Shown here: piece by piece, positions 1 through 56,540 of the stretch
Layout of the letters: each line of letters begins with the position of its first letter
Position numbering within the stretch: position 1 is the first letter of the stretch
Source: Patescibacteria group bacterium
GTDB taxonomy: Bacteria; Patescibacteriota; Patescibacteriia; UBA1558; UBA10009
Direction: 5' to 3'
Assembly: GCA_018817315.1 (NCBI GenBank)
Contig: JAHITV010000002.1
Coordinates: 1-56,540, forward strand
DNA length: 56,540 nucleotides
The notes under the pieces: model-generated
Seen by the model: only the letters and a program-made list of their open reading frames with translations
Databases searched by the model: none
What the model was told of the DNA's origin: nothing
Position numbers and translations under genes: made by a program

Positions 1-79
1 AGAGATCGTATCTGGCATGGCTGGAGTGAATAATGGCTGTCATGCCTAGATAATATCATACGAGAGCTTTTGCGAAAGA

Positions 80-1057
80 TTACGGGTCGCTATCCTTCCC
101 CAATGCCAAGCATTGGGGCTTGCCGCGACGCGGTGTCAAACTCTCTAAGCTGATCGCACCGGCTTTTTTGGCAAGTTGACCAAGCTGATACCGATCTAGG
201 TTCACTCGTCCATCTTCAAAAGGCGAGATGATGGCGACATGAATATTGTTATCGGTAGCAAGCTTGATTGCCGAAATCCAGGAAATCTTCTTTTGATTAA
301 ATTCCCATTCACGGTTCGGAACCTGACCAGAGCCTTTACATTCAAGTATGACGCCCTCAATTATCTTTGCTTCCACCAAACTGGTGAGGATGTTCGGCGG
401 TGTATCAGCCGAAACTTTGATAGTAACAACCTTTGTAGCAAAGTCAGTATCAAGACGTAAACCCTGAACAGACAACACCGGATCAAATTTACGCAGATTC
501 TCACCGAAATAGATACGAGGCCAAGCATGCGCAACAGGATGTCTCCCTGGAGTATGAAAGGCATCAAAATCTGAATCCGCACGTTTAGTCAATCGTGATC
601 CGTCAAGAATCTTACCCATACAAATAGTATAAATGCCAACAATCTTATTGCTAACAAAGCCTTCGGCTGTACGTAGCGTATTCTCAATTTGCATCTTCAC
701 ATCAGAACCAGACTCGTCCTTGGTCATTTGAGCGCCAATGACGAAAAGTGGTTTCTGCAGACTTTGTTTGAAAATCATGCAAAAAGCAGCTGTAGTTTCA
801 GCCAAACTGTCAGTGCCGTGCAAAATAATGAAAGCGTCATGATCTTGATAGACACTCTCAATCTGCTTAGCCATTTTAACACGTTCAGAGTGAAGAATAT
901 TTGTTGAATCTTGCCGGCTTTCAAAATCAGCCAGTTTCAACTTCACTCCATCAGGTACGTTAATACCCTCAAAAAGCTCCTCAGCTGATTTAGCTGGCCT
1001 TAATGGATCACCGACCATACCTAAAGTACCGCCAGTATTAAGAACGAAAACTTTCAT
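80..1057 (-). CDS. ansA: L-asparaginase, type I (AnsA/GatD-like)
   Basis: ORF 80..1069 carries TGGTLGM and HGTDSL motifs of the asparaginase family. Start trimmed to ATG 1055-1057, 6 nt after GAGG; the track start at 1069 is GTG. G+C is visibly higher than the neighbours. Confidence 0.8.
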   Translation of the reverse strand: MKVFVLNTGGTLGMVGDPLRPAKSAEELFEGINVPDGVKLKLADFESRQDSTNILHSERVKMAKQIESVYQDHDAFIILHGTDSLAETTAAFCMIFKQSLQKPLFVIGAQMTKDESGSDVKMQIENTLRTAEGFVSNKIVGIYTICMGKILDGSRLTKRADSDFDAFHTPGRHPVAHAWPRIYFGENLRKFDPVLSVQGLRLDTDFATKVVTIKVSADTPPNILTSLVEAKIIEGVILECKGSGQVPNREWEFNQKKISWISAIKLATDNNIHVAIISPFEDGRVNLDRYQLGQLAKKAGAISLESLTPRRGKPQCLALGKDSDP

Positions 1058-1107
1058 TTTCTGCCTCACTTTCAGAATTATTTTTTTGAATGATCTTTTA
1101 ACGTAGT

Positions 1108-1136
1108 ATTATATCAAATAAATTTATTTTTGTCAA
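1108..1136 (-). promoter_or_regulatory. sigma70-type promoter for the asparaginase gene
   Basis: Minus strand reads TTGACA (1136-1131), a 17-nt spacer, then TATAAT (1113-1108). Both hexamers match consensus exactly. Confidence 0.55.
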
Positions 1137-1186
1137 GTAAAAAACCCAAACAAAAAAACCGCTTACTTCCAAACGTTCTCTACAAT

Positions 1187-1267
1187 AATCCCCAATCCCC
1201 GATTACTAATTACTGATTACCCGTCCGCCTTGGCTACGCCAAGGGCGTGCCGGGCGGGCCGATTACT
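1187..1267. repeat. heptamer-periodic array plus GC-rich hairpin
   Basis: Units aatcccc, aatcccc, gattact, aattact, gattacc span 1187-1221. An imperfect GC hairpin follows at about 1222-1260 (CGCCTTGGC / GCCAAGGGCG). A final gattact at 1261-1267 overlaps the corA stop codon. Confidence 0.6.
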
Positions 1268-2183
1268 AAATTATATCCTTCCACTTTAACCAGACAAAAA
1301 TGCCGACAATCACTACCATTAAACCGCCGAAAATCCACCAAACTAAATTCTCATTATGAATTAAAGGCAATGACTGTACATTCATGCCATAAAGACCGGT
1401 AAAAAGCGTTAAAGGCAACATGGAAACGGAAAAAATCGTCAAAATCTTCATTACCCGATTAAGCCGGTAACTGGTCAGGGATTCGTTAGTTTCATGCAAA
1501 CCGTCTATTAAATCTTTTTCATTGGATAAATTTGAATAAATTCTTTCAATGTAGTCGGAAATATCGTCAAAATAATTAGCCAAATCGCCGCTTAAATAAT
1601 CTTTCTTTAAATTAACTAAACTTTTTATTACAAACCTCTGTGGATCAATAATACTTCTATAAAATAAAATGTTCCTTCGGGCTTGGCCTAAATCTTTGAC
1701 TGACTGGCGAGTGTCTTCTTGATAAACTTTTTCTTCAATCTGGTTAATCTCCTTTGCTAACCAATCAATGATCACAAATGAAGAGGAATAAAGGTGATCA
1801 AGGATATGATATAAAACATGCGCGGCTTTGCCCTGAAAAATTTCATGCTGCAGCTTTTTGTTATTTACTACTCTATAAAAATATTGATTCAATAATTTGA
1901 GCTTCTTTTTTTGAATGGTAATCACGTAATCTTTGCCTAAAAAAATATCCAGCTCATGACTGCCTAATAAGTGGCTATCTTTATAAGTTACGGGAAATCT
2001 TAAAATTATAAAGGCATACATTGCATAAACATCAATCTTTGACCTTTGAGCTTCCCCACGAATATCTTTTATATCTAAAGGATGAAACTTATAGTTATCT
2101 GTTAAATATTTAAAATCTTCAGCCTCCGGTTCGATGATGTTGATCCAGGAAATTTTATTGAATTTTTTAATCTTTAAAGCCAT
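1266..2183 (-). CDS. corA: CorA-family magnesium/cobalt transporter
   Basis: 305 aa with a C-terminal pair of TM helices and the signature YGMN motif (LYGMNV). Confidence 0.85.
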   Translation of the reverse strand: MALKIKKFNKISWINIIEPEAEDFKYLTDNYKFHPLDIKDIRGEAQRSKIDVYAMYAFIILRFPVTYKDSHLLGSHELDIFLGKDYVITIQKKKLKLLNQYFYRVVNNKKLQHEIFQGKAAHVLYHILDHLYSSSFVIIDWLAKEINQIEEKVYQEDTRQSVKDLGQARRNILFYRSIIDPQRFVIKSLVNLKKDYLSGDLANYFDDISDYIERIYSNLSNEKDLIDGLHETNESLTSYRLNRVMKILTIFSVSMLPLTLFTGLYGMNVQSLPLIHNENLVWWIFGGLMVVIVGIFVWLKWKDII

Positions 2184-2192
2184 AACATTAAC

Positions 2193-2375
2193 AAATTCTA
2201 AATACTAAACTCTAAATTCCGTTCGGCTTGAGCTCACGGCCGAAAGCTAAACAAATTCTAATGACCAAAATTCAAATATCAAAACAGCTTTGAACATTTG
2301 AAATTAGAATTCCTGTCTGCCGGTAGGCAGGTTGATATTGTTTAGGATTTAGGATTTCGTGCTTAGGATTTAAAC
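2193..2375. repeat. composite intergenic element: two heptamer arrays flanking two GC hairpins
   Basis: Units aaattct, aaatact, aaactct, aaattcc span 2193-2220. Hairpins are TTCGGC/GCCGAA (2222-2244) and CTGCC/GGCAG (2317-2330). Units tttagga, tttagga, tttcgtg, cttagga, tttaaac span 2341-2375 and abut the gyrB stop codon. Confidence 0.55.
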
Positions 2376-4484
2376 TTATATATCCAAATTCTTAACTGAT
2401 TTGGCATGAGTTTGAATAAACCGCTTGCGAGCAAAAACATCAGAACCCATTAGTATTTCAAAAACTTCATCAGCTTTGGCTGCTTCTTTAACACTGACTT
2501 TCTTCATTATCCGATGCTCGGGATCCATCGTAGTCTCCCAAAGTTGGGTGGGATTCATTTCACCCAAACCTTTATAATGTTGAATGTTAAGTTTAGTGCT
2601 TTTAATTTCAGTTTTATCTTCATCTTCGCCCTCTGCTGAAACATCAGATGTTGAGCCTGTCGAAACATCAGACGCTGAATTTATTGAAGCATCAGATGCT
2701 GAGCCTGTCGAAACATCGGCAAAAACACTGACAAGTTCATTACTACCCAGTTTCTTTTTCAGCTGTTCTAATTCTTCATCGCTATATATATAATAAATCT
2801 CTTTACCTTTTTGCACCCGATACAAAGGAGGTTTAGCAATGTATAAATGTCCTTTTTCCACGATTTGAGGAAAATAGCGATAAAACAAAGTTAAAAGCAA
2901 AGTGCGAATATGAGCACCGTCCACATCAGCGTCAGTCATAATAACAACATGATTATATCTAAGATCTTCCAGTTTAAACTGATCGCCAATATTAGTGCCT
3001 AAAGCCAAAATTAAGGATTTAAGCTCATTATTGGAAACTATTTTATCTATACGTGATTTTTCTACATTAAGAATCTTACCTCTTAAAGGCAAAATGGCCT
3101 GGAAACGTCTATTTCTGCCCTGTTTGGCGCTACCGCCAGCACTGTCACCCTCAACAATAAATAACTCACATTCATCAGGATTACGACTGGAGCAATCCGC
3201 TAACTTTCCCGGCAAAGCCATGCCTTCAAAAGCGCCTTTTCTTAAAACTGATTCACGGGCGCTTCTGGCAGCTACTCTGGCTTGCTGGGCTAAGAAACAT
3301 TTTCCTAAAATTTCTCTGGCATCACGCGGGCCTTCTTCCAAAAAAGCTGTAAAATAATCATTGAAAATATTTTCTACTACTGTGCGTACTTCAGCATTGC
3401 CTAATTTGGCCTTGGTTTGACCTTCAAATTGAGGTTCTTTTAATTTTACGGAAATCACAGCAGTTAAACCTTCTCTTACATCTTCACCGGAAAGATTATC
3501 ATCCTTTTCTTTAAGATGATTATTTTTGCGGGCATAATTATTTAAAACTCTGGTTAAAGCCGAACGAAAACCCACCAAATGCATACCTCCCTCAACAGTA
3601 TGAATATTATTGGCAAAAGTATAAACCATTTCCCGAAAATCAGTGGTATATTGCAAAGCAATTTCCACCTGAATATCATCCTGTTCTTTTTCTACATAAA
3701 AAACTTTTTCCTGGGCAACTTGATGACTATGATTCAAATACCTGACATATGAAGCAATACCTCCTTCAAAATAAAATATGTATGCTTTTTCGCTTGCTGG
3801 AATTCTTTCATCTTTGATAATAATCTTAACTCCCTTAGTTAAGTAGGCCTGCTGGCGCAAGTGATCTAAAATAGTTGCCCAATTATAATCTAAGACCGTA
3901 AAAATTTCAGGATCTGCCTGCCAAAGTTGTGTGGTACCGGTTTCTTTAGTGGTACCTATAGCTTTTAATTTGTTTTTAGTGTTACCTTTGGAATATTCCT
4001 GCATCCAGATTTTACCGTCTCTTTTTACTTCTGTTCTCATAAGAGAAGAAAGAGCATTAACTACAGAAATACCCACGCCATGTAAACCTCCAGAAACTTT
4101 ATAGCCTCCCTCGCCGAATTTACCGCCAGAATGCAAACGAGTCATTACTGTTTCTAAAGCTGACAGCTTGGTCAAAGGATGTTTATCAACGGGAATGCCA
4201 CGTCCATTATCAGAAACTTGAGCTTTGCCTTCAGGCAAAAGTACTACTTTTATTTCATTACAAAAACCAGCCATGGCTTCGTCAATGCCATTATCAACTG
4301 CTTCCCAAACCAAATGATGCAGCCCCTCACCGGCTGTATTACCAATATACATTCCTGGTCTTTTGCGCACAGGATCCAGTCCTTCTAAAACCGTAATTTG
4401 CTTGGCTGTATATTCTGAACTAGCAGACTTTTTTGGCTTAGTTTGAGCTAATTTAGTAGCTGTTTTTTCCGGCTTTTTAGGCAT
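2376..4484 (-). CDS. gyrB: DNA gyrase subunit B
   Basis: 702 aa with GHKL ATPase motifs (HHLVWEAVDN, GGLHGVG), a Toprim EGDSAGG motif and C-terminal YKGLGEMNP. Contains a low-complexity Ser/Asp/Val insertion. Confidence 0.95.
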   Translation of the reverse strand: MPKKPEKTATKLAQTKPKKSASSEYTAKQITVLEGLDPVRKRPGMYIGNTAGEGLHHLVWEAVDNGIDEAMAGFCNEIKVVLLPEGKAQVSDNGRGIPVDKHPLTKLSALETVMTRLHSGGKFGEGGYKVSGGLHGVGISVVNALSSLMRTEVKRDGKIWMQEYSKGNTKNKLKAIGTTKETGTTQLWQADPEIFTVLDYNWATILDHLRQQAYLTKGVKIIIKDERIPASEKAYIFYFEGGIASYVRYLNHSHQVAQEKVFYVEKEQDDIQVEIALQYTTDFREMVYTFANNIHTVEGGMHLVGFRSALTRVLNNYARKNNHLKEKDDNLSGEDVREGLTAVISVKLKEPQFEGQTKAKLGNAEVRTVVENIFNDYFTAFLEEGPRDAREILGKCFLAQQARVAARSARESVLRKGAFEGMALPGKLADCSSRNPDECELFIVEGDSAGGSAKQGRNRRFQAILPLRGKILNVEKSRIDKIVSNNELKSLILALGTNIGDQFKLEDLRYNHVVIMTDADVDGAHIRTLLLTLFYRYFPQIVEKGHLYIAKPPLYRVQKGKEIYYIYSDEELEQLKKKLGSNELVSVFADVSTGSASDASINSASDVSTGSTSDVSAEGEDEDKTEIKSTKLNIQHYKGLGEMNPTQLWETTMDPEHRIMKKVSVKEAAKADEVFEILMGSDVFARKRFIQTHAKSVKNLDI

Positions 4485-4579
4485 AAATAAAAATTAGAAA
4501 GAATCTTGCTATTTTTTGGCTAACTGTAGCCAATATTTACCCTTTTATGATAGCATATTTTAGGAATTTAATCAAGTGC

Positions 4580-4600
4580 AAAAAACCCCATTTCAGGGGC
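4580..4600 (-). terminator. intrinsic terminator after pheT
   Basis: Minus strand reads GCCCC TGAAAT GGGG followed by TTTTTT. Confidence 0.5.
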
Positions 4601-4649
4601 AAATTTTAAAAATATTTTTAATTAGAATTTGGGACGAAAAAAAGAATAA

Positions 4650-7046
4650 CTAACGGACTTCAGCTTTGAATTTTTTAGTTAACTGCTTAACAATTTTATC
4701 CCTTAATTTTGAAGTTTCTTCTGCAGTTAAAGTTCTTTTAGAATCGCTAAAATATATATGAAAAGCTAAGGATTTTTTATCCGGACCTAATTTTTCTATT
4801 TTGTAGATATCAAATAACTGAACCTTTTGAACCAAAGAACTGGTTTCTAAAACCTCTTGCCTAATATCTGCCCAATAAGTATTTAAAGGCACAATAATGG
4901 ATAAATCATAAATAATTCCCGGAAATTTAGGCAAGGGCTGATATTTTTTATTATCCTGAGAAAACTTTAAAAGCTGATTAAAGCTGATTTGCCAATAGCC
5001 TACTGGCTTGCCATCGGAAAATTCATTAATTGTTTCTGAAGCCAATTCTGTTAAATAACCGATAGTTTGCTCATTAACAATAATTTCTAAACAGCTTAAA
5101 GGATTAATGAATTTTTTATCACTCTTTTCTATCTGCCTAAATTCATAAACCACTTCCAGTTGACCCAGTAAAGTTTCAACTATGCCTTTAATTTTATAAA
5201 AAGCATCCTCGCCTACACTTAAGCCAGCCAAATGCTTTTCCTGTTGAGCTAAAAATGTATCCTCTTGATTATTGATTTTAAATTCGCCAGTTTCTTTAGT
5301 AAAGACTCGTCCTAATTCAAATAAATCAAACTCTTTAAAAAATCTTAAATTATCAGTGAGATTTTTTAAAAGATTAGAAAGCAAACTGCTTCGTAAATAT
5401 CTTTGTTCTGAAGAAAAATAATTTTTTAATTGCCAATGATCTTCTGTTTTTAATCCTAAAGGTAAAATATATCCTGTGTCAGTAAAAGAATAATTATAAA
5501 CCTCTGTTAAGCCGCAATTATTGACTAAAATATTTTTGATTTTTCTTTCAATAAATCTTTCTAAATTAAATTCCGGATGAGCCATAGAAACCATGGGCAT
5601 TTTACCTTCAATATAATCGTAACCGTAAATTCTGGCTATTTCTTCTATTAAATCTTCAGGAAGAGAAATGTCACGCGTGGCTCTAAAAGAAGGCACTTTT
5701 ACCTTTAACTGTGAAGCTTGCTCTTTAACAGTAAATTCCAAACTTTCCAAAATCTTAATAATTTCTTTTTTGGCTATTTTTTGACCAATACGTCTTTCTA
5801 CAAAATCTAAATCTAAATTTATGATTATTTCCTTTTCTTTAAAATTAACAACATCTACTGCCTTGCTTATTACTTTGCTTGAGGGAATAATTTCTTTAAT
5901 TAAAGTTATAAACCGTTTTAGGGCTAATTCTGTTAATAAAGGATCTAAACTTTTTTCATGACGAACCGCTCCCTCAGTCCTTAAACCTAAAGCTTGCGAG
6001 GTCTTGCGAATATTAACTGGATTAAAATTAGCGAATTCAACAATAATTTCTGTAGTATCGTCTACCACTTCACTGTTTTGGCCGCCCATAATGCCAGCTA
6101 TTGCTACTGGTTTAGTTTGATCATTGATCATTAAGGCATTATCCGATAACTCCCGAATTTGATCATCTAAAGTAGTGAATTTTTGATTGCTTAAAGTTTT
6201 GACAATAATCGTGTCTTTGGTTATTTGCCGGCGATCAAAAGCATGTAAGGGCTGGCCTAATTCCATCATCACATAATTAGTTAAGTCAACCACATTATTG
6301 ATAGGACGAACGCCAATAGTTTTTAATAAATTCTGCAACCAAAAAGGTGAAGGTTCAATTGTTATTCCTCCGATCATTACTCCCATATAACGGGGGCAAT
6401 TTACTGGATCTTGAACTTTAACCTTAAATTCAGTTTTACCTTCCTCTTTAACATTAGCTACCTCCACTGGTTTTAATTTAAGACCAAGAATAGCCGCTAT
6501 TTCCCTGGCTATACCGTAATGACCCCATAAATCAGGACGATTAGTTAGTGATTTATTTTCAATTTCATAAATAACATCATCTAAATCCATTACTTCTTTA
6601 ACTAAACTGCCCACTTTTGTATCTGGTGGAAAATAAGTAAGTATTTCCTCGCCGCCCACCATAAACTCACTGTCCAAACAAATCATGCCTTGCGAAAGAA
6701 CACCTCTAATTTTTTGTTTTTCCACTTTTATGCCAGTAGGTAAGGTGCTTGGCGCTAACACTATTGGCACTAAATCCCCTTCCTTAACTTGCGCCATTGA
6801 ACCAAAAACAACCTGAACAGTTTCTTCGCTTTTAATATCAATTTCTGCTACCCAAAGTTTATCCGCATCAGGATGCTTGGTTATTTTAATAATATGACCA
6901 ACATATAAATCACTTAATTTTTCCCCACTATCAATAACCTCTTCCACTTCCACTGTAGACATGGTTAATTTTAAAGCCAATTCTTTAGGATCAAAATCAG
7001 CAGGAATATCAACATAATGTTTAAGCCAGTTTAAGGAGACTTTCAT
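4650..7046 (-). CDS. pheT: phenylalanine--tRNA ligase beta subunit
   Basis: 798 aa with an N-terminal tRNA-binding domain, B3/B4 and B5 regions, and a C-terminal FDX-ACB-like end. Lies immediately downstream of pheS. Confidence 0.93.
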   Translation of the reverse strand: MKVSLNWLKHYVDIPADFDPKELALKLTMSTVEVEEVIDSGEKLSDLYVGHIIKITKHPDADKLWVAEIDIKSEETVQVVFGSMAQVKEGDLVPIVLAPSTLPTGIKVEKQKIRGVLSQGMICLDSEFMVGGEEILTYFPPDTKVGSLVKEVMDLDDVIYEIENKSLTNRPDLWGHYGIAREIAAILGLKLKPVEVANVKEEGKTEFKVKVQDPVNCPRYMGVMIGGITIEPSPFWLQNLLKTIGVRPINNVVDLTNYVMMELGQPLHAFDRRQITKDTIIVKTLSNQKFTTLDDQIRELSDNALMINDQTKPVAIAGIMGGQNSEVVDDTTEIIVEFANFNPVNIRKTSQALGLRTEGAVRHEKSLDPLLTELALKRFITLIKEIIPSSKVISKAVDVVNFKEKEIIINLDLDFVERRIGQKIAKKEIIKILESLEFTVKEQASQLKVKVPSFRATRDISLPEDLIEEIARIYGYDYIEGKMPMVSMAHPEFNLERFIERKIKNILVNNCGLTEVYNYSFTDTGYILPLGLKTEDHWQLKNYFSSEQRYLRSSLLSNLLKNLTDNLRFFKEFDLFELGRVFTKETGEFKINNQEDTFLAQQEKHLAGLSVGEDAFYKIKGIVETLLGQLEVVYEFRQIEKSDKKFINPLSCLEIIVNEQTIGYLTELASETINEFSDGKPVGYWQISFNQLLKFSQDNKKYQPLPKFPGIIYDLSIIVPLNTYWADIRQEVLETSSLVQKVQLFDIYKIEKLGPDKKSLAFHIYFSDSKRTLTAEETSKLRDKIVKQLTKKFKAEVR

Positions 7047-7087
7047 AAATTATATACTTTTTCCACCAAAGGCGGATAATTTTAAAC

Positions 7088-8113
7088 TTAAAATTGTTGT
7101 AAGAATCTTAAATCACCTGATTGCAAAAGTCTGATATCATCAATGCCGTATTTCATCATCACTAATCTGGTTAAACCTAAACCAAAAGCAAAACCAGACC
7201 ACTCTTTAGGATCTAAGCCACCATATTTTAAAACATTGGGATGGACCAAACCGCAAGGCACCATTTCTACCCAGCCAGAATGCTTACACACCGGACAACC
7301 TTTACCGCCACAAATTAAACAGTTCACATCCAGTTCAAAACCAGGTTCTACAAAAGGAAAATAACCGGGTCTTAATCTTATCTTAACTTCTCTTTTTAAA
7401 ACCTCTTTTAATAAAACTTTCATCACCGCTATTAAATTATCAATAGAAATATCCTTATCAATCATTAAACCTTCCAACTGATAAAAAGTGGTATCATGAG
7501 AAACATCCGTAGCTTCGTATCTAAAACATCTGCCCGGGAAAACTGCCCTTAAAGGTGCTTGGTATTTTTCTATGGTCCTAACTTGCATATTAGAAGTATG
7601 CGTGCGCATCACCCAGCCAGTTTTATCTTTGATGAAAAAAGTGTCCTGCATGTCTCTAGCCGGATGAGTCGGCGGAATATTTAAAGCTTCAAAGTTGTAA
7701 TATTCTGATTCCAATTCCGGTCCTTCTAAAATAATAAAACCCATGCGAGAAAAAACATCCTCTAATTGATACTGAATAAGAGAATTGGGATGTAAGTGGC
7801 CTTTAATAAATTTTCTGCCGGGCAAAGTAACATCTAACCATTTTTCCTTAGATGAACCAGCTTTTTCTTTTTTGTTTAATTCAAACTTTATTTCAGAAAT
7901 TAACTGATTTAATTCCTCTTTGATTTCGTTGCCCAATTGACCGAACTTGGGTTTTTCCTCTGCCGCCAAATCCTTAACTTGCCTTAAAAGTTTAGTCAAT
8001 TCTCCTTTACGACCCAAATATTTGACCTCTAAATTATGAAGCTCCTTTAAAACCTTGGAATTTTTTATTTCTCTTACGGCTTTTTCTTTTAATTTTGTAA
8101 GTTGATCAAACAT
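7088..8113 (-). CDS. pheS: phenylalanine--tRNA ligase alpha subunit
   Basis: 341 aa with class II core motifs (HPARDMQDTFF, FRYE, GFAFGLGLTRL). Confidence 0.95.
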   Translation of the reverse strand: MFDQLTKLKEKAVREIKNSKVLKELHNLEVKYLGRKGELTKLLRQVKDLAAEEKPKFGQLGNEIKEELNQLISEIKFELNKKEKAGSSKEKWLDVTLPGRKFIKGHLHPNSLIQYQLEDVFSRMGFIILEGPELESEYYNFEALNIPPTHPARDMQDTFFIKDKTGWVMRTHTSNMQVRTIEKYQAPLRAVFPGRCFRYEATDVSHDTTFYQLEGLMIDKDISIDNLIAVMKVLLKEVLKREVKIRLRPGYFPFVEPGFELDVNCLICGGKGCPVCKHSGWVEMVPCGLVHPNVLKYGGLDPKEWSGFAFGLGLTRLVMMKYGIDDIRLLQSGDLRFLQQF

Positions 8114-8123
8114 ACATTGGCTT

Positions 8124-8501
8124 TTAACTTTTCTTTAAAGAAATAATTAAAAATTCTATACAGATTAATAAAAATACTAACAGTAAAGCATTTAGCCAAG
8201 TTAATAAATGATGGGATTGTAAAAATAAAGTAACCACTATAACTATGGCAAAAAATAATGCCTGTCTAAAAGCGATTTGCGCCTGCTCAAATTCCGGAAA
8301 ATGTTTGGTAAAAATGTATCTTATAAAAAATCCTAAAAGAGATAAAGTTCCGGTAACCGCAAAAAATAAACTTAAATAAAAAAGAAAAATACCGAATTTA
8401 GCAGTGGTTTCGGGGTTAATAAAAAAAAGCACTGCCAGCCAAGCTCCCCAGGAAATAATAGTAACTATCACCATTAAAAGTATATACTGCTTGATATTCA
8501 T
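8124..8501 (-). CDS. small integral membrane protein (about 4 TM), unknown function
   Basis: 125-aa ORF made almost entirely of hydrophobic helices. It sits 10 nt downstream of pheS. Confidence 0.5.
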   Translation of the reverse strand: MNIKQYILLMVIVTIISWGAWLAVLFFINPETTAKFGIFLFYLSLFFAVTGTLSLLGFFIRYIFTKHFPEFEQAQIAFRQALFFAIVIVVTLFLQSHHLLTWLNALLLVFLLICIEFLIISLKKS

Positions 8502-8592
8502 AAATTTAAATACAGCATTATTCTACTATTTTTTTGCTTTTTTAGCAATATTTATATATCTTCAAATATTAAATATTGATATAATATCTATA

Positions 8593-8979
8593 TTAACTTG
8601 GAACAGGCAATCCAATTTTTTGTAAAGGTAAATAATTAAAGTAATAGTAACAACCATCTATAGAAATTATATAATCTAATACATCTTTATATTCTGGTTT
8701 TTTAAACCAATCGTTTAAAATATAGATATATTTCACTTCAACATTTAATTGAGATAATAATTTTCTATATTGTTTAATTTTAAAATCACATGTTTGTAGT
8801 TTTTCATCAGTTGAACCGCTAACTTCCTGAAATTTTATCTCCAAAATGAAAAATGTATTGTTAACAATAACAAATATCGCATCATCTGGTAAAACTCTTT
8901 TAGAAATTAACTTTGTATAATCAATACCTTTATTTTTAAGATATTTATAAAGACTATACTTTTTGAAAAGAATCGCCAC
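8593..8979 (-). CDS. small PD-(D/E)xK-like nuclease candidate
   Basis: 128 aa with a GTG start preceded by GGAGA. The LPDD...(14 aa)...LEIKF arrangement resembles a PD-(D/E)xK catalytic core. Extremely AT-rich. Confidence 0.4.
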   Translation of the reverse strand: MAILFKKYSLYKYLKNKGIDYTKLISKRVLPDDAIFVIVNNTFFILEIKFQEVSGSTDEKLQTCDFKIKQYRKLLSQLNVEVKYIYILNDWFKKPEYKDVLDYIISIDGCYYYFNYLPLQKIGLPVPS

Positions 8980-9013
8980 TTTATCTCCATTGTAAAAAAT
9001 TGTGTTTTTATTC

Positions 9014-9166
9014 TTAGTCTGTTATAACAACATTCTTTTTACTTGGATATTTTTCTGAAAAAACAGGATTAATCACAGGAATATTATCAGCCATTATAAC
9101 TTTTGCATCATCTCCATATTTTTTCGCTATTCTTTCTAATTTTTCAATGAATTCTTTTAGCTTCAT
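9014..9166 (-). CDS. unannotated 50-aa ORF (MKLKEFIEKLERIAKKYGDDAKVIMADN...)
   Basis: Hand-translated and below the track's size cutoff. Its ATG overlaps the TGA of the upstream ORF (ATGA at 9163-9166), suggesting translational coupling. Confidence 0.3.
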   Translation of the reverse strand: MKLKEFIEKLERIAKKYGDDAKVIMADNIPVINPVFSEKYPSKKNVVITD

Positions 9167-9894
9167 TTTTTAAAATTAAAATTAGTTTCTAATTTATATA
9201 CTTCAAAACTTTTTGTATGCCAGTTGGATAAACTTTCGTAGTCAATAAAATTAACCCTGCTTTTAACAGACTGAAACGCACTTAATTTTAATTTGTCACC
9301 ATATTCTCTTCTTCTGGCAATATCAGCCACAATATAAAATTTTGTATAAAAATCTTGCAATTGAACAAACTTGCCAAGAGAATTTTTAATATCTGTTGAG
9401 TGTTCTATCTCAAAAAAATTAGATGGCATTTTTCTTTCATTAAACCAAACAACATCGATTGTTATCGCATTTCTTAATAAATCTTTATAGGTAAAATTAT
9501 AAAACTTTTTAACAGTTGTTATCTCTGATAAATTTTTTTCTAAATATTTTTTATTTTTATCTTGATATGGAACAAATGTTTCTTGTTTTTTAAGATTGCC
9601 TATTTCTACAAGTAATCCTTGGTAGTATGAATGATTAAACTCTTCTTGTTTTGTCTTAGAAATTTTCTCTACTGGTAAAATATTTTCAGGTAATTTATCT
9701 TTATAAGTTTTTAAAGCCCAGAGTCCCGGTCTTATTTTAAAGAAAAATCTGTTATCTTGAACGATACGTCTAATACTTGCAAATGGCGTTTTTGTTTTCC
9801 AGTCGGAAATATCAACATTTTGGTTTAGAAAACCAAGTGTCGCAAAACCACCTCTTTCTTTCATTGTTTTTATAACTGCTTCATGTTGCTTCAT
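9163..9894 (-). CDS. winged-helix plus nuclease-like domain protein (candidate restriction/defence nuclease)
   Basis: 243 aa. The N-terminus looks like a wHTH (HEAVIKTMKERGGFATLGFL...IRPGLWAL). The C-terminus has IDVVW...(11 aa)...FEIEHSTD, reminiscent of an endonuclease-fold core. Family not identified. Confidence 0.4.
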   Translation of the reverse strand: MKQHEAVIKTMKERGGFATLGFLNQNVDISDWKTKTPFASIRRIVQDNRFFFKIRPGLWALKTYKDKLPENILPVEKISKTKQEEFNHSYYQGLLVEIGNLKKQETFVPYQDKNKKYLEKNLSEITTVKKFYNFTYKDLLRNAITIDVVWFNERKMPSNFFEIEHSTDIKNSLGKFVQLQDFYTKFYIVADIARRREYGDKLKLSAFQSVKSRVNFIDYESLSNWHTKSFEVYKLETNFNFKK

Positions 9895-9914
9895 ATTTTT
9901 TAAAATTAAACGAA

Positions 9915-10163
9915 TTAAAACTCAAAATCCTTTTCTATGCCTCTGCTTTTATCCCAATCACCTTTATTAACAGAAACTCTTCTGCCAGAATGAACAGAAA
10001 ATCCCCCATTTGAAAGGTTATAAGGTGGATCAGCAAAAATCATATCAATTGACTCTGATTTAACTCGTTTAATTACTTTAAAAATATCACCAAAATAAAG
10101 GTTAAATTTGCGCTGCTTGTCTTGAAAATAAGCTTTTTGTTTATCTTCCATCGGAAATTTCAT
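9915..10163 (-). pseudogene. truncated DNA methyltransferase (N-terminal fragment, beta-class N6A/N4C type)
   Basis: 82 aa containing IFADPPYNLSNGGFSVHSGRRVSVNKGDWDKS (motif IV DPPY). It ends at TAA 9915 before any AdoMet-binding FxGxG region, and no continuation appears in any frame downstream. Confidence 0.7.
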
Positions 10164-10190
10164 AGTTAAAATTTAACATTTCTAGGGTAA

Positions 10191-10220
10191 AAAATCAACA
10201 AAAACAGGGTCTAAACCCTG
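10191..10220 (-). terminator. intrinsic terminator after the helicase-nuclease gene
   Basis: Minus strand reads CAGGGT TTAG ACCCTG followed by TTTTGTTGATTTT. Confidence 0.5.
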
Positions 10221-10261
10221 TATGTTACTTACTTTACTCAATTATATAATAAAAGGCAAGA

Positions 10262-13222
10262 TCAAATAATATTTTTACAATAATCGCATTTTTGGTGATT
10301 ATTGACAAAATGACTGAAATCAAAGTCTTTAATCTTTTCTATAGTCTTAATAATTTTCTCCTGAAACTTGGCTATTTCCTTTTCTTCGCCCAAGAAAGAA
10401 AGTTGACTGTCGTCTTCCAAATAGTAATAAATCAATTCTTTAACTTTTTGAGAAAATAATGATTCCACTGCTATTTGATAAAGCAATAATTGCTCTTTGT
10501 CTTCTCCGGTTAACTTTTCTTTAGCACCGCCGGTTTTATAATCAATTATTTTAAAACTGTCCTCTACTTCATCAAGGCGATCTATTTTACCCGTTAAAAC
10601 ATAACCTTTAATTTTAATATTAAAGGACTTTTCCAAATAACTAGGAAAAGATTCTAATAACTTGGGACTGTTGTAAAAACTCTTTAAAATTTCCTTACCT
10701 TGTTCATAATATTTATTCTTCTGAACTTTATCCTGATACCAATCATCAATCCAGGATTCTTCGTAAAATTTAATTAACTGATTCAAGCTAACAGAATCAC
10801 GAATAGACTTTTTGCTACTTTTTGATTTTTGACTTCCTGACTTCTTACTTTGACTAAATAAATCCGTTTGCACGCTTTGCTGCTGACGTTTAAATTCCTC
10901 ATAAAACTTTTGCAAAGTTAAATGAATAGTTGAACCAAAACTAAAATAATGATTGCCTTTTAAAGGAACTTTTAAAATATAACGATAATAATAAAGACGA
11001 GGACAATGTTCAAAATCTTTAAGTTGGGTAAAAGAAAATTTTGCCGGCAATAAAGTTTTGAATTCATTATTTTCCTTGATTTCCAGCTTTTTAATATTTT
11101 CCAGTTTTTCTTCTTGAACAGTTTTCTTTGTTTTTTTACTGGTTTGCGCTGACTTAAAGCCCAAATCAGTTAGAAAAACAGAAGCTTTTTTTTCTTTCAC
11201 TCCCCCATAATTTTTAGCTGAAGCAAAGAAAATACCGTCTTTTGATCTGGTCATGCCTACATAAAACAAACGACGTTCCTCCTGTAAATAAATATCGCCT
11301 TCTGGTATGATTTCTTTAACTAATTCATCTGGTAATTGGATTGGTTCCTTTCTTTCAATAGTAGGAAAACGTTTATCCACCATGTTAACCATAAAAACAT
11401 ATTTAAACTCTAAGCCCTTAGCACTATGCACTGTCATAATTTTTACCATTTCCGGACCTTCATCTTCATTAAGAGGCTGCAAAGCTCCTTGCTCGCCTGA
11501 TTCCAACTCTAAACCTAATTGCCTTAAAAAATTCTTCACTGATTTATCATCATTAATTTCTTCAAAAGCTTTGATACGTCTATAAAATTGTGATAAATAA
11601 GAAAACTGCCAACGTTTTTCCAACTCCTCCAAAGAATCAATATATTTTAAATAACCAGAGTCATTTAAAAAATCAAAAACAATTTTGCTGCATCTTTCGC
11701 TTTTGGTGTGATTAATAAATTTTTCCAAAAAGTCCACAATCCTTTCCAGTTCTGTAAGAGTTTCTGGCTTAAGTTTTAATAAATATCTGGCCTGTTTAAC
11801 GATTTCAAATAAGGTAAAGGATTTTTTATATGCCTGATGCGTTAATTTAACTATTTCCACAGCTTCAAGATTAAAAATGGGCAGACTTAAAAAGCGGTAC
11901 ATGGCATCTGATTCATGATAATTATCTAAAAGTTTTAAAAAAGCAATTAAATTTAAAACTATGGGTTTGGCATATAAACCGCGGCTAGCTACAAACTGAT
12001 AAGGAATACCGGCTTTTTCTAAGCCTTCAATAAAAGGTCTGGCTTGATCATTAGCTCTAACTAAAATAGCAAAATTATTCCAAAGAATATCAGCTTCTTT
12101 TTGTTTAAGGAAAATTATTTTATTTACCACTGCCGCCACTTCCTCATCCAAAGTTGGAACTGTTAAATGTTCTATCATTCCCTTGCCTTTAGCAGCGGCT
12201 TTTAATTCTTTGGAAATCTTTTCTTCTGCTTTTAATTTTATTTCCAAACGATTAGGATTGTTTAACTGAATAAAAGAATAAGCCAAATCCAGAATATTTT
12301 GTTTAGAACGATAATTAGTGTTTAAAAAGACTTCCACGCATTTGGCATAATCCTTTTTAAATTCCAAAATATTGCTGATAGAAGCACCGCGGAATTTGTA
12401 AATTGCCTGGTCATCATCTCCTACTACAGTGATGTTATTTTTGGGCTTGGCCAATAATTTTACTAAACAATACTGGGCATAATTAGTGTCCTGAAATTCA
12501 TCAACTAAAATATACTGGAATTGATTTTGGTATTTTTTTAAAATCTGCGGCCGTTTATTAAAAAGATCCCAGACATAATTGATTAAGTCGCCAAAATCCA
12601 AATAATTGTTATCCAATAATAATTGCTGATAAACATGGTAGGCATTGGCAACTTCTTCCAGTCTCCTGACTTCCAGAGCCGCTTCTTCATCTTTTCTTAA
12701 ATCATTATCTAATCTATATGATTCCACATAATTTAAATAATCTTGCGGCCGGACTAATTCGTCCTTGCATCTGGAAAAATGCTTTAACAAAGCATGAATA
12801 AATCTATTGGGATTGCCTAAAGGTTTATAATAATCCAAAGCAAATTTATCTAAATTATTTCTTGCCAAAAGCCAGCTTTGAGTTTCGTCCAACAGTTTAA
12901 AATCAGTGGTCAGGCCAATATCCAGTCCATGCTCCTTTAAAATTCTTTCGGCAAAACTATGAAAAGTGGAAATCCATAAGTCAACATAGCCGTAGGGCAA
13001 TGCCTTATCAACTCTTTCTTCCATTTCGGCTGCTGCTTTTTCGGTAAAAGTCAAAGCTAAAATTTGCTCGGGATTTAATTTTTTTTCAGTAATCAGCCAG
13101 TTGATTCTTTCGGTTATAACTGTGGTTTTGCCAGTGCCTGCTCCGGCAATAATTAACAAGGGGCCATTGCCGAATTTTACGGCCTTTTTTTGGGCAGGAT
13201 TTAATTTATCTGCATAGCTCAT
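10262..13222 (-). CDS. UvrD/PcrA-type superfamily 1 helicase fused to a C-terminal PD-(D/E)xK (AddB/Cas4-like) nuclease domain
   Basis: 986 aa with Walker A GAGTGKT, DEFQDT, and helicase motifs through VGMTRSK. The C-terminal roughly 260 aa carry FEHCPRLYYY ... DRLD ... IIDYKTG ... CDYC. Confidence 0.85.
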   Translation of the reverse strand: MSYADKLNPAQKKAVKFGNGPLLIIAGAGTGKTTVITERINWLITEKKLNPEQILALTFTEKAAAEMEERVDKALPYGYVDLWISTFHSFAERILKEHGLDIGLTTDFKLLDETQSWLLARNNLDKFALDYYKPLGNPNRFIHALLKHFSRCKDELVRPQDYLNYVESYRLDNDLRKDEEAALEVRRLEEVANAYHVYQQLLLDNNYLDFGDLINYVWDLFNKRPQILKKYQNQFQYILVDEFQDTNYAQYCLVKLLAKPKNNITVVGDDDQAIYKFRGASISNILEFKKDYAKCVEVFLNTNYRSKQNILDLAYSFIQLNNPNRLEIKLKAEEKISKELKAAAKGKGMIEHLTVPTLDEEVAAVVNKIIFLKQKEADILWNNFAILVRANDQARPFIEGLEKAGIPYQFVASRGLYAKPIVLNLIAFLKLLDNYHESDAMYRFLSLPIFNLEAVEIVKLTHQAYKKSFTLFEIVKQARYLLKLKPETLTELERIVDFLEKFINHTKSERCSKIVFDFLNDSGYLKYIDSLEELEKRWQFSYLSQFYRRIKAFEEINDDKSVKNFLRQLGLELESGEQGALQPLNEDEGPEMVKIMTVHSAKGLEFKYVFMVNMVDKRFPTIERKEPIQLPDELVKEIIPEGDIYLQEERRLFYVGMTRSKDGIFFASAKNYGGVKEKKASVFLTDLGFKSAQTSKKTKKTVQEEKLENIKKLEIKENNEFKTLLPAKFSFTQLKDFEHCPRLYYYRYILKVPLKGNHYFSFGSTIHLTLQKFYEEFKRQQQSVQTDLFSQSKKSGSQKSKSSKKSIRDSVSLNQLIKFYEESWIDDWYQDKVQKNKYYEQGKEILKSFYNSPKLLESFPSYLEKSFNIKIKGYVLTGKIDRLDEVEDSFKIIDYKTGGAKEKLTGEDKEQLLLYQIAVESLFSQKVKELIYYYLEDDSQLSFLGEEKEIAKFQEKIIKTIEKIKDFDFSHFVNNHQKCDYCKNII

Positions 13223-13261
13223 GAGCTTATTTTAGCATAATCATTATATAATCGTAAGTAC

Positions 13262-13289
13262 TTGACTTTTAAAAAAGATGTTTTATAAT
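13262..13289 (+). promoter_or_regulatory. sigma70-type promoter of the orphan RNA locus
   Basis: TTGACT (13262-13267), a 16-nt spacer, then TATAAT (13284-13289). Confidence 0.55.
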
Positions 13290-13295
13290 GGAGAT

Positions 13296-13767
13296 ATTAA
13301 GGTCGGTTGTTTGTCTTAAAATCACGAAGGATGATAGCTGGGCAGCTTGACAAATAACCGACCGGTTCTTTTCATTATTTTTAGTTAGCCGCATGCTCTT
13401 TTTTAGCAACCGGTCATTTGTCTTCAGAAAGGAAGGTCGTGTGGGTAATTTAGACTTATGACCGGTCTGCCCCTTTTATGATTTTGGTCAGCCGCACACT
13501 CTTTGACAATGAAGTTAAGAGGATATATTGTCCCTTCCGACTTTATAGTGCATGGCTGGCCACCTTTTTTGACCGGCGGCTGTTATTCTTTGAAACGCTT
13601 TACTTACTTGCTCGCTCTGACCAAGGAATACAGCCAAGCCGGTCAATCTTTTTTCGTTCTTCGCCCTCACATCTCCCACCATGCTCTGGATGATGGATTT
13701 ATACCACCTCCAGGCAGACACCCTGACGCTGATTGTTCCCCTGTGATCAGTATTGGGTGTTTTTTTA
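13296..13767 (+). ncRNA. structured non-coding RNA of unidentified class (three tandem hairpin modules)
   Basis: A G+C-elevated gap between two minus-strand genes, with only overlapping nonsense ORFs on both strands. Bounded by a promoter and a terminator. Long hairpins lie at 13301-13363, 13409-13466 and 13571-13644. A conserved tail YAGCCGCAYRCTCTTT occurs at 13385-13402 and 13487-13504. The 5' end is estimated from the -10 box. Confidence 0.5.
13718..13767 (+). terminator. intrinsic terminator ending the RNA locus
   Basis: ACACCC...CTGAT...ATCAG...GGGTGT hairpin (13718-13760) followed by a T-run at 13760-13766. Confidence 0.6.
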
Positions 13768-13784
13768 TTTTAAATTTTTATATA

Positions 13785-13809
13785 TAAAAAAGACGTTTAG
13801 CTTACGCCT
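13785..13809 (-). terminator. intrinsic terminator after atpC (end of the atp operon)
   Basis: Minus strand reads AGGCGT AAGCTAA ACGTCT followed by TTTTTT. Confidence 0.45.
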
Positions 13810-13836
13810 CACGCCTTATGTATTAGTTGACTTTGT

Positions 13837-14283
13837 TTACTCTTTATTCATCTGTGGCGGATTTCTAAATTTGCGATATTTGCGAACTATTTTTAAACGA
13901 GCTAGTTCTTTTTCCATTTTAACAGCCAGTGCTGTATAATCTACTGCTTCTGTGGCAATCTGTTCTTTTCTAGATAACAATTCTTCTGCTTTTTTTCTAG
14001 CTGCCTCTGCTCTGGCTTCATCAATTTCTTCAACTCTTTCTGCGGTGTCTGCCAAGATAGTTAAATTATTACTAGAAATTTCCACAAAACCACCAGAAAT
14101 AACCATTGGTATTTCCTCTTTTTCTTTTTTAATTAAAACCTCACCAGCATTAAGTGAACTCACTAAAGGAATATGGTTTGGCAAAACAGTAATTTCACCA
14201 CTGGTCGTTGGTAAAGTAATTTGGTCCACTTCGTCTTCGTAAACCACGCGTTCGGGAGTGACGATTTTAAATTTGATTTTCAT
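13837..14283 (-). CDS. atpC: F1 ATP synthase epsilon subunit
   Basis: MKIKFKIVTPERVVYEDEV...TLPTTSGEITVLPNHIPLVS is typical of epsilon. Start set to ATG 14283; an alternative is ATG 14298, and the track start is GTG 14307. Confidence 0.85.
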   Translation of the reverse strand: MKIKFKIVTPERVVYEDEVDQITLPTTSGEITVLPNHIPLVSSLNAGEVLIKKEKEEIPMVISGGFVEISSNNLTILADTAERVEEIDEARAEAARKKAEELLSRKEQIATEAVDYTALAVKMEKELARLKIVRKYRKFRNPPQMNKE

Positions 14284-14304
14284 AGATTCATGTATCATAT
14301 TATT

Positions 14305-14355
14305 CACGACTCACGTATCAATTTTTTGTCTATTTTGATACGTGATACGTGAAAC
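14305..14355. repeat. heptamer units forming a hairpin between the four-helix-bundle gene and atpC
   Basis: Units cacgact, cacgtat ... gatacgt, gatacgt. TCACGTATCA (14311-14320) pairs with TGATACGTGA (14336-14345). Confidence 0.55.
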
Positions 14356-14703
14356 TTATTTATATTGTATTGTCTTCCAAAGCATTGCTCCAATTTCATC
14401 TGCTTGCTTGGCTAAAATTTTATAATTATTATCTTTGATATATCCTTCATCATGAGAAAAACTGATTAAATATTCTGATTCTTTTAATGAAGCATAACTT
14501 ATTCTCAAAAAATTCTTATTAACCCTAACACCTTGCCTGGCAAACCCTTCTATATAATTTAGTATTACCGACAAAGATGAGCGACGGAATTGACTCGTAA
14601 CTCCGTATAATTCATCTTTAGGAAAGGTCTTGGTTACTTTATATACATTATGAACATAAAGATTCATTTTTTTCTTGAGCTCGCCGTGAAATCGCTTTTC
14701 CAT
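14356..14703 (-). CDS. four-helix-bundle protein (family formerly called 23S rRNA intervening-sequence protein, PF05635-like)
   Basis: 115 aa from ATG 14703 (MEKRFHGELKKKMNLYVHNVYKVTKTFPKDELYGVTSQFRRSSLSVILNYIEGF...), with the size and motif pattern typical of that family. The upstream part of track ORF 14356..14817 runs through a repeat array and was trimmed. Confidence 0.75.
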   Translation of the reverse strand: MEKRFHGELKKKMNLYVHNVYKVTKTFPKDELYGVTSQFRRSSLSVILNYIEGFARQGVRVNKNFLRISYASLKESEYLISFSHDEGYIKDNNYKILAKQADEIGAMLWKTIQYK

Positions 14704-14726
14704 GTTATTTTGATTAATGATAAATG

Positions 14727-14761
14727 TCGTATATCGTGATTCGTTATTCGTATATCGTATC
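14727..14761. repeat. heptamer array (tcgtata, tcgtgat, tcgttat, tcgtata, tcgtatc)
   Basis: Five exact-period-7 units directly upstream of the four-helix-bundle gene. Confidence 0.6.
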
Positions 14762-14855
14762 ATGTTCTCAATTTGTGGGCTAACATCCCCTGGATTGCCG
14801 AAGTTGGAAGCGAACAAGGAATTTGGGCGGAGCTAGTAAATAAATATTTTATAAC

Positions 14856-15392
14856 TTATGGCAATTCTACAGGTTCGTTTTCTTTAAATTCTTTAGTTAT
14901 TATTAATCCATTATGACTATACTTTATACTAAGTGTTTTAACAACACCCTTATCGGGATCACCGGTAATTTCATTTGAAGCCACCGTTTTTAACTTGTCA
15001 TCTCTTATTTGTTTATTCAGCTCATCGGTTACATTAAAATTTTTTGCCGGTGAGCCGTATTTTGCTTCCAATATTTTAAGTCTAGTATCATCATAACTTT
15101 CTTTTAGAACAGATTTTGTGTCACCAGAGCCAATAATTTCTTTTATCGTTGGTTTCTTAAAATAACTAAAGAATATAAAAACACCGAAACATATTATACC
15201 TAATATTAACAAGTATAAATTCTCTGGTTTTGCTGCATAAAATCCGATTAAACCCGTTGCAATGAAAAGGAATATTTCTCCAGTTACTTTATTACTTCTA
15301 ATATTATTTAAATCATTTTCACTAACTAGAAAATATGTTTCGGTACGTCCTTTTATTTTTGTTTTAACCAATTTGTCATTTAAATTAGTCAT
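14856..15392 (-). CDS. two-TM membrane protein with a DUF3395-like C-terminal domain
   Basis: 178 aa with two hydrophobic helices (about residues 40-80). The C-terminus LKILEAKYGSPAKNFNVTDELNKQI...ITGDPDKGVVKTLSIKYSHNG resembles the DnaJ-associated DUF3395 fold, recalled from memory. Confidence 0.5.
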   Translation of the reverse strand: MTNLNDKLVKTKIKGRTETYFLVSENDLNNIRSNKVTGEIFLFIATGLIGFYAAKPENLYLLILGIICFGVFIFFSYFKKPTIKEIIGSGDTKSVLKESYDDTRLKILEAKYGSPAKNFNVTDELNKQIRDDKLKTVASNEITGDPDKGVVKTLSIKYSHNGLIITKEFKENEPVELP

Positions 15393-15467
15393 ATGGTTAT
15401 AAAAATATTTATCTTACTTCCTGCGGAGCCAGTACGCGGTGATATGTGAAGTCCTGTTTTTCTTCTA

Positions 15468-15932
15468 TTATTTTAAGTTATACTTTTTTATTAACTCTTC
15501 CATCATTTGTAAAAAAGGTTCTGGAGATGGAGCATCACCACCTTTGATAAAAATACCTCTTTCAATAGCTTTATCAAATAAATTCACCACATATTCTGTA
15601 TCCTTCATAGTGCTTGAGCCAAGCATTTGATTTGCTTGAATAAACACTCTTAAGGCATCAGTGATGGGTCTTTTTAATTCAGGATGTTTAGTACCTAAAT
15701 TTTTGATTTCCTCAGCCACTATTTTTTTATTTTCACTAAATGTTTTTTGACTCTCTGGATTATGACATCCAAAAATTTCATTAATTATTGAAGTAGCTAA
15801 TGTTTTATAGAATTTTTCTCCCTTTTCTTTATACTTTTCTGCAAAGTCTTCTGTAAGCACTTTATATAGTACAAGTTTAACAACGTCAACTCCTTGGATC
15901 ATTTTTTGAGCTAGTCTTTTTATACCAAACAT
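15468..15932 (-). CDS. hypothetical alpha-helical protein
   Basis: 154-aa ORF with an ATG start and no motif I recognise. Third gene of the block inserted between atpD and atpC. Confidence 0.45.
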   Translation of the reverse strand: MFGIKRLAQKMIQGVDVVKLVLYKVLTEDFAEKYKEKGEKFYKTLATSIINEIFGCHNPESQKTFSENKKIVAEEIKNLGTKHPELKRPITDALRVFIQANQMLGSSTMKDTEYVVNLFDKAIERGIFIKGGDAPSPEPFLQMMEELIKKYNLK

Positions 15933-15990
15933 AATTTTAAATTAGTTGTTAAGAAAAACAGGATTTTATATATCAAACACTGTATGAACC

Positions 15991-16023
15991 CCCGACTCCC
16001 GACACACGATACACGATCCACGA

Positions 16024-16025
<2 letters not shown>
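15991..16025. repeat. heptamer array (cccgact, cccgaca, cacgata, cacgatc, cacgatt)
   Basis: Five period-7 units. The last unit overlaps the atpD stop codon at 16024-16026. Confidence 0.6.
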
Positions 16026-17418
<1,393 letters not shown>

Positions 17419-17451
17419 TTAATTTATTATTAATTTTTGTAATGATACTGA

Positions 17452-18375
17452 TTACTCTAATGCTGCTTTACCGCCGGAAATATCCGCAAGCTCCGTAGTA
17501 ATAGCTGCCTGACGCGCCTGATTATAAGCTAAAGTTAAGGAGTCAATCATGTCTGAAGCTGCTAAAGAAGCATTTTGCATAGCCATCATCCTGGCTGAAT
17601 GCTCTGAAGCGTCTGATTCTAAAATGGCCTGATAAATCTTTACTTCAATTAAGCGAGGCAGCATTGCCGAAAGCACTTCTTCGGCAGATGGCTCAAATAA
17701 ATATTCAAATTTTTCTGCGTGTGCTTCTGACTTTGTAGAACCTTTTTGCTTAGCTGACTCAACTTCTCCCAAATATTCATCCTGTTTTTCCGGCTCCAAA
17801 GGCAAGAGTTGAAGAATTCTGGGCTTTTGTGATAAAGAGGAAATAAAATCAGTATAAGCAATTACTACTTCGTCATATTTATTGGCTAAATAATCTTCTA
17901 TTACTAAATGGCTTAAAGATCTAATTTCTTCAATTTGAGTGGTGATATCAAGCTTAGGGAATTCGGCAATAATGGAATATTTTCGCTTTAACATAACTTC
18001 CCTGCCCTTTTTACCTATGAGAATTAATTCTATTTCTAAATCATTATTCTGCTTTTGCTGTTTAATAAAAGCAATAGTTTTATTGATAATCTGATGATTA
18101 AAACTGCCGCATAACCCTCTGTTAGAAGTGATTAAAACTAAACCGATTTTATTTACTTCTCGTTTGATTAATAAGGGATGATATTTTGATTCAGTACGCG
18201 CTGCTAAATCTAAAACTGCGTTCCAGGCTAAATCAGCATAAGCACGTGATGTTAAAACATTATTAACAGCTTTGCGCATTTTAGCAGCCGAAACCAACTC
18301 CATAGCTTTGGTAATTTTTTTAGTATTACCTATGGACTTAATCCGTCTTTTAATTTCTCTGGTTAATTGCGGCAC
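17452..18375 (-). CDS. atpG: F1 ATP synthase gamma subunit
   Basis: 307 aa with N-terminal REIKRRIKSIGNTKKITKAMELVSAAKMRKA and C-terminal ITTELADISGGAAAL-like end. Apparent GTG start. Confidence 0.9.
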   Translation of the reverse strand: MPQLTREIKRRIKSIGNTKKITKAMELVSAAKMRKAVNNVLTSRAYADLAWNAVLDLAARTESKYHPLLIKREVNKIGLVLITSNRGLCGSFNHQIINKTIAFIKQQKQNNDLEIELILIGKKGREVMLKRKYSIIAEFPKLDITTQIEEIRSLSHLVIEDYLANKYDEVVIAYTDFISSLSQKPRILQLLPLEPEKQDEYLGEVESAKQKGSTKSEAHAEKFEYLFEPSAEEVLSAMLPRLIEVKIYQAILESDASEHSARMMAMQNASLAASDMIDSLTLAYNQARQAAITTELADISGGKAALE

Positions 18376-18396
18376 GTTTTAAAAAATTAAATTATT

Positions 18397-18431
18397 AATT
18401 ACTGATTACCGATTACTTGTTACTGATTACT
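18397..18431. repeat. heptamer array (aattact, gattacc, gattact, tgttact, gattact)
   Basis: Period-7 units in the atpA-atpG spacer. The last unit overlaps the atpA stop codon. Confidence 0.6.
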
Positions 18432-19938
18432 AACCTACAAACATCTTCTTAAAATCATCAACAACACTAATCAATTTTTGTTCCAGCTTTTCATCTAAAT
18501 CACCTTTTTCTTTAATTTTAGTGATTAAATCTTTGGCAGTGGTGTCTAAATATATATGAAACTGATCTTCAAATTCCTTAATTTTTTCCACAGGAATATC
18601 ATCCAATAACCCTTTGACCCCGGCATATAAAATAACTACCTGATGTTCTATAGTCATAGGTTGATATATACCCTGTTTAAGAATTTCGGTTAAACGTTTA
18701 CCTAAATTCAACTGTTTTTGAGTGGTTTCATCTAAATCAGATCCAAACTGGGCAAAAGCTGCCAGCTCCCGGTATTGCGCCAGATCAAGTCTTAATTTGC
18801 CAGCCACTTTTTTCATGGCTTTAATCTGGGCAGCAGACCCTACCCGGGAAACAGAAAGACCAATATTCAAAGCTGGCCGGATTCCTTGATAAAACAAATC
18901 TGATTCTAAATAAATTTGTCCGTCAGTAATAGAAATAACATTTGTAGGAATGTAAGCGGAGATATCTCCTGCCTGTGTTTCAATAATCGGCAAAGCAGTT
19001 AAGGAACCTCTGCCATGTTCTTTGTTCATTTTCGCTGCCCTTTCCAAAAGACGGGAGTGTAAGTAAAAAATATCTCCAGGAAAAGCTTCTCTGCCTGGCG
19101 GCCTTCTTAAAAGTAATGCTATTTCCCGGTAAGCAACTGCATGTTTAGAAAGATCATCATAAATAACTAAGACATCCTTGCCTTGATCCATAAAATATTC
19201 TCCCATAGCACAACCAGCATAAGGAGCAATAAAAGAAAGTGAAGCTGGATCTGATGCTCCTGCCACCACCACCACTGTATAACTCATGGCCTGATACTTT
19301 TGCAGTTTATCCACTATTTTGGCTATTTTTGACTCTTTTTGAGCGATCGCCACATAAATACAAATAACCTTTTCCTGTTTTTGGTTGATAATAGTATCTA
19401 TAGCTAAAGCAGTTTTTCCGGTTTGTCTGTCGCCAATAATCAATTCTCTTTGACCACGGCCAATAGGAATCATAGAATCTATGGCTTTGATACCGGTTTG
19501 CAAAGGAGTATTAACTGGCTCACGGGTAATTACCCTGGGTGCGATTTTTTCTATAGGATAAAACTGATCAGTTTTAATTTCACCTTTGCCGTCTAAAGGT
19601 TTACCCAAAGGATCAACCACTCTGCCAATAATTGATTTTCCTACCGGCACTTCTAAAATTCTGCCTGTTGATTTAACAGTATCCCCTGATTTAATTTTTA
19701 AATAATCTCCCAAAATCATAGCCCCCACTGAATCTTCTTCCAGATTCAAAGCCACGCCAAAATTATTATTGCCAAAATCCAACATCTCCTGGGACATGCA
19801 ATTGGATAAACCAGAAATTTTAGCAATACCATCCCCCACTTCTGTAACAATGCCGACTTTTTCTGTAGTAGTACTGGCTTTAAAATCATCAAGCTGCTTT
19901 TTTAATTGTTCAATAATTTGATCTTTACCACTTGTCAT
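18430..19938 (-). CDS. atpA: F1 ATP synthase alpha subunit
   Basis: 502 aa with Walker A GDRQTGKT and conserved alpha-subunit sequence. Confidence 0.97.
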
Positions 19939-19961
19939 ATTTTATAAATAGTTACCTTTTA

Positions 19962-20363
19962 TTATTTTAATAAAAAATTATGTAAATTATTCAACTGCCT
20001 TAACATACTGCTATCCAAAACAACATCCTGATATTTTATAATAAAACCACCCATTAATTTCTGGTTAATTATTTTAGTAAGGTAAATCTTCTTTTTTAGA
20101 ATTCCTTCCAACCATTTGCTTATTGCCTGATAAGTTTGCCCGGATAATTTTTGATGGGTGATGATTTCCACTTCTTCAATTTTTTCGTGCTGATTATAAA
20201 TTTGATTAAACTTAGTAATTATTTTATCAGCCAATTTTAAATTTTTATTCTTAACTAATAATTTAACAAAGTTTTGCAACACTTCCTTTAAAGCTTTGGC
20301 GCTACCACTCTTAGTGGTTTGATATAATGCTTCGGCATATTGTTTAATAGTAATTTTCTTCAT
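19962..20363 (-). CDS. atpH: F1 ATP synthase delta (OSCP) subunit, short form
   Basis: Lies between atpF and atpA and has an OSCP-like N-terminus (YAEALYQ...). Start moved to ATG 20363, since the track start is TTG 20381 overlapping atpF. Confidence 0.7.
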   Translation of the reverse strand: MKKITIKQYAEALYQTTKSGSAKALKEVLQNFVKLLVKNKNLKLADKIITKFNQIYNQHEKIEEVEIITHQKLSGQTYQAISKWLEGILKKKIYLTKIINQKLMGGFIIKYQDVVLDSSMLRQLNNLHNFLLK

Positions 20364-20373
20364 AAAAATATCT

Positions 20374-20883
20374 TTAATCAAAAGGAAGATCTTTATCCTT
20401 TAATGATCCTTTAATAAACTTCTCATCTATATCTTTGGAAACAACTTTATCCAAAACTTTTTTAGTAGTTTCCATAGTTAAATTAACTACCTCGCTTTTG
20501 ACTTCTTTCATCATTTTACTTTTTTCCTGGGCAATCTGCTCTTTAGCTCCAGCAATAATAGTAGTTACCTCTGCTTTAGCGCGATCAACCATTTCTTCTC
20601 CTTGTTTATTGCCTTCTGTTTGAGCTTTTTGAATAATTGCTTGAGCTTCTTTTCTTGCCTCGGTTAATTTTCCTTCTCTTTGTTTTTGGGATTTAACTAA
20701 ATCTTCCTCAATCTTTTTAGCATCTTCCAAGCTCTTTTCTATTTCCTTGGTTCTGTTATTCATCATGCGCGAAAGGGGTTTTACAGCAAATTTCCATAAA
20801 ACAAACAGCACAATGCCAAAATTTACTAATTGCGCCACTAAAAGCCGCCAATCAATATGAAATGTTTTAATTAATTCATCCAT
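20374..20883 (-). CDS. atpF: Fo ATP synthase subunit b
   Basis: 169 aa with a single N-terminal TM helix followed by a long charged coiled coil. Operon position fits. Confidence 0.8.
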   Translation of the reverse strand: MDELIKTFHIDWRLLVAQLVNFGIVLFVLWKFAVKPLSRMMNNRTKEIEKSLEDAKKIEEDLVKSQKQREGKLTEARKEAQAIIQKAQTEGNKQGEEMVDRAKAEVTTIIAGAKEQIAQEKSKMMKEVKSEVVNLTMETTKKVLDKVVSKDIDEKFIKGSLKDKDLPFD

Positions 20884-20893
20884 AATATTTCTG

Positions 20894-20997
20894 GTATCAG
20901 TAATTAGTAATCGGTAATCAGTAACTAGTAATCAGAGAAAAATCCCCCCAATTACCAATTACCGATTACTAATTACTAGTTACTCAATTATCAATTA
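20894..20997. repeat. two inverted heptamer arrays containing a perfect 20-bp inverted repeat
   Basis: Left array is six units taatYRg (20894-20935). Right array is seven units Yaattac/cgattac (20949-20997). AGTAATTAGTAATCGGTAAT (20899-20918) is exactly complementary to ATTACCGATTACTAATTACT (20958-20977). Confidence 0.65.
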
Positions 20998-21043
20998 ACT
21001 TCAGAGGACCAAAAAGATCCTCTAAATGCCAATGGACAATTAC

Positions 21044-22193
<1,150 letters not shown>

Positions 22194-22211
22194 TAGTTAG
22201 TTTTACCAAAA

Positions 22212-22520
22212 TTAATCCTGATTAAACTTTTGTTTCTCTTTATTATCTTCTTTATGTAATTTTTTTTCTTGTAATTCCTTTTCTATCTTTTTAGTGTATT
22301 TAGCAGTTATCAAAACAATGCCTAAACAAGAAATACCAAAAGCAATAATAGTTAAGCCCAAAAAAATCCAAGGCTCGGTTCCATATTTATCATCTAAAGC
22401 ACGGCCGACAAAAAGAGCAATTAAAATTGGCACAATAATCCAACCGCTGACTTGGGAAAAAATAACAAGAGCTGGCTGCCACCAGGCCTCTTTGCCTTTT
22501 TCTGGCTCTTTATTTGCCAT
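22212..22520 (-). CDS. AtpZ/AtpI-like small membrane protein at the head of the atp operon
   Basis: 102 aa with two TM helices (WWQPALVIFSQVSGWIIVPILIALFVGRALD...). First gene of the atp cluster. Confidence 0.6.
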   Translation of the reverse strand: MANKEPEKGKEAWWQPALVIFSQVSGWIIVPILIALFVGRALDDKYGTEPWIFLGLTIIAFGISCLGIVLITAKYTKKIEKELQEKKLHKEDNKEKQKFNQD

Positions 22521-22609
22521 AAAATTGTTAATGACTCAATAAAAGAACTCCAACTCGGAGTTTTCATGAATTAAGCTAAATTTCCACAAAAAACCGATTT
22601 TTCGCCTAT

Positions 22610-22638
22610 ATTATAGAGAAAACTTACCAATAAATCAA
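22610..22638 (-). promoter_or_regulatory. candidate atp operon promoter
   Basis: Minus strand reads TTGATT (22638-22633), a 17-nt spacer, then TATAAT (22615-22610). Confidence 0.45.
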
Positions 22639-22712
22639 GGGTAGGTAATTTTTTTGGCTAAGATTAGCAGAAATATGGATTGAATTTTAAAATCAATAAT
22701 TTCCTATTCCCC

Positions 22713-22747
22713 GATTACTGATTACCGATTACCAGTTATTGATACCT
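22713..22747. repeat. heptamer array (gattact, gattacc, gattacc, agttatt, gatacct)
   Basis: Period-7 units just downstream of the rmuC stop codon (22755). Preceded by cccc, as at 1197-1200. Confidence 0.6.
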
Positions 22748-22754
22748 ATTTAAA

Positions 22755-23789
22755 CTATTCCACCTTCGGCTTATCTAAAACTTGCGGCTCTATCTTTGAT
22801 TCTCCGCTAGTAATTTTAACTACATCCTTATCAATCTTCTTGAATTCATTATAAGCAGTGTTGTAAGTATTAACGACGGTTCCTAAATTATTACCAAGTT
22901 TTTTTAGATATTCGTTATAATTCAAAATATGCTTGCCTAACATTTCCACATTCTTTCTGATCTCTTTGGCTGACTCTTCAATCTGCAAAGCGCGAAGTCC
23001 TTGTAGAACTGTTTGTAAATATGCCAAAAATGATGTCGGTGAAACAATAATCACATGCTTTTCTTTAAAGGCGTACTCAATTAAATCTTGAGTATTAACT
23101 TGTACCGCACCGACTTTATTAATCAGTAAATCATAATAAATCGCTTCGGAAGGAATAAACATAAAAGCAAAGTCCATGGTATTTTCCGAAGGTTTGATGT
23201 ATTTGGAAGTTTCATCAATTCTGTTTTTTAAATCCTGTTTGAATAATTTTTCTAATTTCTCTCGTTCACCAGTATCTTGAGCGGAAAGAATGCGTTCATA
23301 ATTCTCCAAAGAAAATTTTGAATCAATAGGAATAATTTTATCTTTGACAAACACTACCGCATCAACCATTTCGCCGTTTTTGAAGCTGTACTGCATTTGA
23401 TACGACTTTGGCGGTAAAACATTTTTTAGAACTGTTTCCAGATAATATTCCCCCAGTACGCCACGCTGTTTGGGATTTTTTAAAATATCCTGTAGATTTT
23501 TCAACTGGTCAGCAAAATTAACTACCTGCTTGTTGGTTTCGTCAAGCTTAGTTAATCTTTCGGTGACATCCTGAATAATCTTAGTTGATTGACCAAACTG
23601 GGTTTGTAAAATTTTTGTTGATTCTCCTAACTTTGAATCTAAAGTTTTGGTAACTTCATTAATTTGGTTCTGTAGCATTAATAATGACTGATCTTGGGAA
23701 ATATCCTTTTTCTTTTTCCCAATTAACCAAAATAAGATAGCAAATCCTGCTATTATCACAATTATTAAAATGATGAATTCTAGAGACAT
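22755..23789 (-). CDS. rmuC: DNA recombination protein RmuC
   Basis: 344 aa with an N-terminal TM helix, a coiled coil, and the RmuC C-terminal nuclease-like region (MFIPSEAIYYD...). Confidence 0.85.
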   Translation of the reverse strand: MSLEFIILIIVIIAGFAILFWLIGKKKKDISQDQSLLMLQNQINEVTKTLDSKLGESTKILQTQFGQSTKIIQDVTERLTKLDETNKQVVNFADQLKNLQDILKNPKQRGVLGEYYLETVLKNVLPPKSYQMQYSFKNGEMVDAVVFVKDKIIPIDSKFSLENYERILSAQDTGEREKLEKLFKQDLKNRIDETSKYIKPSENTMDFAFMFIPSEAIYYDLLINKVGAVQVNTQDLIEYAFKEKHVIIVSPTSFLAYLQTVLQGLRALQIEESAKEIRKNVEMLGKHILNYNEYLKKLGNNLGTVVNTYNTAYNEFKKIDKDVVKITSGESKIEPQVLDKPKVE

Positions 23790-23790
23790 A

Positions 23791-23856
23791 GGATATAGGT
23801 TATTGGATATAGGTTATTGATTATTTCAGCCCGAGGCTGACCCGCCTTTGGCGGGG
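23791..23856. repeat. heptamer array plus two GC hairpins abutting the rmuC start codon
   Basis: Units ggatata, ggttatt, ggatata, ggttatt, gattatt span 23791-23825. These are followed by CAGCC-CGA-GGCTG and CCCGCC-TTT-GGCGGG hairpins (23826-23856). Confidence 0.55.
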
Positions 23857-23921
23857 ATTATTGAATATGGTTTAAACATTATGTATTATAAGCTTTTTTA
23901 AGAGTTTATGCTAGAAGCACT

Positions 23922-23962
23922 AAAAAAAGACCTACACCACCCTTTTTAGGACGATATAGGTC
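23922..23962 (-). terminator. intrinsic terminator after the dGTPase-like gene
   Basis: Minus strand reads GACCTA...TAGGTC (23962-23929) followed by TTTTTTT (23928-23922). Confidence 0.55.
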
Positions 23963-23993
23963 ATCGTTTTGACGCTAAATTGAAATTAGGAGA

Positions 23994-25037
23994 TTACCAA
24001 TCTAAATCCGGATCAGTAAGAGAAATGGAACCAGGATTTGGCAACTTAGATAATGTTTCAAAAGCGGCTGTTTCTTCCCATCGCTGTCTTAGCCATTTCT
24101 GCGGCACAGAAGCGGTAAGATTATCAACATCAGTCCCCGTCATCAAAGCAACGGCTAGTACTGGATTATCTGAAAACTGTTGGGCAATTTGATAGACATA
24201 TTTAATCTTTGATTCCTCAAAAGGCAGATCAATCAATTTATAAATTGGATTCATGCATTTGCGTGCCTCATCAAGCAGCTTCCGTTCCGGTGCTTTGCTA
24301 AAGGAAATATTGCCAACTTCAGCTGATTCCAAACAAAAGGCAGTAATCATCCGCCGCCAACAATCGCGCTGATTTGAACCAATCTCTTTAATCACTTTCA
24401 TGAGAGAAATGACTTTCTCATCATTCTCACCAATACAACGCACTGCATCATTTGCATCGGACAAAATATAGCAAATTTTGTCGGCAAACATTACCACATT
24501 GGCTTCGGCAGAAACAGCTGGTGATAACACCAACTCGTTAATACTGCGAGAATGCTTTAACGCTCCCATGAGCGTGTCATAAGTCAAATTAAGACCCTTA
24601 CCACCGCGCTCAATGTGTTGGGCAATCACAACTGACAGCACTTCATGCTTTATCTCCTGTTCACACAATTTGCTTAGTACCCGTTCACCCAGATGTCCGC
24701 CTGGCAGATGGCCAAAATCGTGCATTAAAGCAATTGCCCGCGCTAGATCACTGTTAAGGCCTAAGATATCACAAACCGCCACCGCAAATTCAACCACCTC
24801 CAGACTGTGAGTCAAGCGGTTACGTACATGGCGGTTGCTAATAGTAAAAAACAATTGAGTTTTTCCTTGCAAACGCCGCCACGCTTTACTCGCTGTAATG
24901 GCACCAATGTCCACGGCAAACGGTGATCGTAACCTATGCTGCCAAGCATCCTCAGAATCCTGATAGCGTCTTCTAGCGCTATTCTCATCATAACGCAAAT
25001 CCTTCAAACAACCTCTAATATCTAACAAGGTAGCCAC
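23994..25037 (-). CDS. dgt: HD-domain dNTP triphosphohydrolase (dGTPase-like)
   Basis: 347 aa with RLTHSLEV and HDFGHLPGGH motifs of the dGTPase/SAMHD1-like HD family. GTG start 7 nt after AGGAGGAGG. G+C is clearly above the backbone. Confidence 0.8.
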   Translation of the reverse strand: MATLLDIRGCLKDLRYDENSARRRYQDSEDAWQHRLRSPFAVDIGAITASKAWRRLQGKTQLFFTISNRHVRNRLTHSLEVVEFAVAVCDILGLNSDLARAIALMHDFGHLPGGHLGERVLSKLCEQEIKHEVLSVVIAQHIERGGKGLNLTYDTLMGALKHSRSINELVLSPAVSAEANVVMFADKICYILSDANDAVRCIGENDEKVISLMKVIKEIGSNQRDCWRRMITAFCLESAEVGNISFSKAPERKLLDEARKCMNPIYKLIDLPFEESKIKYVYQIAQQFSDNPVLAVALMTGTDVDNLTASVPQKWLRQRWEETAAFETLSKLPNPGSISLTDPDLDW

Positions 25038-25076
25038 GAGTAATCCTCCTCCTAAATGAAAGGTGCATTTTCATCA

Positions 25077-25104
25077 AATATAACAGCTTAAGCTATTCTG
25101 TCAA
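25077..25104 (-). promoter_or_regulatory. sigma70-type promoter for the dGTPase-like gene
   Basis: Minus strand reads TTGACA (25104-25099), a 16-nt spacer, then TATATT (25082-25077). Confidence 0.5.
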
Positions 25105-25151
25105 TAAAAATGTAAATAAAAAAAGACTATATTCATCTATCTCATAATCAA

Positions 25152-25955
25152 CTATATCCTGAACAATTCTTTGGCATTCTGCCACATCTGCTCAATCACT
25201 TCTTCTTTGCTGATCTTTTTGAGTTCAGCAATTTTTTCTGCTACATATTTCACATAAATCGGCTCGTTTCGTTTACCACGATGCGGCTCTGGAGAAAGAT
25301 ACGGACAATCAGTTTCTATTAAAATATTTTCTAAAGGAATTTCAGTAGCGATCTTTTGGATTTCCTCGGCTTTTTTTTGAAAAGTCACTGGACCATCAAT
25401 GCCGATATAATAACCGTTCTCTACAATTTTCTCAGCGATTGTTAAATCACCGCCATAACAATGAAAAACCGCGCGTTCAACTTTTTCCTGCTTTAAAATT
25501 TCCAGCATTTCTGAATATACTTCTCTACCCTCTACGCCGTTGCGGCCATGACAAATTAAAGCCAAATCGTTTTTCTTAGCCAATTTTAGATGTTGTAAAA
25601 AAACTTCCTGCTGTTTATTACTGATTTCCTCAATTGATTTAGCACCTTTAGTTAAAATTTCATCAACATGATAATAATCAAAACCAGTTTCACCAATGGC
25701 TACCACTTTATCGTGAATTAAATTTTGATAAGCTTCTGCTTCATAAATTTCATCAAAAATATGGATCGGATGTAAACCAATTGCCGCGTACATAAAATCG
25801 TATTTTTGAGCAAAATCAGCAGCGCGTTTGGAAGTAGAAAATTGAGCGCCAATATTAACGACACTCATTTTTTTCTTCTGGCAACGTTTAACTACTTGCT
25901 CAAAATCATCTTTATATGCTTTAAAATTTAAATGCGCGTGAGTATCAATTAACAT
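25152..25955 (-). CDS. tatD: TatD-family metal-dependent hydrolase/DNase
   Basis: 267 aa with N-terminal LIDTHAHL and conserved His/Asp/Glu ligand pattern (ETGFDYY, HCYGG, ETDCPYL). Confidence 0.9.
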   Translation of the reverse strand: MLIDTHAHLNFKAYKDDFEQVVKRCQKKKMSVVNIGAQFSTSKRAADFAQKYDFMYAAIGLHPIHIFDEIYEAEAYQNLIHDKVVAIGETGFDYYHVDEILTKGAKSIEEISNKQQEVFLQHLKLAKKNDLALICHGRNGVEGREVYSEMLEILKQEKVERAVFHCYGGDLTIAEKIVENGYYIGIDGPVTFQKKAEEIQKIATEIPLENILIETDCPYLSPEPHRGKRNEPIYVKYVAEKIAELKKISKEEVIEQMWQNAKELFRI

Positions 25956-25956
25956 A

Positions 25957-26676
25957 TTATTTCTTTAAACCAAAAACAGCAGCAAATCTAAAATCATTTT
26001 CTAAATTTTCATTCAAATATCTTTTATGAGAAAAATACTCACCGCTACAATAAGTACATACTTGGGAATTATGAATATTCTCTGAAAGTAAACCTGCTTC
26101 CTTAAGCTGATCTTTTGCCCAACTCCAAATATCTAAACTATCGTCTTTAAGATAATTTCTTAATTTTACCCCACTTTCATTAGAAATAAACGGCTTATAA
26201 CAACAAGGTCCGATTGACGGACTGAATTCTACCAATAAATCTTGTGGCTTAGAATTAAAATTTATTTCCATACTTTTAACTGCTTCTTTGATAATCTCTT
26301 TTTCTAAGTTAATTCGACTAACATGAATTAATCCAATGGTTTGATGTTTTAAATCGTAAAATGCCAAAGCAAGACAATCAGCTATAACCATGAATAAATA
26401 AACGTCTCTTTGATTAGTCAGTAAACCATCTGTTTTAATAAAATTACCTTTGGGAGTAATTTTACCCAAATCTGAACTATCAATACATTTTATTTTTATA
26501 TTATTTTCTAATTCAACATTAACTACTGAATTAAAATCTAGACCCAATGAAGCAAGAAATTTTTTTCTGTTTTCTAGAATTTTATCCGCTTCACTTTTAA
26601 AAAAAGACATGTTACCATCCTTAATCTTTGAAAACGCAAAAACTAAATCTGGATGATTTTTAAAAACATTCATCAT
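25957..26676 (-). CDS. pgeF: YfiH/PgeF (DUF152) purine nucleoside phosphorylase / peptidoglycan editing factor family
   Basis: 239 aa with ADCLALAF, GLIHVSR and FSHKR motifs in the expected order. Confidence 0.8.
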   Translation of the reverse strand: MMNVFKNHPDLVFAFSKIKDGNMSFFKSEADKILENRKKFLASLGLDFNSVVNVELENNIKIKCIDSSDLGKITPKGNFIKTDGLLTNQRDVYLFMVIADCLALAFYDLKHQTIGLIHVSRINLEKEIIKEAVKSMEINFNSKPQDLLVEFSPSIGPCCYKPFISNESGVKLRNYLKDDSLDIWSWAKDQLKEAGLLSENIHNSQVCTYCSGEYFSHKRYLNENLENDFRFAAVFGLKK

Positions 26677-26702
26677 AAATTCTCAAATACATCAATCAAT
26701 AT

Positions 26703-27278
26703 TTATTCTTTTGAACCGGGCAATAAAGGAATGTCATCCATGCTCTTGGGAATATTTTGGAACAAAGGTTGATACCCCTGCCATTTTGAAAAATCTTCAG
26801 GAATAAAGGGTTTGCTTATTTTCCCGACTACGCCTAAAATTCCGGCAAATTTTGATTTTTCAACGCTGCCCGCCAATCCTCCGGTTAAAGGGAAAAATCC
26901 TAGAACATAAAGTATAATACCGATTAAAATCAAACCTTCAATTAAACCAAAAATTCCGCCTAACAACCGGTTAAAGGTTTTAAGAAAAGGAATGATGGCA
27001 ATGATATTAAAAACCTTATTGATTATCCAAAAAACAAAAGCTATTAACCTGTTAACTAAAATAAAAATCAGTAAAAAGCCTAAAATCGCCGCTAAAGTTT
27101 CACTGCCAAACAAAAATCCTTCAAAGAACTCGCCTACTTCATCATAATACACACTGGCAAAATAAACGCCTACAAAAAGACCGATAATACCGCCAACACC
27201 TTCTATTAAACCAAGTCTTACTCCTTTCCAGACAAAGCCGGCTAAAATTACTAAAATGATAATATCTAAAATCGACAT
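26703..27278 (-). CDS. cvpA: CvpA-family membrane protein
   Basis: 191 aa with 4 TM helices and N-terminal ILDIIILVILAGFVWKGVRLGLI typical of CvpA. Confidence 0.7.
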   Translation of the reverse strand: MSILDIIILVILAGFVWKGVRLGLIEGVGGIIGLFVGVYFASVYYDEVGEFFEGFLFGSETLAAILGFLLIFILVNRLIAFVFWIINKVFNIIAIIPFLKTFNRLLGGIFGLIEGLILIGIILYVLGFFPLTGGLAGSVEKSKFAGILGVVGKISKPFIPEDFSKWQGYQPLFQNIPKSMDDIPLLPGSKE

Positions 27279-27330
27279 AAATTTTAAAATTAAATAATTA
27301 AATTGGGCTTATATTTTAAAAAGTTAAAAA

Positions 27331-28812
27331 CTATTTTCTGGGAAATAAAGGTGTAGCAGGTTTTTTGATTTTAGAAGCAGTGATAATCTTTAAAATTTTA
27401 GCTGCTGTCTCGGACATAAAAGGTTTTAAATTAATACTGATGATGTATAAATCTTTTATATATTTTCCCAAAACTGATTTTAATTTTTCCTGATCTTTGA
27501 TATTTTTGGATTTGGCTAATATCCACGGTTTATCCTGATCAATAGCTGTATCACAATCCTGGATTCTCGCCCATATTTTAAATAAAGCTTCTTTAAAATT
27601 CAACTGTTCAATCATCTCCTCTGTTCCTATTTTTAAAGAAATATTTTCCAAATCATCAATTTTTATTTTTCCCTTTAAATACTCTTCTACCATCTTAGTT
27701 ATCCGATTGACTAAATTGCCCAAACCGTTGACTAAATCGGCATTATACTTGTTGGGAAATTCCTCCACTTTAATATCACTTTCTGAACCAAAAGAAAATT
27801 GCGATAAAATTAAATATTTGGTAACTTCTGCTCCGTATTCTTTGACTAATTCATCCGGATGAACGACGTTGCCTAAACTTTTACTCATTTTCTGGCCATT
27901 GATAGTAAAAAAACCATGAATAGCCAATATTTTCGGCAAAGGAATATCCAAAGCCAAAAGAATTGCTGGCCAATAAAGAGTATGAAATTTTAAAATATCT
28001 ACGGCCATTAACTGGATATCAGCCGGCCAAAACTTCTGATAAAGTTTACCTTTAGGATAATCTAAAGCAGTTATATAATTAGATAAAGCATCTACCCAAA
28101 CGTAAGCTTTTTGATTTTTGTCCCATAGCAAGTCAATACCCCAAGGCACTGATTTTTTTGATCTGGAAATAGAAAAATCAGGAATCCCCTGTTTGATTAA
28201 ACCCAAAACTTCGTTCTTTCTGGCTTTGGGATAAATTGTTAATTCGTCTGACTCAATCTTCTGTTGGATAATTGACAAGTAATCAGCTAATTTAAAAAAC
28301 CAATTTTTTTCTTTGACTTGTTCCGGCTCTTTATTATGATCCGGACACTTACCATCAACCAATTCACTTTCTAAAATAAATTTCTCACAACCAACACAGT
28401 ATAAACCTTCATAATCAGTTTCATATAACACTTCATTGCCTGCGGGAGTTTTAACTGCTTTTAATTTATTTAAAATGTTCACTACAATTTTCTGATGTCT
28501 GCTTTCGGTTGTTCTGATAAAATCATCGTTGGTGATAGCTAAATTCTGCCAAGCATCTTTAAACTGCTGACTAATCTGATCAGTGAATTTTTGAGGACTG
28601 ATATTTTTAAGAGCAGCTGACTCGGCTACTTTAGCTCCATGTTCATCTGTACCAGTTAAAAAATAAACATTTTCCTTGCCAATTTTCTGACGATAATATC
28701 TGGCTAAAACATCAGCTACGATTGTAGTATAAGCATGACCGATATGCGGCTGATCGTTAACATAGTAAATTGGAGTTGTAATGTAGAATTTATTTTTCAC
28801 TTTAGTTACCAC
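27331..28812 (-). CDS. metG: methionine--tRNA ligase
   Basis: 493 aa with HIGH-type motif (PHIGHAY), KMSKS (QKMSKSLGN) and a Cys-rich knuckle (CVGC...CPDH). Apparent GTG start. Confidence 0.93.
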   Translation of the reverse strand: MVTKVKNKFYITTPIYYVNDQPHIGHAYTTIVADVLARYYRQKIGKENVYFLTGTDEHGAKVAESAALKNISPQKFTDQISQQFKDAWQNLAITNDDFIRTTESRHQKIVVNILNKLKAVKTPAGNEVLYETDYEGLYCVGCEKFILESELVDGKCPDHNKEPEQVKEKNWFFKLADYLSIIQQKIESDELTIYPKARKNEVLGLIKQGIPDFSISRSKKSVPWGIDLLWDKNQKAYVWVDALSNYITALDYPKGKLYQKFWPADIQLMAVDILKFHTLYWPAILLALDIPLPKILAIHGFFTINGQKMSKSLGNVVHPDELVKEYGAEVTKYLILSQFSFGSESDIKVEEFPNKYNADLVNGLGNLVNRITKMVEEYLKGKIKIDDLENISLKIGTEEMIEQLNFKEALFKIWARIQDCDTAIDQDKPWILAKSKNIKDQEKLKSVLGKYIKDLYIISINLKPFMSETAAKILKIITASKIKKPATPLFPRK

Positions 28813-28837
28813 TTTCTTTCCATTTTAATATTATGAT

Positions 28838-29905
28838 CTACTCATTAAGACCTGTTTCTTCTTCTAATTTCAGTTCTTTATCCGCCTTTTTATTTATAAA
28901 GTCCGAAATAAATACTGATAAGGCAGTAGCCACCGGCACAGAAATCAAAGCACCGGCAACACCGCCTATTTTAGCACCTATTAAAATCACCACAATCACC
29001 ACTAAAGGATTTAAATCAACTGATTTACCCATTACTTTTGGTACAATAATATGATTTTCCAATTGCTGAATTATAAAATAAAGAGCTATAACTAAGACCC
29101 CCATTAAAGGAGATTGCAAAAAACCAAAGAAGATTGCCGGAATAGCAGCCAAATTTGGACCAATAAAAGGTATAACTTCCAAAATACCAGCAATAAGAGC
29201 AAGTAATAAAGCATATTGTACTCCCAGAATTGATAAACCAATAAAGGATAAGGCAAAAACAATTAAAGAAAGAATTAACTGTCCGCGCAGCCACAATCCC
29301 ATTTTTCTTTGAATCCTAAAAATAACCTGAGCGATATAGGGCTGATATTTTGACGGACTAACTGCCCTAAGGAACTTTTTTAGATTATTTTCTTCAATTG
29401 TCAGATAAAAGGTTATAACCAAAACCAAAAGAAAAGAAACAACGCCTCCAAAAAAAGTAAAGAGAATGGAAAGAATATTATTTACAGCAAATGGCAAACC
29501 AGAACTCAAAGCATTTAAACCTTTTTGCAGTTCAGCCTGTGTATCTATATTTGATTTACCCTGCAAGCTTTGGATACCATTAGCAATTTTTTCATAATAA
29601 ACAGGAAAATGAGTGGCAATTTGACCGATTTCTTTGGTTATCGGAGGAACAATCAGGAAAATAGCTGCAGAAACAATGGATAAAATAATAATATAAATTA
29701 TGATAATACCTAAGCCACGCGGAATCCTGAATTTTTTGAACCAATCTACCAAAGGATCTAAAGCCGATGCCAAAACTAAAGAAATAAAGATTAAAGCAAT
29801 AACCTCTTTAATTAAATAAAGAAAAACAATAATAAAAAAGATGATTAATAATTTTATAAAGGTTGAGGTTGAAATATTAATTGTTGAAGGAGTTTTGTTT
29901 TCCAT
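28838..29905 (-). CDS. AI-2E family transporter (PerM/YhhT-like permease)
   Basis: 355 aa, about 8 TM helices, with family-typical layout including EVIPFIGP. Confidence 0.8.
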   Translation of the reverse strand: MENKTPSTINISTSTFIKLLIIFFIIVFLYLIKEVIALIFISLVLASALDPLVDWFKKFRIPRGLGIIIIYIIILSIVSAAIFLIVPPITKEIGQIATHFPVYYEKIANGIQSLQGKSNIDTQAELQKGLNALSSGLPFAVNNILSILFTFFGGVVSFLLVLVITFYLTIEENNLKKFLRAVSPSKYQPYIAQVIFRIQRKMGLWLRGQLILSLIVFALSFIGLSILGVQYALLLALIAGILEVIPFIGPNLAAIPAIFFGFLQSPLMGVLVIALYFIIQQLENHIIVPKVMGKSVDLNPLVVIVVILIGAKIGGVAGALISVPVATALSVFISDFINKKADKELKLEEETGLNE

Positions 29906-29928
29906 ATATTTATTAAAATTAAACTTGA

Positions 29929-31203
29929 TTAACTTTGTAAAATATTTAAAAATGATTTTTGTTTGGTATAAGGACCAATAATACCCAAATTAACCTTGTT
30001 AGATTTGATAACTTCTTTAGCAGTTCTTTGAACTTGATCTAGAGAAACTTTTTCCAACTTTTTTATTTGCTCATCTAAATCATCTATTTTTCCCTTTAAA
30101 AGCTTTTGGCCGGCTAACCACTCAATTAATTGAGTACTGTCTTCTAATCTTAAAATAAGCTTACCTTTGATATATTCCTTGGCTCTGGATAGTTCTTCCT
30201 TGGTGACTTTACTATTAACAGTCTTCTTAAGCTCCTTAATGATGGTCTTTAAAGCCAGTTTGATTTTGGCTTTATCCAATCCTGCATAAACCGCCAAAAC
30301 TCCGCAATCTTGATAAGAACTGATACCCATTTTAATAAAATAAGCCAAACCCAACTTTTCCCTTATTTCCAAAAATAACCGCGAACTCATATTACCTCCC
30401 AAAATAGTAGCCAACAATGACAAAGAATAAATCCTGGGGTCATCAATCTTATAAGCTGGATAACCTAAAGCAATATGCACCTGTTCTGTCTCTTTAGTTT
30501 TTAAAACTATTCTAGGCTTTTTTTGCTGACTGGCAAAAGTTTTAAAAGAACTTGTTGATGATTTGAAAATCTGACGGTTGAAATATTTATTGATTAAGTT
30601 CTTCGCTTTCTGCTTATTAAATTTACCGGCTACTCCAACTATAATATTATTACCAATATAATTATTATTAAAATATTTAACAATCTGACTGCGGCTAATT
30701 TTTTGAATATTTTCTTTAGAACCGCTAACATCTCTACCCAAAGGATGTTTATAAAATATACACTCTTCCAAAAGACTGCCGATCAAAATCATGGGATTAT
30801 CATCATACATATTGATTTCTTCTATTATCACTCCCCTTTCTTTATCTATCTCCTCTTTGCTGAAAACAGAGTTAAACAGCATATCCGAAACTATATCCAT
30901 TGCCAGCTCCAGTTTATCATGATTAACCTTAATGTAATAACCTGTGTGATCTTTGCCGGTAAAAGCATTGTAATCTGCTCCTACTCCGTCCAATTCCTTG
31001 CTGATATCCAAGCTGGTTGGCCGTTTTTTAGTGCCTTTGAATAATAAATGTTCAATAAAGTGGGAAATACCGCCCAAATTAGCAGACTCATAACGTGAGC
31101 CGACTTTAACCAAAACCAAGACTGTTACTGCTTCGGTTTCTTTTAAAGGGGCAAGTAAAACTTTTGTTTTATTTGATAATTGATCTAAGTAATATTCTGT
31201 CAT
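29929..31203 (-). CDS. M16-family (pitrilysin/insulinase-like) zinc peptidase
   Basis: 424 aa with the inverted zinc motif HFIEH followed by LFKGT. Confidence 0.8.
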   Translation of the reverse strand: MTEYYLDQLSNKTKVLLAPLKETEAVTVLVLVKVGSRYESANLGGISHFIEHLLFKGTKKRPTSLDISKELDGVGADYNAFTGKDHTGYYIKVNHDKLELAMDIVSDMLFNSVFSKEEIDKERGVIIEEINMYDDNPMILIGSLLEECIFYKHPLGRDVSGSKENIQKISRSQIVKYFNNNYIGNNIIVGVAGKFNKQKAKNLINKYFNRQIFKSSTSSFKTFASQQKKPRIVLKTKETEQVHIALGYPAYKIDDPRIYSLSLLATILGGNMSSRLFLEIREKLGLAYFIKMGISSYQDCGVLAVYAGLDKAKIKLALKTIIKELKKTVNSKVTKEELSRAKEYIKGKLILRLEDSTQLIEWLAGQKLLKGKIDDLDEQIKKLEKVSLDQVQRTAKEVIKSNKVNLGIIGPYTKQKSFLNILQS

Positions 31204-31245
31204 TAAATTAATCTAACGATTTTTTTGTACAACAATTAAAATATC

Positions 31246-32013
31246 TTAAAAACTAAAACTGTCTAGAATCGTATCATAAAATACTTTGTTACTCTGGTTA
31301 TCTACATCAATCATGTCTATCATAAAAATTTTATCACCCTTCAAGAAAAAAATAATTTCACCAGAAAAAACTCCTTGAGATTCTGGTGTATAAACTTTCA
31401 CAGCTGCTTTACCGTCTAACTCAGCATTAAAATTATCTGGAAAGGTAAAACCAACAAATTTCTCTTTAAGCCAAGTTAACAAATCCGTATTAGCAGGCAA
31501 GTTGTAAGCATCAGTAGATCTATGAGTCACTGAAAATGTCGCTAGATTTAATTCATTTCTAGCACCAGTGTATGTTTGCATTATTACATAATCTGAATCA
31601 GTCCTATTTAAGAAACAAAGACATTCTTCTGGTCTTTCAGCTGGCGGACTTTGTTTACAATATCCAGGCAAAGGACCGTCTAGACAATCTACTGGATAAT
31701 TAAATGAATAATTATATTTAGTATTTTCGTAAGTCTGCCAATTAGTCACTGAATCGTTTTTTTCACTCTCTTGTTCTTCTTCATCACTTTGCGCTTGCTG
31801 CAATTTATTAACTTGTGCCATTAAACTATTCACTTGTTGTTCTAAATACTGAATCTCTAAATCTTTATCTTGATCAATGAAATACTGCCAGGCATAAACT
31901 CCGCCGCCGGAAATTACTAAAGTAATAATAACCGTGATGACGATTGCCAAAACACTGTTTGATTTAGATTGATTCTGTTGTTCGTCTTGAAGATTTTGAA
32001 TTTGTGGTTCCAT
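31246..32013 (-). CDS. membrane-anchored hypothetical protein (TM helix, coiled coil, Cys-containing globular domain)
   Basis: 255-aa ORF with one N-terminal TM segment (VLAIVITVIITLVISGGGVYAW). No recognised family. Confidence 0.45.
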   Translation of the reverse strand: MEPQIQNLQDEQQNQSKSNSVLAIVITVIITLVISGGGVYAWQYFIDQDKDLEIQYLEQQVNSLMAQVNKLQQAQSDEEEQESEKNDSVTNWQTYENTKYNYSFNYPVDCLDGPLPGYCKQSPPAERPEECLCFLNRTDSDYVIMQTYTGARNELNLATFSVTHRSTDAYNLPANTDLLTWLKEKFVGFTFPDNFNAELDGKAAVKVYTPESQGVFSGEIIFFLKGDKIFMIDMIDVDNQSNKVFYDTILDSFSF

Positions 32014-32017
32014 ATTA

Positions 32018-33433
32018 TTAATTTAACTTATTAATAAAATAATCCATAATTTCGGCAATGGCGATTCTTTCCTGTTTCATGGTGTCGCGATCGCGTACTG
32101 TTACTTTTTTATCTTCCAAGGAATCAAAATCAACAGTCACGCAATAGGGAGTGCCGATTTCATCCTGACGGCGGTAACGACGGCCAATTGCTTGAGTTGA
32201 ATCATAATGACACATATATTGCTGGCTGAGTTTTGTGTAAATCTCTTGACTGACCTTTTCCAAATTTTCTTTTTTGGACAAAGGCAGAACCGCGATTTTA
32301 ACCGGCGCCAGACGTTTATCTAATTTTAAAACAACTTCCATTTCTTTCGTGCTTTTTGTAGTAGTAGTTCTGCCTCCTTCAATCTCTGTATAAGCATCAA
32401 CTAAAAAAGCCAAAAGAGAACGGTCAATACCGCCGGAAGTTTCTATAATATGGGGCAAATATTCTTTTTTTGTTTCTTCATCTAAAACTTTTAAGTCTTT
32501 GCCTGAATACTGCTGATGACGACTTAAGTCAAAATCTCCGCGGTTATGTATGCCTTCCAGTTCGCTCTGGTCAAAAGGAAAATTATATTCTATATCCCAT
32601 GCTACTTTGGCATAATGAGCCAATTCATTTTTTTGATGTTCTCGGTATTTTAAATTTTTCCTGTTCAAGCCCAGATTTATATACCACTCTAATCTTTGCT
32701 TTTTCCAATACTCAAAATATTTAGCCGCCTCTTTGGGATGAATAAAATACTGCATTTCCATCTGTTCAAATTCTCTGGTGCGGAAAATAAAATTACCCGG
32801 TGTTATTTCATTACGAAAAGCTTTGCCGATTTGGGCAATACCAAAAGGAATTTTTTTATTAGTTGTCAGTCTGATGCTTTCAAAATTAACATAAATGCCT
32901 TGGGCTGTTTCTGGCCGTAAATAAATCTGCGCAGATTTATCCTCTAAAACTCCCATAAAAGTTTTAAACATTAAATTAAAATTTCTCACTTTTGTTAATT
33001 CTCCGCCACACTCCGGACATTTATTATCATCTTTTTTAAGAGAAGTAGCAGGTTGAAATTCTGGCTTTATACTTTTGGTTTCCAAAAGATGATCAGCACG
33101 AAAACGTTTTTTACAGAACTTGCAATCTACCAAAGGATCAGTAAACCCTTCTAAATGACCGGAAGCTTCCCATATTTTAGGATGCATTAAAATTGCCGAA
33201 TCTAAACCTACAATTTCATCTCTTTGTTGAACCATTTCCTTCCACCATTCCTTTTTAATATTATTTTTAAGTTCCACACCTAAAGGACCATAATCATAAG
33301 AAGAACTTAATCCTCCATAAATTTCCGAAGAAGGAAAAATAAAACCACGGCGTTTACACAAAGAAACTATCTTTTCCATCTTATTATTTTCTGACTGTGA
33401 AGATGGCTGCTTTTTTTTACCTTTTAAAGACAT
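32018..33433 (-). CDS. glyQS: glycine--tRNA ligase (dimeric class II type)
   Basis: 471 aa with RPETAQGIYVNF and FRNEITPGNFIFRTREFEQME motifs and a C-terminal anticodon-binding domain. Confidence 0.93.
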   Translation of the reverse strand: MSLKGKKKQPSSQSENNKMEKIVSLCKRRGFIFPSSEIYGGLSSSYDYGPLGVELKNNIKKEWWKEMVQQRDEIVGLDSAILMHPKIWEASGHLEGFTDPLVDCKFCKKRFRADHLLETKSIKPEFQPATSLKKDDNKCPECGGELTKVRNFNLMFKTFMGVLEDKSAQIYLRPETAQGIYVNFESIRLTTNKKIPFGIAQIGKAFRNEITPGNFIFRTREFEQMEMQYFIHPKEAAKYFEYWKKQRLEWYINLGLNRKNLKYREHQKNELAHYAKVAWDIEYNFPFDQSELEGIHNRGDFDLSRHQQYSGKDLKVLDEETKKEYLPHIIETSGGIDRSLLAFLVDAYTEIEGGRTTTTKSTKEMEVVLKLDKRLAPVKIAVLPLSKKENLEKVSQEIYTKLSQQYMCHYDSTQAIGRRYRRQDEIGTPYCVTVDFDSLEDKKVTVRDRDTMKQERIAIAEIMDYFINKLN

Positions 33434-33477
33434 AATCCTTGATTTTTAAGTTGGTTATTTTATCAGTAACTTTATTT

Positions 33478-33506
33478 ATTATAATAAAATTAACTAAAAA
33501 TTACAA
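33478..33506 (-). promoter_or_regulatory. candidate glyQS promoter
   Basis: Minus strand reads TTGTAA (33506-33501), a 17-nt spacer, then TATAAT (33483-33478). Confidence 0.45.
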
Positions 33507-33521
33507 ATTCTATTTTTTGAC

Positions 33522-33556
33522 ACTTCGGCCCTTCGCTCTTCGGCTACCTCGACCTT
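33522..33556. repeat. GC-rich heptamer-phased array (acttcgg, cccttcg, ctcttcg, gctacct, cgacctt)
   Basis: TTCG recurs with period 7 at the left edge of the high-G+C island. An 8-bp hairpin GTCGCTTC/GAAGCGAC follows at 33571-33598. Confidence 0.45.
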
Positions 33557-33715
33557 TCAATAAATTCAAAGTCGCTTCAAGAAAAGTCGAGAAGCGACAA
33601 GCTCGGAGAGGGCAAACTCAGAGCTTAGGGCTCAGTGTCAACATTGCCTCACACCGAAAGTGCTCAGCACGAGGTGAGTAAGCCCCGATGCTTGCCATCG
33701 GAGTTACCGAATGGG

Positions 33716-33744
33716 TTGACAAATTACCCATAATTATTTATTCT
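33716..33744 (+). promoter_or_regulatory. sigma70-type promoter, island unit 1
   Basis: TTGACA (33716-33721), a 17-nt spacer, then TATTCT (33739-33744). Confidence 0.5.
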
Positions 33745-33784
33745 AATATGAATGGGTTCATTATAGCTAGGAGGAGATTTAGCC

Positions 33785-34162
33785 ATGACTCAAAGTGATT
33801 CTACCCAAGCTTTACCAGCGCCAGATGGAACGGGAAAAACGCGAAAAGCAAGGCAAAAAATTATTAATATGCTGGCTAAAACAATTTGTGATAAGTTGTT
33901 AACAGGCGGTACTGGCAGTGATGTTCTGCATTTTATTGAAAAAATTTTGGAATATGTAAAAAGCTTCCCGCCCCCGCTCCTGCCATCATTAAGCGCTTGG
34001 GAACAACAAGAAACTCAAAAGGGTCCTACTTCGTCACCTAAATACTTTTATATAATAATGGTGACAAATGGATTTGCTGAAAAAGATATTAAGATGTTTG
34101 TCAGACTTGTCAGACTTCATACCACACTACTTATGAAAAAGCGAGCAACGCTGGGTACTTAA
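33785..34162 (+). CDS. hypothetical protein (125 aa)
   Basis: ATG preceded by AGGAGGAG (33769-33776) and followed by a terminator hairpin. No recognisable domain. Confidence 0.45.
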   Translation: MTQSDSTQALPAPDGTGKTRKARQKIINMLAKTICDKLLTGGTGSDVLHFIEKILEYVKSFPPPLLPSLSAWEQQETQKGPTSSPKYFYIIMVTNGFAEKDIKMFVRLVRLHTTLLMKKRATLGT

Positions 34163-34163
34163 T

Positions 34164-34207
34164 CCACCTATATAAATCTGAATACATTAATGTATAGGTG
34201 GATTTTG
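34164..34207 (+). terminator. intrinsic terminator, island unit 1
   Basis: CCACCTATA (34164-34172) pairs with TATAGGTGG (34193-34201), followed by ATTTT. Confidence 0.55.
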
Positions 34208-34268
34208 ACTTTGGATCAAGATTTGATTTAGTTTTATTGTCAACCCAGTCCCGAGCTTGTCGAGGGGG

Positions 34269-34297
34269 TTGACAAAACATTAAATTTAATTTATTAT
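34269..34297 (+). promoter_or_regulatory. sigma70-type promoter, island unit 2
   Basis: TTGACA (34269-34274), a 17-nt spacer, then TATTAT (34292-34297). The -35 box lies in the 3' arm of the inverted repeat TTGTCAACCC (34237-34246) / GGGTTGACAA (34266-34275). Confidence 0.6.
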
Positions 34298-34384
34298 ATG
34301 ACATTATCCAATCTGATCTTTTCACTTGTAAATAAAAAATTTGAGATAAAACAAGATTAACGGAAAAAAGCAGGAGATTTGAAA

Positions 34385-35443
34385 ATGAATGTACTCCTTG
34401 TAGCAAACATGGTGGCTTCAAAACAAGCGTTTGAAATGCTCAAAAAAGAGTTAGAAAAACGCGGCCATCAAGTCTTCCCGTTCCTTAGTGCAGGAAAGCT
34501 GGAGGAAACTCTAGTTACAGATATCGCCCCGATAATAGCGAACAGTAATCTTATTGTACTTGGGATGTCATCTGACGAAAACTTGGCCCAACAAGAGCTA
34601 GGTATCGCAAAAATTGCCAAAGAAAATAATACACCTTACTGTTTCTATGGCGATACTTACAGCTCATGCGCACGTCCGCATCTCCAGCAAGCTCTTGAAA
34701 AAGCCGGCACCCTCTTTGTTATCAACGGAGAGGAAGCTGAAAAGGCAAGTATGGTCTTCCCGCAGCTCAAGGTGGTGGTATCCGGAAATCCCACCTGGGA
34801 AGAATTCTGCTTCCCTAAATTCACTCCGAAACTAATCCGGCATTCACTCTCCATTGCCGAGGACGAAATAGTTATTCTGGTTCCTTTTGGGAAGATGTTT
34901 GATATCAACCGACTGCACCTCAACGGAGTAATCCAAGCCGTTGATCTCGCCGGTGGACAAACACCTAATGGCAAAAAAATTCGGATTATTGCCAGTTCTC
35001 ATCCAGGCGATCCTGTTGAACCAGAAAAATATTGCGGATTAGTGGAACCTCATCAGTTTACCAGGATTATACCCAGCGCCTTGGCACCGACGTTGGGCTT
35101 ACTGCCTGGTGTAGACCTGGTAATAGGATCTGCTTCAACCGTAGGCGTTGCCGCCGCACATCAAGGTATTTCAGTAATTGATTTTCTTACTAAAAAAGCA
35201 CTGGATCGCCTTGAGCAAAGCACCGGCCAAAGAACTTGGGCGCCTTGCAACCTGGGAGCTTCCTGCATGGTTACTGAATCAGAATCAGAAAGAGAATTAA
35301 TGAAAGCAATCCTGGCCCTCCTTAAGGATCCTACGTCAATGCGCGAGCGGCAGAAAGCTGTTTATCCTGCCCCAACTAAGATCGGTGCAGCCGTCGAAAT
35401 TATGGCTGACACCATTAAACAGCTCGCTCAAGAAATCACCTAA
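34385..35443 (+). CDS. uncharacterised two-Rossmann-lobe (GT-B glycosyltransferase/epimerase-like) protein, paralog A
   Basis: Start moved to ATG 34385, 8 nt after AGGAG (track start is TTG 34379). An alternating beta-alpha pattern and the motifs VVSGNPTWEEF and IGSASTVGVAAAHQGISVI resemble GT-B/2-epimerase-like folds. Function unassigned. Confidence 0.6.
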   Translation: MNVLLVANMVASKQAFEMLKKELEKRGHQVFPFLSAGKLEETLVTDIAPIIANSNLIVLGMSSDENLAQQELGIAKIAKENNTPYCFYGDTYSSCARPHLQQALEKAGTLFVINGEEAEKASMVFPQLKVVVSGNPTWEEFCFPKFTPKLIRHSLSIAEDEIVILVPFGKMFDINRLHLNGVIQAVDLAGGQTPNGKKIRIIASSHPGDPVEPEKYCGLVEPHQFTRIIPSALAPTLGLLPGVDLVIGSASTVGVAAAHQGISVIDFLTKKALDRLEQSTGQRTWAPCNLGASCMVTESESERELMKAILALLKDPTSMRERQKAVYPAPTKIGAAVEIMADTIKQLAQEIT

Positions 35444-35473
35444 CTATCACTTCATTCACAAAATCTCAACATA

Positions 35474-35504
35474 GGGATTGGCAACGTGCCGATCCCTTTT
35501 TTTT
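35474..35504 (+). terminator. intrinsic terminator, island unit 2
   Basis: GGGATTGGCA-ACG-TGCCGATCCC (10-bp stem including one G-U pair) followed by T8. Confidence 0.7.
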
Positions 35505-35532
35505 ATTGTCAAGCCCTTTGTGAAAGGCTTGC

Positions 35533-35561
35533 TTGACAAAACATTAAATTTGATTTATGAT
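35533..35561 (+). promoter_or_regulatory. sigma70-type promoter, island unit 3
   Basis: TTGACA (35533-35538), a 17-nt spacer, then TATGAT (35556-35561). The -35 through spacer (TTGACAAAACATTAAATTTRATT) is nearly identical to unit 2. An inverted TTGTCAAGC lies upstream at 35506-35514. Confidence 0.6.
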
Positions 35562-35644
35562 GCAGTATAATTTAATTGCTCATTTTGTTATAAATTCCGA
35601 AGAATTCTGACAATAAACCAAACCGACGAAAGCAGAGGTGACAC

Positions 35645-36655
35645 ATGAACTTATTATTTGCAGGTTTTGATTTGGCAGCAGCCAAAAACCTAATCATGGT
35701 GGCTCAAGCTGCCCAAATAAAAAACCATCAGGTAACATTCATCGGTAACCAATTAATGTCCAGATTCATTATTGGCGACAAACCTGATGCTATTATCACT
35801 GGTCTAGCTTCGTTTAAAACCGAAAACGAACTAATCTTCGCTACCATGGCCAGAGATTCCAAGATTCCTCACTTGGTCATTGCCGAAACACATTTTTCCT
35901 GGGCCCGTCCCAAAGCCGAGGGTCTGATGACGCACGCGATTTGCGCTGTAGCTTCGCCAGCCGAAATCGCGGAAGCTAAAAAATGGGGTTACAGCGATGC
36001 CGTCTATCTAGGTGGTCCTCCGCTCTGGCAAGCTTTTAGAAGATTAAAGCCAGCCCAACTGGTCATTCCAGAAGATACCAAAGTCATCCTGGTCGGTGGC
36101 ATCAAAGACGCCAGACTGACCGACATGATGCTGGCCGAGGTAGCCAAATCCATAAAGGCTTTGGCTGCTACTCATGGCATCAAGTTGCAGCTGATCTTTC
36201 GGCCGCATCCCAATGAACCAGCGGAAACTTATAACGAAGCTCGACGGAAAGGAATACTGGAAGGAGTTGAACCTTTACCTTCTGATGCTCCGACAGACAA
36301 CTTGATTTCAGAGGTAGACGTTTCAATCTTTACTTCCGGAGCCATGGGAACGATTATAGCCCCGATCCTGCGAAAACCATCTATCTACTACGAAGATGAC
36401 TGGGTCTGCAAGCGCATGGTTAGTCAGATCGGTCGCAAGGACTGGCTACCAGCTGAAGAAGGAGCTTTGATCAAAGCCACGCCCGAGACTTTGACTGCTG
36501 AGCTGGAATGGATGCTCAAGCTCAAAGAAAAAGAATTATCCGAACACCACGAACAATTATCTGCTTGCCAAGCCGGCGTCTATCCTGATCCTAAGCCCCT
36601 ATCTTCACCTGAGGAAGAGATCCTTTTCTTCATCGAGAAAACTTGGCAAAACTGA
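35645..36655 (+). CDS. uncharacterised two-Rossmann-lobe (GT-B-like) protein, paralog B
   Basis: 336 aa with ATG 6 nt after GAGG. Same length class and domain order as paralog A (for example LGGPPLWQAF versus VSGNPTWEEF). Distant paralogy judged by eye. Confidence 0.6.
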   Translation: MNLLFAGFDLAAAKNLIMVAQAAQIKNHQVTFIGNQLMSRFIIGDKPDAIITGLASFKTENELIFATMARDSKIPHLVIAETHFSWARPKAEGLMTHAICAVASPAEIAEAKKWGYSDAVYLGGPPLWQAFRRLKPAQLVIPEDTKVILVGGIKDARLTDMMLAEVAKSIKALAATHGIKLQLIFRPHPNEPAETYNEARRKGILEGVEPLPSDAPTDNLISEVDVSIFTSGAMGTIIAPILRKPSIYYEDDWVCKRMVSQIGRKDWLPAEEGALIKATPETLTAELEWMLKLKEKELSEHHEQLSACQAGVYPDPKPLSSPEEEILFFIEKTWQN

Positions 36656-36687
36656 TCATTCGGAATCCATTACGAAATCTCACCATA

Positions 36688-36717
36688 GGGATTGGCAACA
36701 TGCCGATCCCTTTTTTT
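36688..36717 (+). terminator. intrinsic terminator, island unit 3
   Basis: GGGATTGGCA-ACA-TGCCGATCCC followed by T7. Differs from the unit 2 terminator by a single base. Confidence 0.7.
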
Positions 36718-36719
36718 AT

Positions 36720-36748
36720 TTGACATAATAAATTTCACCTTCTATAAT
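36720..36748 (+). promoter_or_regulatory. sigma70-type promoter, island unit 4
   Basis: TTGACA (36720-36725), a 17-nt spacer, then TATAAT (36743-36748). Confidence 0.6.
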
Positions 36749-36794
36749 AACTTATTAATTCAAATCTGATCATTTCAAAAAAGAAAGGGGAAAC

Positions 36795-37724
36795 ATGAAA
36801 GCCCTTTGTTCTGTACTCATCTTTCTGTTCTTGTCCATTAGCGGTTTTACTCAAGTGACAGAAATGAATTGCGGCGATACTGCCACAGGGAATTTTGGTC
36901 AATCCGGAAATGAATATCTTTTTGGCTTTGAGAATCATTATCAAAGCCAATTGAACATCATACTTATCTGTGAGCAATCACATCTTGATCTCTTTTCCCG
37001 GCTACCTGAGTTACCTTGGCCATCAGACACTTGTTGGCTTGCCGAAGGATACGGGCAAATTGATATTGCCTCTCTTCCCAAAGGCACCTATTATATCCGG
37101 GCAACAGGAATTGGTCCATTTCAAATGCGACTTTATTGTGAGGAGTATCAACTTCCTGTTGAGCTAACCGTTTTTGAAGCAACCGCAGGCAATGGACAAG
37201 TGACACTACACTGGCAAACAGCCAGTGAGAAGGACAATGACTGCTTTGAATTGCAACGCCAAACAGAAAACAGCCAATGGATAACCATTGCAGAAATTCC
37301 CGGCAGCGGCAACAGCCAAACAACTATCAACTATGAGTATATTGATCAGGCAGTTGTTAATGGTGTGACCTACGTTTATTGTCTACTGTCACGCGACTTA
37401 AACGGCACTATCCATGATTACGGACAAACAGCAGAAGCTACACCTCTAACGCCGATACCAACAGAGTATGCGCTTCACCAAAACTTCCCTAACCCCTTTA
37501 ATCCGCAAACAAGTATTTCGTATGCCTTGACGGAAACGGGGTTCGTGACTTTAAAAGTTTACAATGTCATGGGTCAGGAAGTGGCAAATTTGGTAGATGG
37601 CCAAATGGAAAGTGGCCATCATACAACGACGTTTGACGGCAAAAATCTGCCAGCCGGCATTTACTTTTACACACTGAAAGTGGCTAATTTCACCAGCACC
37701 AAAAAAATGCTGCTGGTAAAATAA
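36795..37724 (+). CDS. secreted protein with a T9SS type A C-terminal sorting domain
   Basis: 309 aa with signal peptide MKALCSVLIFLFLSISGFTQ. A middle module (LTVFEATAGNGQVTLHWQTASEKDNDCFELQR) is typical of FCB-group cell-surface proteins. The C-terminus LHQNFPNPFNPQTSISYAL...GIYFYTLKV...KKMLLVK matches the Por/T9SS CTD pattern. Confidence 0.75.
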   Translation: MKALCSVLIFLFLSISGFTQVTEMNCGDTATGNFGQSGNEYLFGFENHYQSQLNIILICEQSHLDLFSRLPELPWPSDTCWLAEGYGQIDIASLPKGTYYIRATGIGPFQMRLYCEEYQLPVELTVFEATAGNGQVTLHWQTASEKDNDCFELQRQTENSQWITIAEIPGSGNSQTTINYEYIDQAVVNGVTYVYCLLSRDLNGTIHDYGQTAEATPLTPIPTEYALHQNFPNPFNPQTSISYALTETGFVTLKVYNVMGQEVANLVDGQMESGHHTTTFDGKNLPAGIYFYTLKVANFTSTKKMLLVK

Positions 37725-37755
37725 AAAAGGGTAGATCAAAAGACTCCCAAACAAA

Positions 37756-37789
37756 AGCCCGATTGTGGTTAATCGGGCTTCTTTATTTT
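37756..37789 (+). terminator. intrinsic terminator (bidirectional; also closes glmS on the minus strand)
   Basis: AGCCCGATT-GTGGTT-AATCGGGCT followed by TCTTTATTTT. On the other side it is preceded by an A-rich run. Confidence 0.6.
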
Positions 37790-37795
37790 ATAAAA

Positions 37796-39595
37796 CTATT
37801 CTACTGTCACAGATTTTGCCAAATTTCTTGGCTTGTCCATATCAATACCCTTGATATCAGCTATATAATAAGAAAGGAGTTGCAAAGGAATTACATTAAT
37901 TACCGGTGATAATTCATTAATTATCTGCGGCACTTTAATTAAATAATCAGCAAGTTCTTTTATTTCTTTATTATCTTCATTGACCAAAGCAATGATTTTG
38001 CCTTTTCTGGCTTTAACCTCCTGCATATTACTAATTATTTTGGCAGATAAATTATTTTTAGTCGCTACAAATAACACCGGCATTTGCTCATCTATTAAAG
38101 CAATGGGGCCATGTTTGATTTCTGCCGCTGGATAACCTTCAGCATGAATATAAGAAATTTCTTTAAGTTTTAAAGCACCTTCCAAAGCCACTGGAAAATT
38201 AATTCCCCTGCCCAGATAAAGGAAATTTTTCACTGCTGTAAATTCTTTAGCAATTTTTTGCACCTCTTTATCAGTTTTTAAAACTTCTTTTACTTTTTGA
38301 GGCAATTCCTCTAATTCTCTTAATAACTCCTGATCCAGTTCCTGCCCTTTTTTCTGTCTTATATATAAAGCAAAAATTAATAAAGCAACTACTTGGGAAG
38401 TAAACGCTTTAGTACTGGCGACGCCGATTTCCGGCCCAGCATGCAAATAAATACCAGAATCAACTTCCCGGCTAATGGTAGAACCAACTACATTAATAAT
38501 CCCCAAAGTTTTAGCTTGCTTTTCTTTGGCTCCTCTTAAAGCCGCTAAAGTATCGGCTGTTTCTCCTGATTGAGAAATAACAATTACTAAATCATCCTTA
38601 CCAATAACAGGATTTCTATACCTGAATTCCGAAGCATAATCTACTTCCACTGGAATTTGGGTTAATTCTTCAATAAAATATTTGCCAATCAAAGCTGAAT
38701 GCCAGCTGGTGCCACAGGCAGTGATAATAATTCTCTTTATTGAATCTACCCTAAAATCCACAGTTATTTTTATCTTTCTATCCTTGATTCTGCCTCTGAT
38801 CGTATCAGTAATGCTCTGCGGCTGTTCAAAAATTTCCTTAAGCATAAAATGCTTAAAGCCCTTTTTCTCCATTTGCTCCACTGTCCACTTTATTTCTTCT
38901 ATCTTTTTATTGACGAATTCGCCGTCTATATTTTTGATAATATATTTATCTTTAGTGATGGTTGCTATTTCCTCATCCTGTAAATGAACTACTTTTTTGG
39001 TATGTTCTAAAAGAGCAGCTGAATCCGAAGCAACAAACATCTCTCCTTCACCCACGCCAATAATCAAAGATGAACCTTTACGGGCAACGATGAGTTTTTC
39101 CTCTTTTTTATGCATTACCACTAAACCATAAGATCCTTCCACTAACTTTAAAGTTTTAATAACTGCTTTTTCTAAATTTTGCTCATAAAACTTTTCCACC
39201 AAATGAGCAAAAATTTCTGAATCAGTTTGGGAGGACAACTGATGGCCTTCTTTTTCCAATAAATTTTTTAAAGCATGATAATTTTCAATAATGCCGTTAT
39301 GAACAATAGCAATATTTTTAGAACAATCAAAATGAGGATGGGCATTATTTTCGTTAGGTTCTCCATGGGTTGCCCAACGTGTATGAGCAATACCAATCAT
39401 GCCTTTTAATTCTTTTAACTCATCCAGTTTTTCCAACTCAAAAATTCTACCTCTTTTTTTAAAAACTTTTAATCCTTCTTTGGTTTTCACACAAATCCCG
39501 GCACTGTCATAACCGCGGTATTCCAATTTTTTTAAACCCTCAATTAAAATAGAAGTAGAATCTTTATTGCCAATATAACCGATGATTCCGCACAT
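37796..39595 (-). CDS. glmS: glutamine--fructose-6-phosphate aminotransferase
   Basis: 599 aa with N-terminal MCGIIGY (Ntn Cys), two SIS domains and a C-terminal KSVTVE end. Confidence 0.95.
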   Translation of the reverse strand: MCGIIGYIGNKDSTSILIEGLKKLEYRGYDSAGICVKTKEGLKVFKKRGRIFELEKLDELKELKGMIGIAHTRWATHGEPNENNAHPHFDCSKNIAIVHNGIIENYHALKNLLEKEGHQLSSQTDSEIFAHLVEKFYEQNLEKAVIKTLKLVEGSYGLVVMHKKEEKLIVARKGSSLIIGVGEGEMFVASDSAALLEHTKKVVHLQDEEIATITKDKYIIKNIDGEFVNKKIEEIKWTVEQMEKKGFKHFMLKEIFEQPQSITDTIRGRIKDRKIKITVDFRVDSIKRIIITACGTSWHSALIGKYFIEELTQIPVEVDYASEFRYRNPVIGKDDLVIVISQSGETADTLAALRGAKEKQAKTLGIINVVGSTISREVDSGIYLHAGPEIGVASTKAFTSQVVALLIFALYIRQKKGQELDQELLRELEELPQKVKEVLKTDKEVQKIAKEFTAVKNFLYLGRGINFPVALEGALKLKEISYIHAEGYPAAEIKHGPIALIDEQMPVLFVATKNNLSAKIISNMQEVKARKGKIIALVNEDNKEIKELADYLIKVPQIINELSPVINVIPLQLLSYYIADIKGIDMDKPRNLAKSVTVE

Positions 39596-39724
39596 AAATT
39601 ATATTTTAGCAGATTTGACATAAAAAAACATCCTTTAGAAAGGATTTGACATAATATCCATAATATAATTAAATAAGCATTGATTGAACATTCACAACAT
39701 AACACCTTAAAGAAAGGGTATGTC

Positions 39725-40330
39725 ATGCTTAATAATTCCAGATTAAGGAACAACACAGCAAACATTTTAACTATGACGCGCGTTGTTCTTTTACCCCTTA
39801 TTATACCCACTTTTTATTGGAGTATATGGGATATTTTCACCATGCGCTGCATAGCATTTGTGCTGATGATGATTGCTGAATGCACTGACATGCTAGATGG
39901 ACACATTGCCAGAAAACTTAAACAAGAATCTAATCTCGGGAAATTACTTGACCCTCTTGCAGACTCGATTTACCGTAGTAGCATGTTTATCGTGTTTGTT
40001 GGACTAGGATACATGCCTTTTTGGTTTCTCTATGTCCTTGTTCCCCGTGATATCACTGTGGCCTATGTACGTACATTATGTTCTCTACGAGGCGAAGTTG
40101 TATCTGCAAGGAAAAGCGGAGTAATTAAGGCATTTTTCCAAGGTGGAGCAATGCTCGGAGTGATGATACTTGACCTTATACGCTTCTGGCCAGGAGCAGA
40201 AAGTACAAGTACAATATTTGACACACTTATTCTCCTTTTATTTGCCGCTGCTGCCCTGTACACTCTCTACTCATGGTATGACTATCTTGTTGGTTCATCC
40301 AAAACATGGGTAAAGCTGATACCGCATTAA
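39725..40330 (+). CDS. CDP-alcohol phosphatidyltransferase family protein (PgsA-like)
   Basis: DMLDGHIARKLKQESNLGKLLDPLADS matches the DG(x2)AR(x8)G(x3)D(x3)D signature. Start set to ATG 39725 (track start is TTG 39680). Plus strand, with intermediate G+C. Confidence 0.75.
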   Translation: MLNNSRLRNNTANILTMTRVVLLPLIIPTFYWSIWDIFTMRCIAFVLMMIAECTDMLDGHIARKLKQESNLGKLLDPLADSIYRSSMFIVFVGLGYMPFWFLYVLVPRDITVAYVRTLCSLRGEVVSARKSGVIKAFFQGGAMLGVMILDLIRFWPGAESTSTIFDTLILLLFAAAALYTLYSWYDYLVGSSKTWVKLIPH

Positions 40331-40370
40331 GTAGAAAAACAATAAAAAACATTCTCTTTATGAGAACAAT

Positions 40371-40399
40371 GCAGAATCTTAAAAAACTTCTGCTTTTTT
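40371..40399 (+). terminator. intrinsic terminator after the CDP-alcohol phosphatidyltransferase gene
   Basis: GCAGAA (40371-40376) pairs with TTCTGC (40388-40393), followed by TTTTTT. Confidence 0.55.
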
Positions 40400-40406
40400 A
40401 TAAAAC

Positions 40407-40925
40407 TTATTTAATTGATACGTTTAAACTCATCATCACTTCTGGTTTGCCATACTGAATCCGCTGTCCTTGAATGCCATCAGTAAAAAATTTTTGATAC
40501 ACTGCTTTGGCATTTTCATTATCAGCATAAAACCACACGGTAAAAACTATTTTAGTGGCAGTCAAATTAGCAGTAGCAATCCAATTTAGCATTTCTCCAT
40601 AACTTCTTTTAATTAACATAGAAGCCAAACCTTGCCCTTGAAATTTTTTACTAACAGCTAACTGTTCTAATTCCACTACTAATTGTTCGCGGTCAAAACC
40701 ACCATGAAACTGCCAGCTAATATAACCTGCTACTTCACCATTAACTTTTATCACAAAATAATGATAAACCGGATAGGCTGACAATAATGACTTAACCCAT
40801 TGTTGAGCACTAGCTAATGTTTTATTGCCGTGAAAAGCTTCTTGATTAATTTGAGCCAGAGTAATAATCTCTTTACTTTCTTTTTTCTCTGACAATAGCC
40901 GCTCAATTGTTATTTCTTTAACCAT
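40407..40925 (-). CDS. GNAT-family N-acetyltransferase
   Basis: 172 aa with the acetyl-CoA binding motif QGQGLASMLI in the expected position. Confidence 0.75.
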   Translation of the reverse strand: MVKEITIERLLSEKKESKEIITLAQINQEAFHGNKTLASAQQWVKSLLSAYPVYHYFVIKVNGEVAGYISWQFHGGFDREQLVVELEQLAVSKKFQGQGLASMLIKRSYGEMLNWIATANLTATKIVFTVWFYADNENAKAVYQKFFTDGIQGQRIQYGKPEVMMSLNVSIK

Positions 40926-40961
40926 AGTTTAATCATATACCCCAAATATTTATTTGTAAAT

Positions 40962-40987
40962 AAAAAAGGGTTCCGAACTTAGAACCC
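40962..40987 (-). terminator. intrinsic terminator after the PRTase gene (hairpin is U-flanked on both strands)
   Basis: Hairpin GGGTTC-(8 nt)-GAACCC at 40968-40987, followed on the minus strand by TTTTTT (40967-40962). Confidence 0.5.
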
Positions 40988-41027
40988 TCTATTTTTTGAA
41001 AGATTGTTGACTAATTGACTAAGATAG

Positions 41028-41777
41028 TCAGTTTGACTTTGATGCCTCCATCACCTTCATTAGACGTGCCCATTGGTCTCTTGGTTTTGGCTTCCAAACA
41101 ACATTTCCGCTTGCCACATCTTCTGCCACCGCTAGATCATCCTGCCTGTATTCCATAATCTTTTGACGAACCAGACTAATAACAGGAATACGCGAATCAT
41201 CTTTTGCAATATATTCATCATCCACTGTTAAAGATCTGTTAAGAACACAAAGGATGGCAGTTACTTCAGCACCGGCCTCCTTAATTAACTGTAGTAATTT
41301 CTCCGTGGTACTGAAATTATTTGATACATCTTCAACGATTACTACCCGGTCTCCTGCTTGGATTTCATGTCTTCCCAAAATAAGCTGTGTTTCTTCACGG
41401 GAACTTGTAGTAGCTAAAGTAGTAGCTTTTTTTTCAGCAAACACGAAACGACTTTCGTTCAAATAGGCAAGCATGTTGGCAAAGGAAATACCTCCCATTG
41501 GCGCCCCGCAAAAAACATCAATACCCGCCACTCCGGCTCTCTGCAATAACAGTTTAGCAAAATGAGCCATAACAACCGGATATTGTTCTACTTTCGCCAA
41601 ATTAACATAAACATCGCCGACAAAATGTTTTCCTGGCTCGTATGTCCCAGCATAACCAACCAAAGGCCCGACCCGTTGCCCTCCAACTACAGGACACTCA
41701 TAATATCCTTCACATTCCTTAATAATTGTCAGAGGGGAGTGAAGGACTATCTCTCTAATCTGTCTACTTCTTAACAT
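41028..41777 (-). CDS. type I phosphoribosyltransferase, orotate-PRTase-like with atypical PRPP loop
   Basis: 249 aa. VVIVEDVSNNFSTT occupies the PRPP-binding position but lacks the usual T-G-x-T/S ending. Starts 3 nt downstream of pyrF. High G+C. Confidence 0.65.
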   Translation of the reverse strand: MLRSRQIREIVLHSPLTIIKECEGYYECPVVGGQRVGPLVGYAGTYEPGKHFVGDVYVNLAKVEQYPVVMAHFAKLLLQRAGVAGIDVFCGAPMGGISFANMLAYLNESRFVFAEKKATTLATTSSREETQLILGRHEIQAGDRVVIVEDVSNNFSTTEKLLQLIKEAGAEVTAILCVLNRSLTVDDEYIAKDDSRIPVISLVRQKIMEYRQDDLAVAEDVASGNVVWKPKPRDQWARLMKVMEASKSN

Positions 41778-41780
41778 CTT

Positions 41781-42695
41781 TTAATCCCCCTTTATACATT
41801 GACTGATTTGTTCGTGAAGTTTCATAACTTCTCGGCGAGCAGCAACGGCAAAATCCTCACCAGATGAAGCAAAGATAATTGCTCGCGAAGAATTAATAAT
41901 CACACCTTGTCTTTGACTATTAATTCCAGCAGCAATAGTTTTTTCCAGATCGCCGCCTTGCCTGCCAATACCCGGAATAAGAATAGGCATATCACCTACG
42001 CTTTGCCGTACTACTTTCAGCTCCTCTGGATAAGTTGCGCCTACCACTAAAGCGCAGTTTCCATTCACATTCCAGTGATTTGCCACCCGCAAAGCCAAAT
42101 ACTGAAAAAGTGGCATTTGTGGATTCCAACTTTCAGTAGTACCGAGCTTTCTGGCTGGTCCATTCAACAAAGAATGTAACTGTTCGCCAGTAAGACCGAT
42201 TTTTAAATCCTGAAATTCGCTGGCTCCTGGATTGGAAGTGCGGCACAGAACAATTATGCCTTTTTCAGGCCGATTAAGAAAAGGTTGTAAGGCTTCTGCT
42301 CCCAGATAAGGACTTAAAGTGACGGCATCAGCTCGCAAAAAATCAAAAGCTGCTGCTGCATAAGCACTACTGGTATTGCCGATGTCACCTCTTTTACCAT
42401 CCATAATAACTGGGATTTCCGGCGCCTCTTGGTGAATAAAAGTAACTAGCTGTCCCAGTGTCTCCAATCCTTGTTTACCCATTGCTTCAAAAAAAGCGCT
42501 GTTGAGCTTGTAAGCACAAACAAAATTTGCTGTTGCACTGACAATTACCCTGCCAAAAGTAAGGGCTCTTTCAGCAGGTGTTTTTCCTAACACAACTTCT
42601 GGGATTTTTTTGGGGTCAAGATCCAAACCAACGCAGGCAAAAAAACCATTATCCCAGCGGTTTTGCAGAAGCGCGTGAAAATTTCTTTCGTTCAT
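41781..42695 (-). CDS. pyrF: orotidine 5'-phosphate decarboxylase, type 2
   Basis: GLDLD and DGKRGDIGNTSSAYA motifs are typical of the long (type 2) PyrF. Start set to ATG 42695, preceded by GGAGAA (track start is TTG 42755). Confidence 0.8.
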   Translation of the reverse strand: MNERNFHALLQNRWDNGFFACVGLDLDPKKIPEVVLGKTPAERALTFGRVIVSATANFVCAYKLNSAFFEAMGKQGLETLGQLVTFIHQEAPEIPVIMDGKRGDIGNTSSAYAAAAFDFLRADAVTLSPYLGAEALQPFLNRPEKGIIVLCRTSNPGASEFQDLKIGLTGEQLHSLLNGPARKLGTTESWNPQMPLFQYLALRVANHWNVNGNCALVVGATYPEELKVVRQSVGDMPILIPGIGRQGGDLEKTIAAGINSQRQGVIINSSRAIIFASSGEDFAVAARREVMKLHEQISQCIKGD

Positions 42696-42738
42696 CTTAC
42701 TAAATTCTCCATTTTTTGTGTAATGTCCAATTTCCCTA

Positions 42739-42766
42739 ATCTTATCTAAAATCAAAAAGTTGTCAA
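42739..42766 (-). promoter_or_regulatory. candidate pyrF promoter
   Basis: Minus strand reads TTGACA (42766-42761), a 16-nt spacer, then TAAGAT (42744-42739). Confidence 0.4.
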
Positions 42767-42929
42767 TAACAGAAGGTATATTCTAATATCCCTGCAGCGA
42801 CAGTTTTATTATTCTAAAACCAACAACATTACCACTTCTCGCCCCGCGAAGTCCCGAATGTAAATGAGGGACGAAGAGGGGTCAACCTCGCCCCGAGCTT
42901 GCCGAGGAGCGGACCCAGCGACCTTTATC

Positions 42930-42963
42930 CAAAACAACAAAGCCACTCTTTTTTTGAGAGTGG
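42930..42963 (-). terminator. hairpin terminator after the aldolase gene
   Basis: CCACTCT (42943-42949) pairs with AGAGTGG (42957-42963). U-rich tracts follow on both strands. Confidence 0.45.
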
Positions 42964-42993
42964 TTTTGTTATAAAAATTTCTAAATGAATTTA

Positions 42994-43575
42994 TTAACAC
43001 TTTTTATACATCTGTAAAGCAAGTTCACCTGCCTCTTTTATATTTTTACCAAGAGAAATAAATCCATGTTCCTTCATTATTAAAAAAGATTTATCATTAA
43101 GAATATCTAAAACTCCTTGGACTAATTCAACTGTTCCATAAGGTTCTTCTTTTACTGTTTCTGTTATTTTTAATTTACTTGCTTTAGATAGAATTTTTTG
43201 ACAATGACCATGAAAAATAGCATTAACATCTTTCCTTTGATGATAAATAGCAAAATGTAACATACTTTCTGAAGAGGGCTCTCTCATACCATGGGCATAA
43301 ACTGTTCCTTTTTCTAAATCACACGATTGGATTCTTACAAAACAATCATCTGCTAACTCATTTTTTAAACCAATTTTTGTCCCAGTGATTATAAACTGAT
43401 CCTGACCATCTTGCAGTCTAAAACTTAAATTTCCATAAGAACCGCCTTCATATGGCGGTGCCAGATTATAATGATGAAATTTTTTACACCAATCTTTTAA
43501 TCCCTCAAGTCTTAAGTCTTGAGGGATCTCACTGCCAAGCATTTTAGTTTTAAATTTTACACCTTGATATGTCAT
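42994..43575 (-). CDS. class II aldolase/adducin-domain protein (MtnB / Ald2 / fuculose-1-P-aldolase-like)
   Basis: 193 aa with GNLSFRL, FIITGTKIG, and His-rich metal ligands (ESMLHFAIYH..., IFHGH). Confidence 0.75.
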   Translation of the reverse strand: MTYQGVKFKTKMLGSEIPQDLRLEGLKDWCKKFHHYNLAPPYEGGSYGNLSFRLQDGQDQFIITGTKIGLKNELADDCFVRIQSCDLEKGTVYAHGMREPSSESMLHFAIYHQRKDVNAIFHGHCQKILSKASKLKITETVKEEPYGTVELVQGVLDILNDKSFLIMKEHGFISLGKNIKEAGELALQMYKKC

Positions 43576-43583
43576 AAAATTAA

Positions 43584-44636
43584 TTAAGAAAATAATTTCT
43601 TTATGGAATTTTCTGCTGGTTTGATTATTCCTTTTTCCGTGATAATTCCCGTAATATATTTTGCCGGCGTTACATCAAAAGCAGGATTAATAACTTTAGA
43701 ACCGGGTGAACATACAAGAATCTTTTCCATCTTTCCTTTAGTAGTAAGCCCTGTTTGGTATAAAACCTCATCTTCACTTCTTTCTTCAATGGGTATTTCT
43801 TTTCCGGAATTACAATCTAAATCAAAAGTAGAAGTTGGTGCAGCAACATAAAAAGGCACATTGAATTCCTTGGCTACAATCGCTTTTTCAAAAGTTCCAA
43901 TTTTATTAGCTACATCACCGTTTCTGGCAATTCTATCTGCTCCCACTATCATTAAATCTATTTTCCCCGAAGACATTAAATATGCCCCAACATTATCAGG
44001 TAAAATAACATAAGGCACTCCTTCATTTTTTAATTCCCAAGCAGTAAGTCTAGCACCCTGACTTCTTGGTCTAGTTTCATCCGCGTAAACAAAAACTTTC
44101 TTTCCCTCTCTAAAAGCAACATATATAGGCGACAAAGCACTGCCCCAATCAACAAAAGCCAACCAGCCGGCATTACAGTGGGTTTCAATATTAAAACCGT
44201 CTTTAATCAGCTCATTACCGTATTCACCAATTTTCCTACAACTCTCAACATCTTCATCAGCAATTTTTTGTGCTTCTTTTATGGCTGCTGCTCTTGGATC
44301 AGTAGAAGATTTTCCAGCGTGATAAACACGGTTCACTGCATAAAATAAATTTTGAGCTGTCGGCCTGGTTGCTTCAATGTCTTTTTTAGCTTTATCAATA
44401 TATTCCCAGAAATCATCTTCACGAGCTTCCAAAAACGCTTGCGCCATTCCCAAACCAGCAGTTGCACCGATAGCACCAGCTCCCCGTACAATCATATTCT
44501 TTATAGCATGACAGGTATCAAGATAATCTTTGGCTTCATAAATCTTAAAAATAAAAGGTAATAAATTTTGTTCTATTAAAAATACAGATGTATCTTTCAT
44601 CCAGACAGTCCTATAATTTTTATTATCAACTCTCAT
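43584..44636 (-). CDS. mtnA: S-methyl-5-thioribose-1-phosphate isomerase / ribose-1,5-bisphosphate isomerase family (eIF-2B-like)
   Basis: 350 aa with MIVRGAGAIGA, TRPTAQNL, HCNAG, ADETRPRSQGARLTAWEL and VGADRIARNGDVANKIGT motifs. Confidence 0.85.
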   Translation of the reverse strand: MRVDNKNYRTVWMKDTSVFLIEQNLLPFIFKIYEAKDYLDTCHAIKNMIVRGAGAIGATAGLGMAQAFLEAREDDFWEYIDKAKKDIEATRPTAQNLFYAVNRVYHAGKSSTDPRAAAIKEAQKIADEDVESCRKIGEYGNELIKDGFNIETHCNAGWLAFVDWGSALSPIYVAFREGKKVFVYADETRPRSQGARLTAWELKNEGVPYVILPDNVGAYLMSSGKIDLMIVGADRIARNGDVANKIGTFEKAIVAKEFNVPFYVAAPTSTFDLDCNSGKEIPIEERSEDEVLYQTGLTTKGKMEKILVCSPGSKVINPAFDVTPAKYITGIITEKGIIKPAENSIKKLFS

Positions 44637-44644
44637 GTATCAAA

Positions 44645-44878
44645 TTAAAATTTTTTATCTTTAGGAGGGCAAGGATCATCACCATAACTATCTTTATCGC
44701 GAATCACATTCTTTTTATTATGAATAACCAATTCAACTTTATCCTTTTTTGCTATTGGTCTTGCTCTTTTAATTGCTACAGTTTGTGTTTTAAACAAACC
44801 TAAAGGTTTTTTCACACCTTCTTTGACTACTGCCCACTTTTCTTGATGGCGAGCAACATGAATATTTTTCTTGGGCAT
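44645..44878 (-). CDS. DUF2188-like small basic protein
   Basis: 77 aa. HVARHQEKWAVVKEG...FKTQTVAIKRARPIAKKDKVELVIH fits the DUF2188 pattern as I recall it. Confidence 0.55.
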   Translation of the reverse strand: MPKKNIHVARHQEKWAVVKEGVKKPLGLFKTQTVAIKRARPIAKKDKVELVIHNKKNVIRDKDSYGDDPCPPKDKKF

Positions 44879-44893
44879 AAATTTATTATTATT

Positions 44894-47530
44894 TTATTGA
44901 AATTTTTTAGCTTTTTTAATGTCAATTTTACCGCTACTGCCAAACACTACTATATCACGGCGGCTAATCTTTTTGGTTAGTAAACAATTAGCTAAAGCAT
45001 TATCCACTTTTTCCTGAATTAAACGTCTTAAAGGACGCGCCCCAAACACCGGATCAAAACCTTCTTTTGCAAGCTCCTTAATAGCTTCATCAGTAACTTC
45101 TAAAAATATGCCTTTAATTTCCAAACGTTTCTTGACTTTATTAATTAATAAAACTGTAATTTTTTCTATATCTTCCTCGCTTAATGGCTTAAACACTACT
45201 ACTCCGTCTAAACGATTTAAAAATTCCGGCCTAAAGTATTTTTTTAATTCTTTAAGCATTAAATCTTCTTTGATTTCCTCAATGTTTTTGCCAATTCTGA
45301 TATTATCCTGAATATACTGGGTACCGGCATTAGAAGTACCAATGATAATGCAGCTGCTAAAATCAACGGTTCTGCCTAAAGCATCTGTTAAGCGGCCGTC
45401 ATCCATCACCTGTAAAAAAACATTTAAAATATCTGGATGAGCTTTTTCTATTTCATCCAAAAGCAGTAAAGTAAATGGTTGTTTTCTAATAGCTTCGGTT
45501 AAAATTCCTCTAAGACCACTGGATGCATCCCCTATTAAACGACTAAGACTTTTTTGTTCTTGATATTCACTCATATCCAATCTAATCATTTTTTCTTCTG
45601 CCCCAAAATAAACTTCTGCCACGGTTTTAGCCAGTTCTGTTTTACCCACTCCTGTTGGCCCTAAAAACAAAAGATTAACAATCGGTCTTTTGATATCCCT
45701 TAGCTCTGTCCGGGCGCGCCGCAAAGCCGCCGCCACCAAATCCACTGCCTCTTCTTGATCAATAATGCGCTGATGAATTCTTTTTTCTAAATTCAAAAGT
45801 TTTTCTGATTCCTCTTGAGTTATCTCTGTTAAAAGAATGCCGGTACGATGAGAAATTATTTTAGCCACATCTTCGCCACTGACTAAATGATTTTCTCCTT
45901 TTTCTGCTCTGACCGTCGCTGCTACTTCTTCTAAAATCCTATAAGCTTTATCTGGCAAATGACTTTCTGGTAAATATCTTCTGGAAAGTTTAACTGTTCT
46001 TGCCAAAGCATCATAGGAAAAGAAAACATGATGCTTGCCTTCTAAATAAGCAGTCTTAGATTCTATCATCTGGATTGCCTCATTATCTTCCGGTTCTAAA
46101 ATATTTACCCTGGTTAATACTTCTGCCAAAGGTTTTCCTTCTAAATATTTTTTATAATCAGCCGGCGTAGTGGTGGCAATGGTAATAACACTTTTTTTAC
46201 TTAAAAACTTGGCAAAAATTTCCGAAAGATCAACATTTTCCGTACCCAGAGAAGACAAACCCACTAAATCATGAATATTATCTATATGCAAAATAATATT
46301 ACCAGCTCTGATTATTTCGTTCATAATAATGAGCATTCGCTCCTGCAGTTCATTTGGTCTGGTTGCTCCTCCTACCAAATGAGCAATAGATAAACTGATA
46401 AAACGTTTATCCTGTAAAACCTTTGGGACTTCTTCTGCCACCATCATATTAGCCAAGCCTTCAACAACGTTGGATTTACCAACGCCAGGAAGTCCCACAA
46501 TTAACACACTGTTCTTGCCGCCTTCAATAATATGAAAAATTTCTTCTATTTCTTTATCTCTGGCAACACACAAAGGCAAATATCCTGCCCGCGCCAGTTG
46601 AGTTAAATCTTCGCTAAAACTATCTAAGACTGGCGTGGCTAAAGCTGTCATTGCCCTATCCATGGTTCCTTTGGGTTTAAAATACGCTTTTGCCCGGTAA
46701 CGTTTGTAGCTTGCCTGTAATTTTTTCTGGATATTAATCCATTTAACGGCGTTAATCATTTCCTCTAAATCAATTTTAAAATCCAGTAAAATATCCTGAA
46801 TCAGTTTATCCTGCATGGCAATTGCCTCTAAAATATCAGCTGCCTCAACTTTAGAACGACGGTCCTGATAAGCCAAAAAATAAGCTTGGGATAAAACTTG
46901 ATATATTTGCGGATCTATTGATTCTTTGCCTGTAGACTGCTGTTTTAAAATTTCCTTAGTAACTCTATAAAGACTTTTAGCGGAAACTTCTAGTCTGGTA
47001 AAAATGATTTTTAAGTCTGGCACTAAAAGCAGTTGATTAAACAAATAAAGAAGATTAAAAGTTCTTTTCTGCCGGCAGGAGCTAAGAAAGGCCTGATCAA
47101 CTAATTTTAAAGCTTCCTGTGTAAAACTGTCTGACATATCCACTCTTTTAATCTTTTCCGGCTTTATTTTCTCTTTGTTAAAACTTTTTTTAATCACCTT
47201 AAAACTTTTTCGCGCCGCCAGATTTAAGTCATAAAATAAATACATACCAGCAACTACCGACCACCAAAAATAAATTAAATATTTACTTTGCCAAGCTTGT
47301 AAACCAAACAAAGGCAGGTGCTGCCGTAAAATCATTACTAAGTGATAAAATAAAGCAACAATTCCTCCTAAACAGATTAAAAATAAAATTATCCTTTTTA
47401 GATTATTAATAAAAACAGAGAATCTCCTTAACATTATTTCATTAAAAGAAAAATTTCTGCCCCAAAAAAGTTGTTTGTCTTCCAGTTCCAAATATTCAGT
47501 TAAATGATTCTTTTTTTCTCTTAATTCCAT
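44894..47530 (-). CDS. Clp/Hsp100-family double AAA+ ATPase with N-terminal transmembrane segments
   Basis: 878 aa with two Walker A sites (GLPGVGKSN and GPTGVGKTE) and Clp_N-like repeats. Hydrophobic helices IILFLICLGGIVALFYHLVMIL and LIYFWWSVVAGMYLFYDL precede them. Confidence 0.85.
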   Translation of the reverse strand: MELREKKNHLTEYLELEDKQLFWGRNFSFNEIMLRRFSVFINNLKRIILFLICLGGIVALFYHLVMILRQHLPLFGLQAWQSKYLIYFWWSVVAGMYLFYDLNLAARKSFKVIKKSFNKEKIKPEKIKRVDMSDSFTQEALKLVDQAFLSSCRQKRTFNLLYLFNQLLLVPDLKIIFTRLEVSAKSLYRVTKEILKQQSTGKESIDPQIYQVLSQAYFLAYQDRRSKVEAADILEAIAMQDKLIQDILLDFKIDLEEMINAVKWINIQKKLQASYKRYRAKAYFKPKGTMDRAMTALATPVLDSFSEDLTQLARAGYLPLCVARDKEIEEIFHIIEGGKNSVLIVGLPGVGKSNVVEGLANMMVAEEVPKVLQDKRFISLSIAHLVGGATRPNELQERMLIIMNEIIRAGNIILHIDNIHDLVGLSSLGTENVDLSEIFAKFLSKKSVITIATTTPADYKKYLEGKPLAEVLTRVNILEPEDNEAIQMIESKTAYLEGKHHVFFSYDALARTVKLSRRYLPESHLPDKAYRILEEVAATVRAEKGENHLVSGEDVAKIISHRTGILLTEITQEESEKLLNLEKRIHQRIIDQEEAVDLVAAALRRARTELRDIKRPIVNLLFLGPTGVGKTELAKTVAEVYFGAEEKMIRLDMSEYQEQKSLSRLIGDASSGLRGILTEAIRKQPFTLLLLDEIEKAHPDILNVFLQVMDDGRLTDALGRTVDFSSCIIIGTSNAGTQYIQDNIRIGKNIEEIKEDLMLKELKKYFRPEFLNRLDGVVVFKPLSEEDIEKITVLLINKVKKRLEIKGIFLEVTDEAIKELAKEGFDPVFGARPLRRLIQEKVDNALANCLLTKKISRRDIVVFGSSGKIDIKKAKKFQ

Positions 47531-47539
47531 TTTTAGAAT

Positions 47540-47911
47540 TTACTTTATATATAAATAAATCAACATCCAAATTGTTAAAGGAGGCAAAAACAAATAAATA
47601 AAAAACAGGGCGATGAAGATGGCTAATAAGATCAACATCAAAATAGAACGGATAATAATCTGAATAAGCCGCATGAAAAAACTAATAATACGACTGGCAA
47701 CATCATACTGCCCGTACATCGGACGAAAAATATTAATAAGCCACACCCCCAAAGACAAATTATGCCAGGCTTGGCTTATTAATTTAAGAGTACCTTTAAA
47801 AACAATGATAAGACCACTTGAATACCACCAAACAGGCCAAGTAATTAAATTCCTGACTGAACCTATCAAAGTATATTTTGCCAAAACTGCTACAAAATTT
47901 TCATTCTTCAT
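47540..47911 (-). CDS. small integral membrane protein, unknown function
   Basis: 123-aa hydrophobic ORF, 9 nt downstream-adjacent to the Clp gene start. Confidence 0.45.
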   Translation of the reverse strand: MKNENFVAVLAKYTLIGSVRNLITWPVWWYSSGLIIVFKGTLKLISQAWHNLSLGVWLINIFRPMYGQYDVASRIISFFMRLIQIIIRSILMLILLAIFIALFFIYLFLPPLTIWMLIYLYIK

Positions 47912-47999
47912 ATTTGTATTTTAGCATAAATTAACTACCTAAAAAAGCCCTTTAAATTTTGGGGTTCAATTTGTTTTTAAAGATTTTAATTAATAATCC

Positions 48000-48524
48000 T
48001 TAGATAGCTAAATCAATGATAATCACTACTAACCAGATCATGCTGATATACCACTTTAAACCATTAAGCCGGTAACATTTTTCTTCGCTAAAATTAAAAA
48101 GCAAAGCCAGAGAAAAAATTAGCAAAAATAATATTTCCAAACAAAACAAAAATATCACTAACTTATACAAAGTAAGATAATAAATTGCTATATAAATTAA
48201 AGACCATAAAAACCTGTCGGAAAGTTTATCTAAAATACTACCCAAGGACGTCGCTTTATTTTGTTTTCTTGCCAAGGAACCGTCTAAAAGATCCAAAAGC
48301 CAATTTAAGGCAAAAATGAAAAATAAATAAAAAGCGGAAAATTTAAAAATAAAATAAAGGATAAAAGCAAAAAACACCAAAAACATTCTAAAGATAGTTA
48401 TTGAATTCGGAGAAACCCAAGATGGCAGTAATTTAATCACCGGGTTTATGAACTTATCTTTATATATTTTTATCTTATCAAAAAATATTTTGTATTTTTT
48501 TAATAAAACGATAAAAAAAGTCAT
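48000..48524 (-). CDS. CDP-alcohol phosphatidyltransferase family protein
   Basis: DLLDGSLARKQNKATSLGSILDKLSDR matches the family signature. Polytopic. This is the second family member in the window. Confidence 0.7.
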   Translation of the reverse strand: MTFFIVLLKKYKIFFDKIKIYKDKFINPVIKLLPSWVSPNSITIFRMFLVFFAFILYFIFKFSAFYLFFIFALNWLLDLLDGSLARKQNKATSLGSILDKLSDRFLWSLIYIAIYYLTLYKLVIFLFCLEILFLLIFSLALLFNFSEEKCYRLNGLKWYISMIWLVVIIIDLAI

Positions 48525-48526
48525 TT

Positions 48527-49099
48527 TTAAAGAGCCTTCCTTGGCAATTGATAAATATAAAGAGCGCTACCCAAACAAAGCACTCCCATTAAAACAAAGA
48601 TAACATTAAAACCTAAATAAGTAACAATAAAACCGCCAATTACCGCTCCTATGGCAGCAGTAAAATAAGTTGCTGCTTCATAGATTCCCCATTGTTTGCC
48701 TGATTTTCTCTTTGTTAAATGTTTGGAATAAACTGCATCAAAAGCTGGAGAATAGATTGCTTCGCCCAAGCCAATTATTACCTGAACTAAAAAAAGAAAC
48801 CAAATTGAATTTACTACCGTATATAATAAAAAACCAATCCCCATAAAGACATAACCTAATACCACAATTAATTCATTCTCTTTTACTTTGTCGCTATATT
48901 TGCCTGATATCAAAGTAACAATACCTGCTGTTAGGGCAAATATGCCACCGGCTAAACTGGCATCAAGTAAACTACCGCCAATCTCCTCCACAAATAAAGA
49001 ATAAATCGGACCAAGCATGGCTGCCGCCAGTAAAATCAGGGCATTGGTTATTAATAAAATTTTTAAAGGTTTGTTAAAAAAATTTCTTCTACTAAACAT
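48527..49099 (-). CDS. half-size MFS-like membrane protein (6 TM)
   Basis: 190 aa of Gly-rich hydrophobic helices resembling one MFS lobe. Sits 2 nt from the downstream gene. Confidence 0.5.
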   Translation of the reverse strand: MFSRRNFFNKPLKILLITNALILLAAAMLGPIYSLFVEEIGGSLLDASLAGGIFALTAGIVTLISGKYSDKVKENELIVVLGYVFMGIGFLLYTVVNSIWFLFLVQVIIGLGEAIYSPAFDAVYSKHLTKRKSGKQWGIYEAATYFTAAIGAVIGGFIVTYLGFNVIFVLMGVLCLGSALYIYQLPRKAL

Positions 49100-49102
49100 A
49101 AA

Positions 49103-50263
49103 TTATAACTTACCTAATTTAATCGCCTGACGAACAGCAGACATTAATTGTAAATAAAATTCTAAATTATTTAAAGTGGATAATCGTAAAGCCAGTGGTT
49201 CATTAACCGAAAACAAATGGCGCAAATAAGCTCTGGAATAATTTTTTAATTCTGTAAATTGACTGTTCTTATTAATAGGAGTTGAATCTTTAACGAATTT
49301 TTCCTTAGTAATATTAATGGTCTTATAGAATTTACCTTTAAGCAGTTTATTATTCCAAAAATATAATCTTCCATGCCTTGCTTCTCTGGTGGGAATAACA
49401 CAATCAAACATATCAATCCCCTTTCTGACCGCTTCAATGATTTGTTCCGGATAACCAACGCCCATTAAATATCTTACCTTCTTTTCCGGCAATAAAGGGA
49501 CGGTATAATCAAGCACCTGATACATTTCTTTAGGACTTTCGCCAACGGCTAGTCCTCCAATAGCATAACCGTCAAAATCCATTTTAATTAATTCTTGAGC
49601 GCAGGATTGACGCAAGTCCTGATAAAGTGATCCTTGAACAATAGCAAATAACAGTTGCCCTTTAGTATTTTTAGCTGACTTAAAGAATTTGACTGATTTA
49701 GCAGCCCAGTTAATTGTTCGCTGCATTGCTTCTTTGGCTTCAGTATAAGTACTGGGGTTTTTTAAACACTGATCAAGGACCATCAGAATATCCGAACCAA
49801 AAATCTTTTGCATCTTAATTACTGAAACGGGAGTGAATAAATGTTTAGAGCCGTCATAAACTGAACGAAATTCCACGCCCTTATCAGTAGCTTTAACCAA
49901 TGATTGATAATCACAAAAATCTTTTCTGTTTTGCTTTGAGTTACGACGCACTTTTAAAGAAAACACCTGAAAGCCACCTGAATCCGTTAAAATCGGCCCG
50001 GACCAATTAATAAACTTATGCAAATCTCCTGCTTTTTTTATACTGGCTAAACCCGGTTTAAGAAATAAATGATAACTGTTTCCCAAAATGATCTGTGCTC
50101 CCATTTTCATTAATTCTTCGGAAGTTATTGCTTTAACACTGCCTCTGGTAGCAATCGGCATAAAAAACGGCGTTTTAATTTCTCCGTTTTTAACTTTTAA
50201 AATGCCTGTACGCGCCTGACTTATTTTAGAAATAGTTAGCAAATCAAATTTGTCTTTCTTCAT
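49103..50263 (-). CDS. tgt: tRNA-guanine transglycosylase (queuine tRNA-ribosyltransferase)
   Basis: 386 aa with TPFFMPIATRGSVK, LTDSGGFQVFSL, GGLAVGE and CVIPTR motifs. Confidence 0.92.
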   Translation of the reverse strand: MKKDKFDLLTISKISQARTGILKVKNGEIKTPFFMPIATRGSVKAITSEELMKMGAQIILGNSYHLFLKPGLASIKKAGDLHKFINWSGPILTDSGGFQVFSLKVRRNSKQNRKDFCDYQSLVKATDKGVEFRSVYDGSKHLFTPVSVIKMQKIFGSDILMVLDQCLKNPSTYTEAKEAMQRTINWAAKSVKFFKSAKNTKGQLLFAIVQGSLYQDLRQSCAQELIKMDFDGYAIGGLAVGESPKEMYQVLDYTVPLLPEKKVRYLMGVGYPEQIIEAVRKGIDMFDCVIPTREARHGRLYFWNNKLLKGKFYKTINITKEKFVKDSTPINKNSQFTELKNYSRAYLRHLFSVNEPLALRLSTLNNLEFYLQLMSAVRQAIKLGKL

Positions 50264-50278
50264 AAAAAACTAATGGCT

Positions 50279-50302
50279 AAAAAACCATTAATCTTAATGG
50301 TT
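50279..50302 (-). terminator. hairpin terminator between the 639-aa gene and tgt
   Basis: AACCATTA-(AGAT)-TAATGGTT followed by T-rich sequence on the minus strand. Confidence 0.45.
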
Positions 50303-50344
50303 TTTATTTTATAAGAACTACATATAATTAACATTGATTTACTG

Positions 50345-52264
50345 TTAGTTTCCTGCCTTTACCCTGCCCTTTCCCGAAGCCACAGGATCTGCTGATAATT
50401 CAGAAGTTAATAAATTATTGGCTATAAAAACAGGAAGATCATTTCCTTGTTCCTTGGCTTGCAGGGAAGTTGGATTAATCAGAACCAGTAACTGATCAAA
50501 ATGGGATGAATCAGGAACAACCGAAATATCAAAACTTACCGAAACTTGAGTATTAGGAGCTAAAGACTCAATTTGCCAAATCACCTGGCGGTTTTCTTCC
50601 TGATAGTTGAATTGACTATTGATGGTGGCATCATCTGCTTGTTGAACCCAGTTAATATAAGGAGGTAAACTGGCTTTAATTTTAAGCTGCTCCAAAGCGC
50701 GAGAACCAGAAAAAGCTTTCCAATAAATGCGATATTTTGTTTCCTGGCCTACCACTGGAGGCAAAGGACCACTGCCTACGGCTGTTTGTTCATCTAAATA
50801 ATATCTGGCTTCAGTTAAAAGCTGGGGTTGTACTCCCAAGAAAGTGGTTAAAGGTTCACTGGTTATTGAATAAGTTTTTTCTCCTGTTTTATAGTTTAAA
50901 ATAGCTTCTGCTACAATAATCAGATCTTCAGGAGTAAAAACATCAAGATCAGACGGTTTTTCTTTTAAAGGAACACTGAACACTAATTCTATTTTGTTCT
51001 GGGGTAAAATCTCGCTTAACTTTTTGCCAAATTCTCCACTCTCTTGGGACCAGTTTAAAGTGTTGCGGTCTCTTTGGGCAAATGTTTGGTTGTTAAATTT
51101 ACTCCAGTCTATTAAAGAAGTATCAAATTTTACTTTTAGAAAAGCATTTTCAGCTTTTATTAAACCATTATTCTCTATACTAAGATGACAATCAAGATTA
51201 CCACCCCAAGAAAGCTCATCACTATCAGAAAAAGCTAAATTCACTTGTAAATCAGGCGTTACAATCTGGATTTTTTCTTCTTCTTGATAAAGTAAACGTT
51301 GCTGTCTTTCTCCTTCATGTAAAATATTCTGCCAAACCTTAAACAACCACGACACCTCCCCTGTTAACGATTCGGCAAATTTACCTTGCAAATTTATTTC
51401 CCCTTCTTGTTTGGCTTCTATTTTTTCAAATTTCCATAAGATATCTTGAGTAGTGGAAGGGCTGCTGGAAATAACCGTAAAATCGTTACCTAAATCAAAA
51501 CTCATAAACAGGTCTCCCATTTCTTCTGTTGTGGTATTTTGATATTTAACTTTGAATTCTGCCATGCTCGCCAGTGATAAAACTTCTGGTTTTTCTACTA
51601 TCACATCAAACAAAACATCATTAATTTTAATAGTAGTTAAAAGTTCACTCTTAAAATTAGAATTAAAATTGGTTGGCTGATAATAAAAGGTGGCTTTAAA
51701 TTCCTTTGCTTCATCAATTTTACCAACTAATTGTCCGCTGATTTCAATCTTACCGCCTTGTCCCGGCTCTAAATCAGGTAATCGCCAAATATTATTCTGG
51801 CTGCCACTTGGTTTTAGATTGGAACTATTAAAGAAAAAACCTTCCGGATATTGAACCACTGCTTCAATTTTTTCTAAAGTAATCCTGTCCCGATTTTCAT
51901 AAATCAGTTGCATTTTAAACTCTTCCCCCGAAGACAACTCCTTAGGACTTTTAAGAGATAATTTAACCGACTCCCCAGAAGTTTTATCCTGATAAAAAAC
52001 AAAAAAACTAAAAATAGCTGCACTTATTAATAAAATAAAAAGGATAATCAAAAAAACCAAAAGCGGTTTACCTTTGCCTTTAGTAGTCCTAGCTAAAGAA
52101 GAATAAGCAGGTATTCTTTTTCCGGTCATAGAAGAAATACTAGAAATTTTCCTAGCAGCAAAACTGGGCCTTTTAATTCCACTTTGGGGTGATGATTTTT
52201 CTCCTCGTAATTTCCTTAAATCCACAACTTTTGATCCCCTTTGAGAAGCAATTTTTTTAGGCAT
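50345..52264 (-). CDS. large membrane-anchored hypothetical protein (basic tail, one TM helix, about 550-aa extracytoplasmic region)
   Basis: 639-aa ORF with TM segment LLVFLIILFILLISAAIFSFFVFY. The remainder has a repetitive beta-rich character. Its start overlaps the recO end by 8 nt. Confidence 0.5.
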   Translation of the reverse strand: MPKKIASQRGSKVVDLRKLRGEKSSPQSGIKRPSFAARKISSISSMTGKRIPAYSSLARTTKGKGKPLLVFLIILFILLISAAIFSFFVFYQDKTSGESVKLSLKSPKELSSGEEFKMQLIYENRDRITLEKIEAVVQYPEGFFFNSSNLKPSGSQNNIWRLPDLEPGQGGKIEISGQLVGKIDEAKEFKATFYYQPTNFNSNFKSELLTTIKINDVLFDVIVEKPEVLSLASMAEFKVKYQNTTTEEMGDLFMSFDLGNDFTVISSSPSTTQDILWKFEKIEAKQEGEINLQGKFAESLTGEVSWLFKVWQNILHEGERQQRLLYQEEEKIQIVTPDLQVNLAFSDSDELSWGGNLDCHLSIENNGLIKAENAFLKVKFDTSLIDWSKFNNQTFAQRDRNTLNWSQESGEFGKKLSEILPQNKIELVFSVPLKEKPSDLDVFTPEDLIIVAEAILNYKTGEKTYSITSEPLTTFLGVQPQLLTEARYYLDEQTAVGSGPLPPVVGQETKYRIYWKAFSGSRALEQLKIKASLPPYINWVQQADDATINSQFNYQEENRQVIWQIESLAPNTQVSVSFDISVVPDSSHFDQLLVLINPTSLQAKEQGNDLPVFIANNLLTSELSADPVASGKGRVKAGN

Positions 52265-52946
52265 AAAAACTTAAATAAAAAGACTTTAAATCGCTCTCCA
52301 GAAAATAACGTAAATATTCTTGAGTGAAATTAACCAACTCTCTTACTACTTTAGAAGAGGATTGTAAAATAGTCAACTCGTTTTTTTCTTTTAAACAATC
52401 AGTTAGTAATTTTTTACCAGCAGAAGTTAAAGTAGGTAAAGTTCCTTTTTCTTTTTGCTCCAGATTAATCTTATAGCCGAGATAAATTAACATCTGCCAA
52501 ATAAATCTTAAACTAAGAAGATACAATCCGGTATAATTAAAATCTTTCACTTTTTGTTTTTGTAAAAGTAAATCCTGGCGTTCTAAAACTGCTAAAAAAG
52601 ATTCCAATAACTGATAAATTTCCTGTTGCGGCCAAGCGGGCTTAATAAGTCTATTAACCAGGTCAGAAGCTAAATTAGCCAAAGACTGAATTTTAAAATC
52701 AGTAAAAGAAAAATTTTTAATAAGTTTTGCGCCGGCAATGGTTTCTAATTCCCTGCCTTTGGCTATCATCACTGAACTGATACAGAAAGGTTCTAAATGT
52801 CCGGCTAATTTACTTTGAGAACGGGCAGCTGATCTAACTTTAGCTTCTACCTTACCGTAATGTCTGGTGTATAAAATATATAGACGATCCGCAACTCTTA
52901 ACGGTTTTTTCGTCAAAACTAACGCTTCGGTTTTAAAAGTAGACAT
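52257..52946 (-). CDS. recO: DNA repair protein RecO
   Basis: 229 aa. N-terminal OB-fold region (TEALVLTKKPLRVADRLYILYTRHYGKV) is typical of RecO. Confidence 0.8.
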   Translation of the reverse strand: MSTFKTEALVLTKKPLRVADRLYILYTRHYGKVEAKVRSAARSQSKLAGHLEPFCISSVMIAKGRELETIAGAKLIKNFSFTDFKIQSLANLASDLVNRLIKPAWPQQEIYQLLESFLAVLERQDLLLQKQKVKDFNYTGLYLLSLRFIWQMLIYLGYKINLEQKEKGTLPTLTSAGKKLLTDCLKEKNELTILQSSSKVVRELVNFTQEYLRYFLESDLKSFYLSFYA

Positions 52947-52954
52947 CTTTTTAT

Positions 52955-55836
52955 CTATTCTTGCAAACCAAGCCAGATATCATCCCGGTTTAGTTTAACC
53001 TGACGGCAGATTTTGGACTTTTCTTTCTTGCCTTCAATGATATCCTGACTTAAAGTTACTTTTAATAAATCTGTTTTAAATTGATTAATAACATCTTTAA
53101 TAAAAACAGAATCTGTTTGATAATAAACTATTACTTTATCTTTGATGGTCAACTTTGCCTCTTTTCTTAATTGATTAATGGTTCTGACCAATTCCCGATA
53201 AAAACCTTCTTCTTTTAACTCCTTTGAAATATTTGTATCTAATTCCTTAATTCCTAAAACTGATAAACTTTTGTCTTCTATATAATCTATTTCCTTAATA
53301 TTAACTTCATCCTTTATCAATTTCTCACCTTCTTTACTAAATGGAGTTCTGACGATTGTCAGTTTTTGTAACGGTTGTCTAACTTTTATACCAACCTCGT
53401 CTCTTTTAGCTAAAGCCAGTTCCACAACTTTTCTGATATCTTCCATTTCCTTAATTATTTTTTCATCAAACTTATCAGCTTTTGGCCAATCTTCTAAATG
53501 AACTGATTCTTTTTCTTTGCCAATTTTTTGATATAATTCTTCGGCAATAAAAGGCGTAAAAGGCGCTAACAGTTTTGCCAAAGTCAAAAGACAATAACCC
53601 AAAGTATTAACTGCTTGAGTTTTATCTTTTTGATCATTACCTTTAAATCTTTCGCGGCTGCGCCGTAAATACCAAGTAGAAAGTTCATTAATAAATTCAC
53701 TCAAACTTCTAGCAGCACTGAAAATATTATATTCATCTAAACCTTTAGTTACTTTTTTAATCACTAAGTTTATTTTAGCCAAAATCCATCTGTCTAAAAT
53801 ATTCTTTACCCCTTTGATAGAAAAATCATTACGGGACTGTTGCTGATACATTTCATAAAAATTCAAAACATTAAAAAGAATAAGGAAATTCTTCTTAACC
53901 ACTGCTTCCACATTTTTAATATCAAAATTTTTAGGTTCTCCCGGCTGATTAACAGTAAAAAAATGAAAACGTAAAGCGTCACTGCCCCATTTATTAATCA
54001 CTTCCCAAGGATCCACTGCATTGCCAAGGTGTTTGGACATTTTCTGTCCCTTTTTATCGTTAATATGACCCAAACAAATTACATTCTTATAACTGGTGCC
54101 TCGTTCCACTAAAACTCCTATGGCTAACAAGGTATAAAACCAGCCCCGCGTTTGGTCAATGGCTTCGGCAATATAATCTGCCGGATAATACTCCTTAGAT
54201 TCTATTTTTTTCTTATTCTCAAAAGGATAATGATGTTGGGCAAAAGGCATAGAACCGGAATCAAACCAGCAATCAGCTACTTCTGGCACGCGGGACATTT
54301 CAGCGCCGCACCTACATTTCAATTTATATTGATCAATAAAAGGACGATGAGGATCAAAATTTTTTTCTAAAATGAGAGGACATTTTGTTTCCTGATGTAA
54401 CTCTTGATAACTGCCAATAACCTTTATTTGCTTGCAAGCACTGCATTGCCAAATGGGCAAAGGCGTACCCCAATAACGTTCTCTGGAAATAGCCCAATCT
54501 TTAACTTGCACAAGCCACTCGCCAAACCTGCCTTCTTTAATATGAGCAGGAATCCAGTTTATCTTTTTATTTTCCTTGATCAGCTGTTCTCTTAAAGCAG
54601 ACATTTTAATAAACCAGGAATCTTTAGCATAATATAAAAGCGGCGTATGACAACGCCAGCAAAAAGGATAATCATGAGTGTAATCTTCTGTTTTGAATAA
54701 TAAGCCGCGTAAATCTAAATCTGCGGTTATTTCTTCTTCCACTTTTTTATCCTTAACAAATTGGCCAGACCATTTAGCGACCGAACTTAAAAAATAGCCG
54801 TTTTCATCAACAGTATGATATTTAGGCAAATCAACTTGAGCGCCTAAATTATAATCATCTTCACCGTACATCACTGCTGTGTGAACAATGCCAGTGCCGT
54901 CTGCTGTGGTCACAAAATCGGCTTTGTAAACTTTAAAAGCATTTTGATAATTTGGAGTATCCTTGGGAATGGCTCCGGCAAATAATGGCTCATATTCTAT
55001 GCCGACCAAAGCTGAACCTTTAAATTCCTTCTCAATTTTATAATCTCCCTCAATTATATCTAAAAGTTCTTTAGCTAAAATATAATTTTGGCCTTTTTGA
55101 GAAACTTTAACATAAGCAAAATCTATTCCTACAGCTAAAGCCACATTACCCGGCAAAGTCCAAGGCGTAGTTGTCCAGGATAAAATAAAATCACCGCTGG
55201 CTGCTAAATCATTACCTTTGGTGACTTTAAATTTTATATAAACAGATGGTTCGGTTATTGCCTTATAACCTTGAGCTACTTCATGACTAGAAAGAGCTGT
55301 ACCGCAACGTGGACATTGAGGCACCACCTTATACCCTTGATATAAAAAACCCCGGTCATAAATTTTTTTAAAAATCCACCATAAAGTTTCCACATAATCC
55401 TTATCATAAGTAATATAAGGATTTTCCATATCCAGCCAAAAGCCAATTCTTTCCGTTAACTTTTCCCATTCTTCTTTATATTGCCAAACGCTTTTCTGGC
55501 ATTCAGTATTAAATTTTTCTATGCCGTATTTTTCTATCTCCGGCTTACCAGAAATTTTTAGTTTTTTTTCAACTTCCAGCTCAACCGGCAAACCATGAGT
55601 ATCCCAACCAGCCTTTCTTTCCACTAAATAACCTTGCATGGTTTTAAACCGCGGTATTAAATCCTTAAAAGCTCTAGCTAAAACATGGTGGATTCCTGGC
55701 TGACCATTAGCGGTAGGCGGACCTTCATAAAAAGTAAAAGAACCCAAAGTATTTTTTTAGCTAAAGTCTTTGGAAAAATATTATTTTTCTGCCAAAATTT
55801 TATAATCTTCTCTTCCAGCTTGGGAAAATCTATCAT
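52955..55836 (-). CDS. ileS: isoleucine--tRNA ligase (type 2), reading frame interrupted at an A7 run
   Basis: The main ORF 52955..55747 starts mid-domain (..TFYEGPPTANGQPGIHHVL; KMSKHLGN further on). The true N-terminus MIDFPKLEEKIIKFWQKNNIFPKTLAKK is encoded from ATG 55836 in another frame. The two frames meet at AAAAAAA (55752-55758). Confidence 0.85.
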
Positions 55837-55945
55837 ATAAATCCTTTATTAATAAAAAAAGAGATTGCTTTTATGATACTGAAAATCAGGGTAAAAATCA
55901 AGCTGGCATTTTTTTAGAATTTAATCCAAATCACTAACAAATAAA

Positions 55946-56540
55946 TCACAGTTCATTCAGTTTATTCAGTACTGATTGATCAACCTTTCCAGTAATTGGC
56001 AACTGATAAAACTTCTGGAAATCCTTTACTGCTTGGGTGGTAACCAGTCCGTAATAACCGGTAATATAAGGATAAGTGAAGAAACCCAGGTCTTTAAGTA
56101 TTTGTTGGAGTTTTCTAACTTCATTACCAATATCTTCAGGATTAAGTAAGACGGTAAAGGTTTCAAGAATTTCCTTAATTTCTTGATAGTTAGTTTGATC
56201 AATTGTCTCTAGGGTCTGGTAATAATCAAATTCAGTTTGATTAACCATGCTGATAGCTGACCAGTTAAGGTTTAGATTATCAAAGGTTTGTTCGTCTGTT
56301 ATCCAATGTTTATTGTTGTTCTTTAAAAGGTAAACCTTAGGGTCATTAGATAGCTTAATTAGCTTAGAGATTAAATATCTGTTTAAATCAATATCTAAAA
56401 TAGTTTCAATCTGATTCCACTGATAATTGTAAGATAAAAAGATGGTTTCATTAGGAAGATGCCTACGGTAGTTGTTTTCGGTAATCACGTAAACCTTAGA
56501 GCTGGTTGGGGTTTTGATTAATTGAGTAGGATAAATAAAA
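55946..56540 (-). CDS. peptidoglycan-binding (PG_binding_1) domain protein, 5'-partial at window edge
   Basis: C-terminus VRKLQQILKDLGFFTYPYITGYYGLVTTQAVKDFQKFYQLPITGKVD matches the PGB repeat. The frame stays open upstream of the track's GTG (56488) to the end of the window. Confidence 0.55.
   Translation of the reverse strand, partial: FIYPTQLIKTPTSSKVYVITENNYRRHLPNETIFLSYNYQWNQIETILDIDLNRYLISKLIKLSNDPKVYLLKNNNKHWITDEQTFDNLNLNWSAISMVNQTEFDYYQTLETIDQTNYQEIKEILETFTVLLNPEDIGNEVRKLQQILKDLGFFTYPYITGYYGLVTTQAVKDFQKFYQLPITGKVDQSVLNKLNEL

Follow-up and report, generated by a model that had tools for sequence, protein, structure and literature searches.

What are the tandem heptanucleotide arrays that sit in the intergenic spacers of this Patescibacteria contig, and how can their period be constant when the sequence of the unit changes from locus to locus? 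The window, meaning the whole stretch of 56,540 nt that was analysed, had been described in a first-pass annotation as a carrier of such arrays, and the units listed there were confirmed both by direct reading and by Tandem Repeats Finder, which reported period-7 repeats at 1202-1220, 2193-2219, 2341-2372, 14336-14352, 14727-14760, 16000-24, 18398-18431, 20896-20935, 20948-20997 and 22711-22733 and a 14-nt (2x7) array at 23791-23819, with imperfect units showing 68–91% matches. A run was scored where a 21-nt window matched itself at 16 or more positions for the lag under test, and the expectation was taken from dinucleotide shuffles. Over the whole window, nine runs were observed at lag 7 against 0.2 expected, periods from 4 to 13 otherwise gave 0–3 runs, and periods 14 and 15 gave 4 and 2, the excess at 14 being the 2x7 harmonic of period 7. 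The intergenic DNA alone (5,076 nt) holds nine period-7 runs where 0.075 would be expected, none of 200 shuffles giving more than one, and it has 0 or 1 run at each of the remaining periods from 4 to 12, while the lag scan of the window's coding DNA (51,306 nt) returned zero period-7 runs. Period 7 is enriched in intergenic DNA only, by about 120-fold over shuffles, and the other periods are not enriched, in agreement with what had been claimed. Many CPR relatives show the same enrichment, and it is absent from all of the roughly 30 Bacillota atp loci scanned. The stretch at 33522-33556, which had been counted as a GC-rich, TTCG-phased version of the arrays, drops out of the set, as it shows about 11/27 lag-7 matches, was not flagged by the scans and belongs to a different structure, a GC-rich hairpin of about 120 nt of which it forms one arm.

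Eight arrays of the window form four inverted pairs and four further sites are solo arrays, two of which are broken by small GC hairpins. As the arrays lie mostly in inverted pairs, they are best described as hairpin arms together with solo arms, which replaces the single dispersed family proposed in the first-pass annotation and lends support to the structural constraint that it had suspected. Arrays overlap or abut four stop codons, those of corA (1266), gyrB (2376), atpD (16024) and atpA (18430), and one touches the start codon of rmuC (23789), at coordinates that agree with the contacts reported before. A gene-less element of 192 nt (2184-2375, plus strand) occupies the entire gyrB/corA spacer, with terminal inverted arrays at 2193-2220 (AAATTCT type) and 2341-2375 (TTTAGGA type) and an interior that holds two GC hairpins (about 2222-2247 and 2314-2332) and, between them, an internal inverted repeat (2254-2311). 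This element folds to -48.1 kcal/mol (z -4.7) on the plus strand and to -43.7 kcal/mol (z -2.6) on the gene-sense strand, the antisense strand folding better than the sense strand. Its inverted terminal arrays and the lack of an ORF are MITE-like traits; a target-site duplication and a second copy were not seen within the window. The atpE/atpF spacer harbors another gene-less hairpin (20894-20997, minus strand), whose arms, 20894-20935 and 20948-20997, consist of heptamer arrays in inverted orientation and are complementary at 82% over 34 nt and at 92% over 26 nt. For 20884-21030, folding of the sense strand yields -62 kcal/mol (z -9.4) in a structure that takes in the adjoining atpE hairpin, compared with -36.8 kcal/mol for the antisense strand. 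The inverted pairing of most arrays was absent from the first-pass annotation.

The four solo sites display neither a partner nor predicted structure of their own. The direct array at 1187-1221 (AATCCCC x2, GATTACT, AATTACT, GATTACC), identified by direct reading and the lag scan, has no inverted partner within its spacer, and its folding reaches a z of only -1.3 to -2.4, due to a GC core. That core is a GC-rich hairpin insertion (1222-1260, -27.8 kcal/mol) that breaks the GATTACY array, leaving a GATTACC unit to the left and a GATTACT unit to the right, and the extra GATTACT unit (1261-1267) overlaps the corA stop codon (1266-1268). A GATTACT-type array (18397-18431, minus strand) takes up all of the atpA/atpG spacer, extends into the stop codon of atpA and has no local structure (-0.7 kcal/mol), and the relative L161 also has a heptamer array in its atpA/atpG spacer. 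A GATTACY array without local structure (22706-22747, minus strand) lies directly downstream of the rmuC stop codon, and the array that touches the rmuC start codon (23791-23870, minus strand; GGATATA/GGTTATT x2 and GATTATT) is broken by a 31-nt GC double hairpin (23826-23856) with GATTATT on either side, a double hairpin that recurs in L021 at 10391. GC hairpins are thus present beside the arrays, as had been noted, and they look like separate small insertions and not like an integral core of the arrays. In this respect the mini-hairpins at 1222-1260 and 23826-23856 resemble the small dispersed repeats (SDR) of Nostoc, reportedly described by Elhai et al. in 2008, which are tiny hairpin-forming insertions inside tandem heptamers; this is a likeness of build, and only a few such cases were seen in CPR loci. 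Six-frame translations of the gene-less elements gave only noise (E > 1) against the PF05635 profile, with no gene remnants. An Rfam search gave no match at gathering scores in the window and none at E <= 1 for 33400-33800; no tRNA, tmRNA or rRNA was found in the window, nor an RNase III gene among the ORFs scanned.

Only one element of the window contains a PF05635 gene. This four-helix-bundle/S23p gene (14356-14703, minus strand; PF05635 1.9e-26, TIGR02436 2.3e-26) encodes a protein of 115 aa that starts MEKRFHGEL and has solved PDB relatives 2GSC and 2RLD, and its orthologues, with 78–80% identity, occupy the same atpD/atpC site in L161 and L164. Between its stop codon and the atpC start lies a heptamer hairpin (14303-14353, minus strand; TCACGTA x2 ... 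TACGTGA GTCGTGA) with arms that are 89% complementary, a fold of -23 kcal/mol (z -7.3) and a duplex energy of -23.5 against -5.7 in shuffles; the hairpin is conserved in L164 and L161, and no compensatory changes were seen by eye among the three sequences. Upstream of the gene, a five-unit array (14727-14761, minus strand; NNNACGA on the sense strand) pairs with the TCGTGNN array (sense strand) that runs from the atpD stop codon (15991-16025, minus strand) at -29.9 kcal/mol, and more weakly with 14336-14353 at -13.3 kcal/mol, and for each pairing 0 of 200 shuffles were as strong. The PF05635 gene of the window is enclosed by a pair of modest complementarity. Inside the inverted arrays 14727-14761 and 15991-16025 there are also two minus-strand ORFs with no family match (14856-15932), namely orf178 (14856-15392) and orf154 (15468-15932), the latter with its own 25-nt inverted repeat (15440-15464/15951-15975), and both are absent at the orthologous site in L161 and L164.

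A comparison set of 80 PF05635 loci from CPR, Planctomycetes, Bacteroidota and other phyla revealed that the gene-carrying form is widespread. Within 200 nt of the PF05635 gene, a zone that makes up 9% of the sequence, lie 48 of the 108 period-7 arrays and 56 of the 79 period-8 arrays, and no arrays of periods 5, 6, 9, 10 or 11 were found there. Both flanks share one period, 8/8 in 19 loci and 7/7 in 9, with 7/8 in none. The statement that the period is always 7 accordingly stands within this genome and fails among its relatives, which also use 8, following the protein clade. The arms flanking PF05635 genes pair at -41 kcal/mol versus -25 in controls, with 30–70 inter-arm base pairs predicted for the relatives' cassettes, and the loops of inverted pairs are bimodal in length, with 34 pairs below 100 nt and 47 pairs at 300–400 nt, the second mode matching the length of the PF05635 ORF. 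The gene runs in the direction of its upstream neighbour in 66 of 76 loci, and in 58 of 69 it shares the orientation of the gene downstream; the spacers around it measure about 44 nt per side. A signature of G-U pairing at the RNA level was sought in 76 cassettes: sense folded more stably in 42 and antisense in 29 (p = 0.09), and as sense is not significantly better than antisense, a role at the DNA level is possible.

The association was striking in one direction, from gene to arrays, and did not hold in the other. Around 127 (RATTACY)3 array sites, covering 857 kb, no PF05635 gene was detected within about 4 kb, so the gene is not needed for an array to exist, and the idea that every array is the remnant of a gene-carrying cassette was dropped after this result. 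Most arrays are gene-less, and gene-less hairpins far outnumber gene-carrying ones. Other ORFs enclosed by inverted arrays were considered as cargo and were mostly ordinary host genes (ScpB, L32, AtpE and a PLD-like protein), which become bracketed because successive spacers hold arrays with one unit, whereas PF13366 is a real second cargo. Recent mobility, which would show as an identical protein in different genomic contexts, found no support, as P0098 always lies between secY and map.

Several known systems resemble these elements. The short tandemly repeated repetitive (STRR) heptanucleotides of heterocystous cyanobacteria, which are said to have been described originally by Mazel et al. 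in 1990 and have served in cyanobacterial fingerprinting for about 35 years, have the canonical units STRR1 CCCCA(A/G)T, STRR2 TTGGTCA and STRR3 CAACAGT. AATCCCC x2 (1187-1200) is a rotation of STRR1 CCCCAAT, and the other units of the window differ from STRR1-3. Like the window arrays, STRR are tandem units of exactly 7 nt in several sequence families, intergenic and often hairpin-forming. The analogy had been drawn before and was strengthened here, since (RATTACY)3 arrays, which are of the same type as the main family of the window, occur mostly in cyanobacteria; in addition, 14 of 16 plasmid-borne cyanobacterial PF05635 copies are flanked by STRR-type heptamer arrays. The host of the window, on the other hand, is no heterocystous cyanobacterium but belongs to the CPR and has a small genome with a GC content of about 35%, the best AtpA matches being Patescibacteria MAGs at <=76%, and lineages related to it also have 8-nt units. 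A literature search returned no paper linking STRR with PF05635 and none on CPR heptamer repeats, and the link between the gene and the STRR-type arrays appears to be unreported.

Another such system is the intervening sequence (IVS) of 23S rRNA. The Coxiella IVS has an S23p ORF in the loop of a 28-bp terminal stem in which RNase III cuts were mapped, and two or three tandem GACAGAT heptamers, the number differing among strains, precede its ATG (Warrier et al. 2016, PMC4990558). In CPR, too, insertions in rRNA encode 23S_rRNA_IVP (PMC11270868). The gene-carrying elements share with the S23p IVS of Coxiella and Leptospira a PF05635 ORF in the loop of a stem formed by terminal inverted repeats, tandem heptamers directly upstream of the ATG, the sense orientation of the ORF in the host transcript and a seemingly selfish nature, with a stem that RNase III cuts in Coxiella and, as we infer, in the window. 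They differ in that the window elements lie in spacers of mRNA operons (atpD/atpC) and not in helix 9, 25 or 45 of 23S rRNA, that most window copies have no ORF and that excision by RNase III has been shown in the literature for Coxiella and others. Forty related loci were checked for an rRNA match and gave none, with no cassette inside rRNA.

Our best reading is that the window arrays represent the CPR counterpart of the cyanobacterial STRR, built like the S23p-carrying IVS of 23S rRNA. That the arrays are fast-evolving, IVS-like hairpin elements of operon spacers, probably substrates of RNase III, is a proposal to which we give an even chance. The complementarity of the arms, their co-orientation within operons and the filling of spacers up to the adjoining stop and start codons are direct observations, and the gene-carrying form keeps its architecture in many phyla and has a Coxiella counterpart that is cut by RNase III. 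A full element would comprise a 5' arm of 3–8 tandem units that repeat imperfectly and measure 7 nt, or 8 nt in other lineages, a loop that is either short or occupied by the PF05635 four-helix-bundle ORF, and a 3' arm consisting of the reverse-complement array. The arms would pair in the transcript as a duplex of 20–40 bp and be processed by RNase III, and such processing would make the insert tolerable in essential operons such as atp. The number of units may change through slippage, and since tandem units can pair in several registers, the arms would grow and decay quickly; solo arrays would then be decayed or half elements and the GC mini-hairpins secondary insertions. This hairpin reading gives no reason for a unit of 7 or 8 nt, and a protein-spacing role of the arrays is possible.

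An alternative would place the hairpins in the service of the host, as intercistronic stem-loops made by slippage that govern how stable the mRNA is, or how it is processed, between genes required in unequal amounts, as in atp, with PF05635 and PDDEXK_3 genes accumulating in the loops because insertion there is harmless. The location of arrays between atp genes of different stoichiometry and the numerical excess of gene-less hairpins would suit such a role, as would seven strain-level assemblies of one cassette in which the arrays are identical and therefore not unstable. Among close relatives, however, the array-bearing spacer varies from genome to genome with a wholesale turnover of sequence that is unlike a conserved regulatory site, period and unit track the inserted gene, and the fixed unit of 7 or 8 nt is again left without a reason. 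We regard this explanation as unlikely.

A similarly doubtful alternative, drawn by analogy, takes the four-helix-bundle protein as a trans-acting partner, each clade of which would recognise a 7- or 8-nt unit of its own and might also propagate or preserve it; each unit would take roughly one protomer of a pentameric ring, and orphan arrays would be dispersed sites. The model for it would be the REP/REPIN elements with their RAYT transposase (Bertels & Rainey 2011, PMC3116915), which are likewise abundant, short, intergenic and hairpin-forming, include a minority gene with inverted copies of its own type of repeat on either side and show a repeat type that co-varies with the gene clade, PF05635 standing in the place of RAYT. 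Here, the period of 7 or 8 follows the protein clade, as 47 of 61 nearest neighbours agree in period where 30 would be expected (p = 0.0005); units are alike within PF05635 clades, and at one locus with two paralogues each has a different unit. Orphan arrays match the gene-flank unit with at most one mismatch in 32% of within-locus comparisons and 5% of between-locus comparisons, and on two cyanobacterial plasmids the arrays of one replicon have units in common. The motif SQ.RR..S...N..EG is invariant in the PF05635 alignment, 2GSC and 2RLD have five chains per entry, and the Xanthomonas protein is cited as a homopentameric ring by Warrier et al. (PMC4990558). These correlations may, however, come from shared descent of the gene and its flanks, GATTACY, the most frequent orphan unit of the window, is unlike the units that flank its single PF05635 gene, stand-alone PF05635 proteins have no known nucleic-acid binding, and the Coxiella protein is seemingly not made in vivo (PMC4990558). 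The elements also depart from REP/RAYT, as no Y1/HUH transposase, nor any transposase domain, was found in the scanned ORFs of the window, the PF05635 protein is a 115-aa helical bundle of no known catalytic activity, and tandem arrays of 7–8-nt units take the place of a single palindrome of 20–40 nt.

STRR heptamers, rRNA IVS and the S23p/four-helix-bundle family were all hitherto unexplained, and the window together with the comparative data ties the three phenomena to one build, in which inverted 7/8-nt arrays enclose a PF05635 gene in the loop within operons. It is a tentative extension, again by analogy and with the probability against it, that CPR heptamers, cyanobacterial STRR and rRNA IVS stems might be one cross-phylum system of selfish repeats with a non-transposase PF05635/S23p protein.

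Phase variation, in which the copy number of simple-sequence repeats at contingency loci would switch the expression of the neighbouring gene, is very improbable, for the units are imperfect, the arrays lie within housekeeping operons and not at promoters, and the seven strain-level assemblies show no difference in copy number, even though Coxiella strains do differ by two versus three heptamers (PMC4990558) and heptanucleotide repeats drive phase variation of HMW1A in Haemophilus. Chance or faulty assembly in AT-rich intergenic DNA, which a metagenome-type CPR contig and the proneness of repeats to mis-assembly might suggest, is effectively refuted by the roughly 120-fold enrichment specific to period 7, by the recurrence of the architecture in hundreds of independent assemblies, some of them finished cyanobacterial plasmids and chromosomes, and by the hairpin conserved in an orthologous position. 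For annotators, the spacers of essential CPR operons should be regarded as colonised by fast-evolving hairpin elements, and the occurrence of these genes on many contigs of about 1 kb is consistent with assemblies breaking at such sites.

The contig is a CPR (Patescibacteria) sequence of ~35% GC with nearly all genes on the minus strand, and its arrays are confined to the initial 24 kb, near corA, gyrB, the atp operon and rmuC. Period-7 arrays were recovered by Tandem Repeats Finder at ten of the places named in the first-pass annotation, a 14-nt (2x7) array was reported at 23791-23819, and the unit sequences, on reading the raw sequence, were as originally written. Periodicity was scored as runs of 21-nt windows that had 16 or more self-matches at the lag tested, with dinucleotide-preserving shuffles as the null. 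The whole window displayed 9 period-7 runs against 0.2 expected, with 0-3 runs at each other period from 4 to 13, 4 runs at period 14 (the 2x7 harmonic) and 2 at period 15. The period-7 signal proposed for intergenic DNA was confirmed in its 5,076 nt, where 9 runs were observed against 0.075 expected (maximum 1 in 200 shuffles) and no other period between 4 and 12 exceeded 1 run; the same test found zero period-7 runs in the coding sequence (51,306 nt). The described contacts with gene ends were likewise observed: the stop codons of corA, gyrB, atpD and atpA each adjoin or share bases with an array, and one array abuts the start codon of rmuC. The supposed GC-rich member at 33522-33556 was discarded, since its periodicity is absent (~11/27 lag-7 matches) and it is an arm of an unrelated ~120-nt GC-rich hairpin.

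In the atp operon, atpB-E-F-H-A-G-D are followed by three additional small genes and finally by atpC, and the last of the additional genes (14356-14703, minus strand, 115 aa) encodes a four-helix-bundle protein of PF05635 / TIGR02436, the 'S23p' or '23S rRNA intervening sequence protein' family, with solved pentameric relatives 2GSC and 2RLD. Eight of the arrays make four inverted pairs: 20894-20935 / 20948-20997 in the atpE/atpF spacer, with 34-nt arms of 82% complementarity; 14303-14321 / 14335-14353 directly ahead of atpC (predicted fold -23 kcal/mol, z -7.3); 14727-14761 / 15991-16025 around the small genes orf178 and orf154 (duplex -29.9 kcal/mol vs -12.6 in shuffles); and 2193-2220 / 2341-2375 at the ends of a gene-less 192-nt element occupying the gyrB/corA spacer, whose + strand gives the better fold. 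The region 20884-21030 is predicted to fold at -62 kcal/mol in sense RNA (z -9.4), a value that also takes in the adjoining atpE hairpin, and at -36.8 in antisense. The arrays upstream and downstream of the four-helix-bundle gene also pair, at -13.3 kcal/mol, a level reached by 0 of 200 shuffles. Solo arrays without predicted structure occur at 1187-1221, 18397-18431, 22706-22747 and 23791-23825, and at two solo sites GC-rich mini-hairpins split the heptamer units: 1222-1260, between GATTACC on the left and GATTACT on the right, and 23826-23856, with GATTATT on either side. These mini-hairpins look like secondary insertions into arrays, and a few similar cases were seen in other loci. Downstream of atpC, the 614 nt at 13223-13836 contain one doubtful 94-aa TTG ORF only, with no Rfam match.

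Period-7 arrays with other unit sequences were observed in the atp loci of many CPR genomes, up to 13 per locus, and zero were found in ~30 Bacillota atp loci from the same search. The occupied atp spacer varies between genomes, its sequence being replaced wholesale. The nearest homologues of the window protein (78-80% identity) likewise sit between atpD and atpC, and the expected conservation in relatives is seen there, the heptamer hairpin ahead of atpC being kept. As a class, the arrays are real, specific to intergenic DNA and present across the lineage. At the same site of the closest relatives (L161 and L164), orf154 and orf178 are missing, so the two are a later insertion. These two genes (14856-15932, minus strand) belong to no Pfam or NCBIfam family and are bracketed by inverted heptamer arrays; orf178, which may be membrane-associated, contains a hydrophobic segment, and a separate 25-nt inverted repeat (15440-15464 / 15951-15975) belongs to orf154. 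Other recurrent GC-rich palindromic elements, such as gtcatcctgaacttgtttcaggat..., tgtcattcccgcgaaagcgggaatc... and cctctccctctgggagagg..., lie in atp spacers of CPR relatives (L004, L008, L010, L012, L014, L017 and L020), and several small-element families appear to land in these spacers generally.

With the homologue alignment as query and one genome per species, 80 PF05635 loci were collected from CPR, Planctomycetes, Omnitrophota, Elusimicrobia, Bacteroidota, WOR-3 and others. The zone within 200 nt of the gene, 9% of the sequence, held 48 of the 108 period-7 and 56 of the 79 period-8 arrays; arrays of periods 5, 6, 9, 10 and 11 were few (3-18 in all), with 0 in this zone. Upstream and downstream periods always match (8/8 in 19 loci, 7/7 in 9, 7/8 in none), and the flanking arrays are mutual reverse complements with 30-70 predicted inter-arm base pairs and a mean duplex energy of -41 kcal/mol vs -25 in two controls. 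Loop length splits the inverted pairs in two, 34 with loops of <100 nt and 47 with loops of 300-400 nt, the latter matching the PF05635 ORF length. The inverted pair is the typical arrangement, and this architecture around PF05635 genes spans phyla. The gene has the orientation of its upstream neighbour in 66/76 loci and of its downstream neighbour in 58/69, with spacers of ~44 nt each side, and in the transcribed strand purines predominate in the 5' arm and pyrimidines in the 3' arm (34/42 loci, p = 1e-5). A second cargo, PF13366 (PDDEXK_3), is bracketed likewise in CPR, and in Bacteroidota by inverted arrays of period 9-10 terminating in GTCTGAACC...GGTTCAGAC. This array-end pair is conserved at L180-L259 (mostly Bacteroidota), where small PD-(D/E)XK_3 ('GxxExxY') genes lie between inverted arrays GGATTANNN / AATCATGGT of period ~9-10; in the CPR loci L012 and L184 the PF13366 genes lie between ACACAGA-type arrays of 7-8 nt.

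One published case of this architecture is an RNase III substrate: the 428-nt selfish intervening sequence (IVS) of Coxiella 23S rRNA has a 28-bp terminal stem whose loop holds the S23p ORF, is cleaved mid-stem by RNase III as mapped by RACE, and has two or three tandem GACAGAT heptamers ahead of the ATG, their number strain-dependent (Warrier et al. 2016, PMC4990558). The family is also encoded in CPR rRNA insertions (PMC11270868). In the present genome, paired arrays would give polycistronic transcripts stems that RNase III can cleave, cleavage would render the elements harmless inside essential operons, unit number would shift by slippage, and solo arrays would be half or decayed elements, an account to which, taken whole, we give about an even chance. 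Array period tracks protein clade (nearest neighbours agree in 47/61 cases vs 30 expected, p = 0.0005), units are alike inside clades and differ between two paralogues at one locus, and an orphan array carries the unit found beside the gene in 32% of comparisons made within a locus vs 5% of those between loci. If the arrays were cognate sites of the four-helix-bundle protein, by analogy with REP and RAYT, their change of period and unit with clade would be accounted for; this is one of two main rival readings, which we consider rather unlikely. Comparison of sense and antisense folding did not separate RNA-level from DNA-level action.

A tblastn search of the window protein against 72,556 plasmids returned 25 records, nearly all cyanobacterial, and in 14 of the 16 cyanobacterial plasmid loci inspected the gene lies beside inverted heptamers of the cyanobacterial STRR type, such as GGAGTCA / TGACTCC, GGGAGTA / TACTCCC, GGTGACA / TGTCACC and GGGAAAA / TTTTCCC. 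The gene is often within operons, such as cas10-cmr3 or cas6-cas4, and in two small plasmids the remaining arrays mostly have the unit of the gene's flanks. The copies inside CRISPR-Cas operons (L168, L260 and L264), which have heptamer arms, lie between cas10/cmr2 and cmr3 in one case and between cas6 and cas4 in two species. Conversely, a genome scan with (RATTACY)3, from the main unit of the window, gave 120 loci, mostly cyanobacterial with some Bacteroidota, Chloroflexota and Planctomycetes, which hold 356 period-7 arrays vs at most 33 at any other period, inverted pairs with loops mostly <100 nt, and no PF05635 gene throughout their 857 kb. Nearly all gene copies therefore have arrays, and most arrays have no gene. 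The second main rival, which we rate about as likely as the cognate-site reading, is that the arrays serve the host as structures between cistrons, with small genes drifting into their loops; phase variation and artefact are both unlikely. The finding is real: operon spacers in CPR contain hairpin repeats that are STRR-like and IVS-like. The literature search, of incomplete coverage and so amounting to absence of evidence only, found no report of CPR heptamer arrays or of a general STRR-PF05635 link, and the general association with the S23p gene family is apparently unreported; this association is the main value of the work, making an old open question experimentally testable. Avd is the characterised relative of PF05635, and a short heptamer array (GGTAATT x2, GGTGATA; L389 10103-10131) occupies the reverse transcriptase / avd spacer of a diversity-generating retroelement annotated on plasmid pANA02 of Anabaena sp. 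90.

Other GC-rich elements were also observed. The long inverted repeat GACACTTCGGCCCTTCGCTCT ... AGAGCTTAGGGCTCAGTGTC at 33515-33640 lies in the 351-nt spacer of a divergent gene pair and matched no Rfam family at E <= 1. The 206 nt around it are predicted to fold at -70 kcal/mol (z -3.2), and the repeat may be either a palindromic element or a structured RNA of unknown kind. The ~30-nt double hairpin at 23826-23856 (CCGCCAAAGGCGG + TCAGCC...GGCTGA) recurs almost exactly, without heptamers, in an unrelated, distant Paceibacterota genome (L021, 10391-10420), which suggests that miniature GC-rich elements make up a family of their own, and a related CCACCAAAGGCGG hairpin lies in the pheT / pheS spacer (7063-7075). 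Near-identical terminator-like hairpins, CCATAGGGATTGGCAAC[G/A]TGCCGATCCCTTTTTTT, at 35470-35515 and 36680-36725 follow the adjacent genes 34379-35443 and 35645-36655, which have no family match and may be tandem paralogues; the next gene carries a Por/T9SS-type C-terminal sorting domain, unusual in a CPR genome.

Follow-up and report, generated by a model that had tools for sequence, protein, structure and literature searches.

A candidate structured non-coding RNA locus, bracketed by promoter and terminator, between atpC and a helicase gene of a Parcubacteria-type bacterium

What occupies the gap between the ATP-synthase operon and the gene for a PcrA/UvrD-Cas4-like repair helicase in an uncultivated Parcubacteria-type bacterium? 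The window analyzed here is a 56.5-kb contig (56,540 nt), which is the only part of the genome that we have seen. Within it, the gap spans 614 nt (13223-13836), from the helicase start at 13222 to the atpC stop at 13837, and both flanking genes lie on the minus strand. An initial annotation, made from the sequence alone, had singled out this G+C-elevated interval of about 600 nt as the site of an orphan structured RNA. The elevation is real, with a G+C content of 0.435-0.455 across 13300-13700 compared to 0.28-0.36 in the flanks, in a genome of 33% GC. Values of 0.40-0.49 are likewise found for some coding stretches in other parts of the window. A replication origin or iterons were ruled out at this position because the cumulative GC skew is monotonic through the locus.

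The locus has the outline of a transcription unit of its own. A promoter scan places a sigma-70-type promoter (TTGACT-16-TATAAT, an 11/12 match) at 13262-13289 on the plus strand, from which transcription would start near 13296. Six sites of at least 11/12 occur in the whole window (113 kb, both strands), and each of the remaining five precedes a real gene by 70-110 nt, in the correct orientation. Back to back with this promoter is the helicase promoter region (13229-13272, minus strand), where the scan matches TTAAAA-18-TATAAT from 13272 to 13243. An extended -10 element, TGCTAAAAT, can also be read directly from the sequence at 13237 to 13229; it ends a mere 6 nt before the helicase ATG, so that the helicase mRNA would be leaderless. 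An equivalent TTGCCA-17-TAAAAT lies directly 5' of the helicase ATG in two relatives, L001 and L167. At the far end, the plus-strand unit appears to close with an intrinsic terminator (13718-13767), composed of a hairpin found in the folds (13718-13760) and a T7 run read directly (13760-13766). A simple terminator scan does not list it, because its stem contains an internal loop. The atp operon has its own intrinsic terminator on the minus strand (13780-13810, from the terminator scan), and the two terminators face each other. The promoter, the terminator and the convergent arrangement with the atp operon had each been proposed before, and all three hold up. Together, these motifs support a locus bracketed by a credible plus-strand promoter and a credible intrinsic terminator.

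Between these ends, the predicted plus-strand fold is a succession of five to six hairpins (A, B, B', C, D and T). In hairpin A (13301-13363), positions 13301-13315 pair with 13349-13363 over 15 bp with one G·U pair (93% complementary), around a 33-nt loop that holds two small sub-hairpins and AAGGAUGAU. The linker that follows (13364-13408) is a U-rich tract ending in the box UUAGCCGCAUGCUCUUU, copy 1 of a 23-nt direct repeat. Hairpin B (13409-13466), a paralogue of A, joins 13409-13423 to 13452-13466 (87% complementary), with 13 pairs and two U·U mismatches over its 15 positions and a 28-nt loop containing AAGGAAGG; its linker (13467-13484) is C-rich and then U-rich (CUGCCCCUUUUAUGAUUU). The folds next place hairpin B' at 13485-13562, with copy 2 of the repeat box (GGUCAGCCGCACACU) as its 5' arm, five G·U pairs, and a U6 run downstream at 13565-13570. 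Hairpin C (13570-13645), identified by a repeat search and by folding, has about 22 bp, an AA bulge and a 29-nt loop, and is followed by a U6 run at 13649-13654. The remaining stretch (13655-13717) is C-rich and mostly unpaired in the folds (CCCUCAC, CUCCCACC and CCACCUCC), apart from the weak hairpin D, and its C-rich motifs are not significantly more frequent than in shuffled sequences (4 observed versus 2.1 expected, P=0.17). Hairpins A, B and C (the last described as 13571-13592 pairing with 13622-13644) are thus essentially those of the initial annotation, which had overlooked B'. Runs of U follow the hairpins exclusively on the plus strand. Those after A and B are interrupted, lie 5-8 nt from the stem and are not canonical terminator U-runs, and B', C and the terminator make three hairpin plus U6-7 sites in succession.

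This fold is unusual for its surroundings. The locus is the most strongly folded of 49 segments of 475 nt, with a plus-strand z-score of -5.3 to -5.6 and a minus-strand score of -4.1 to -4.7 (controls: mean -0.6, standard deviation 1.5, minimum -4.7). The predicted fold energy is -150.2 kcal/mol on the plus strand versus -135.7 kcal/mol on the minus strand, with 17 versus 8 G·U pairs. The plus-strand advantage is clear for hairpins A (-27.2 versus -23.8 kcal/mol), B' (-31.0 versus -22.3 kcal/mol, the strongest strand discriminator of the locus) and T (-16.0 versus -11.1 kcal/mol); hairpin D shows the opposite preference. A significant fold on the minus strand is expected of any set of inverted repeats. 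The folding calculations support an unusually structured locus in which the plus strand is favored.

Part of this structure seems to have arisen by duplication. The unit had been read as a diverged tandem triplication, of which the first two members survive scrutiny: the direct repeat (13379-13401 versus 13482-13504) is 83% identical at a distance of 103 nt, modules A and B align over roughly 100 nt with 62 identical columns, and the alignment indicates that they are true paralogues, generated by tandem duplication. Among the 16 stem pairs compared between A and B, nine are invariant, three carry double compensatory changes and one changes from G·U to A-U, as against 0-1 in slid-register controls. 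In shuffles, 59 of 500 reach the observed covariation, and two sequences, here the within-locus paralogues A and B alone, give little statistical power. The third copy is not demonstrated, because module C has only TGACCGG and the U-tract in common with A and B, and shares no loop motif. A pseudoknot proposed between the loop of B and 13532-13539 is not supported by the folding: the match is 6 nt long (GGAAGG/CCTTCC), and CCCUUCC pairs within hairpin B' in the minimum-energy fold. No repeated loop motif is enriched in the locus; AAGGA occurs three times versus 0.33 expected (P=0.003, post hoc), and two of the three are copies made by the A/B duplication. Neither the 56.5-kb window nor 1.07 Mb of relatives' loci contains a second copy of the modules. 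The dispersed copies expected of a repetitive extragenic palindrome or MITE were thus not found in either.

How is this gap filled in related bacteria? Searches of the gap with blastn and nhmmer against 80 helicase-anchored genome loci and 80 atpC-anchored metagenome loci of relatives returned no alignable homologue, an all-versus-all comparison of helicase-upstream regions gave coding matches only, and phage and plasmid collections held no match to the gap DNA. The pattern GACCGGT-N15-30-AGCCGCAYRCTC has three matches in IMG/VR, all in high-GC phage coding DNA and attributable to chance. Among the closest relatives by atpC (77-79% identity), the region downstream of atpC in L172 is unrelated to that of the window, and the contigs of L082 and L083 stop just past atpC.

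L170, which is identical at this locus to L171, L167 and L088, has 644 nt without a called gene between atpD-atpC and the helicase gene. This gap carries a TG-extended promoter in divergent orientation, a series of GC-rich hairpins and a U7 terminator; its fold z-score is -7.2 for the equivalent strand and -3.2 for the opposite one. In L001, the gap measures 793-809 nt, depending on the atpC end used, and folds with a z-score of -9.1 versus -7.3 on the other strand. Hairpins in both relatives are irregular in size, and energies and G·U counts favor the plus or equivalent strand in all three lineages. The promoter regions of L170 and L001 align with each other (local score 44 versus a shuffle maximum of 38), and, between the window and L001, the gap ends that contain the two terminators reach a score of 35, just over the shuffle maximum of 34. 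The interior is unalignable among the three, and only the promoter and terminator ends align at all; the k-mers they share are the terminator T-run and CTCTGAC, with 6- and 7-mers not above shuffles. Judged by these sequence features, L170 and L001, which are similarly distant from the window, appear to carry an analogous promoter-to-terminator, GC-rich, hairpin-rich non-coding unit in the same position and orientation.

As for retention of the element between atpC and the helicase gene, which the initial annotation had suggested checking, an analogous unit appears to be present in L170 and L001, and other relatives have protein genes there instead: a 523-aa antiporter-like gene in L002 and L003, and a gene of about 144 aa in L004, L005, L019 and L067. 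The gap is a variable hot-spot whose contents differ among equally close relatives, and since some of these do without the unit, it must be dispensable. A protein gene at this position in relatives had been named as a sign that the locus is a pseudogene relic. Such genes do exist, but the locus does not descend from them, given that their products show no similarity to the DNA of the window: ten gap-gene proteins from relatives gave chance matches only in tblastn (E >= 0.8). The sole match to touch the gap, from a 258-aa gene of L079, covers the terminator and the atpC end (13784-13858, E=0.88), outside 13296-13767. A pseudogene of the ~144-aa, the 523-aa antiporter-like or the 258-aa gene was rejected for want of any residual protein similarity.

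The explanation that we favor, and to which as a whole we give about an even chance, is an independent plus-strand non-coding RNA gene that is lineage-specific and fast-evolving and acts through its structure. On sequence grounds, the locus appears to have what generically marks an independent bacterial non-coding RNA gene, namely its own promoter, its own terminator and no coding capacity; that it is transcribed, where the transcript ends and what it does are things that we infer, the first of them from motifs. RNA polymerase would start near 13296, back to back with the helicase promoter, transcribe about 470 nt, and terminate at the hairpin and U7 run that face the atp terminator. The transcript would fold into its five to six long, independent hairpins separated by U-rich linkers, part of it having arisen by tandem duplication of a module of about 105 nt (A to B), and RNAs of only about 275 and 360 nt may also arise at the near-canonical hairpin plus U6 sites that follow B' and C. 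The locus would then be the lineage-specific version of a fast-evolving hairpin-array RNA locus, with such a unit in at least two similarly distant relatives. An RNA of this kind would work through structure rather than conserved sequence, most likely by offering an RNA-binding protein or a ribonuclease several sites to bind, as a decoy or platform, or else as a precursor that is cut into hairpin RNAs.

Several other explanations have to be weighed. The most serious, which we consider possible but rather unlikely, is that there is no functional RNA. What matters could be the pair of divergent promoters, the plus-strand one competing with the leaderless helicase promoter or coupled to it by supercoiling, or the gap could hold a decaying hot-spot insertion. 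The stack of hairpins and U-tracts would then only halt a by-product transcript before it ran antisense into the atp operon, while the interior drifted freely. In favor of this view, the interior is unconserved between alignable ends, the contents of the gap vary among equally close relatives, loop motifs are not enriched, and three hairpin plus U6-7 sites follow one another. However, a single terminator would suffice against a by-product transcript. Drift at 33% GC should also erase long GC-rich hairpins; instead, stretches of 420-720 nt with a GC content of 43-50% and fold z-scores between -5 and -9 persist in three lineages, and stems A and B stayed paired through three double substitutions even though they lack canonical terminator U-runs.

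Alternatively, the structure could belong to the minus strand, where it would be a long 5' leader on helicase transcripts or the 3' UTR of the atp operon and would regulate the helicase in cis. Both flanking genes are indeed on this strand, its fold is significant in its own right, and hairpin D is more stable there. Against this, the atp terminator (13810-13790) precedes the region, the helicase promoter motifs adjoin the ATG here as well as in L001 and L167, and the best minus-strand promoter upstream of the hairpins is a 9/12 match. The exclusive placement of U-runs on the plus strand, and the energies and G·U counts in all three lineages, point the same way, and we regard a minus-strand element as very unlikely.

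The gap could instead code for a small orphan protein, or for several. It does contain open frames of 46-94 codons, including an ORF of 92/94 aa (13503/13509-13787), whose 92-aa version was called by a gene caller and is stored as P0245, and a 71-aa ORF (13478-13693). Neither has a homologue among 1.84 billion protein representatives, where the 94-aa ORF matches only itself, or in an index of 5.8 billion clusters, and a Pfam search of the ORFs of the locus gave no match. No Shine-Dalgarno sequence precedes either ORF, the only frames so preceded being 12-16 codons long, and none of those is common to the window, L170 and L001. Moreover, the terminator hairpin and T-run lie within the 94-aa frame, and tblastx between the three gaps was negative, with no conserved frame. 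A protein product is thus highly improbable, and the sequence supports a locus that is non-coding as far as testable, in agreement with the earlier view that neither strand holds a genuine ORF.

A guide-RNA-type array with an effector encoded elsewhere, such as a TIGR stem-loop array, also deserves consideration. TIGR stem-loop arrays occur in CPR/Patescibacteria as hairpins in tandem, whose palindromic stems vary and whose loops measure about 30 nt; the arrays end in a rho-independent terminator, turn over quickly, and are recognized by an adjacent Tas (Nop-domain) gene and by two spacers per loop, flanked by box C/D-like motifs that occur twice per loop (Faure et al., 2025; PMC12045711). The characterized stem-loop array has 13 units, and dual-repeat arrays have 5-15 (PMC12045711). 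Our locus resembles them in its host group, its tandem hairpins, its loops of 28-33 nt, its terminator end and its quick sequence turnover between relatives. It differs in having only two or three units of irregular size, irregularity that L170 and L001 share. No flanking or box C/D-like motifs are common to its loops, which measure 33 nt in A, 28 nt in B and 29 nt in C. Instead of variable spacers set between conserved boxes, A and B have loops that are homologous to each other, and C lacks a shared loop motif. A Pfam scan of the 36 larger ORFs (80-40330), which a divergent TasA could escape, revealed no gene of the Nop/Tas, Cas, transposase or reverse transcriptase kind, and there is no Tas gene beside the locus. 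PADLOC and NCBIfam searches of six locus-flanking proteins found nothing relevant, and a PDB sequence search of unknown neighboring proteins was also negative. A TIGR-Tas array was rejected because the ORFs scanned include no Tas gene and the loops lack the box motifs, and a guide array of any such type is most improbable.

Least credible of all is a divergent housekeeping RNA (RNase P RNA, tmRNA, SRP RNA, 6S RNA or a group I/II intron remnant) missed by existing models: CPR RNAs can be divergent, and size and GC enrichment are typical of such RNAs in AT-rich genomes, but Rfam 15 searched with permissive filters on both strands gave only noise (13.9-18.9 bits versus gathering thresholds of 39-100, E 2-10), bearing out the claim that no known RNA family matches; nothing reached gathering thresholds in the whole window, L001, L170 or the loci of 14 relatives; ARAGORN found no tRNA or tmRNA; the serial independent hairpins lack the long-range helices of those families; and absence of the unit from equally close relatives argues against an essential RNA. 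A group II intron remnant was set aside separately, as there is neither a domain V nor an Rfam match.

The favored reading, an independent structured RNA, can be compared with several known systems. The CsrB/RsmY/RsmZ sponges are stand-alone genes with their own promoter and intrinsic terminator and with duplicated hairpin modules; their primary sequence is poorly conserved between relatives, and module number and length vary. The locus resembles them in all of these respects. It differs in its stems of 15-22 bp, much longer than Csr/Rsm hairpins, and in the absence of any Rfam match (CsrB/Rsm models included). Sponges for CsrA carry numerous GGA or ANGGA motifs, chiefly in the loops of their hairpins. 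In the locus, GGA is not enriched (6 observed versus 6.6 expected), and of the three AAGGA occurrences two stem from the A/B duplication, so that CsrA-sponge motif enrichment is not supported. Pfam showed no CsrA domain in the 36 larger ORFs of the contig (80-40330). The sibling sRNAs LhrC1-4 and PrrF1/PrrF2 are tandem modules of about 100 nt in one intergenic region, with hairpin plus U-tract ends and a promoter and terminator for each copy. Our modules are alike in size, tandem arrangement and ends, and their C-rich single-stranded stretches could pair with Shine-Dalgarno sequences. Unlike these siblings, the whole locus has one strong promoter (13262): no site of at least 9/12 lies in front of module B, and a 10/12 site at 13503 falls inside hairpin B'. 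The interrupted, displaced U-tracts after A and B, and the lack of a conserved seed sequence common to the relatives, further set it apart. Finally, OLE, ROOL, GOLLD and raiA are GC-rich intergenic non-coding RNAs of AT-rich bacteria, conserved in sequence, with complex multi-stem junctions and strong covariation, and all are in Rfam. The locus is likewise GC-elevated, highly structured and several hundred nt long in an AT-rich genome, and its context likewise does not reveal a function, whereas its hairpins are serial and independent, with no detectable sequence conservation and no Rfam match.

A bolder version of the favored reading, which we consider unlikely, is that Parcubacteria of this clade maintain, between the atp operon and the PcrA-Cas4-like helicase, a hairpin-array RNA gene that diversifies quickly while its chromosomal location stays the same. 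What persists would be the architecture alone: a strong divergent promoter, serial long GC-rich hairpins, U-rich linkers and a terminator. Such a pattern is expected of an RNA involved in an arms race or in programmable recognition. The array might, for example, supply guides or decoys to a protein acting in trans and encoded at another locus, perhaps a Tas-like protein or the neighboring helicase-nuclease. If true, this would be an undescribed class of CPR non-coding RNA.

At present, the locus is a well-documented orphan candidate rather than a mechanism. To our knowledge, almost nothing is known of regulatory and structural RNAs in CPR/Patescibacteria. In their tiny genomes, a 600-nt non-coding, GC-enriched and strongly promoted unit is costly, and so it probably has a role. 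If transcribed, it would be a candidate for a lineage-restricted class of RNA that evolves by module duplication and keeps its structure rather than its sequence, a form of conservation that would be invisible to comparative pipelines such as Rfam-style covariance searches.

The contig (56.5 kb; GC content about 33% overall) comes from a Parcubacteria-type Patescibacteria genome, and nearly all of its genes lie on the minus strand. A 614-nt gap (13223-13836) separates two of these: the gene for a PcrA/UvrD-type helicase of 986 aa that carries a Cas4-like PD-(D/E)XK nuclease at its C-terminus (10262-13222), and atpC (13837-14307), with which the F-type ATP synthase operon ends. The initial annotation had proposed that this gap harbors an orphan structured RNA locus bracketed by a promoter and a terminator, and as far as sequence analysis reaches, this proposal is supported: the promoter, hairpin arms and direct repeat are all present where they had been placed. 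The promoter, TTGACT-16-TATAAT (13262-13289, plus), is an 11/12 match. Over both strands, the whole window has only six sites of this quality, and each of the other five precedes a real gene, on the correct strand, by 70-110 nt; thus, such a match is a good predictor of a real promoter in this genome. The terminator, likewise confirmed, consists of a hairpin (13718-13760) followed by seven T's, and it faces the atp operon's own terminator (13810-13790). GC content is 0.44-0.46 in the locus and 0.28-0.36 in its flanks. The most economical reading is that the locus is a lineage-specific non-coding RNA gene of ~470 nt, predicted to be independently transcribed, whose product would be a string of stable hairpins.

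Compared with dinucleotide shuffles, the plus-strand fold energy is lower by 5.3-5.6 sd. Equally long control windows from across the contig (n = 48) had a mean z of -0.6 (sd 1.5, minimum -4.7), so the locus is the most structured segment sampled. Two plus-strand control windows, 10100-10574 and 34100-34574, are also unusually structured (z -4.2 and -4.7), and both include intergenic spacers. Inverted repeats can fold on both strands. Five observations point to the plus strand as the predicted RNA strand: the strong promoter sits on it; U-runs follow the hairpins only there; its total fold energy is lower (-150.2 vs -135.7 kcal/mol); it has more G·U pairs (17 vs 8); and three hairpins of the predicted transcript gain stability on it (A by 3.4, B' by 8.7 and the terminator hairpin T by 4.9 kcal/mol). 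A minus-strand leader of the helicase gene is unlikely, because the helicase promoter motifs directly adjoin its ATG, in the window as well as in relatives. A long hairpin that had been overlooked, B' (13485-13562), uses the second copy of the repeated 'tail' box as its 5' arm. A previously suggested pseudoknot is not supported: the match spans 6 nt, and its 3' side is taken up by pairing within B' in the predicted fold.

The locus had also been described as a tandem triplication. A duplication is well supported, as module A (13299-13402) and module B (13406-13505) align over their full length with 62 identical columns, but a third copy is not, since module C has only a TGACCGG stem core and the U-tract in common with them. 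Among the 16 pairs of the A/B stem, nine are invariant, three are changed on both sides yet still Watson-Crick (G-C to A-U, and U-A to C-G twice) and one G·U has become A-U; the remaining three cells are unpaired. Controls in slid registers gave 0-1 double changes. With two sequences only, these compensatory changes are suggestive rather than statistically strong.

We scanned 185,579 species genomes using the helicase as anchor (80 loci) and metagenomes using atpC (80 further loci), and took in the nearest relatives through protein look-ups. About 18 of the 80 genome loci keep the order atpD-atpC-gap-helicase. No DNA similarity to the window's gap was found in 1.07 Mb of relatives' loci, nor in phage or plasmid collections. 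The six nearest lineages (the window and loci L170, L001, L002, L003 and L004) are about equidistant from one another, with identities of 74-85% at the helicase N-terminus and 82-85% in AtpD. Two of the six, L170 and L001 (JBAZSE010000005.1), have an analogous unit at the gap. L170, identical in L171, L167 and L088 and thus one organism assembled four times, has a gene-free gap of 644 nt. This gap contains a divergent promoter of the TG-extended type, a series of GC-rich hairpins, each with a UUUUC-type linker after it, and a U7 terminator; the fold z is -7.2 for the counterpart of the window's plus strand and -3.2 for the opposite strand. L001 has the same layout in 793-809 nt, depending on the atpC end used (z -9.1 vs -7.3 on the other strand). 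These two can be aligned over the promoter and, weakly, over the first ~130 nt (local score 44 vs a shuffle maximum of 38). Between the window and L001, alignment is confined to the end that holds the terminator and the atpC terminator (35 vs a shuffle maximum of 34). Elsewhere, the gap contains an antiporter-like gene (L002 and L003) or a ~144-aa gene (L004), or is only 162 nt long (L080). The unit is thus dispensable; its address, orientation and architecture recur, and its interior is not conserved. These comparisons cannot tell whether a single ancestral RNA gene diverged very fast or a hot spot had its contents replaced repeatedly.

Other features were seen in the relatives' loci. A perfect GC-rich hairpin, CCCCGCC...GGCGGGG, lies between the two divergent promoters in L170 (4219-4244) and L001 (3950-3996, overlapping the helicase promoter's -35 box); no hairpin of this type occurs in the window. 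The more distant L169 (helicase identity 69%; 1650-2137, locus minus) also shows, upstream of the helicase gene, a divergent promoter of the TG-extended type (TTGACA-17-TATTAT, 11/12), after which come GC-rich hairpins over ~230 nt and then a terminator; an open frame may begin at the predicted transcription start. In another Parcubacteria lineage (L074, L123 and L129), the region upstream of the helicase gene carries a tandem duplication of ~195 nt, the copies being 67-72% identical and located 126-320 and 420-614 nt from that gene.

The main rival explanation is that the RNA is a by-product, the functional element being the divergent promoter and terminator stack, or that the DNA is a decaying insertion. 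A small protein gene is unlikely: the gap's ORFs of 46-94 codons have no Pfam match, none longer than 16 codons is preceded by a Shine-Dalgarno sequence, the 71-aa ORF has no words in common with any of 5.8 billion protein clusters, and a comparison of the 94-aa ORF with 1.84 billion representatives returned nothing but its own prediction. The proteins encoded in relatives' equivalent gaps (~144 aa with an HWDCGGYGGS motif, 523 aa and antiporter-like, and 258 aa) show no similarity to the RNA body; we see no evidence for a coding gene or a gene relic. An orphan TIGR-type array (cf. PMC12045711) is also unlikely, as a Pfam scan of the 36 larger ORFs (80-40330) found no Nop/Tas gene, nor any reverse transcriptase, transposase or Cas gene; these ORFs are ordinary housekeeping genes (gyrB, pheST, the atp operon, rmuC, metG, a proS-like gene and glmS). 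A missed housekeeping RNA was likewise judged unlikely.

Several neighboring features deserve mention. Three extra minus-strand genes (14356-15932) lie between atpD and atpC, unlike in L001-L004 and L170, where atpC directly follows atpD. They encode a 154-aa all-helical protein without a family, a protein of 178 aa predicted to have two membrane helices, and a 23S_rRNA_IVP/four-helix-bundle protein weakly similar to the DGR protein Avd, with no reverse transcriptase nearby. The IVP-like gene's stop and the atpC start flank an inverted repeat (14303-14353; 19-nt arms, 89% complementary). Within the atp operon, the atpE-atpF spacer contains a long hairpin (20899-20984; 26-nt arms, 92% complementary) made up of GTAATYR heptad repeats. 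Just downstream of the helicase gene is an apparently decayed restriction-modification system (8593-10162, minus), comprising a 79-codon N-terminal DNA methyltransferase fragment with a DPPY motif (9925-10162), a 243-aa protein matching a Type II restriction enzyme (PADLOC, 1.7e-7), and a 128-aa ORF resembling a PD-(D/E)XK nuclease by eye only. A plus-strand island (33785-37724; 43-49% GC) holds three of the window's six best promoter matches (34269, 35533 and 36720) and encodes three proteins without a Pfam match and a fourth that carries a Por_Secre_tail/T9SS sorting domain. Horizontal acquisition or very high expression may account for the island.

Returning to the RNA gene reading, we tentatively favor a structure-based role, because structure, GC content and module duplication persist although the sequence can change freely. 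For example, the RNA could serve as a decoy or platform for a protein or ribonuclease, or as a precursor processed into hairpin RNAs. A small RNA pairing through a seed seems less likely. Repeated loop motifs are not enriched in the locus. Overall, the locus is a new and unclassified candidate for a bacterial intergenic non-coding RNA gene, which is a familiar kind of element; its setting in a streamlined CPR genome and its positional analogues in relatives make it moderately interesting.

Follow-up and report, generated by a model that had tools for sequence, protein, structure and literature searches.

A small island without mobility genes, with glycan-enzyme-like and secreted-protein genes of probable horizontal origin, between glyQS and glmS in a Parcubacteria-like chromosome

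In this work, a stretch of 56,540 nucleotides (the window) from a MEGAHIT metagenome assembly (contig name k141_...) was analysed. A plus-strand block of about 4.3 kb with four genes (P1 to P4) lies between the minus-strand genes glyQS (32018-33433) and glmS (37796-39595). Elsewhere in the window, only two isolated ORFs (13509-13787 and 39680-40330) lie on the plus strand, so the block is indeed the sole run of plus-strand genes, as the first-pass annotation of this DNA had stated. The backbone is a housekeeping contig. The best relative of its GlmS (69% identical) is found in a Candidatus Parcubacteria genome (L010), in which the CDP-OH_P_transf-glmS neighbourhood is also kept, and the host chromosome appears to be Parcubacteria-like (Candidate Phyla Radiation, CPR; also called Patescibacteria). 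The features of the block are as follows.

33505-33715, minus strand: structured non-coding spacer, 51.7% G+C, between the glyQS and P1 promoters
33716-33744, plus strand: P1 promoter, TTGACA-17-TATTCT, 10/12 match; 26/38 resemblance to the P2 promoter
33785-34162, plus strand: P1, 125-aa orphan protein; SD AGGAGG, host-like codon usage
34161-34204, plus strand: P1 terminator hairpin, then a U-rich tail; -17.4 kcal/mol, z -4.1
34236-34275, plus strand: inverted repeat TTGTCAACCC...GGGTTGACAA with the P2 -35 box in its 3' arm; fold z -3.4
34269-34297, plus strand: P2 promoter, TTGACA-17-TATTAT, 27/29 identical to the P3 promoter
34385-35443, plus strand: P2, 352-aa predicted GT-B-fold enzyme (AF2 model, Foldseek, HMMER)
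35458-35511, plus strand: P2 terminator module, hairpin 35473-35497 and U-run; 48/54 identical to the P3 module
35507-35541, plus strand: inverted repeat TTGTCAAGC...GCTTGACAA with the P3 -35 box in its 3' arm; fold z -3.6
35533-35561, plus strand: P3 promoter, TTGACA-17-TATGAT (sigma-70 scan, repeat search)
35645-36655, plus strand: P3, 336-aa paralogue of P2 (BLASTP, 24% identity, E = 1e-14)
36672-36725, plus strand: P3 terminator module, hairpin 36687-36711; adjoins the P4 -35 box
36720-36748, plus strand: P4 promoter, TTGACA-17-TATAAT, perfect consensus (12/12)
36795-37724, plus strand: P4, 309-aa secreted protein with a hydrophobic N-terminal leader and a C-terminal T9SS type A sorting domain
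37755-37780, both strands: bidirectional terminator hairpin of P4 (plus) and glmS (minus); z -4.6 and -5.1

The four promoters, each proposed as a -35/-10 pair with a 17-nt spacer, were recovered as the four top-scoring plus-strand sigma-70 matches within 31-41 kb, with scores of 12/12 for P4, 11/12 for both P2 and P3, and 10/12 for P1. The distance from the end of the -10 box to the start codon is 40-87 nt across the four genes, P1 having 40 nt before its ATG. A hairpin-plus-U terminator had also been assigned to every gene; a terminator scan recovers three of them, and all four hairpins fold better than their shuffles (z -4.1 to -5.7). Each gene thus has its own sigma-70 match and terminator hairpin, and the description as four self-contained promoter-gene-terminator units stands. 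The bidirectional hairpin marks the right edge of the island. Besides the terminator hairpins of 11-14 bp, the repeat scan found only the inverted repeats that straddle promoters. The repeat before P2 surrounds a 29-nt G+C-rich motif (34239-34267), which recurs 8.6 kb away in a backbone spacer (42881-42909), with a chance expectation of 0. The coding DNA of P2 and P3 is just 41% identical, yet their promoter cores match at 27/29 and their terminator modules at 48/54 positions.

The left edge, previously described as GC-rich and full of hairpins, has both properties: it beats its shuffles on the minus strand (z -4.7, -80.1 kcal/mol) and on the plus strand (z -3.2), and it contains the 12-mer CCGAGCTTGTCG in minus orientation (33595-33606). 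A known RNA family (T-box or other leader) was rejected for this spacer, since Rfam covariance models gave no match across the whole window at gathering score, and no match in 33300-34400 at E<=1. The same-population contig L097 was its only relative among the fetched loci.

P1, annotated before as an unknown protein of 125 aa, is an orphan with no match in Pfam, NCBIfam, PHROGs, PADLOC, PDB sequences, or phage and viral collections. Its AF2 model (single-sequence) is all-helical and uninformative (pLDDT 52). The paralogy of P2 and P3 and their Rossmann/GT-B-like character were confirmed by BLASTP and by the GT-B fold in the predicted structure of P2. In the AF2 model of P2 (pLDDT 95.9, pTM 0.92), a cleft lies between two Rossmann-like alpha/beta domains. 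With this model, Foldseek found 191 matches in the PDB (E<=1e-3), with MshA and UDP-GlcNAc 2-epimerases at the top, and TM values of 0.6-0.67 were obtained on superposition with UDP-GlcNAc 2-epimerase (Epimerase_2; 1f6d, 3ot5), CapG (7ya2), and the GT4 enzymes MshA/BshA (3c4q, 3mbo). The P2/P3 family comprises 430 cluster representatives in a full HMMER scan. Its profile matches CapG at 2.8e-6, and the stretches SGNPxWE and HPGD align with TGSPMTE and THPRS of CapG. Unlike these GT-B enzymes, P2 and P3 match no Pfam family at gathering score and reach no NCBIfam threshold (P3 reaches 15 of the 125 bits required by TIGR04396), and hhalign gave no significant match with one NeuC-type Epimerase_2 protein. 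Pfam Epimerase_2 itself is matched weakly by 9 of 66 family members (E<=0.01). In the 66-member alignment, H206 and P136 are invariant and D90 and G134-N135 nearly so, while E117, E139, and S133 are invariant among the eight closest relatives of P2; some of these conserved residues may correspond to the Asp/Glu/Glu/His set of the epimerases. In two other genomes (L005 and L090), a surface-glycan cluster of Epimerase_2 / CTP_transf_3 / NeuB / Wzy_C / Bac_transf genes contains the family gene, which stands immediately after NeuB. It is most likely that P2 and P3 are GT-B-fold enzymes of nucleotide-sugar type (transferase or 2-epimerase-like) that act on envelope glycans; the role in glycan modification is suggested by the fold and by the gene neighbourhood in other genomes. 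Contigs with family members mostly have a gene set typical of CPR, and most matches carry no taxon label. The sole close homologue of P3 (P0002, 65%) lies in an unrelated genomic context (L004) as a single gene of 47.5% G+C against 34%, with a GC3 z of 3.7 and its own promoter and terminator.

P4 had been called a secreted protein with a T9SS sorting domain, and the sorting domain (residues about 231-306) indeed exceeds both curated cut-offs: 47.4 bits for PF18962 (Por_Secre_tail; cut-off 27) and 50 bits for TIGR04183 (cut-off 23). With this domain, its hydrophobic leader, and 40-60% identity in the stretch before the sorting domain, P4 resembles the T9SS type A cargo of Bacteroidota, Ignavibacteria, and Calditrichota. 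It differs from such cargo in its Parcubacteria-like backbone and in its N-terminal third, which has almost no homologues. The 757 homologues of P4 cover its C-terminal 60-77% and, where named, are T9SS-sorting-domain proteins of Ignavibacteriales, Calditrichaeota, or Bacteroidota; the contigs of two close relatives that were looked up have 49-56% G+C. No T9SS components were found among the annotated ORFs of the window, which is one contig of the genome, and neither an outer membrane nor a T9SS is known from CPR bacteria. P4 would be exported by Sec, and its beta-sandwich 'T9SS' tail, inherited from a Fibrobacteres-Chlorobi-Bacteroidetes (FCB) donor, would probably have no sorting role in a Parcubacteria-like host.

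By comparing the composition of the block with the rest of the window, the reported contrast in G+C was reproduced, although its size (45-50% against about 30%) had been overstated: the island has 43.3% G+C and the rest 34.3% (z about 4.4 against same-size windows). The highest same-size backbone window reaches 38.2%, and the peak inside P2 and P3 is 51% in 300-nt windows. The strand-symmetric tetranucleotide distance of the island (z = 6.9) is the largest of any 4-kb stretch in the window. The GC3 values of P2 (0.425), P3 (0.475), and P4 (0.410) each exceed those of all 45 backbone ORFs (0.277±0.055, maximum 0.397). On the other hand, P1 has a host-like GC3 of 0.294, and the spacers of the island are host-like in composition as well. 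Of the comparisons that had been called for, codon usage sets P2-P4 but not P1 apart from the backbone, and k-mers set the island as a whole apart; the block is not uniformly foreign.

Because the codon usage and k-mer composition of P2-P4 deviate, and because P4 has FCB relatives in a Parcubacteria-like backbone, we consider it fairly probable that the block is a small island without mobility genes in which at least P2-P4, a cargo of putative glycan enzymes and a secreted protein, were horizontally acquired. The earlier proposal of a horizontally acquired surface or glycan module is thus retained for these three genes and not for P1 and the spacers. Against transfer counts that the closest known donors are just 41-65% identical.

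It is rather unlikely that the block is instead native and vertically inherited, its composition resulting from an Ala/Pro/Thr-rich make-up together with selection of C-ending codons in strongly expressed genes. Such an origin would agree with the consensus promoters and strong SD sequences, with the presence of the family in contigs of CPR-typical gene content, and with the higher G+C of the P2/P3 family relative to its neighbours, seen in all genomes examined and due to codon positions 1 and 2. Within the window, only pyrimidine-ending codons show the GC3 excess: it is nearly all T-to-C, with purine-ending codons unchanged, which counts against a simple donor of higher G+C. The C-ending share of two-fold codons, 0.37-0.56 in the island against 0.18±0.07 in the backbone, in itself favours transfer, though similarly high fractions occur in the short atpE (0.46) and in the native plus-strand CDP-OH_P_transf gene (0.43). 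Furthermore, P1 and the spacers are host-like, and the 29-nt motif is common to island and backbone spacers, so the block may be old, partly native, or rebuilt in place. However, a high C-ending fraction is not shared by the genes for the large ATP synthase subunits in the window. In four other genomes, P2/P3 family members and the genes around them have equal C-ending fractions, which means that the family as such does not carry the shift, and P4, which is unrelated to this family and has its relatives in the FCB group, shows the same shift. The tetranucleotide deviation likewise argues against a native origin.

A further explanation, which we regard as improbable, is that the units are exchangeable expression cassettes, in which recombination after DNA uptake would use the conserved promoter and terminator modules as short homology arms, and whole coding sequences would be swapped or added. 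The divergence of the P2 and P3 coding DNA between nearly identical modules would fit such an exchange, but a simpler explanation is that the neighbouring paralogous units have undergone concerted evolution or gene conversion, and the modules occur twice each in the 56 kb and in no other fetched locus. A TTGTCAA...TTGACAA inverted repeat at the -35 box also precedes the P3 homologue of L004 in its different neighbourhood, but is missing before the family genes in L092 and L094. In L004, L007, and L094, the family gene forms a monocistronic unit with a promoter and a terminator of its own, and the member in L092 has its own promoter with no terminator detected downstream. The closest P2 relative stands alone on contigs of 1.36-1.39 kb in three assemblies, bounded by repeated GGGAATGACA motifs, although short contigs are usual in metagenomes. 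The general claim, that single GT-B family genes and unrelated adjacent cargo travel as promoter-gene-terminator cassettes in CPR bacteria, is just as improbable; if true, it would mean a recombinase-free cassette system with conserved promoter and terminator modules as homology arms and natural DNA uptake.

An assembly chimera, with a DNA fragment of another organism joined into a Parcubacteria contig, is very improbable, because, despite the metagenomic source with MEGAHIT assembly, the abrupt composition change at either end, and second-assembler contigs that end at 33582 and near 35128-35140, so that the left junction is spanned by the window contig alone, the segment P2'-P3-P4-glmS with the right junction is reproduced without a single difference in Logan contigs (100% identical; from a single sequencing run, whose reads may be those of the window's own assembly), the terminator of P4 doubles as that of glmS, the 29-nt motif recurs in the backbone, P1 and the spacers have backbone composition, and the L004 homologue of P3 is, in a separate assembly, likewise a single gene of high G+C.

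For the acquisition of P2-P4, the preferred reading, no vehicle is apparent in the window. The Pfam-annotated ORFs include no integrase or transposase and there is no tRNA or tmRNA gene in the 56 kb; flanking direct repeats amount to short matches of 78-88% identity that are likely due to chance, and the earlier remark that no mobility genes or flanking repeats are visible agrees with this. The suggested search for empty glyQS-glmS sites yielded neither such a site nor an island-free close relative among the fetched loci, because the nearest relatives (GlmS 69% in L010, GlyRS 70% in L099) keep glyQS and glmS apart. The glyQS-M16 linkage is kept in 10 loci, in none of which glmS lies upstream of glyQS. 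We infer that at least P2, P3, and P4 came from genomes with a higher G+C, and since no recombinase is present, DNA uptake with illegitimate or short-homology recombination would be the most likely mechanism. Since contigs with a gene content typical of CPR are the usual setting of the P2/P3 family, there may be two sources, another CPR bacterium for P2/P3 and an FCB bacterium for P4. The island would now be expressed as four monocistronic units with sigma-70-type promoters, strong ribosome-binding sites, and intrinsic terminators.

In Patescibacteria, genomic islands are common and genes are often gained by horizontal transfer; most donors are themselves Patescibacteria, with an over-representation of Bacteroidota per genome (PMC12455944). 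The block is an ordinary further example of such islands: it is a deviant multi-gene block in a streamlined CPR-type chromosome, and its probable CPR and FCB (Bacteroidota-like) donors match the reported donor spectrum. It differs from the islands described there in being just 4.3 kb long, in having no recombinase or phage genes, and in that each gene has its own consensus promoter and terminator while three of the four genes deviate. The block also resembles integron cassettes in its row of short single-gene units in one orientation, with unrelated cargo and no internal mobility gene. Integron cassettes, however, are normally promoterless and end in attC beside intI, and an integron array was rejected on account of the own promoters, no integrase in the 56 kb, and nothing attC-like as judged by eye. 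A parallel case to the block is the P3 homologue in L004, which is likewise a lone high-G+C gene in an unrelated neighbourhood.

Four plus-strand genes (P1 to P4) were found between glyQS and glmS, and they form the island considered here:

33785-34162, plus strand: P1, 125 aa, orphan protein
34385-35443, plus strand: P2, 352 aa, paralogue of P3
35645-36655, plus strand: P3, 336 aa, paralogue of P2
36795-37724, plus strand: P4, 309 aa, secreted protein with a T9SS sorting domain

The four promoter sites named in the first-pass annotation proved to be the top four plus-strand sigma-70 matches in the 31-41 kb region. Their scores were 12/12, 11/12, 11/12, and 10/12, with a spacer of 17 nt in each, and the distance from the end of the -10 box to the start codon was 40-87 nt. 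The terminator hairpin proposed for each gene was recovered in all four cases (fold z -4.1 to -5.7). On the minus strand, the P4 hairpin (37755-37780) folds just as well, and it therefore also terminates glmS.

The G+C content is 43.3% in the island and 34.3% elsewhere in the window. Since equal-size backbone windows never exceed 38.2%, this contrast is real, although it is smaller than the 45-50% against 30% that had been claimed. The strand-symmetric tetranucleotide distance of the island (z = 6.9) is the maximum of the window. Moreover, the third-position G+C (GC3) of P2, P3, and P4 (0.425, 0.475, and 0.410, respectively) lies above that of the backbone (0.277±0.055, maximum 0.397). P1 (GC3 0.294) and the spacers (30-35% G+C) are host-like. 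The GC3 excess of the island genes is nearly all T-to-C: the proportion of C-ending two-fold codons is 0.37-0.56 in the island genes vs. 0.18±0.07 in the backbone, and the G-ending fraction is unaltered. Selection for expression is a conceivable cause of this codon shift, as C-ending codons are likewise frequent in the native plus-strand CDP-OH_P_transf gene and in the short atpE; however, their fraction is not high in the large ATP synthase subunits. A C-ending preference of the whole P2/P3 family was rejected because, in four other genomes, members do not differ from the adjacent genes in their C-ending fraction. Strand inversion was rejected because the four-fold sites of the island genes agree with the backbone pattern neither directly nor when complemented.

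The window corresponds to contig k141_1662812 of ENA assembly ERZ27247128. Two Logan contigs of run SRR6514274, both 100% identical to the window, cover 33582-35140 and 35128-39707. They come from a second assembler and from a single run, possibly the same reads, and were not accepted as independent support. The right junction is reproduced by this second assembler, possibly from the same reads, and the left junction is crossed by the window contig alone. The Logan breaks lie inside the left-edge element (33582) and inside P2 (35128-35140, an overlap of only 13 nt), and may be due to low depth or strain variation. A G+C-rich motif of 29 nt in the P1-P2 spacer (34239-34267) recurs in a backbone spacer (42881-42909), with 0 chance matches expected. 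This shared motif, the terminator common to P4 and glmS, and the host-like spacers argue strongly against the island being an assembly chimera.

The backbone contains 45 ORFs, nearly all on the minus strand, with housekeeping functions (gyrB, pheST, an AddA-like helicase-nuclease, the atp operon, several tRNA synthetases, clpB, tgt, and recO). Its GlmS shares 69% identity with the GlmS encoded by a 'Candidatus Parcubacteria bacterium' genome, with the runners-up at ~55%, and CDP-OH_P_transf adjoins glmS in that genome too. From this one marker and the gene content, the host is treated as a probable Parcubacteria-like bacterium within the Candidate Phyla Radiation (CPR, or Patescibacteria). A 135-aa 23S_rRNA_IVP/bAvd-like protein adjoins the atp operon (14356-14763, minus strand). 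Such four-helix bundles are the usual companions of rRNA intervening sequences or diversity-generating retroelements, and no reverse transcriptase was present among the annotated ORFs of the window.

The T9SS sorting domain attributed to P4 is of type A and scored above the curated cut-offs. Over its C-terminal 60-77%, this protein has hundreds of relatives at 40-60% identity, and the named ones belong to Ignavibacteriales, Calditrichaeota or Bacteroidota; two of the closest, which were looked up, lie on contigs at 49-56% G+C. P3 has only one close homologue (65% identity), a lone gene that has a promoter and a terminator to itself and is set among unrelated neighbours on another low-G+C contig, from which it also stands out in composition (47.5 vs. 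34% G+C; GC3 z = 3.7). P1 is an orphan with no match in any library tried, and its structure prediction was uninformative (pLDDT 52). The composition, the phyletic pattern of P4, and the parallel case of the P3 homologue support the view that the island would have been acquired by transfer. The adjacency of glyQS and glmS was absent in relatives found with GlmS (reference genomes) or GlyRS (metagenomes), all of them distant (≤70% identical), and the linkage of glyQS with an M16 gene was conserved in the relatives examined. No empty site was shown because the nearest relatives are too distant and do not have glyQS next to glmS. An origin from phage or plasmid was rejected: P1 and P2 had no matches in phage records, nor P2 in plasmid records, P1, P2, and P3 were unmatched in IMG/VR contigs, and P1 to P4 were unmatched in PHROGs and PADLOC. 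A search of a viral structure library returned generic GT-B glycosyltransferases only. Searches for an integrase, a transposase, a tRNA gene, and flanking repeats were all negative. We hypothesize that the block was inserted by DNA uptake followed by illegitimate or short-homology recombination. For 125 Patescibacteria genomes, a published survey reports genomic islands and transferred genes in the hundreds, with donors mostly from other Patescibacteria and with Bacteroidota over-represented per genome (PMC12455944). The present block fits this published picture. The first-pass reading of a horizontally acquired surface or glycan-modification module largely holds, its observation being confirmed and its G+C contrast reduced. 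The island is ordinary, small, and recombinase-free, of a kind already known as common in Patescibacteria. It would be one clean small example of how these streamlined bacteria still gain genes, here surface-related ones and partly from FCB-group bacteria, within a general picture that is already documented.

P2 and P3 are paralogues (24% identity, E = 1e-14), and no family was found for either in Pfam or NCBIfam. Word-index searches returned only 2 proteins with P3 as the query and 5 with the family profile; the family became visible through a full HMMER scan (E≤1e-3), whose 430 cluster representatives are almost all 330-390 aa in length. At the 50% identity level, the family numbers at least 430 clusters. 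No conserved stretch of 7-10 residues was seen in the family alignments. The members sit in contigs with CPR-typical gene content, the taxonomic spread being judged from neighbourhood content only. The predicted structure of P2 (pLDDT 95.9) has a GT-B fold, and its top PDB matches were MshA and many UDP-GlcNAc 2-epimerases (TM 0.6-0.67). Furthermore, the family profile matched CapG (2.8e-6), and a weak Pfam Epimerase_2 match was obtained for 9 of 66 members; hhalign of the profile against one NeuC-type epimerase gave no significant match. In two other genomes (loci L005 and L090), a family gene lies directly 3' of the sugar-synthesis gene NeuB, in clusters with Epimerase_2, CTP_transf_3, Wzy_C, a flippase, and Bac_transf. 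Considering the modelled fold, the epimerase and CapG matches, and the NeuB neighbourhood, we may reasonably infer a role for P2 and P3 in envelope glycan synthesis or modification. The NeuB-type clusters also hold conserved proteins of 351 aa and ~450 aa without a Pfam assignment (L005 686-1741 and 2507-3868; L090 2023-3369). Outside such clusters, the family gene is solitary with its own promoter, and in loci L004, L007, and L094 with its own terminator too. The closest relative of P2 (P0004, 41% identity; gene at 62% G+C) is the sole gene, with a promoter and a terminator to itself, on near-identical contigs of 1.36-1.39 kb from three different assemblies (L007, L008, and L009). L007, the one contig read, has three GGGAATGACA-type motif copies at its 5' end and inverted copies at its 3' end, an arrangement that would fit a multi-copy repeat on either side of the gene. 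This well-populated GT-B family without a Pfam model is a by-product that may be of more use than the island itself.

The same may apply to a second by-product, the near-identical regulatory modules around these ancient paralogues, which hint at concerted evolution or cassette-like exchange. The coding sequences of P2 and P3 share 41% nucleotide and 25% amino-acid identity; their promoter cores are identical at 27 of 29 positions, spacer included, and their terminator modules at 48 of 54. An inverted repeat, TTGTCAA...TTGACAA, spans the -35 boxes of P2 and P3, with a looser version at P1. It also precedes the P3 homologue in L004; the L092 and L094 members of the family lack it. The simple explanation of these modules is gene conversion between adjacent units or a common regulator site. 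The more novel reading, that they are the short homology arms of exchangeable cassettes, is quite improbable.

The stretch bordering the island on the left (33505-33715; 51.7% G+C) shows significant structure, with the stronger signal on the minus strand (z -4.7). No Rfam family matched it, by which a T-box or other known RNA was ruled out, and none of the loci fetched contains a related sequence. In a relative with 66% identity, the motif GGGTGGAACCAC lies upstream of glyQS and has a terminator after it (L100 960-1140). By eye this resembles a T-box leader, a likeness that Rfam did not bear out (no report at E≤0.01), and the glyQS of the window is without a T-box-like leader of this type. Another G+C-rich structured element lies between two minus-strand genes (42790-42980, plus strand), reaching 66% G+C in 80 nt (fold z -4.1) and ending in a strong hairpin-plus-U terminator. 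It matched no Rfam family above threshold, has the 29-nt motif GTCAACCNNGNCCCGAGCTTGYCGAGGNG in common with the island spacer at 34239-34267, and is possibly a small RNA or a REP-like repeat. Several backbone spacers (1195-1225, 18391-18431, 20896-20997, and 22713-22738) are filled by arrays of a 7-nt unit (GTAATYR/ATTACYR), which occur in none of the island spacers; a 12-mer probe of them gave 16 matches vs. 5 expected. At 20.9 kb, two opposed arrays form a long inverted repeat. The closest glyQS relative also has the motif, in the interval from clpB to glyQS (L099 940-1000).

Follow-up and report, generated by a model that had tools for sequence, protein, structure and literature searches.

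Paralog A (34385..35443) and paralog B (35645..36655), two neighbouring plus-strand genes on the 56.5 kb of Patescibacteria DNA analysed here (56,540 nucleotides, the window), have diverged so far that their codon-aligned DNA is 42% identical and their third codon positions agree at 34%, i.e. at random level, whereas three blocks in their flanks remain 92-100% identical. After gene duplication, regulatory DNA normally decays first. In this pair the control modules are the sole remaining likeness, and the locus thus offers a natural example of modules that evolve concertedly while the genes do not. How can flanks stay alike when the genes between them do not? The explanation that we put forward joins three parts: homogenisation of the modules within this lineage, descent of the inverted repeat over each -35 box from two back-to-back -35 boxes, and a role of the resulting hairpin as a promoter-coupled terminator or insulator. 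We hold this combination tentatively, with slightly more doubt than belief. The phenomenon itself is a real, modest regulatory curiosity and not a new kind of system.

Two diverged paralogs in a compositionally distinct islet

A and B encode proteins of 352 and 336 amino acids, respectively. The initial annotation, which worked from the letters of the sequence, took them for divergent paralogs with patchy protein similarity, and their homology is borne out by a full-length BLASTP alignment (24% identity, E = 1e-14). A is 33-41% identical to homologues in Saccharibacteria and Patescibacteria, and B shares 65% identity with an orthologue from Parcubacteria; each resembles orthologues from other lineages of the candidate phyla radiation (CPR) more closely than it resembles the other paralog. 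A search of metagenome contigs for relatives of B found none. Structure prediction, which the same annotation had suggested as a check, gave an AF2 model (pLDDT 91.5 for A) with two Rossmann-like domains, as in solved GT-B structures. Foldseek matched this model to MshA, UDP-GlcNAc 2-epimerase, BshA and LpxB at E values from 1e-11 to 1e-8 (MshA E 3.7e-11; 2-epimerase E 2e-10; probability 1.00, TM 0.57-0.68). At the sequence level, a Pfam search of the paralogs returned no match, no Pfam or NCBIfam model scored above its own cut-off (TIGR04396 reached 15 bits against a cut-off of 125, below membership), and the best PDB profile match had an E value of 0.08. A and B are anciently diverged, sugar-transferase-like paralogs and, by their predicted fold, belong to an unnamed GT-B-fold family resembling glycosyltransferases and 2-epimerases. 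The family is present in CPR bacteria with about 1,400 cluster representatives. In a gene-context survey, homologues of A and B adjoin genes for NeuB, Epimerase_2, Wzy_C and UDP-glucose dehydrogenase, and the predicted role of the family is probably in surface-glycan synthesis. Surface-glycan clusters are the setting of its members in some cases.

The two genes lie in an islet of four plus-strand genes, compositionally distinct with 40-45% GC, between glyS and glmS. Every islet gene carries its own predicted strong promoter and terminator, and each would be transcribed on its own, from a near-consensus sigma-70-type promoter to an intrinsic terminator, and has a Shine-Dalgarno site. Unit 1 (33785..34162) is a 125-aa ORFan with a strong AGGAGG ribosome-binding site, a promoter-like site at 33716..33744 (plus strand; TTGACA-N17-TATTCT) and a terminator-like hairpin at 34161..34212 (plus strand; -9.1 kcal/mol, z -3.9) with the weak T tail ATTTTGACTTTGG. 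Its protein has no homologue among 5.8 billion proteins and its AF2 model (pLDDT 52) is uninformative. As a candidate regulator, unit 1 was set aside for this want of homologues, the low-confidence model and the lack of a detectable DNA-binding fold. Unit 4 (36795..37724), downstream of B, encodes 309 amino acids with a signal-peptide-like N-terminus and a C-terminal Por_Secre_tail domain of T9SS sorting (E 2.3e-12; TIGR04183 E 2.1e-13). Its promoter (36720..36748, plus strand; TTGACA-N17-TATAAT) fits the consensus at 12 of 12 positions, with no palindrome between the preceding T-run and the -35 box. At the right edge of the islet, a hairpin terminator at 37755..37780 is positioned to serve both unit 4 on the plus strand and glmS on the minus strand. 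Neither PADLOC nor PHROG assigned any islet protein. Rfam gave nothing at its gathering thresholds anywhere in the window, and only chance-level matches at E up to 10 in 33400-34400.

Shared flank blocks and the origin of their identity

It was claimed in the initial annotation that promoter cores and 3' modules of A and B are nearly identical and that the flanks exceed the genes in likeness; the sequences it quoted all stand where it placed them, and alignment upholds both statements. The promoter cores, from -35 to -10, agree at 27 of 29 positions (34269-34297 vs 35533-35561, plus strand). They are predicted sigma-70-type promoters with a TTGACA-like -35, a TATAAT-like -10 and 17-nt spacers, namely TTGACA-AAACATTAAATTTAATT-TATTAT for A and TTGACA-AAACATTAAATTTGATT-TATGAT for B, each 11/12 to consensus; the spacer begins with AAACAT and is T-rich only in its 3' half (AAATTTRATT). 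A second block, the 12-nt TTTTATTGTCAA, is an inverted -35 copy that forms the left arm of each promoter module and is the same at all 12 positions (34232..34243 vs 35501..35512, plus strand); the copy of B overlaps the T-run of the A terminator. The third block, the terminator module, agrees at 44 of 48 positions (35458..35505 after A vs 36672..36718 after B, plus strand), and a repeat finder scores this pair as 54 nt at 89%. It comprises a conserved 15-nt 5' flank (ACAAAATCTCAACAT after A) and a stem at 35473-35497 or 36687-36711, followed by T8 after A and T7 after B, where it directly abuts the -35 box of unit 4. With an 11-bp stem, six GC pairs, a 3-nt loop and these T-runs, both modules have the features of intrinsic (Rho-independent) terminators. 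The pairing of the anti-Shine-Dalgarno-like 3' flank with the gene's own ribosome-binding site was not significant (p 0.17 for A, 0.59 for B).

Between these blocks identity falls sharply to shuffle level: it is 43% in the interior of the inverted repeat, 59% (gapped) in the 5'UTR against 52% in shuffles, and 53% from the stop codon to the terminator module. The block edges fall on functional edges (-35 start, -10 end), as would be expected under pure purifying selection too. Promoter and terminator patterns match exactly twice each in 56.5 kb, where shuffles expect 0.00. With blastn-short, neither the rest of the window nor more than 200 fetched loci yielded another copy, and both modules are absent from three public collections (genome, metagenome and viral). 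There, the terminator-module pattern had zero matches, and a 19-mer of the promoter module had four viral matches, which are taken as chance because the two inspected both apparently lie within coding sequence. The modules are thus not generic. An assembly artefact was considered and rejected, since the copies are short and non-identical and host-style sequence flanks the islet on both sides.

Could the islet units be mobile cassettes, whether integron-like, of the MITE/REP kind or driven by an invertible promoter? The modular units, the genes bounded by inverted TTGACAA/TTGTCAA and the foreign composition of the islet would suit such an origin. However, no recombinase or transposase was found in the islet flanks, each unit has its own promoter, and the window has just two copies and the three collections have none, so that this idea is largely refuted and hardly credible. 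Its particular forms were each rejected: TGTCAAC and GTTGACA misfit the attC cores RYYYAAC/GTTRRRY of integrons, with self-promoted units and no recombinase in the flanks; inversion would be meaningless for an inverton with arms merely 16-19 nt apart, the -10 outside the arms and no flanking recombinase; and the counts of two and zero speak against a MITE or REP element.

How the identity arose can be judged from the orthologues. Those of A and B, which are closer to each of them than A and B are to each other, lack the modules, and their spacers and terminator stems are not the same. Hence the identity of the flanks is specific to one lineage, that of this genome, and the near-identity arose inside it. 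In concerted evolution, paralogs in one genome resemble each other more than they resemble orthologues, and the flank blocks of A and B indeed are more alike (92-100%) than those of orthologues. Purifying selection alone could in principle have retained the modules since the ancient duplication if every base were functional promoter or terminator code. Such retention agrees with block boundaries at the -35 start, the -10 end and the terminator, with the presence of family-wide sub-motifs, and with substitutions confined to tolerant positions (one spacer base, position 4 of the -10, the loop, the flank and the length of the T-run). But orthologues that split off after A and B have other spacers and terminator stems, and the 11-bp stem is the same at every position in A and B with zero compensatory changes, which is implausible over a time that reduced protein identity to 24%. 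We regard retention by selection alone as quite improbable.

The family-wide motifs themselves are faint. Of 31 TTGACW-N17-TANNNT sites, four have TTTRATT at the end of the spacer, and each of these four is a promoter of the A/B family. The 5' flank of the A terminator finds its best counterpart among 58 flanks at its orthologue L217 (score 19 vs 9.3 +/- 2.4), and the B terminator, among 56 terminators, at its orthologue L001 (score 25 vs 15.6 +/- 3.6). Both are top ranks with modest margins. It is to be noted that a continuous converted tract is not seen in the window: between two identical blocks lies the palindrome interior, which differs in length and shows no more than random identity, so that a single conversion or duplication event is insufficient. 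Our preferred account is local copying, or conversion of short tracts, superimposed on family motifs that are weakly conserved. The control modules would then be nearly identical because they were homogenised within this lineage, rather than kept unchanged since the duplication, either by short-tract conversion or copying between the neighbouring genes, or because an ancestral P-A-B-T unit was duplicated and complementary losses ensued. Homogenisation would have acted on weak motifs already present across the family, TTTRATT before the -10 and a AAAATCTC-like flank before the terminator stem, and this may have left the two enzymes with expression signals that match and are insulated from each other.

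The inverted repeat over the -35 box

That the -35 box forms the 3' arm of a TTGTCAA/TTGACAA inverted repeat was noticed in the initial annotation, and both pairs are there. In A, the palindrome (34237..34275) has 10-nt arms, TTGTCAACCC at 34237-34246 and GGGTTGACAA at 34266-34275, around a 19-nt interior with an inner stem; in B (35506..35539) the arms are of 9 nt, TTGTCAAGC at 35506-35514 and GCTTGACAA at 35531-35539, around a 16-nt interior with the stem CCTTT/AAAGG. TTGTCAA-N(5-35)-TTGACAA occurs twice in the window against 0.00 expected, while the heptamer alone is not enriched (14 observed vs 13.3 expected). In a set of about 45 promoter-like sites from CPR bacteria, only A, B and L001 had an inverted repeat of 8 nt or more over the -35 box. 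The same arrangement had been claimed for unit 1, where the resemblance is weaker than was said: GTCAAC at 33638 belongs to a different palindrome of about 125 nt, whose right end it forms, and lies 77 nt from the -35 box of unit 1. A better match joins unit 1 to A, where GAATGGGTTGACAA (33709-33722) pairs with TTGTCAACCCAGTC (34237-34250) over 14 nt at 93%; within it, GGGTTGACAA at 33713-33722 is the inverted complement of 34237-34246.

Folded as DNA, the two palindromes are more stable than their shuffles (-12.2 kcal/mol, z -4.7, and -11.1 kcal/mol, z -4.2) and extend to hairpin stems of 14-15 bp, bulge-interrupted, with short loops and AT-rich flanks. The arm extensions covary (AAC-CC/GG-GTT vs AAG-C/G-CTT), and inner stems form in both interiors despite their unrelated sequence and length. 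Covariation and stem-forming unrelated interiors suggest a structure, not a sequence that a protein recognises. The alternative, a regulator that binds TTGTCAA...TTGACAA, occludes the -35 box and co-regulates A and B together with the divergent pair of the orthologue, can call on half-sites perfectly conserved in A, B and L001, on the N20 heptamer spacing common to B, L001 and the unrelated Saccharibacteria locus L010, and on the report that palindromes of promoter-coupled terminators may also be transcription-factor sites, e.g. LexA at yobI/ruvA (Fletcher et al., bioRxiv 10.64898/2026.08.19.745784). The spacing is not fixed, however, being N25 in A, and a difference of 5 bp, half a helical turn, fits less well with a dimeric operator. 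A protein site would need neither covarying arm extensions nor interior stems, and no transcription-factor domain was found in the four islet genes or the 20 genes flanking them (about 11-15 kb). Moreover, when TTGTCAAG-N18-CTTGACAA, the repeat of L001, was scanned for in 185,000 genomes, the matches listed were at chance level and scattered over many phyla, which gives no sign of a regulon. We do not think that the palindrome is an operator for a rigid dimer, and a shared operator in general is unlikely. Of the two explanations in the initial annotation, conversion or recombination fits better, and the shared regulator is weakened by spacing, covariation, the orthologue and the missing regulator gene.

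What the repeat may have been is suggested by L001, the B orthologue, where TTGTCAAG-N18-CTTGACAA is simply the two back-to-back -35 boxes of divergent promoters (rightward TTGACA-N16-TATACT, leftward TTGACA-N17-TATACT) and, unlike the window hairpins, is not significantly stable as a hairpin (z -0.9). The palindromes of A and B may have descended from such an arrangement, which at the orthologue still is a real divergent promoter pair. In the window the left arms have no usable leftward -10 (CTTGAT; GCACGT) and both face an upstream terminator; the leftward promoter would be dead here and the repeat would have grown into the hairpin of 14-15 bp. The idea that the left arm of A is a decayed copy of a full promoter was dropped, as beyond the arm only about 11 of 22 positions agree in a manual count, near random for AT-rich DNA. 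Might the palindromes then be non-functional relics of divergent promoters, perfected neutrally by template switching? True divergent pairs of the same geometry exist at L001 and L169, the CPR loci L009 and L010 likewise have inverted -35 copies upstream that lack a -10, and quasi-palindrome correction is an established mutational process. Against this, the left arms are 12/12 identical amid randomised neighbouring sequence, and each of two unrelated interiors has gained extra pairing; a mere relic appears rather improbable.

If the hairpin does have a function, it may resemble a promoter-coupled terminator or an insulator that stops read-through from the co-oriented upstream unit, and a tuning of initiation is possible too. 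Recent work describes terminator stem-loops that coincide with the -35 box of the next promoter, with enrichment between functionally related genes in tandem (Fletcher et al., bioRxiv 10.64898/2026.08.19.745784). The 3' arms of A and B contain TTGACA, so that stem-loop DNA covers the downstream -35, and one element separates unit 1 from A, the other A from the paralogous B. A promoter-coupled terminator would come with a T-tract next to the stem and close upstream of the -10, and with termination about 10 bp ahead of the start site; the spacers of A and B open with AAACAT and are T-rich in their 3' half. Several observations bear on a terminator role from the other side: directly upstream of the B hairpin there is already a strong terminator of canonical form, unit 4 does without a comparable hairpin, no T-tract directly follows the stems on their 3' side, and the terminator scan does not call the -35 hairpins.

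Two further readings give the structure itself the leading part. Under negative supercoiling, cruciform extrusion could take the -35 box out of the duplex and close the promoter, and Horwitz and Loeb in 1988 reportedly engineered an E. coli promoter of this kind. The stems of 14-15 bp, their short loops and AT-rich flanks would allow it, but the arms are short and bulge-interrupted, which makes extrusion costly, and we consider such a switch very improbable. More broadly, the palindromic -35, TTTRATT and the AAAATCTC-like flank could together be a structure-dependent control element of the family, conserved in CPR bacteria, coupling termination to initiation and actively homogenised between neighbours; this we think improbable. 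Such an element would work either as a switch built on a hairpin or cruciform, or as the binding site of a CPR regulator not yet known.

Meaning and comparison with known systems

The locus is a compact test case for the recently proposed coupling between terminator and promoter in uncultured, regulator-poor CPR bacteria, and it draws attention to a sizeable GT-B-fold family, surface-glycan-linked, for which there is no Pfam model. With MshA, BshA, UDP-GlcNAc 2-epimerase and LpxB, its members share the two Rossmann-like domains, and homologues of A and B also occur in a glycan-cluster context; they differ in being only 12-16% identical to the solved GT-B structures and in scoring below the cut-offs of named families. 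Prophage morons are promoter-gene-terminator units, and the islet resembles them in its self-contained units within a segment of foreign composition, while it has no phage context. Concerted evolution and gene conversion between bacterial paralogs likewise leave sequences of one genome more alike than orthologue pairs. The difference is that here only regulatory blocks of 12-48 nt are affected, along an interrupted tract and beside coding DNA at random level.

For the -35 palindromes, divergent back-to-back sigma-70 promoters and promoter-coupled terminators offer the closest comparisons. The former share the opposed TTGACA boxes about 20 bp apart, and full pairs with both -10 boxes exist at L001 and at the Roizmanbacteria locus L169, whereas the leftward copies in the window lack a usable -10 and face an upstream terminator. 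From the latter, the elements of A and B differ in that their stems have no direct T-tract, that a separate canonical terminator lies immediately upstream, that the -35 box is in the 3' arm of the repeat, and that the orthologue repeat is a divergent -35 pair. They are like them in the stem-loop DNA on the next -35 box, in the tandem related genes, in the T-rich 3' half of the spacer before the -10, and in a palindrome that possibly is a protein site as well.

Diverged genes between shared control blocks

The initial annotation held that two paralogs, A (34385-35443) and B (35645-36655), have drifted far apart in their coding sequences while their flanks stayed almost identical, and the sequences it quoted are present where it placed them. 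A and B are indeed homologous at low similarity, 24% identity over the full length (BLASTP E = 1e-14); in a codon-guided alignment their DNA is 42% identical overall and 34% at third positions, the random level. Alignment of flanks against coding regions bears out the contrast and confines it to three short blocks: the left-arm block TTTTATTGTCAA (12/12), the core from -35 to -10 (27/29, its spacer 16/17) and the terminator module (44/48). In ungapped profiles, identity falls directly past the -10 from 8-10 to 3-5 per 10 nt and climbs again about 18-20 nt ahead of the terminator stem, while the interior of the palindrome (the inverted repeat whose 3' arm holds the -35), the 5'UTRs and the stretch from stop codon to terminator are at shuffle level. 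A weaker patch near the ribosome-binding site, AACNGANNAAAGCAG, matches at about 13/18 positions as read by eye. Each module occurs exactly twice in the 56.5 kb, where chance would give none, and blastn-short found no additional copy. The identity of the flanks is real and well beyond chance. Taken singly, its parts are all of ordinary kinds: promoters of the sigma-70 type, intrinsic terminators, GT-B enzymes and a palindrome across the -35. It is their combination that stands out, with regulatory blocks kept in concert around genes at random-level DNA identity.

As to the proteins, no Pfam or NCBIfam model scores above cut-off for A or B. An AlphaFold2 model of A, built from an eight-sequence alignment, is confident (pLDDT 91.5, pTM 0.87), and its top structural matches are the GT-B enzymes MshA, UDP-GlcNAc 2-epimerases, BshA and LpxB (E 1e-11 to 1e-8). 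A profile search gathered 1,397 cluster representatives of the family, 378 of them at E < 1e-30, and the genome loci recovered belong to Saccharibacteria, Parcubacteria and other Patescibacteria. Two homologues lie amid genes for NeuB, Epimerase_2, CTP_transf_3, Wzy_C and UDP-glucose dehydrogenase, that is, in nonulosonic-acid or polysaccharide clusters, and the family probably serves surface-glycan synthesis. At locus L002 (30-1115 (-), 1148-2269 (+)), the gene next to the A homologue P0002 and divergent from it is itself a distant relative (26% identity, E 2e-4); the short gap separating the two genes is bridged by an inverted repeat, GTCAACAA-N34-TTGTTGAC. At L001, the locus of the Parcubacteria orthologue of B, a Fur-family regulator gene comes after the orthologue, with a classical Fur-box-like palindrome, TGATAATGATTATCA, in its promoter region (7059-7108).

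The islet and its genome

A and B are the second and third of four plus-strand genes (33785-37724) sited between glyS and glmS; except for this islet and 39680-40330, all window genes of at least 120 aa are on the minus strand. GC content is 40-45% in the islet versus about 33% around it. Every one of the four genes has a hairpin terminator, and their promoter-like sites, at 33716, 34269, 35533 and 36720 on the plus strand, score 10-12 of 12. Unit 1 (33785-34162) is an ORFan, and unit 4 (36795-37724) encodes a protein that looks secreted and carries a C-terminal sorting domain of the T9SS type. Since T9SS typically belongs to double-membrane bacteria of the Bacteroidota kind, such a domain in a Patescibacteria genome hints that the islet is foreign. 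All 20 of the flanking genes that were tested have housekeeping roles, with no recombinase, transposase or transcription factor among them. The GlyRS of the genome shares 66% identity with the GlyRS of a Patescibacteria MAG, and the host is therefore taken to be a bacterium of the candidate phyla radiation (CPR) with no close relative in collections. Readings of the units as mobile cassettes were considered and rejected, as the features that define such cassettes were not found.

A terminator T-run often abuts the next -35 in the window, at 1136(-), 25104(-) and 40960(-) as well as at unit 4, 36720(+), so that this abutment appears to be the house style of the genome, whose junctions seem usually to couple terminator and promoter at about 36-38 nt. 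Shortly before unit 1, an imperfect palindrome rich in GC extends over about 125 nt (33517-33641, in a structured region 33505-33715), its ends reading TTGACACT... and ...AGTGTCAA; folding is strong for either strand (z -3.1 and -4.4), and the element has neither an Rfam match nor a second copy. In all 56.5 kb of the window there is no tRNA gene, and no Rfam family reaches its gathering score.

Origin of the flank identity

How can flanks be so alike around genes so different? A is 33-41% identical to homologues in other lineages and B is 65% identical to its Parcubacteria orthologue, while A and B share 24%; the A/B split is therefore older than the divergence of those lineages. Modules simply preserved since that split would be expected in the orthologues. 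However, the spacer and terminator stem at L001 are unlike those of the window, and the A-type loci L003, L005, L092, L093 and L217 each have their own, so that the 92-100% identity is specific to this lineage. Pure selection on the modules since the duplication is thus unlikely, given these differing flanks and a terminator stem that shows no compensatory change.

Some signals are nevertheless family-wide. CPR DNA totalling 218 kb contains 31 TTGACW-N17-TANNNT sites; in 4 of them TTTRATT closes the spacer, directly before the -10, and each of the four is the promoter of a gene in this family (A and B, window 34286-34292 and 35550-35556; L092 from 2920; L093 from 2918). The motif may be particular to promoters of the family. 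Among 58 terminator flanks, the 5' flank of the A terminator best matches that of L217 (score 19 versus 9.3 +/- 2.4), the 9-mer CAAAATCTC standing a few bases before the stem both in A (35459-35467) and in this 40%-identical orthologue (3164-3172). C-rich, anti-Shine-Dalgarno-like variants are found in B, L001 and L002; pairing of the pre-terminator flank with the gene's own ribosome-binding site is not significant. The whole terminator of B best matches that of L001 among 56 (25 versus 15.6 +/- 3.6). These signals are modest, and such sequence likeness suggests that selection kept the flanks similar enough for occasional short-tract conversion between adjacent units. Another route to homogenisation would be tandem duplication of an ancestral promoter-A-B-terminator (P-A-B-T) operon, after which the first copy lost B and the second lost A; this would leave identity ending right after the -10 and resuming shortly after the stop codon. 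The main weakness of homogenisation is that neither route alone accounts for a palindrome interior that is unrelated although identical blocks enclose it; a further event would have to be added, or rapid turnover of the hairpin tip.

Palindromes over the -35 boxes

The palindrome of A has 10-nt arms and a 19-nt loop, that of B 9-nt arms and a 16-nt loop, each with a further inner stem, and both are significantly more stable than shuffled sequence when folded, whether as DNA or as RNA. Beside the heptamer the arms differ by a compensating change, AAC...GTT in A versus AAG...CTT in B. L001 has the same TTGTCAAG-N18-CTTGACAA at identical spacing, with an unpaired interior (z -0.9), and each arm there provides the -35 box for one of two divergent promoters that look genuine, TTGACA-N16-TATACT rightward and TTGACA-N17-TATACT leftward, the latter directed at small membrane-protein ORFs. 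The Roizmanbacteria locus L169 (6501-6534) has the same geometry. In the window, the leftward -35 copies are directed into terminators, with CTTGAT and GCACGT at the would-be -10. Of some 45 promoter-like sites in CPR DNA, only A, B and L001 have a repeat of 8 nt or more that overlaps the -35. L009 ((-) 11482), L010 (7755-7788) and the L169 site also carry an inverted -35 hexamer upstream of TTGACA, at a distance of a few to 20 nt, and such inverted copies at other CPR promoter-like sites are commoner than a rough chance expectation.

The initial annotation had proposed either a shared regulator or gene conversion or recombination. A dimeric operator at both palindromes is improbable, with a 5-bp spacing difference between A and B and covariation of the arms against it, but it keeps a minor share of credence because B, L001 and the unrelated Saccharibacteria locus L010 all have an N20 spacing. 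The annotation's reading thus holds in part, with recombination-type homogenisation, favoured by orthologues that lack the modules, more probable than joint control by one dimeric regulator. It is also possible that a neutral relic was perfected by template switching, or that the palindromes act as a cruciform switch.

Unlike at L001, the repeat at A and B forms a hairpin, and the promoters there face co-directional transcription from the upstream unit. Promoter-coupled terminators are stem-loops whose DNA coincides with the -35; they are enriched where related genes stand in tandem, and termination is modulated by promoter-bound polymerase (bioRxiv 10.64898/2026.08.19.745784). The window elements differ in that no T-tract directly follows their stems, that a strong terminator already stands ahead of the B hairpin and that unit 4 has no hairpin; with this incomplete match, they are likened to the class rather than filed as members of it. 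Still, a hairpin at the -35 under upstream co-directional transcription fits the logic of the class, and the A and B hairpins may work in a similar way.
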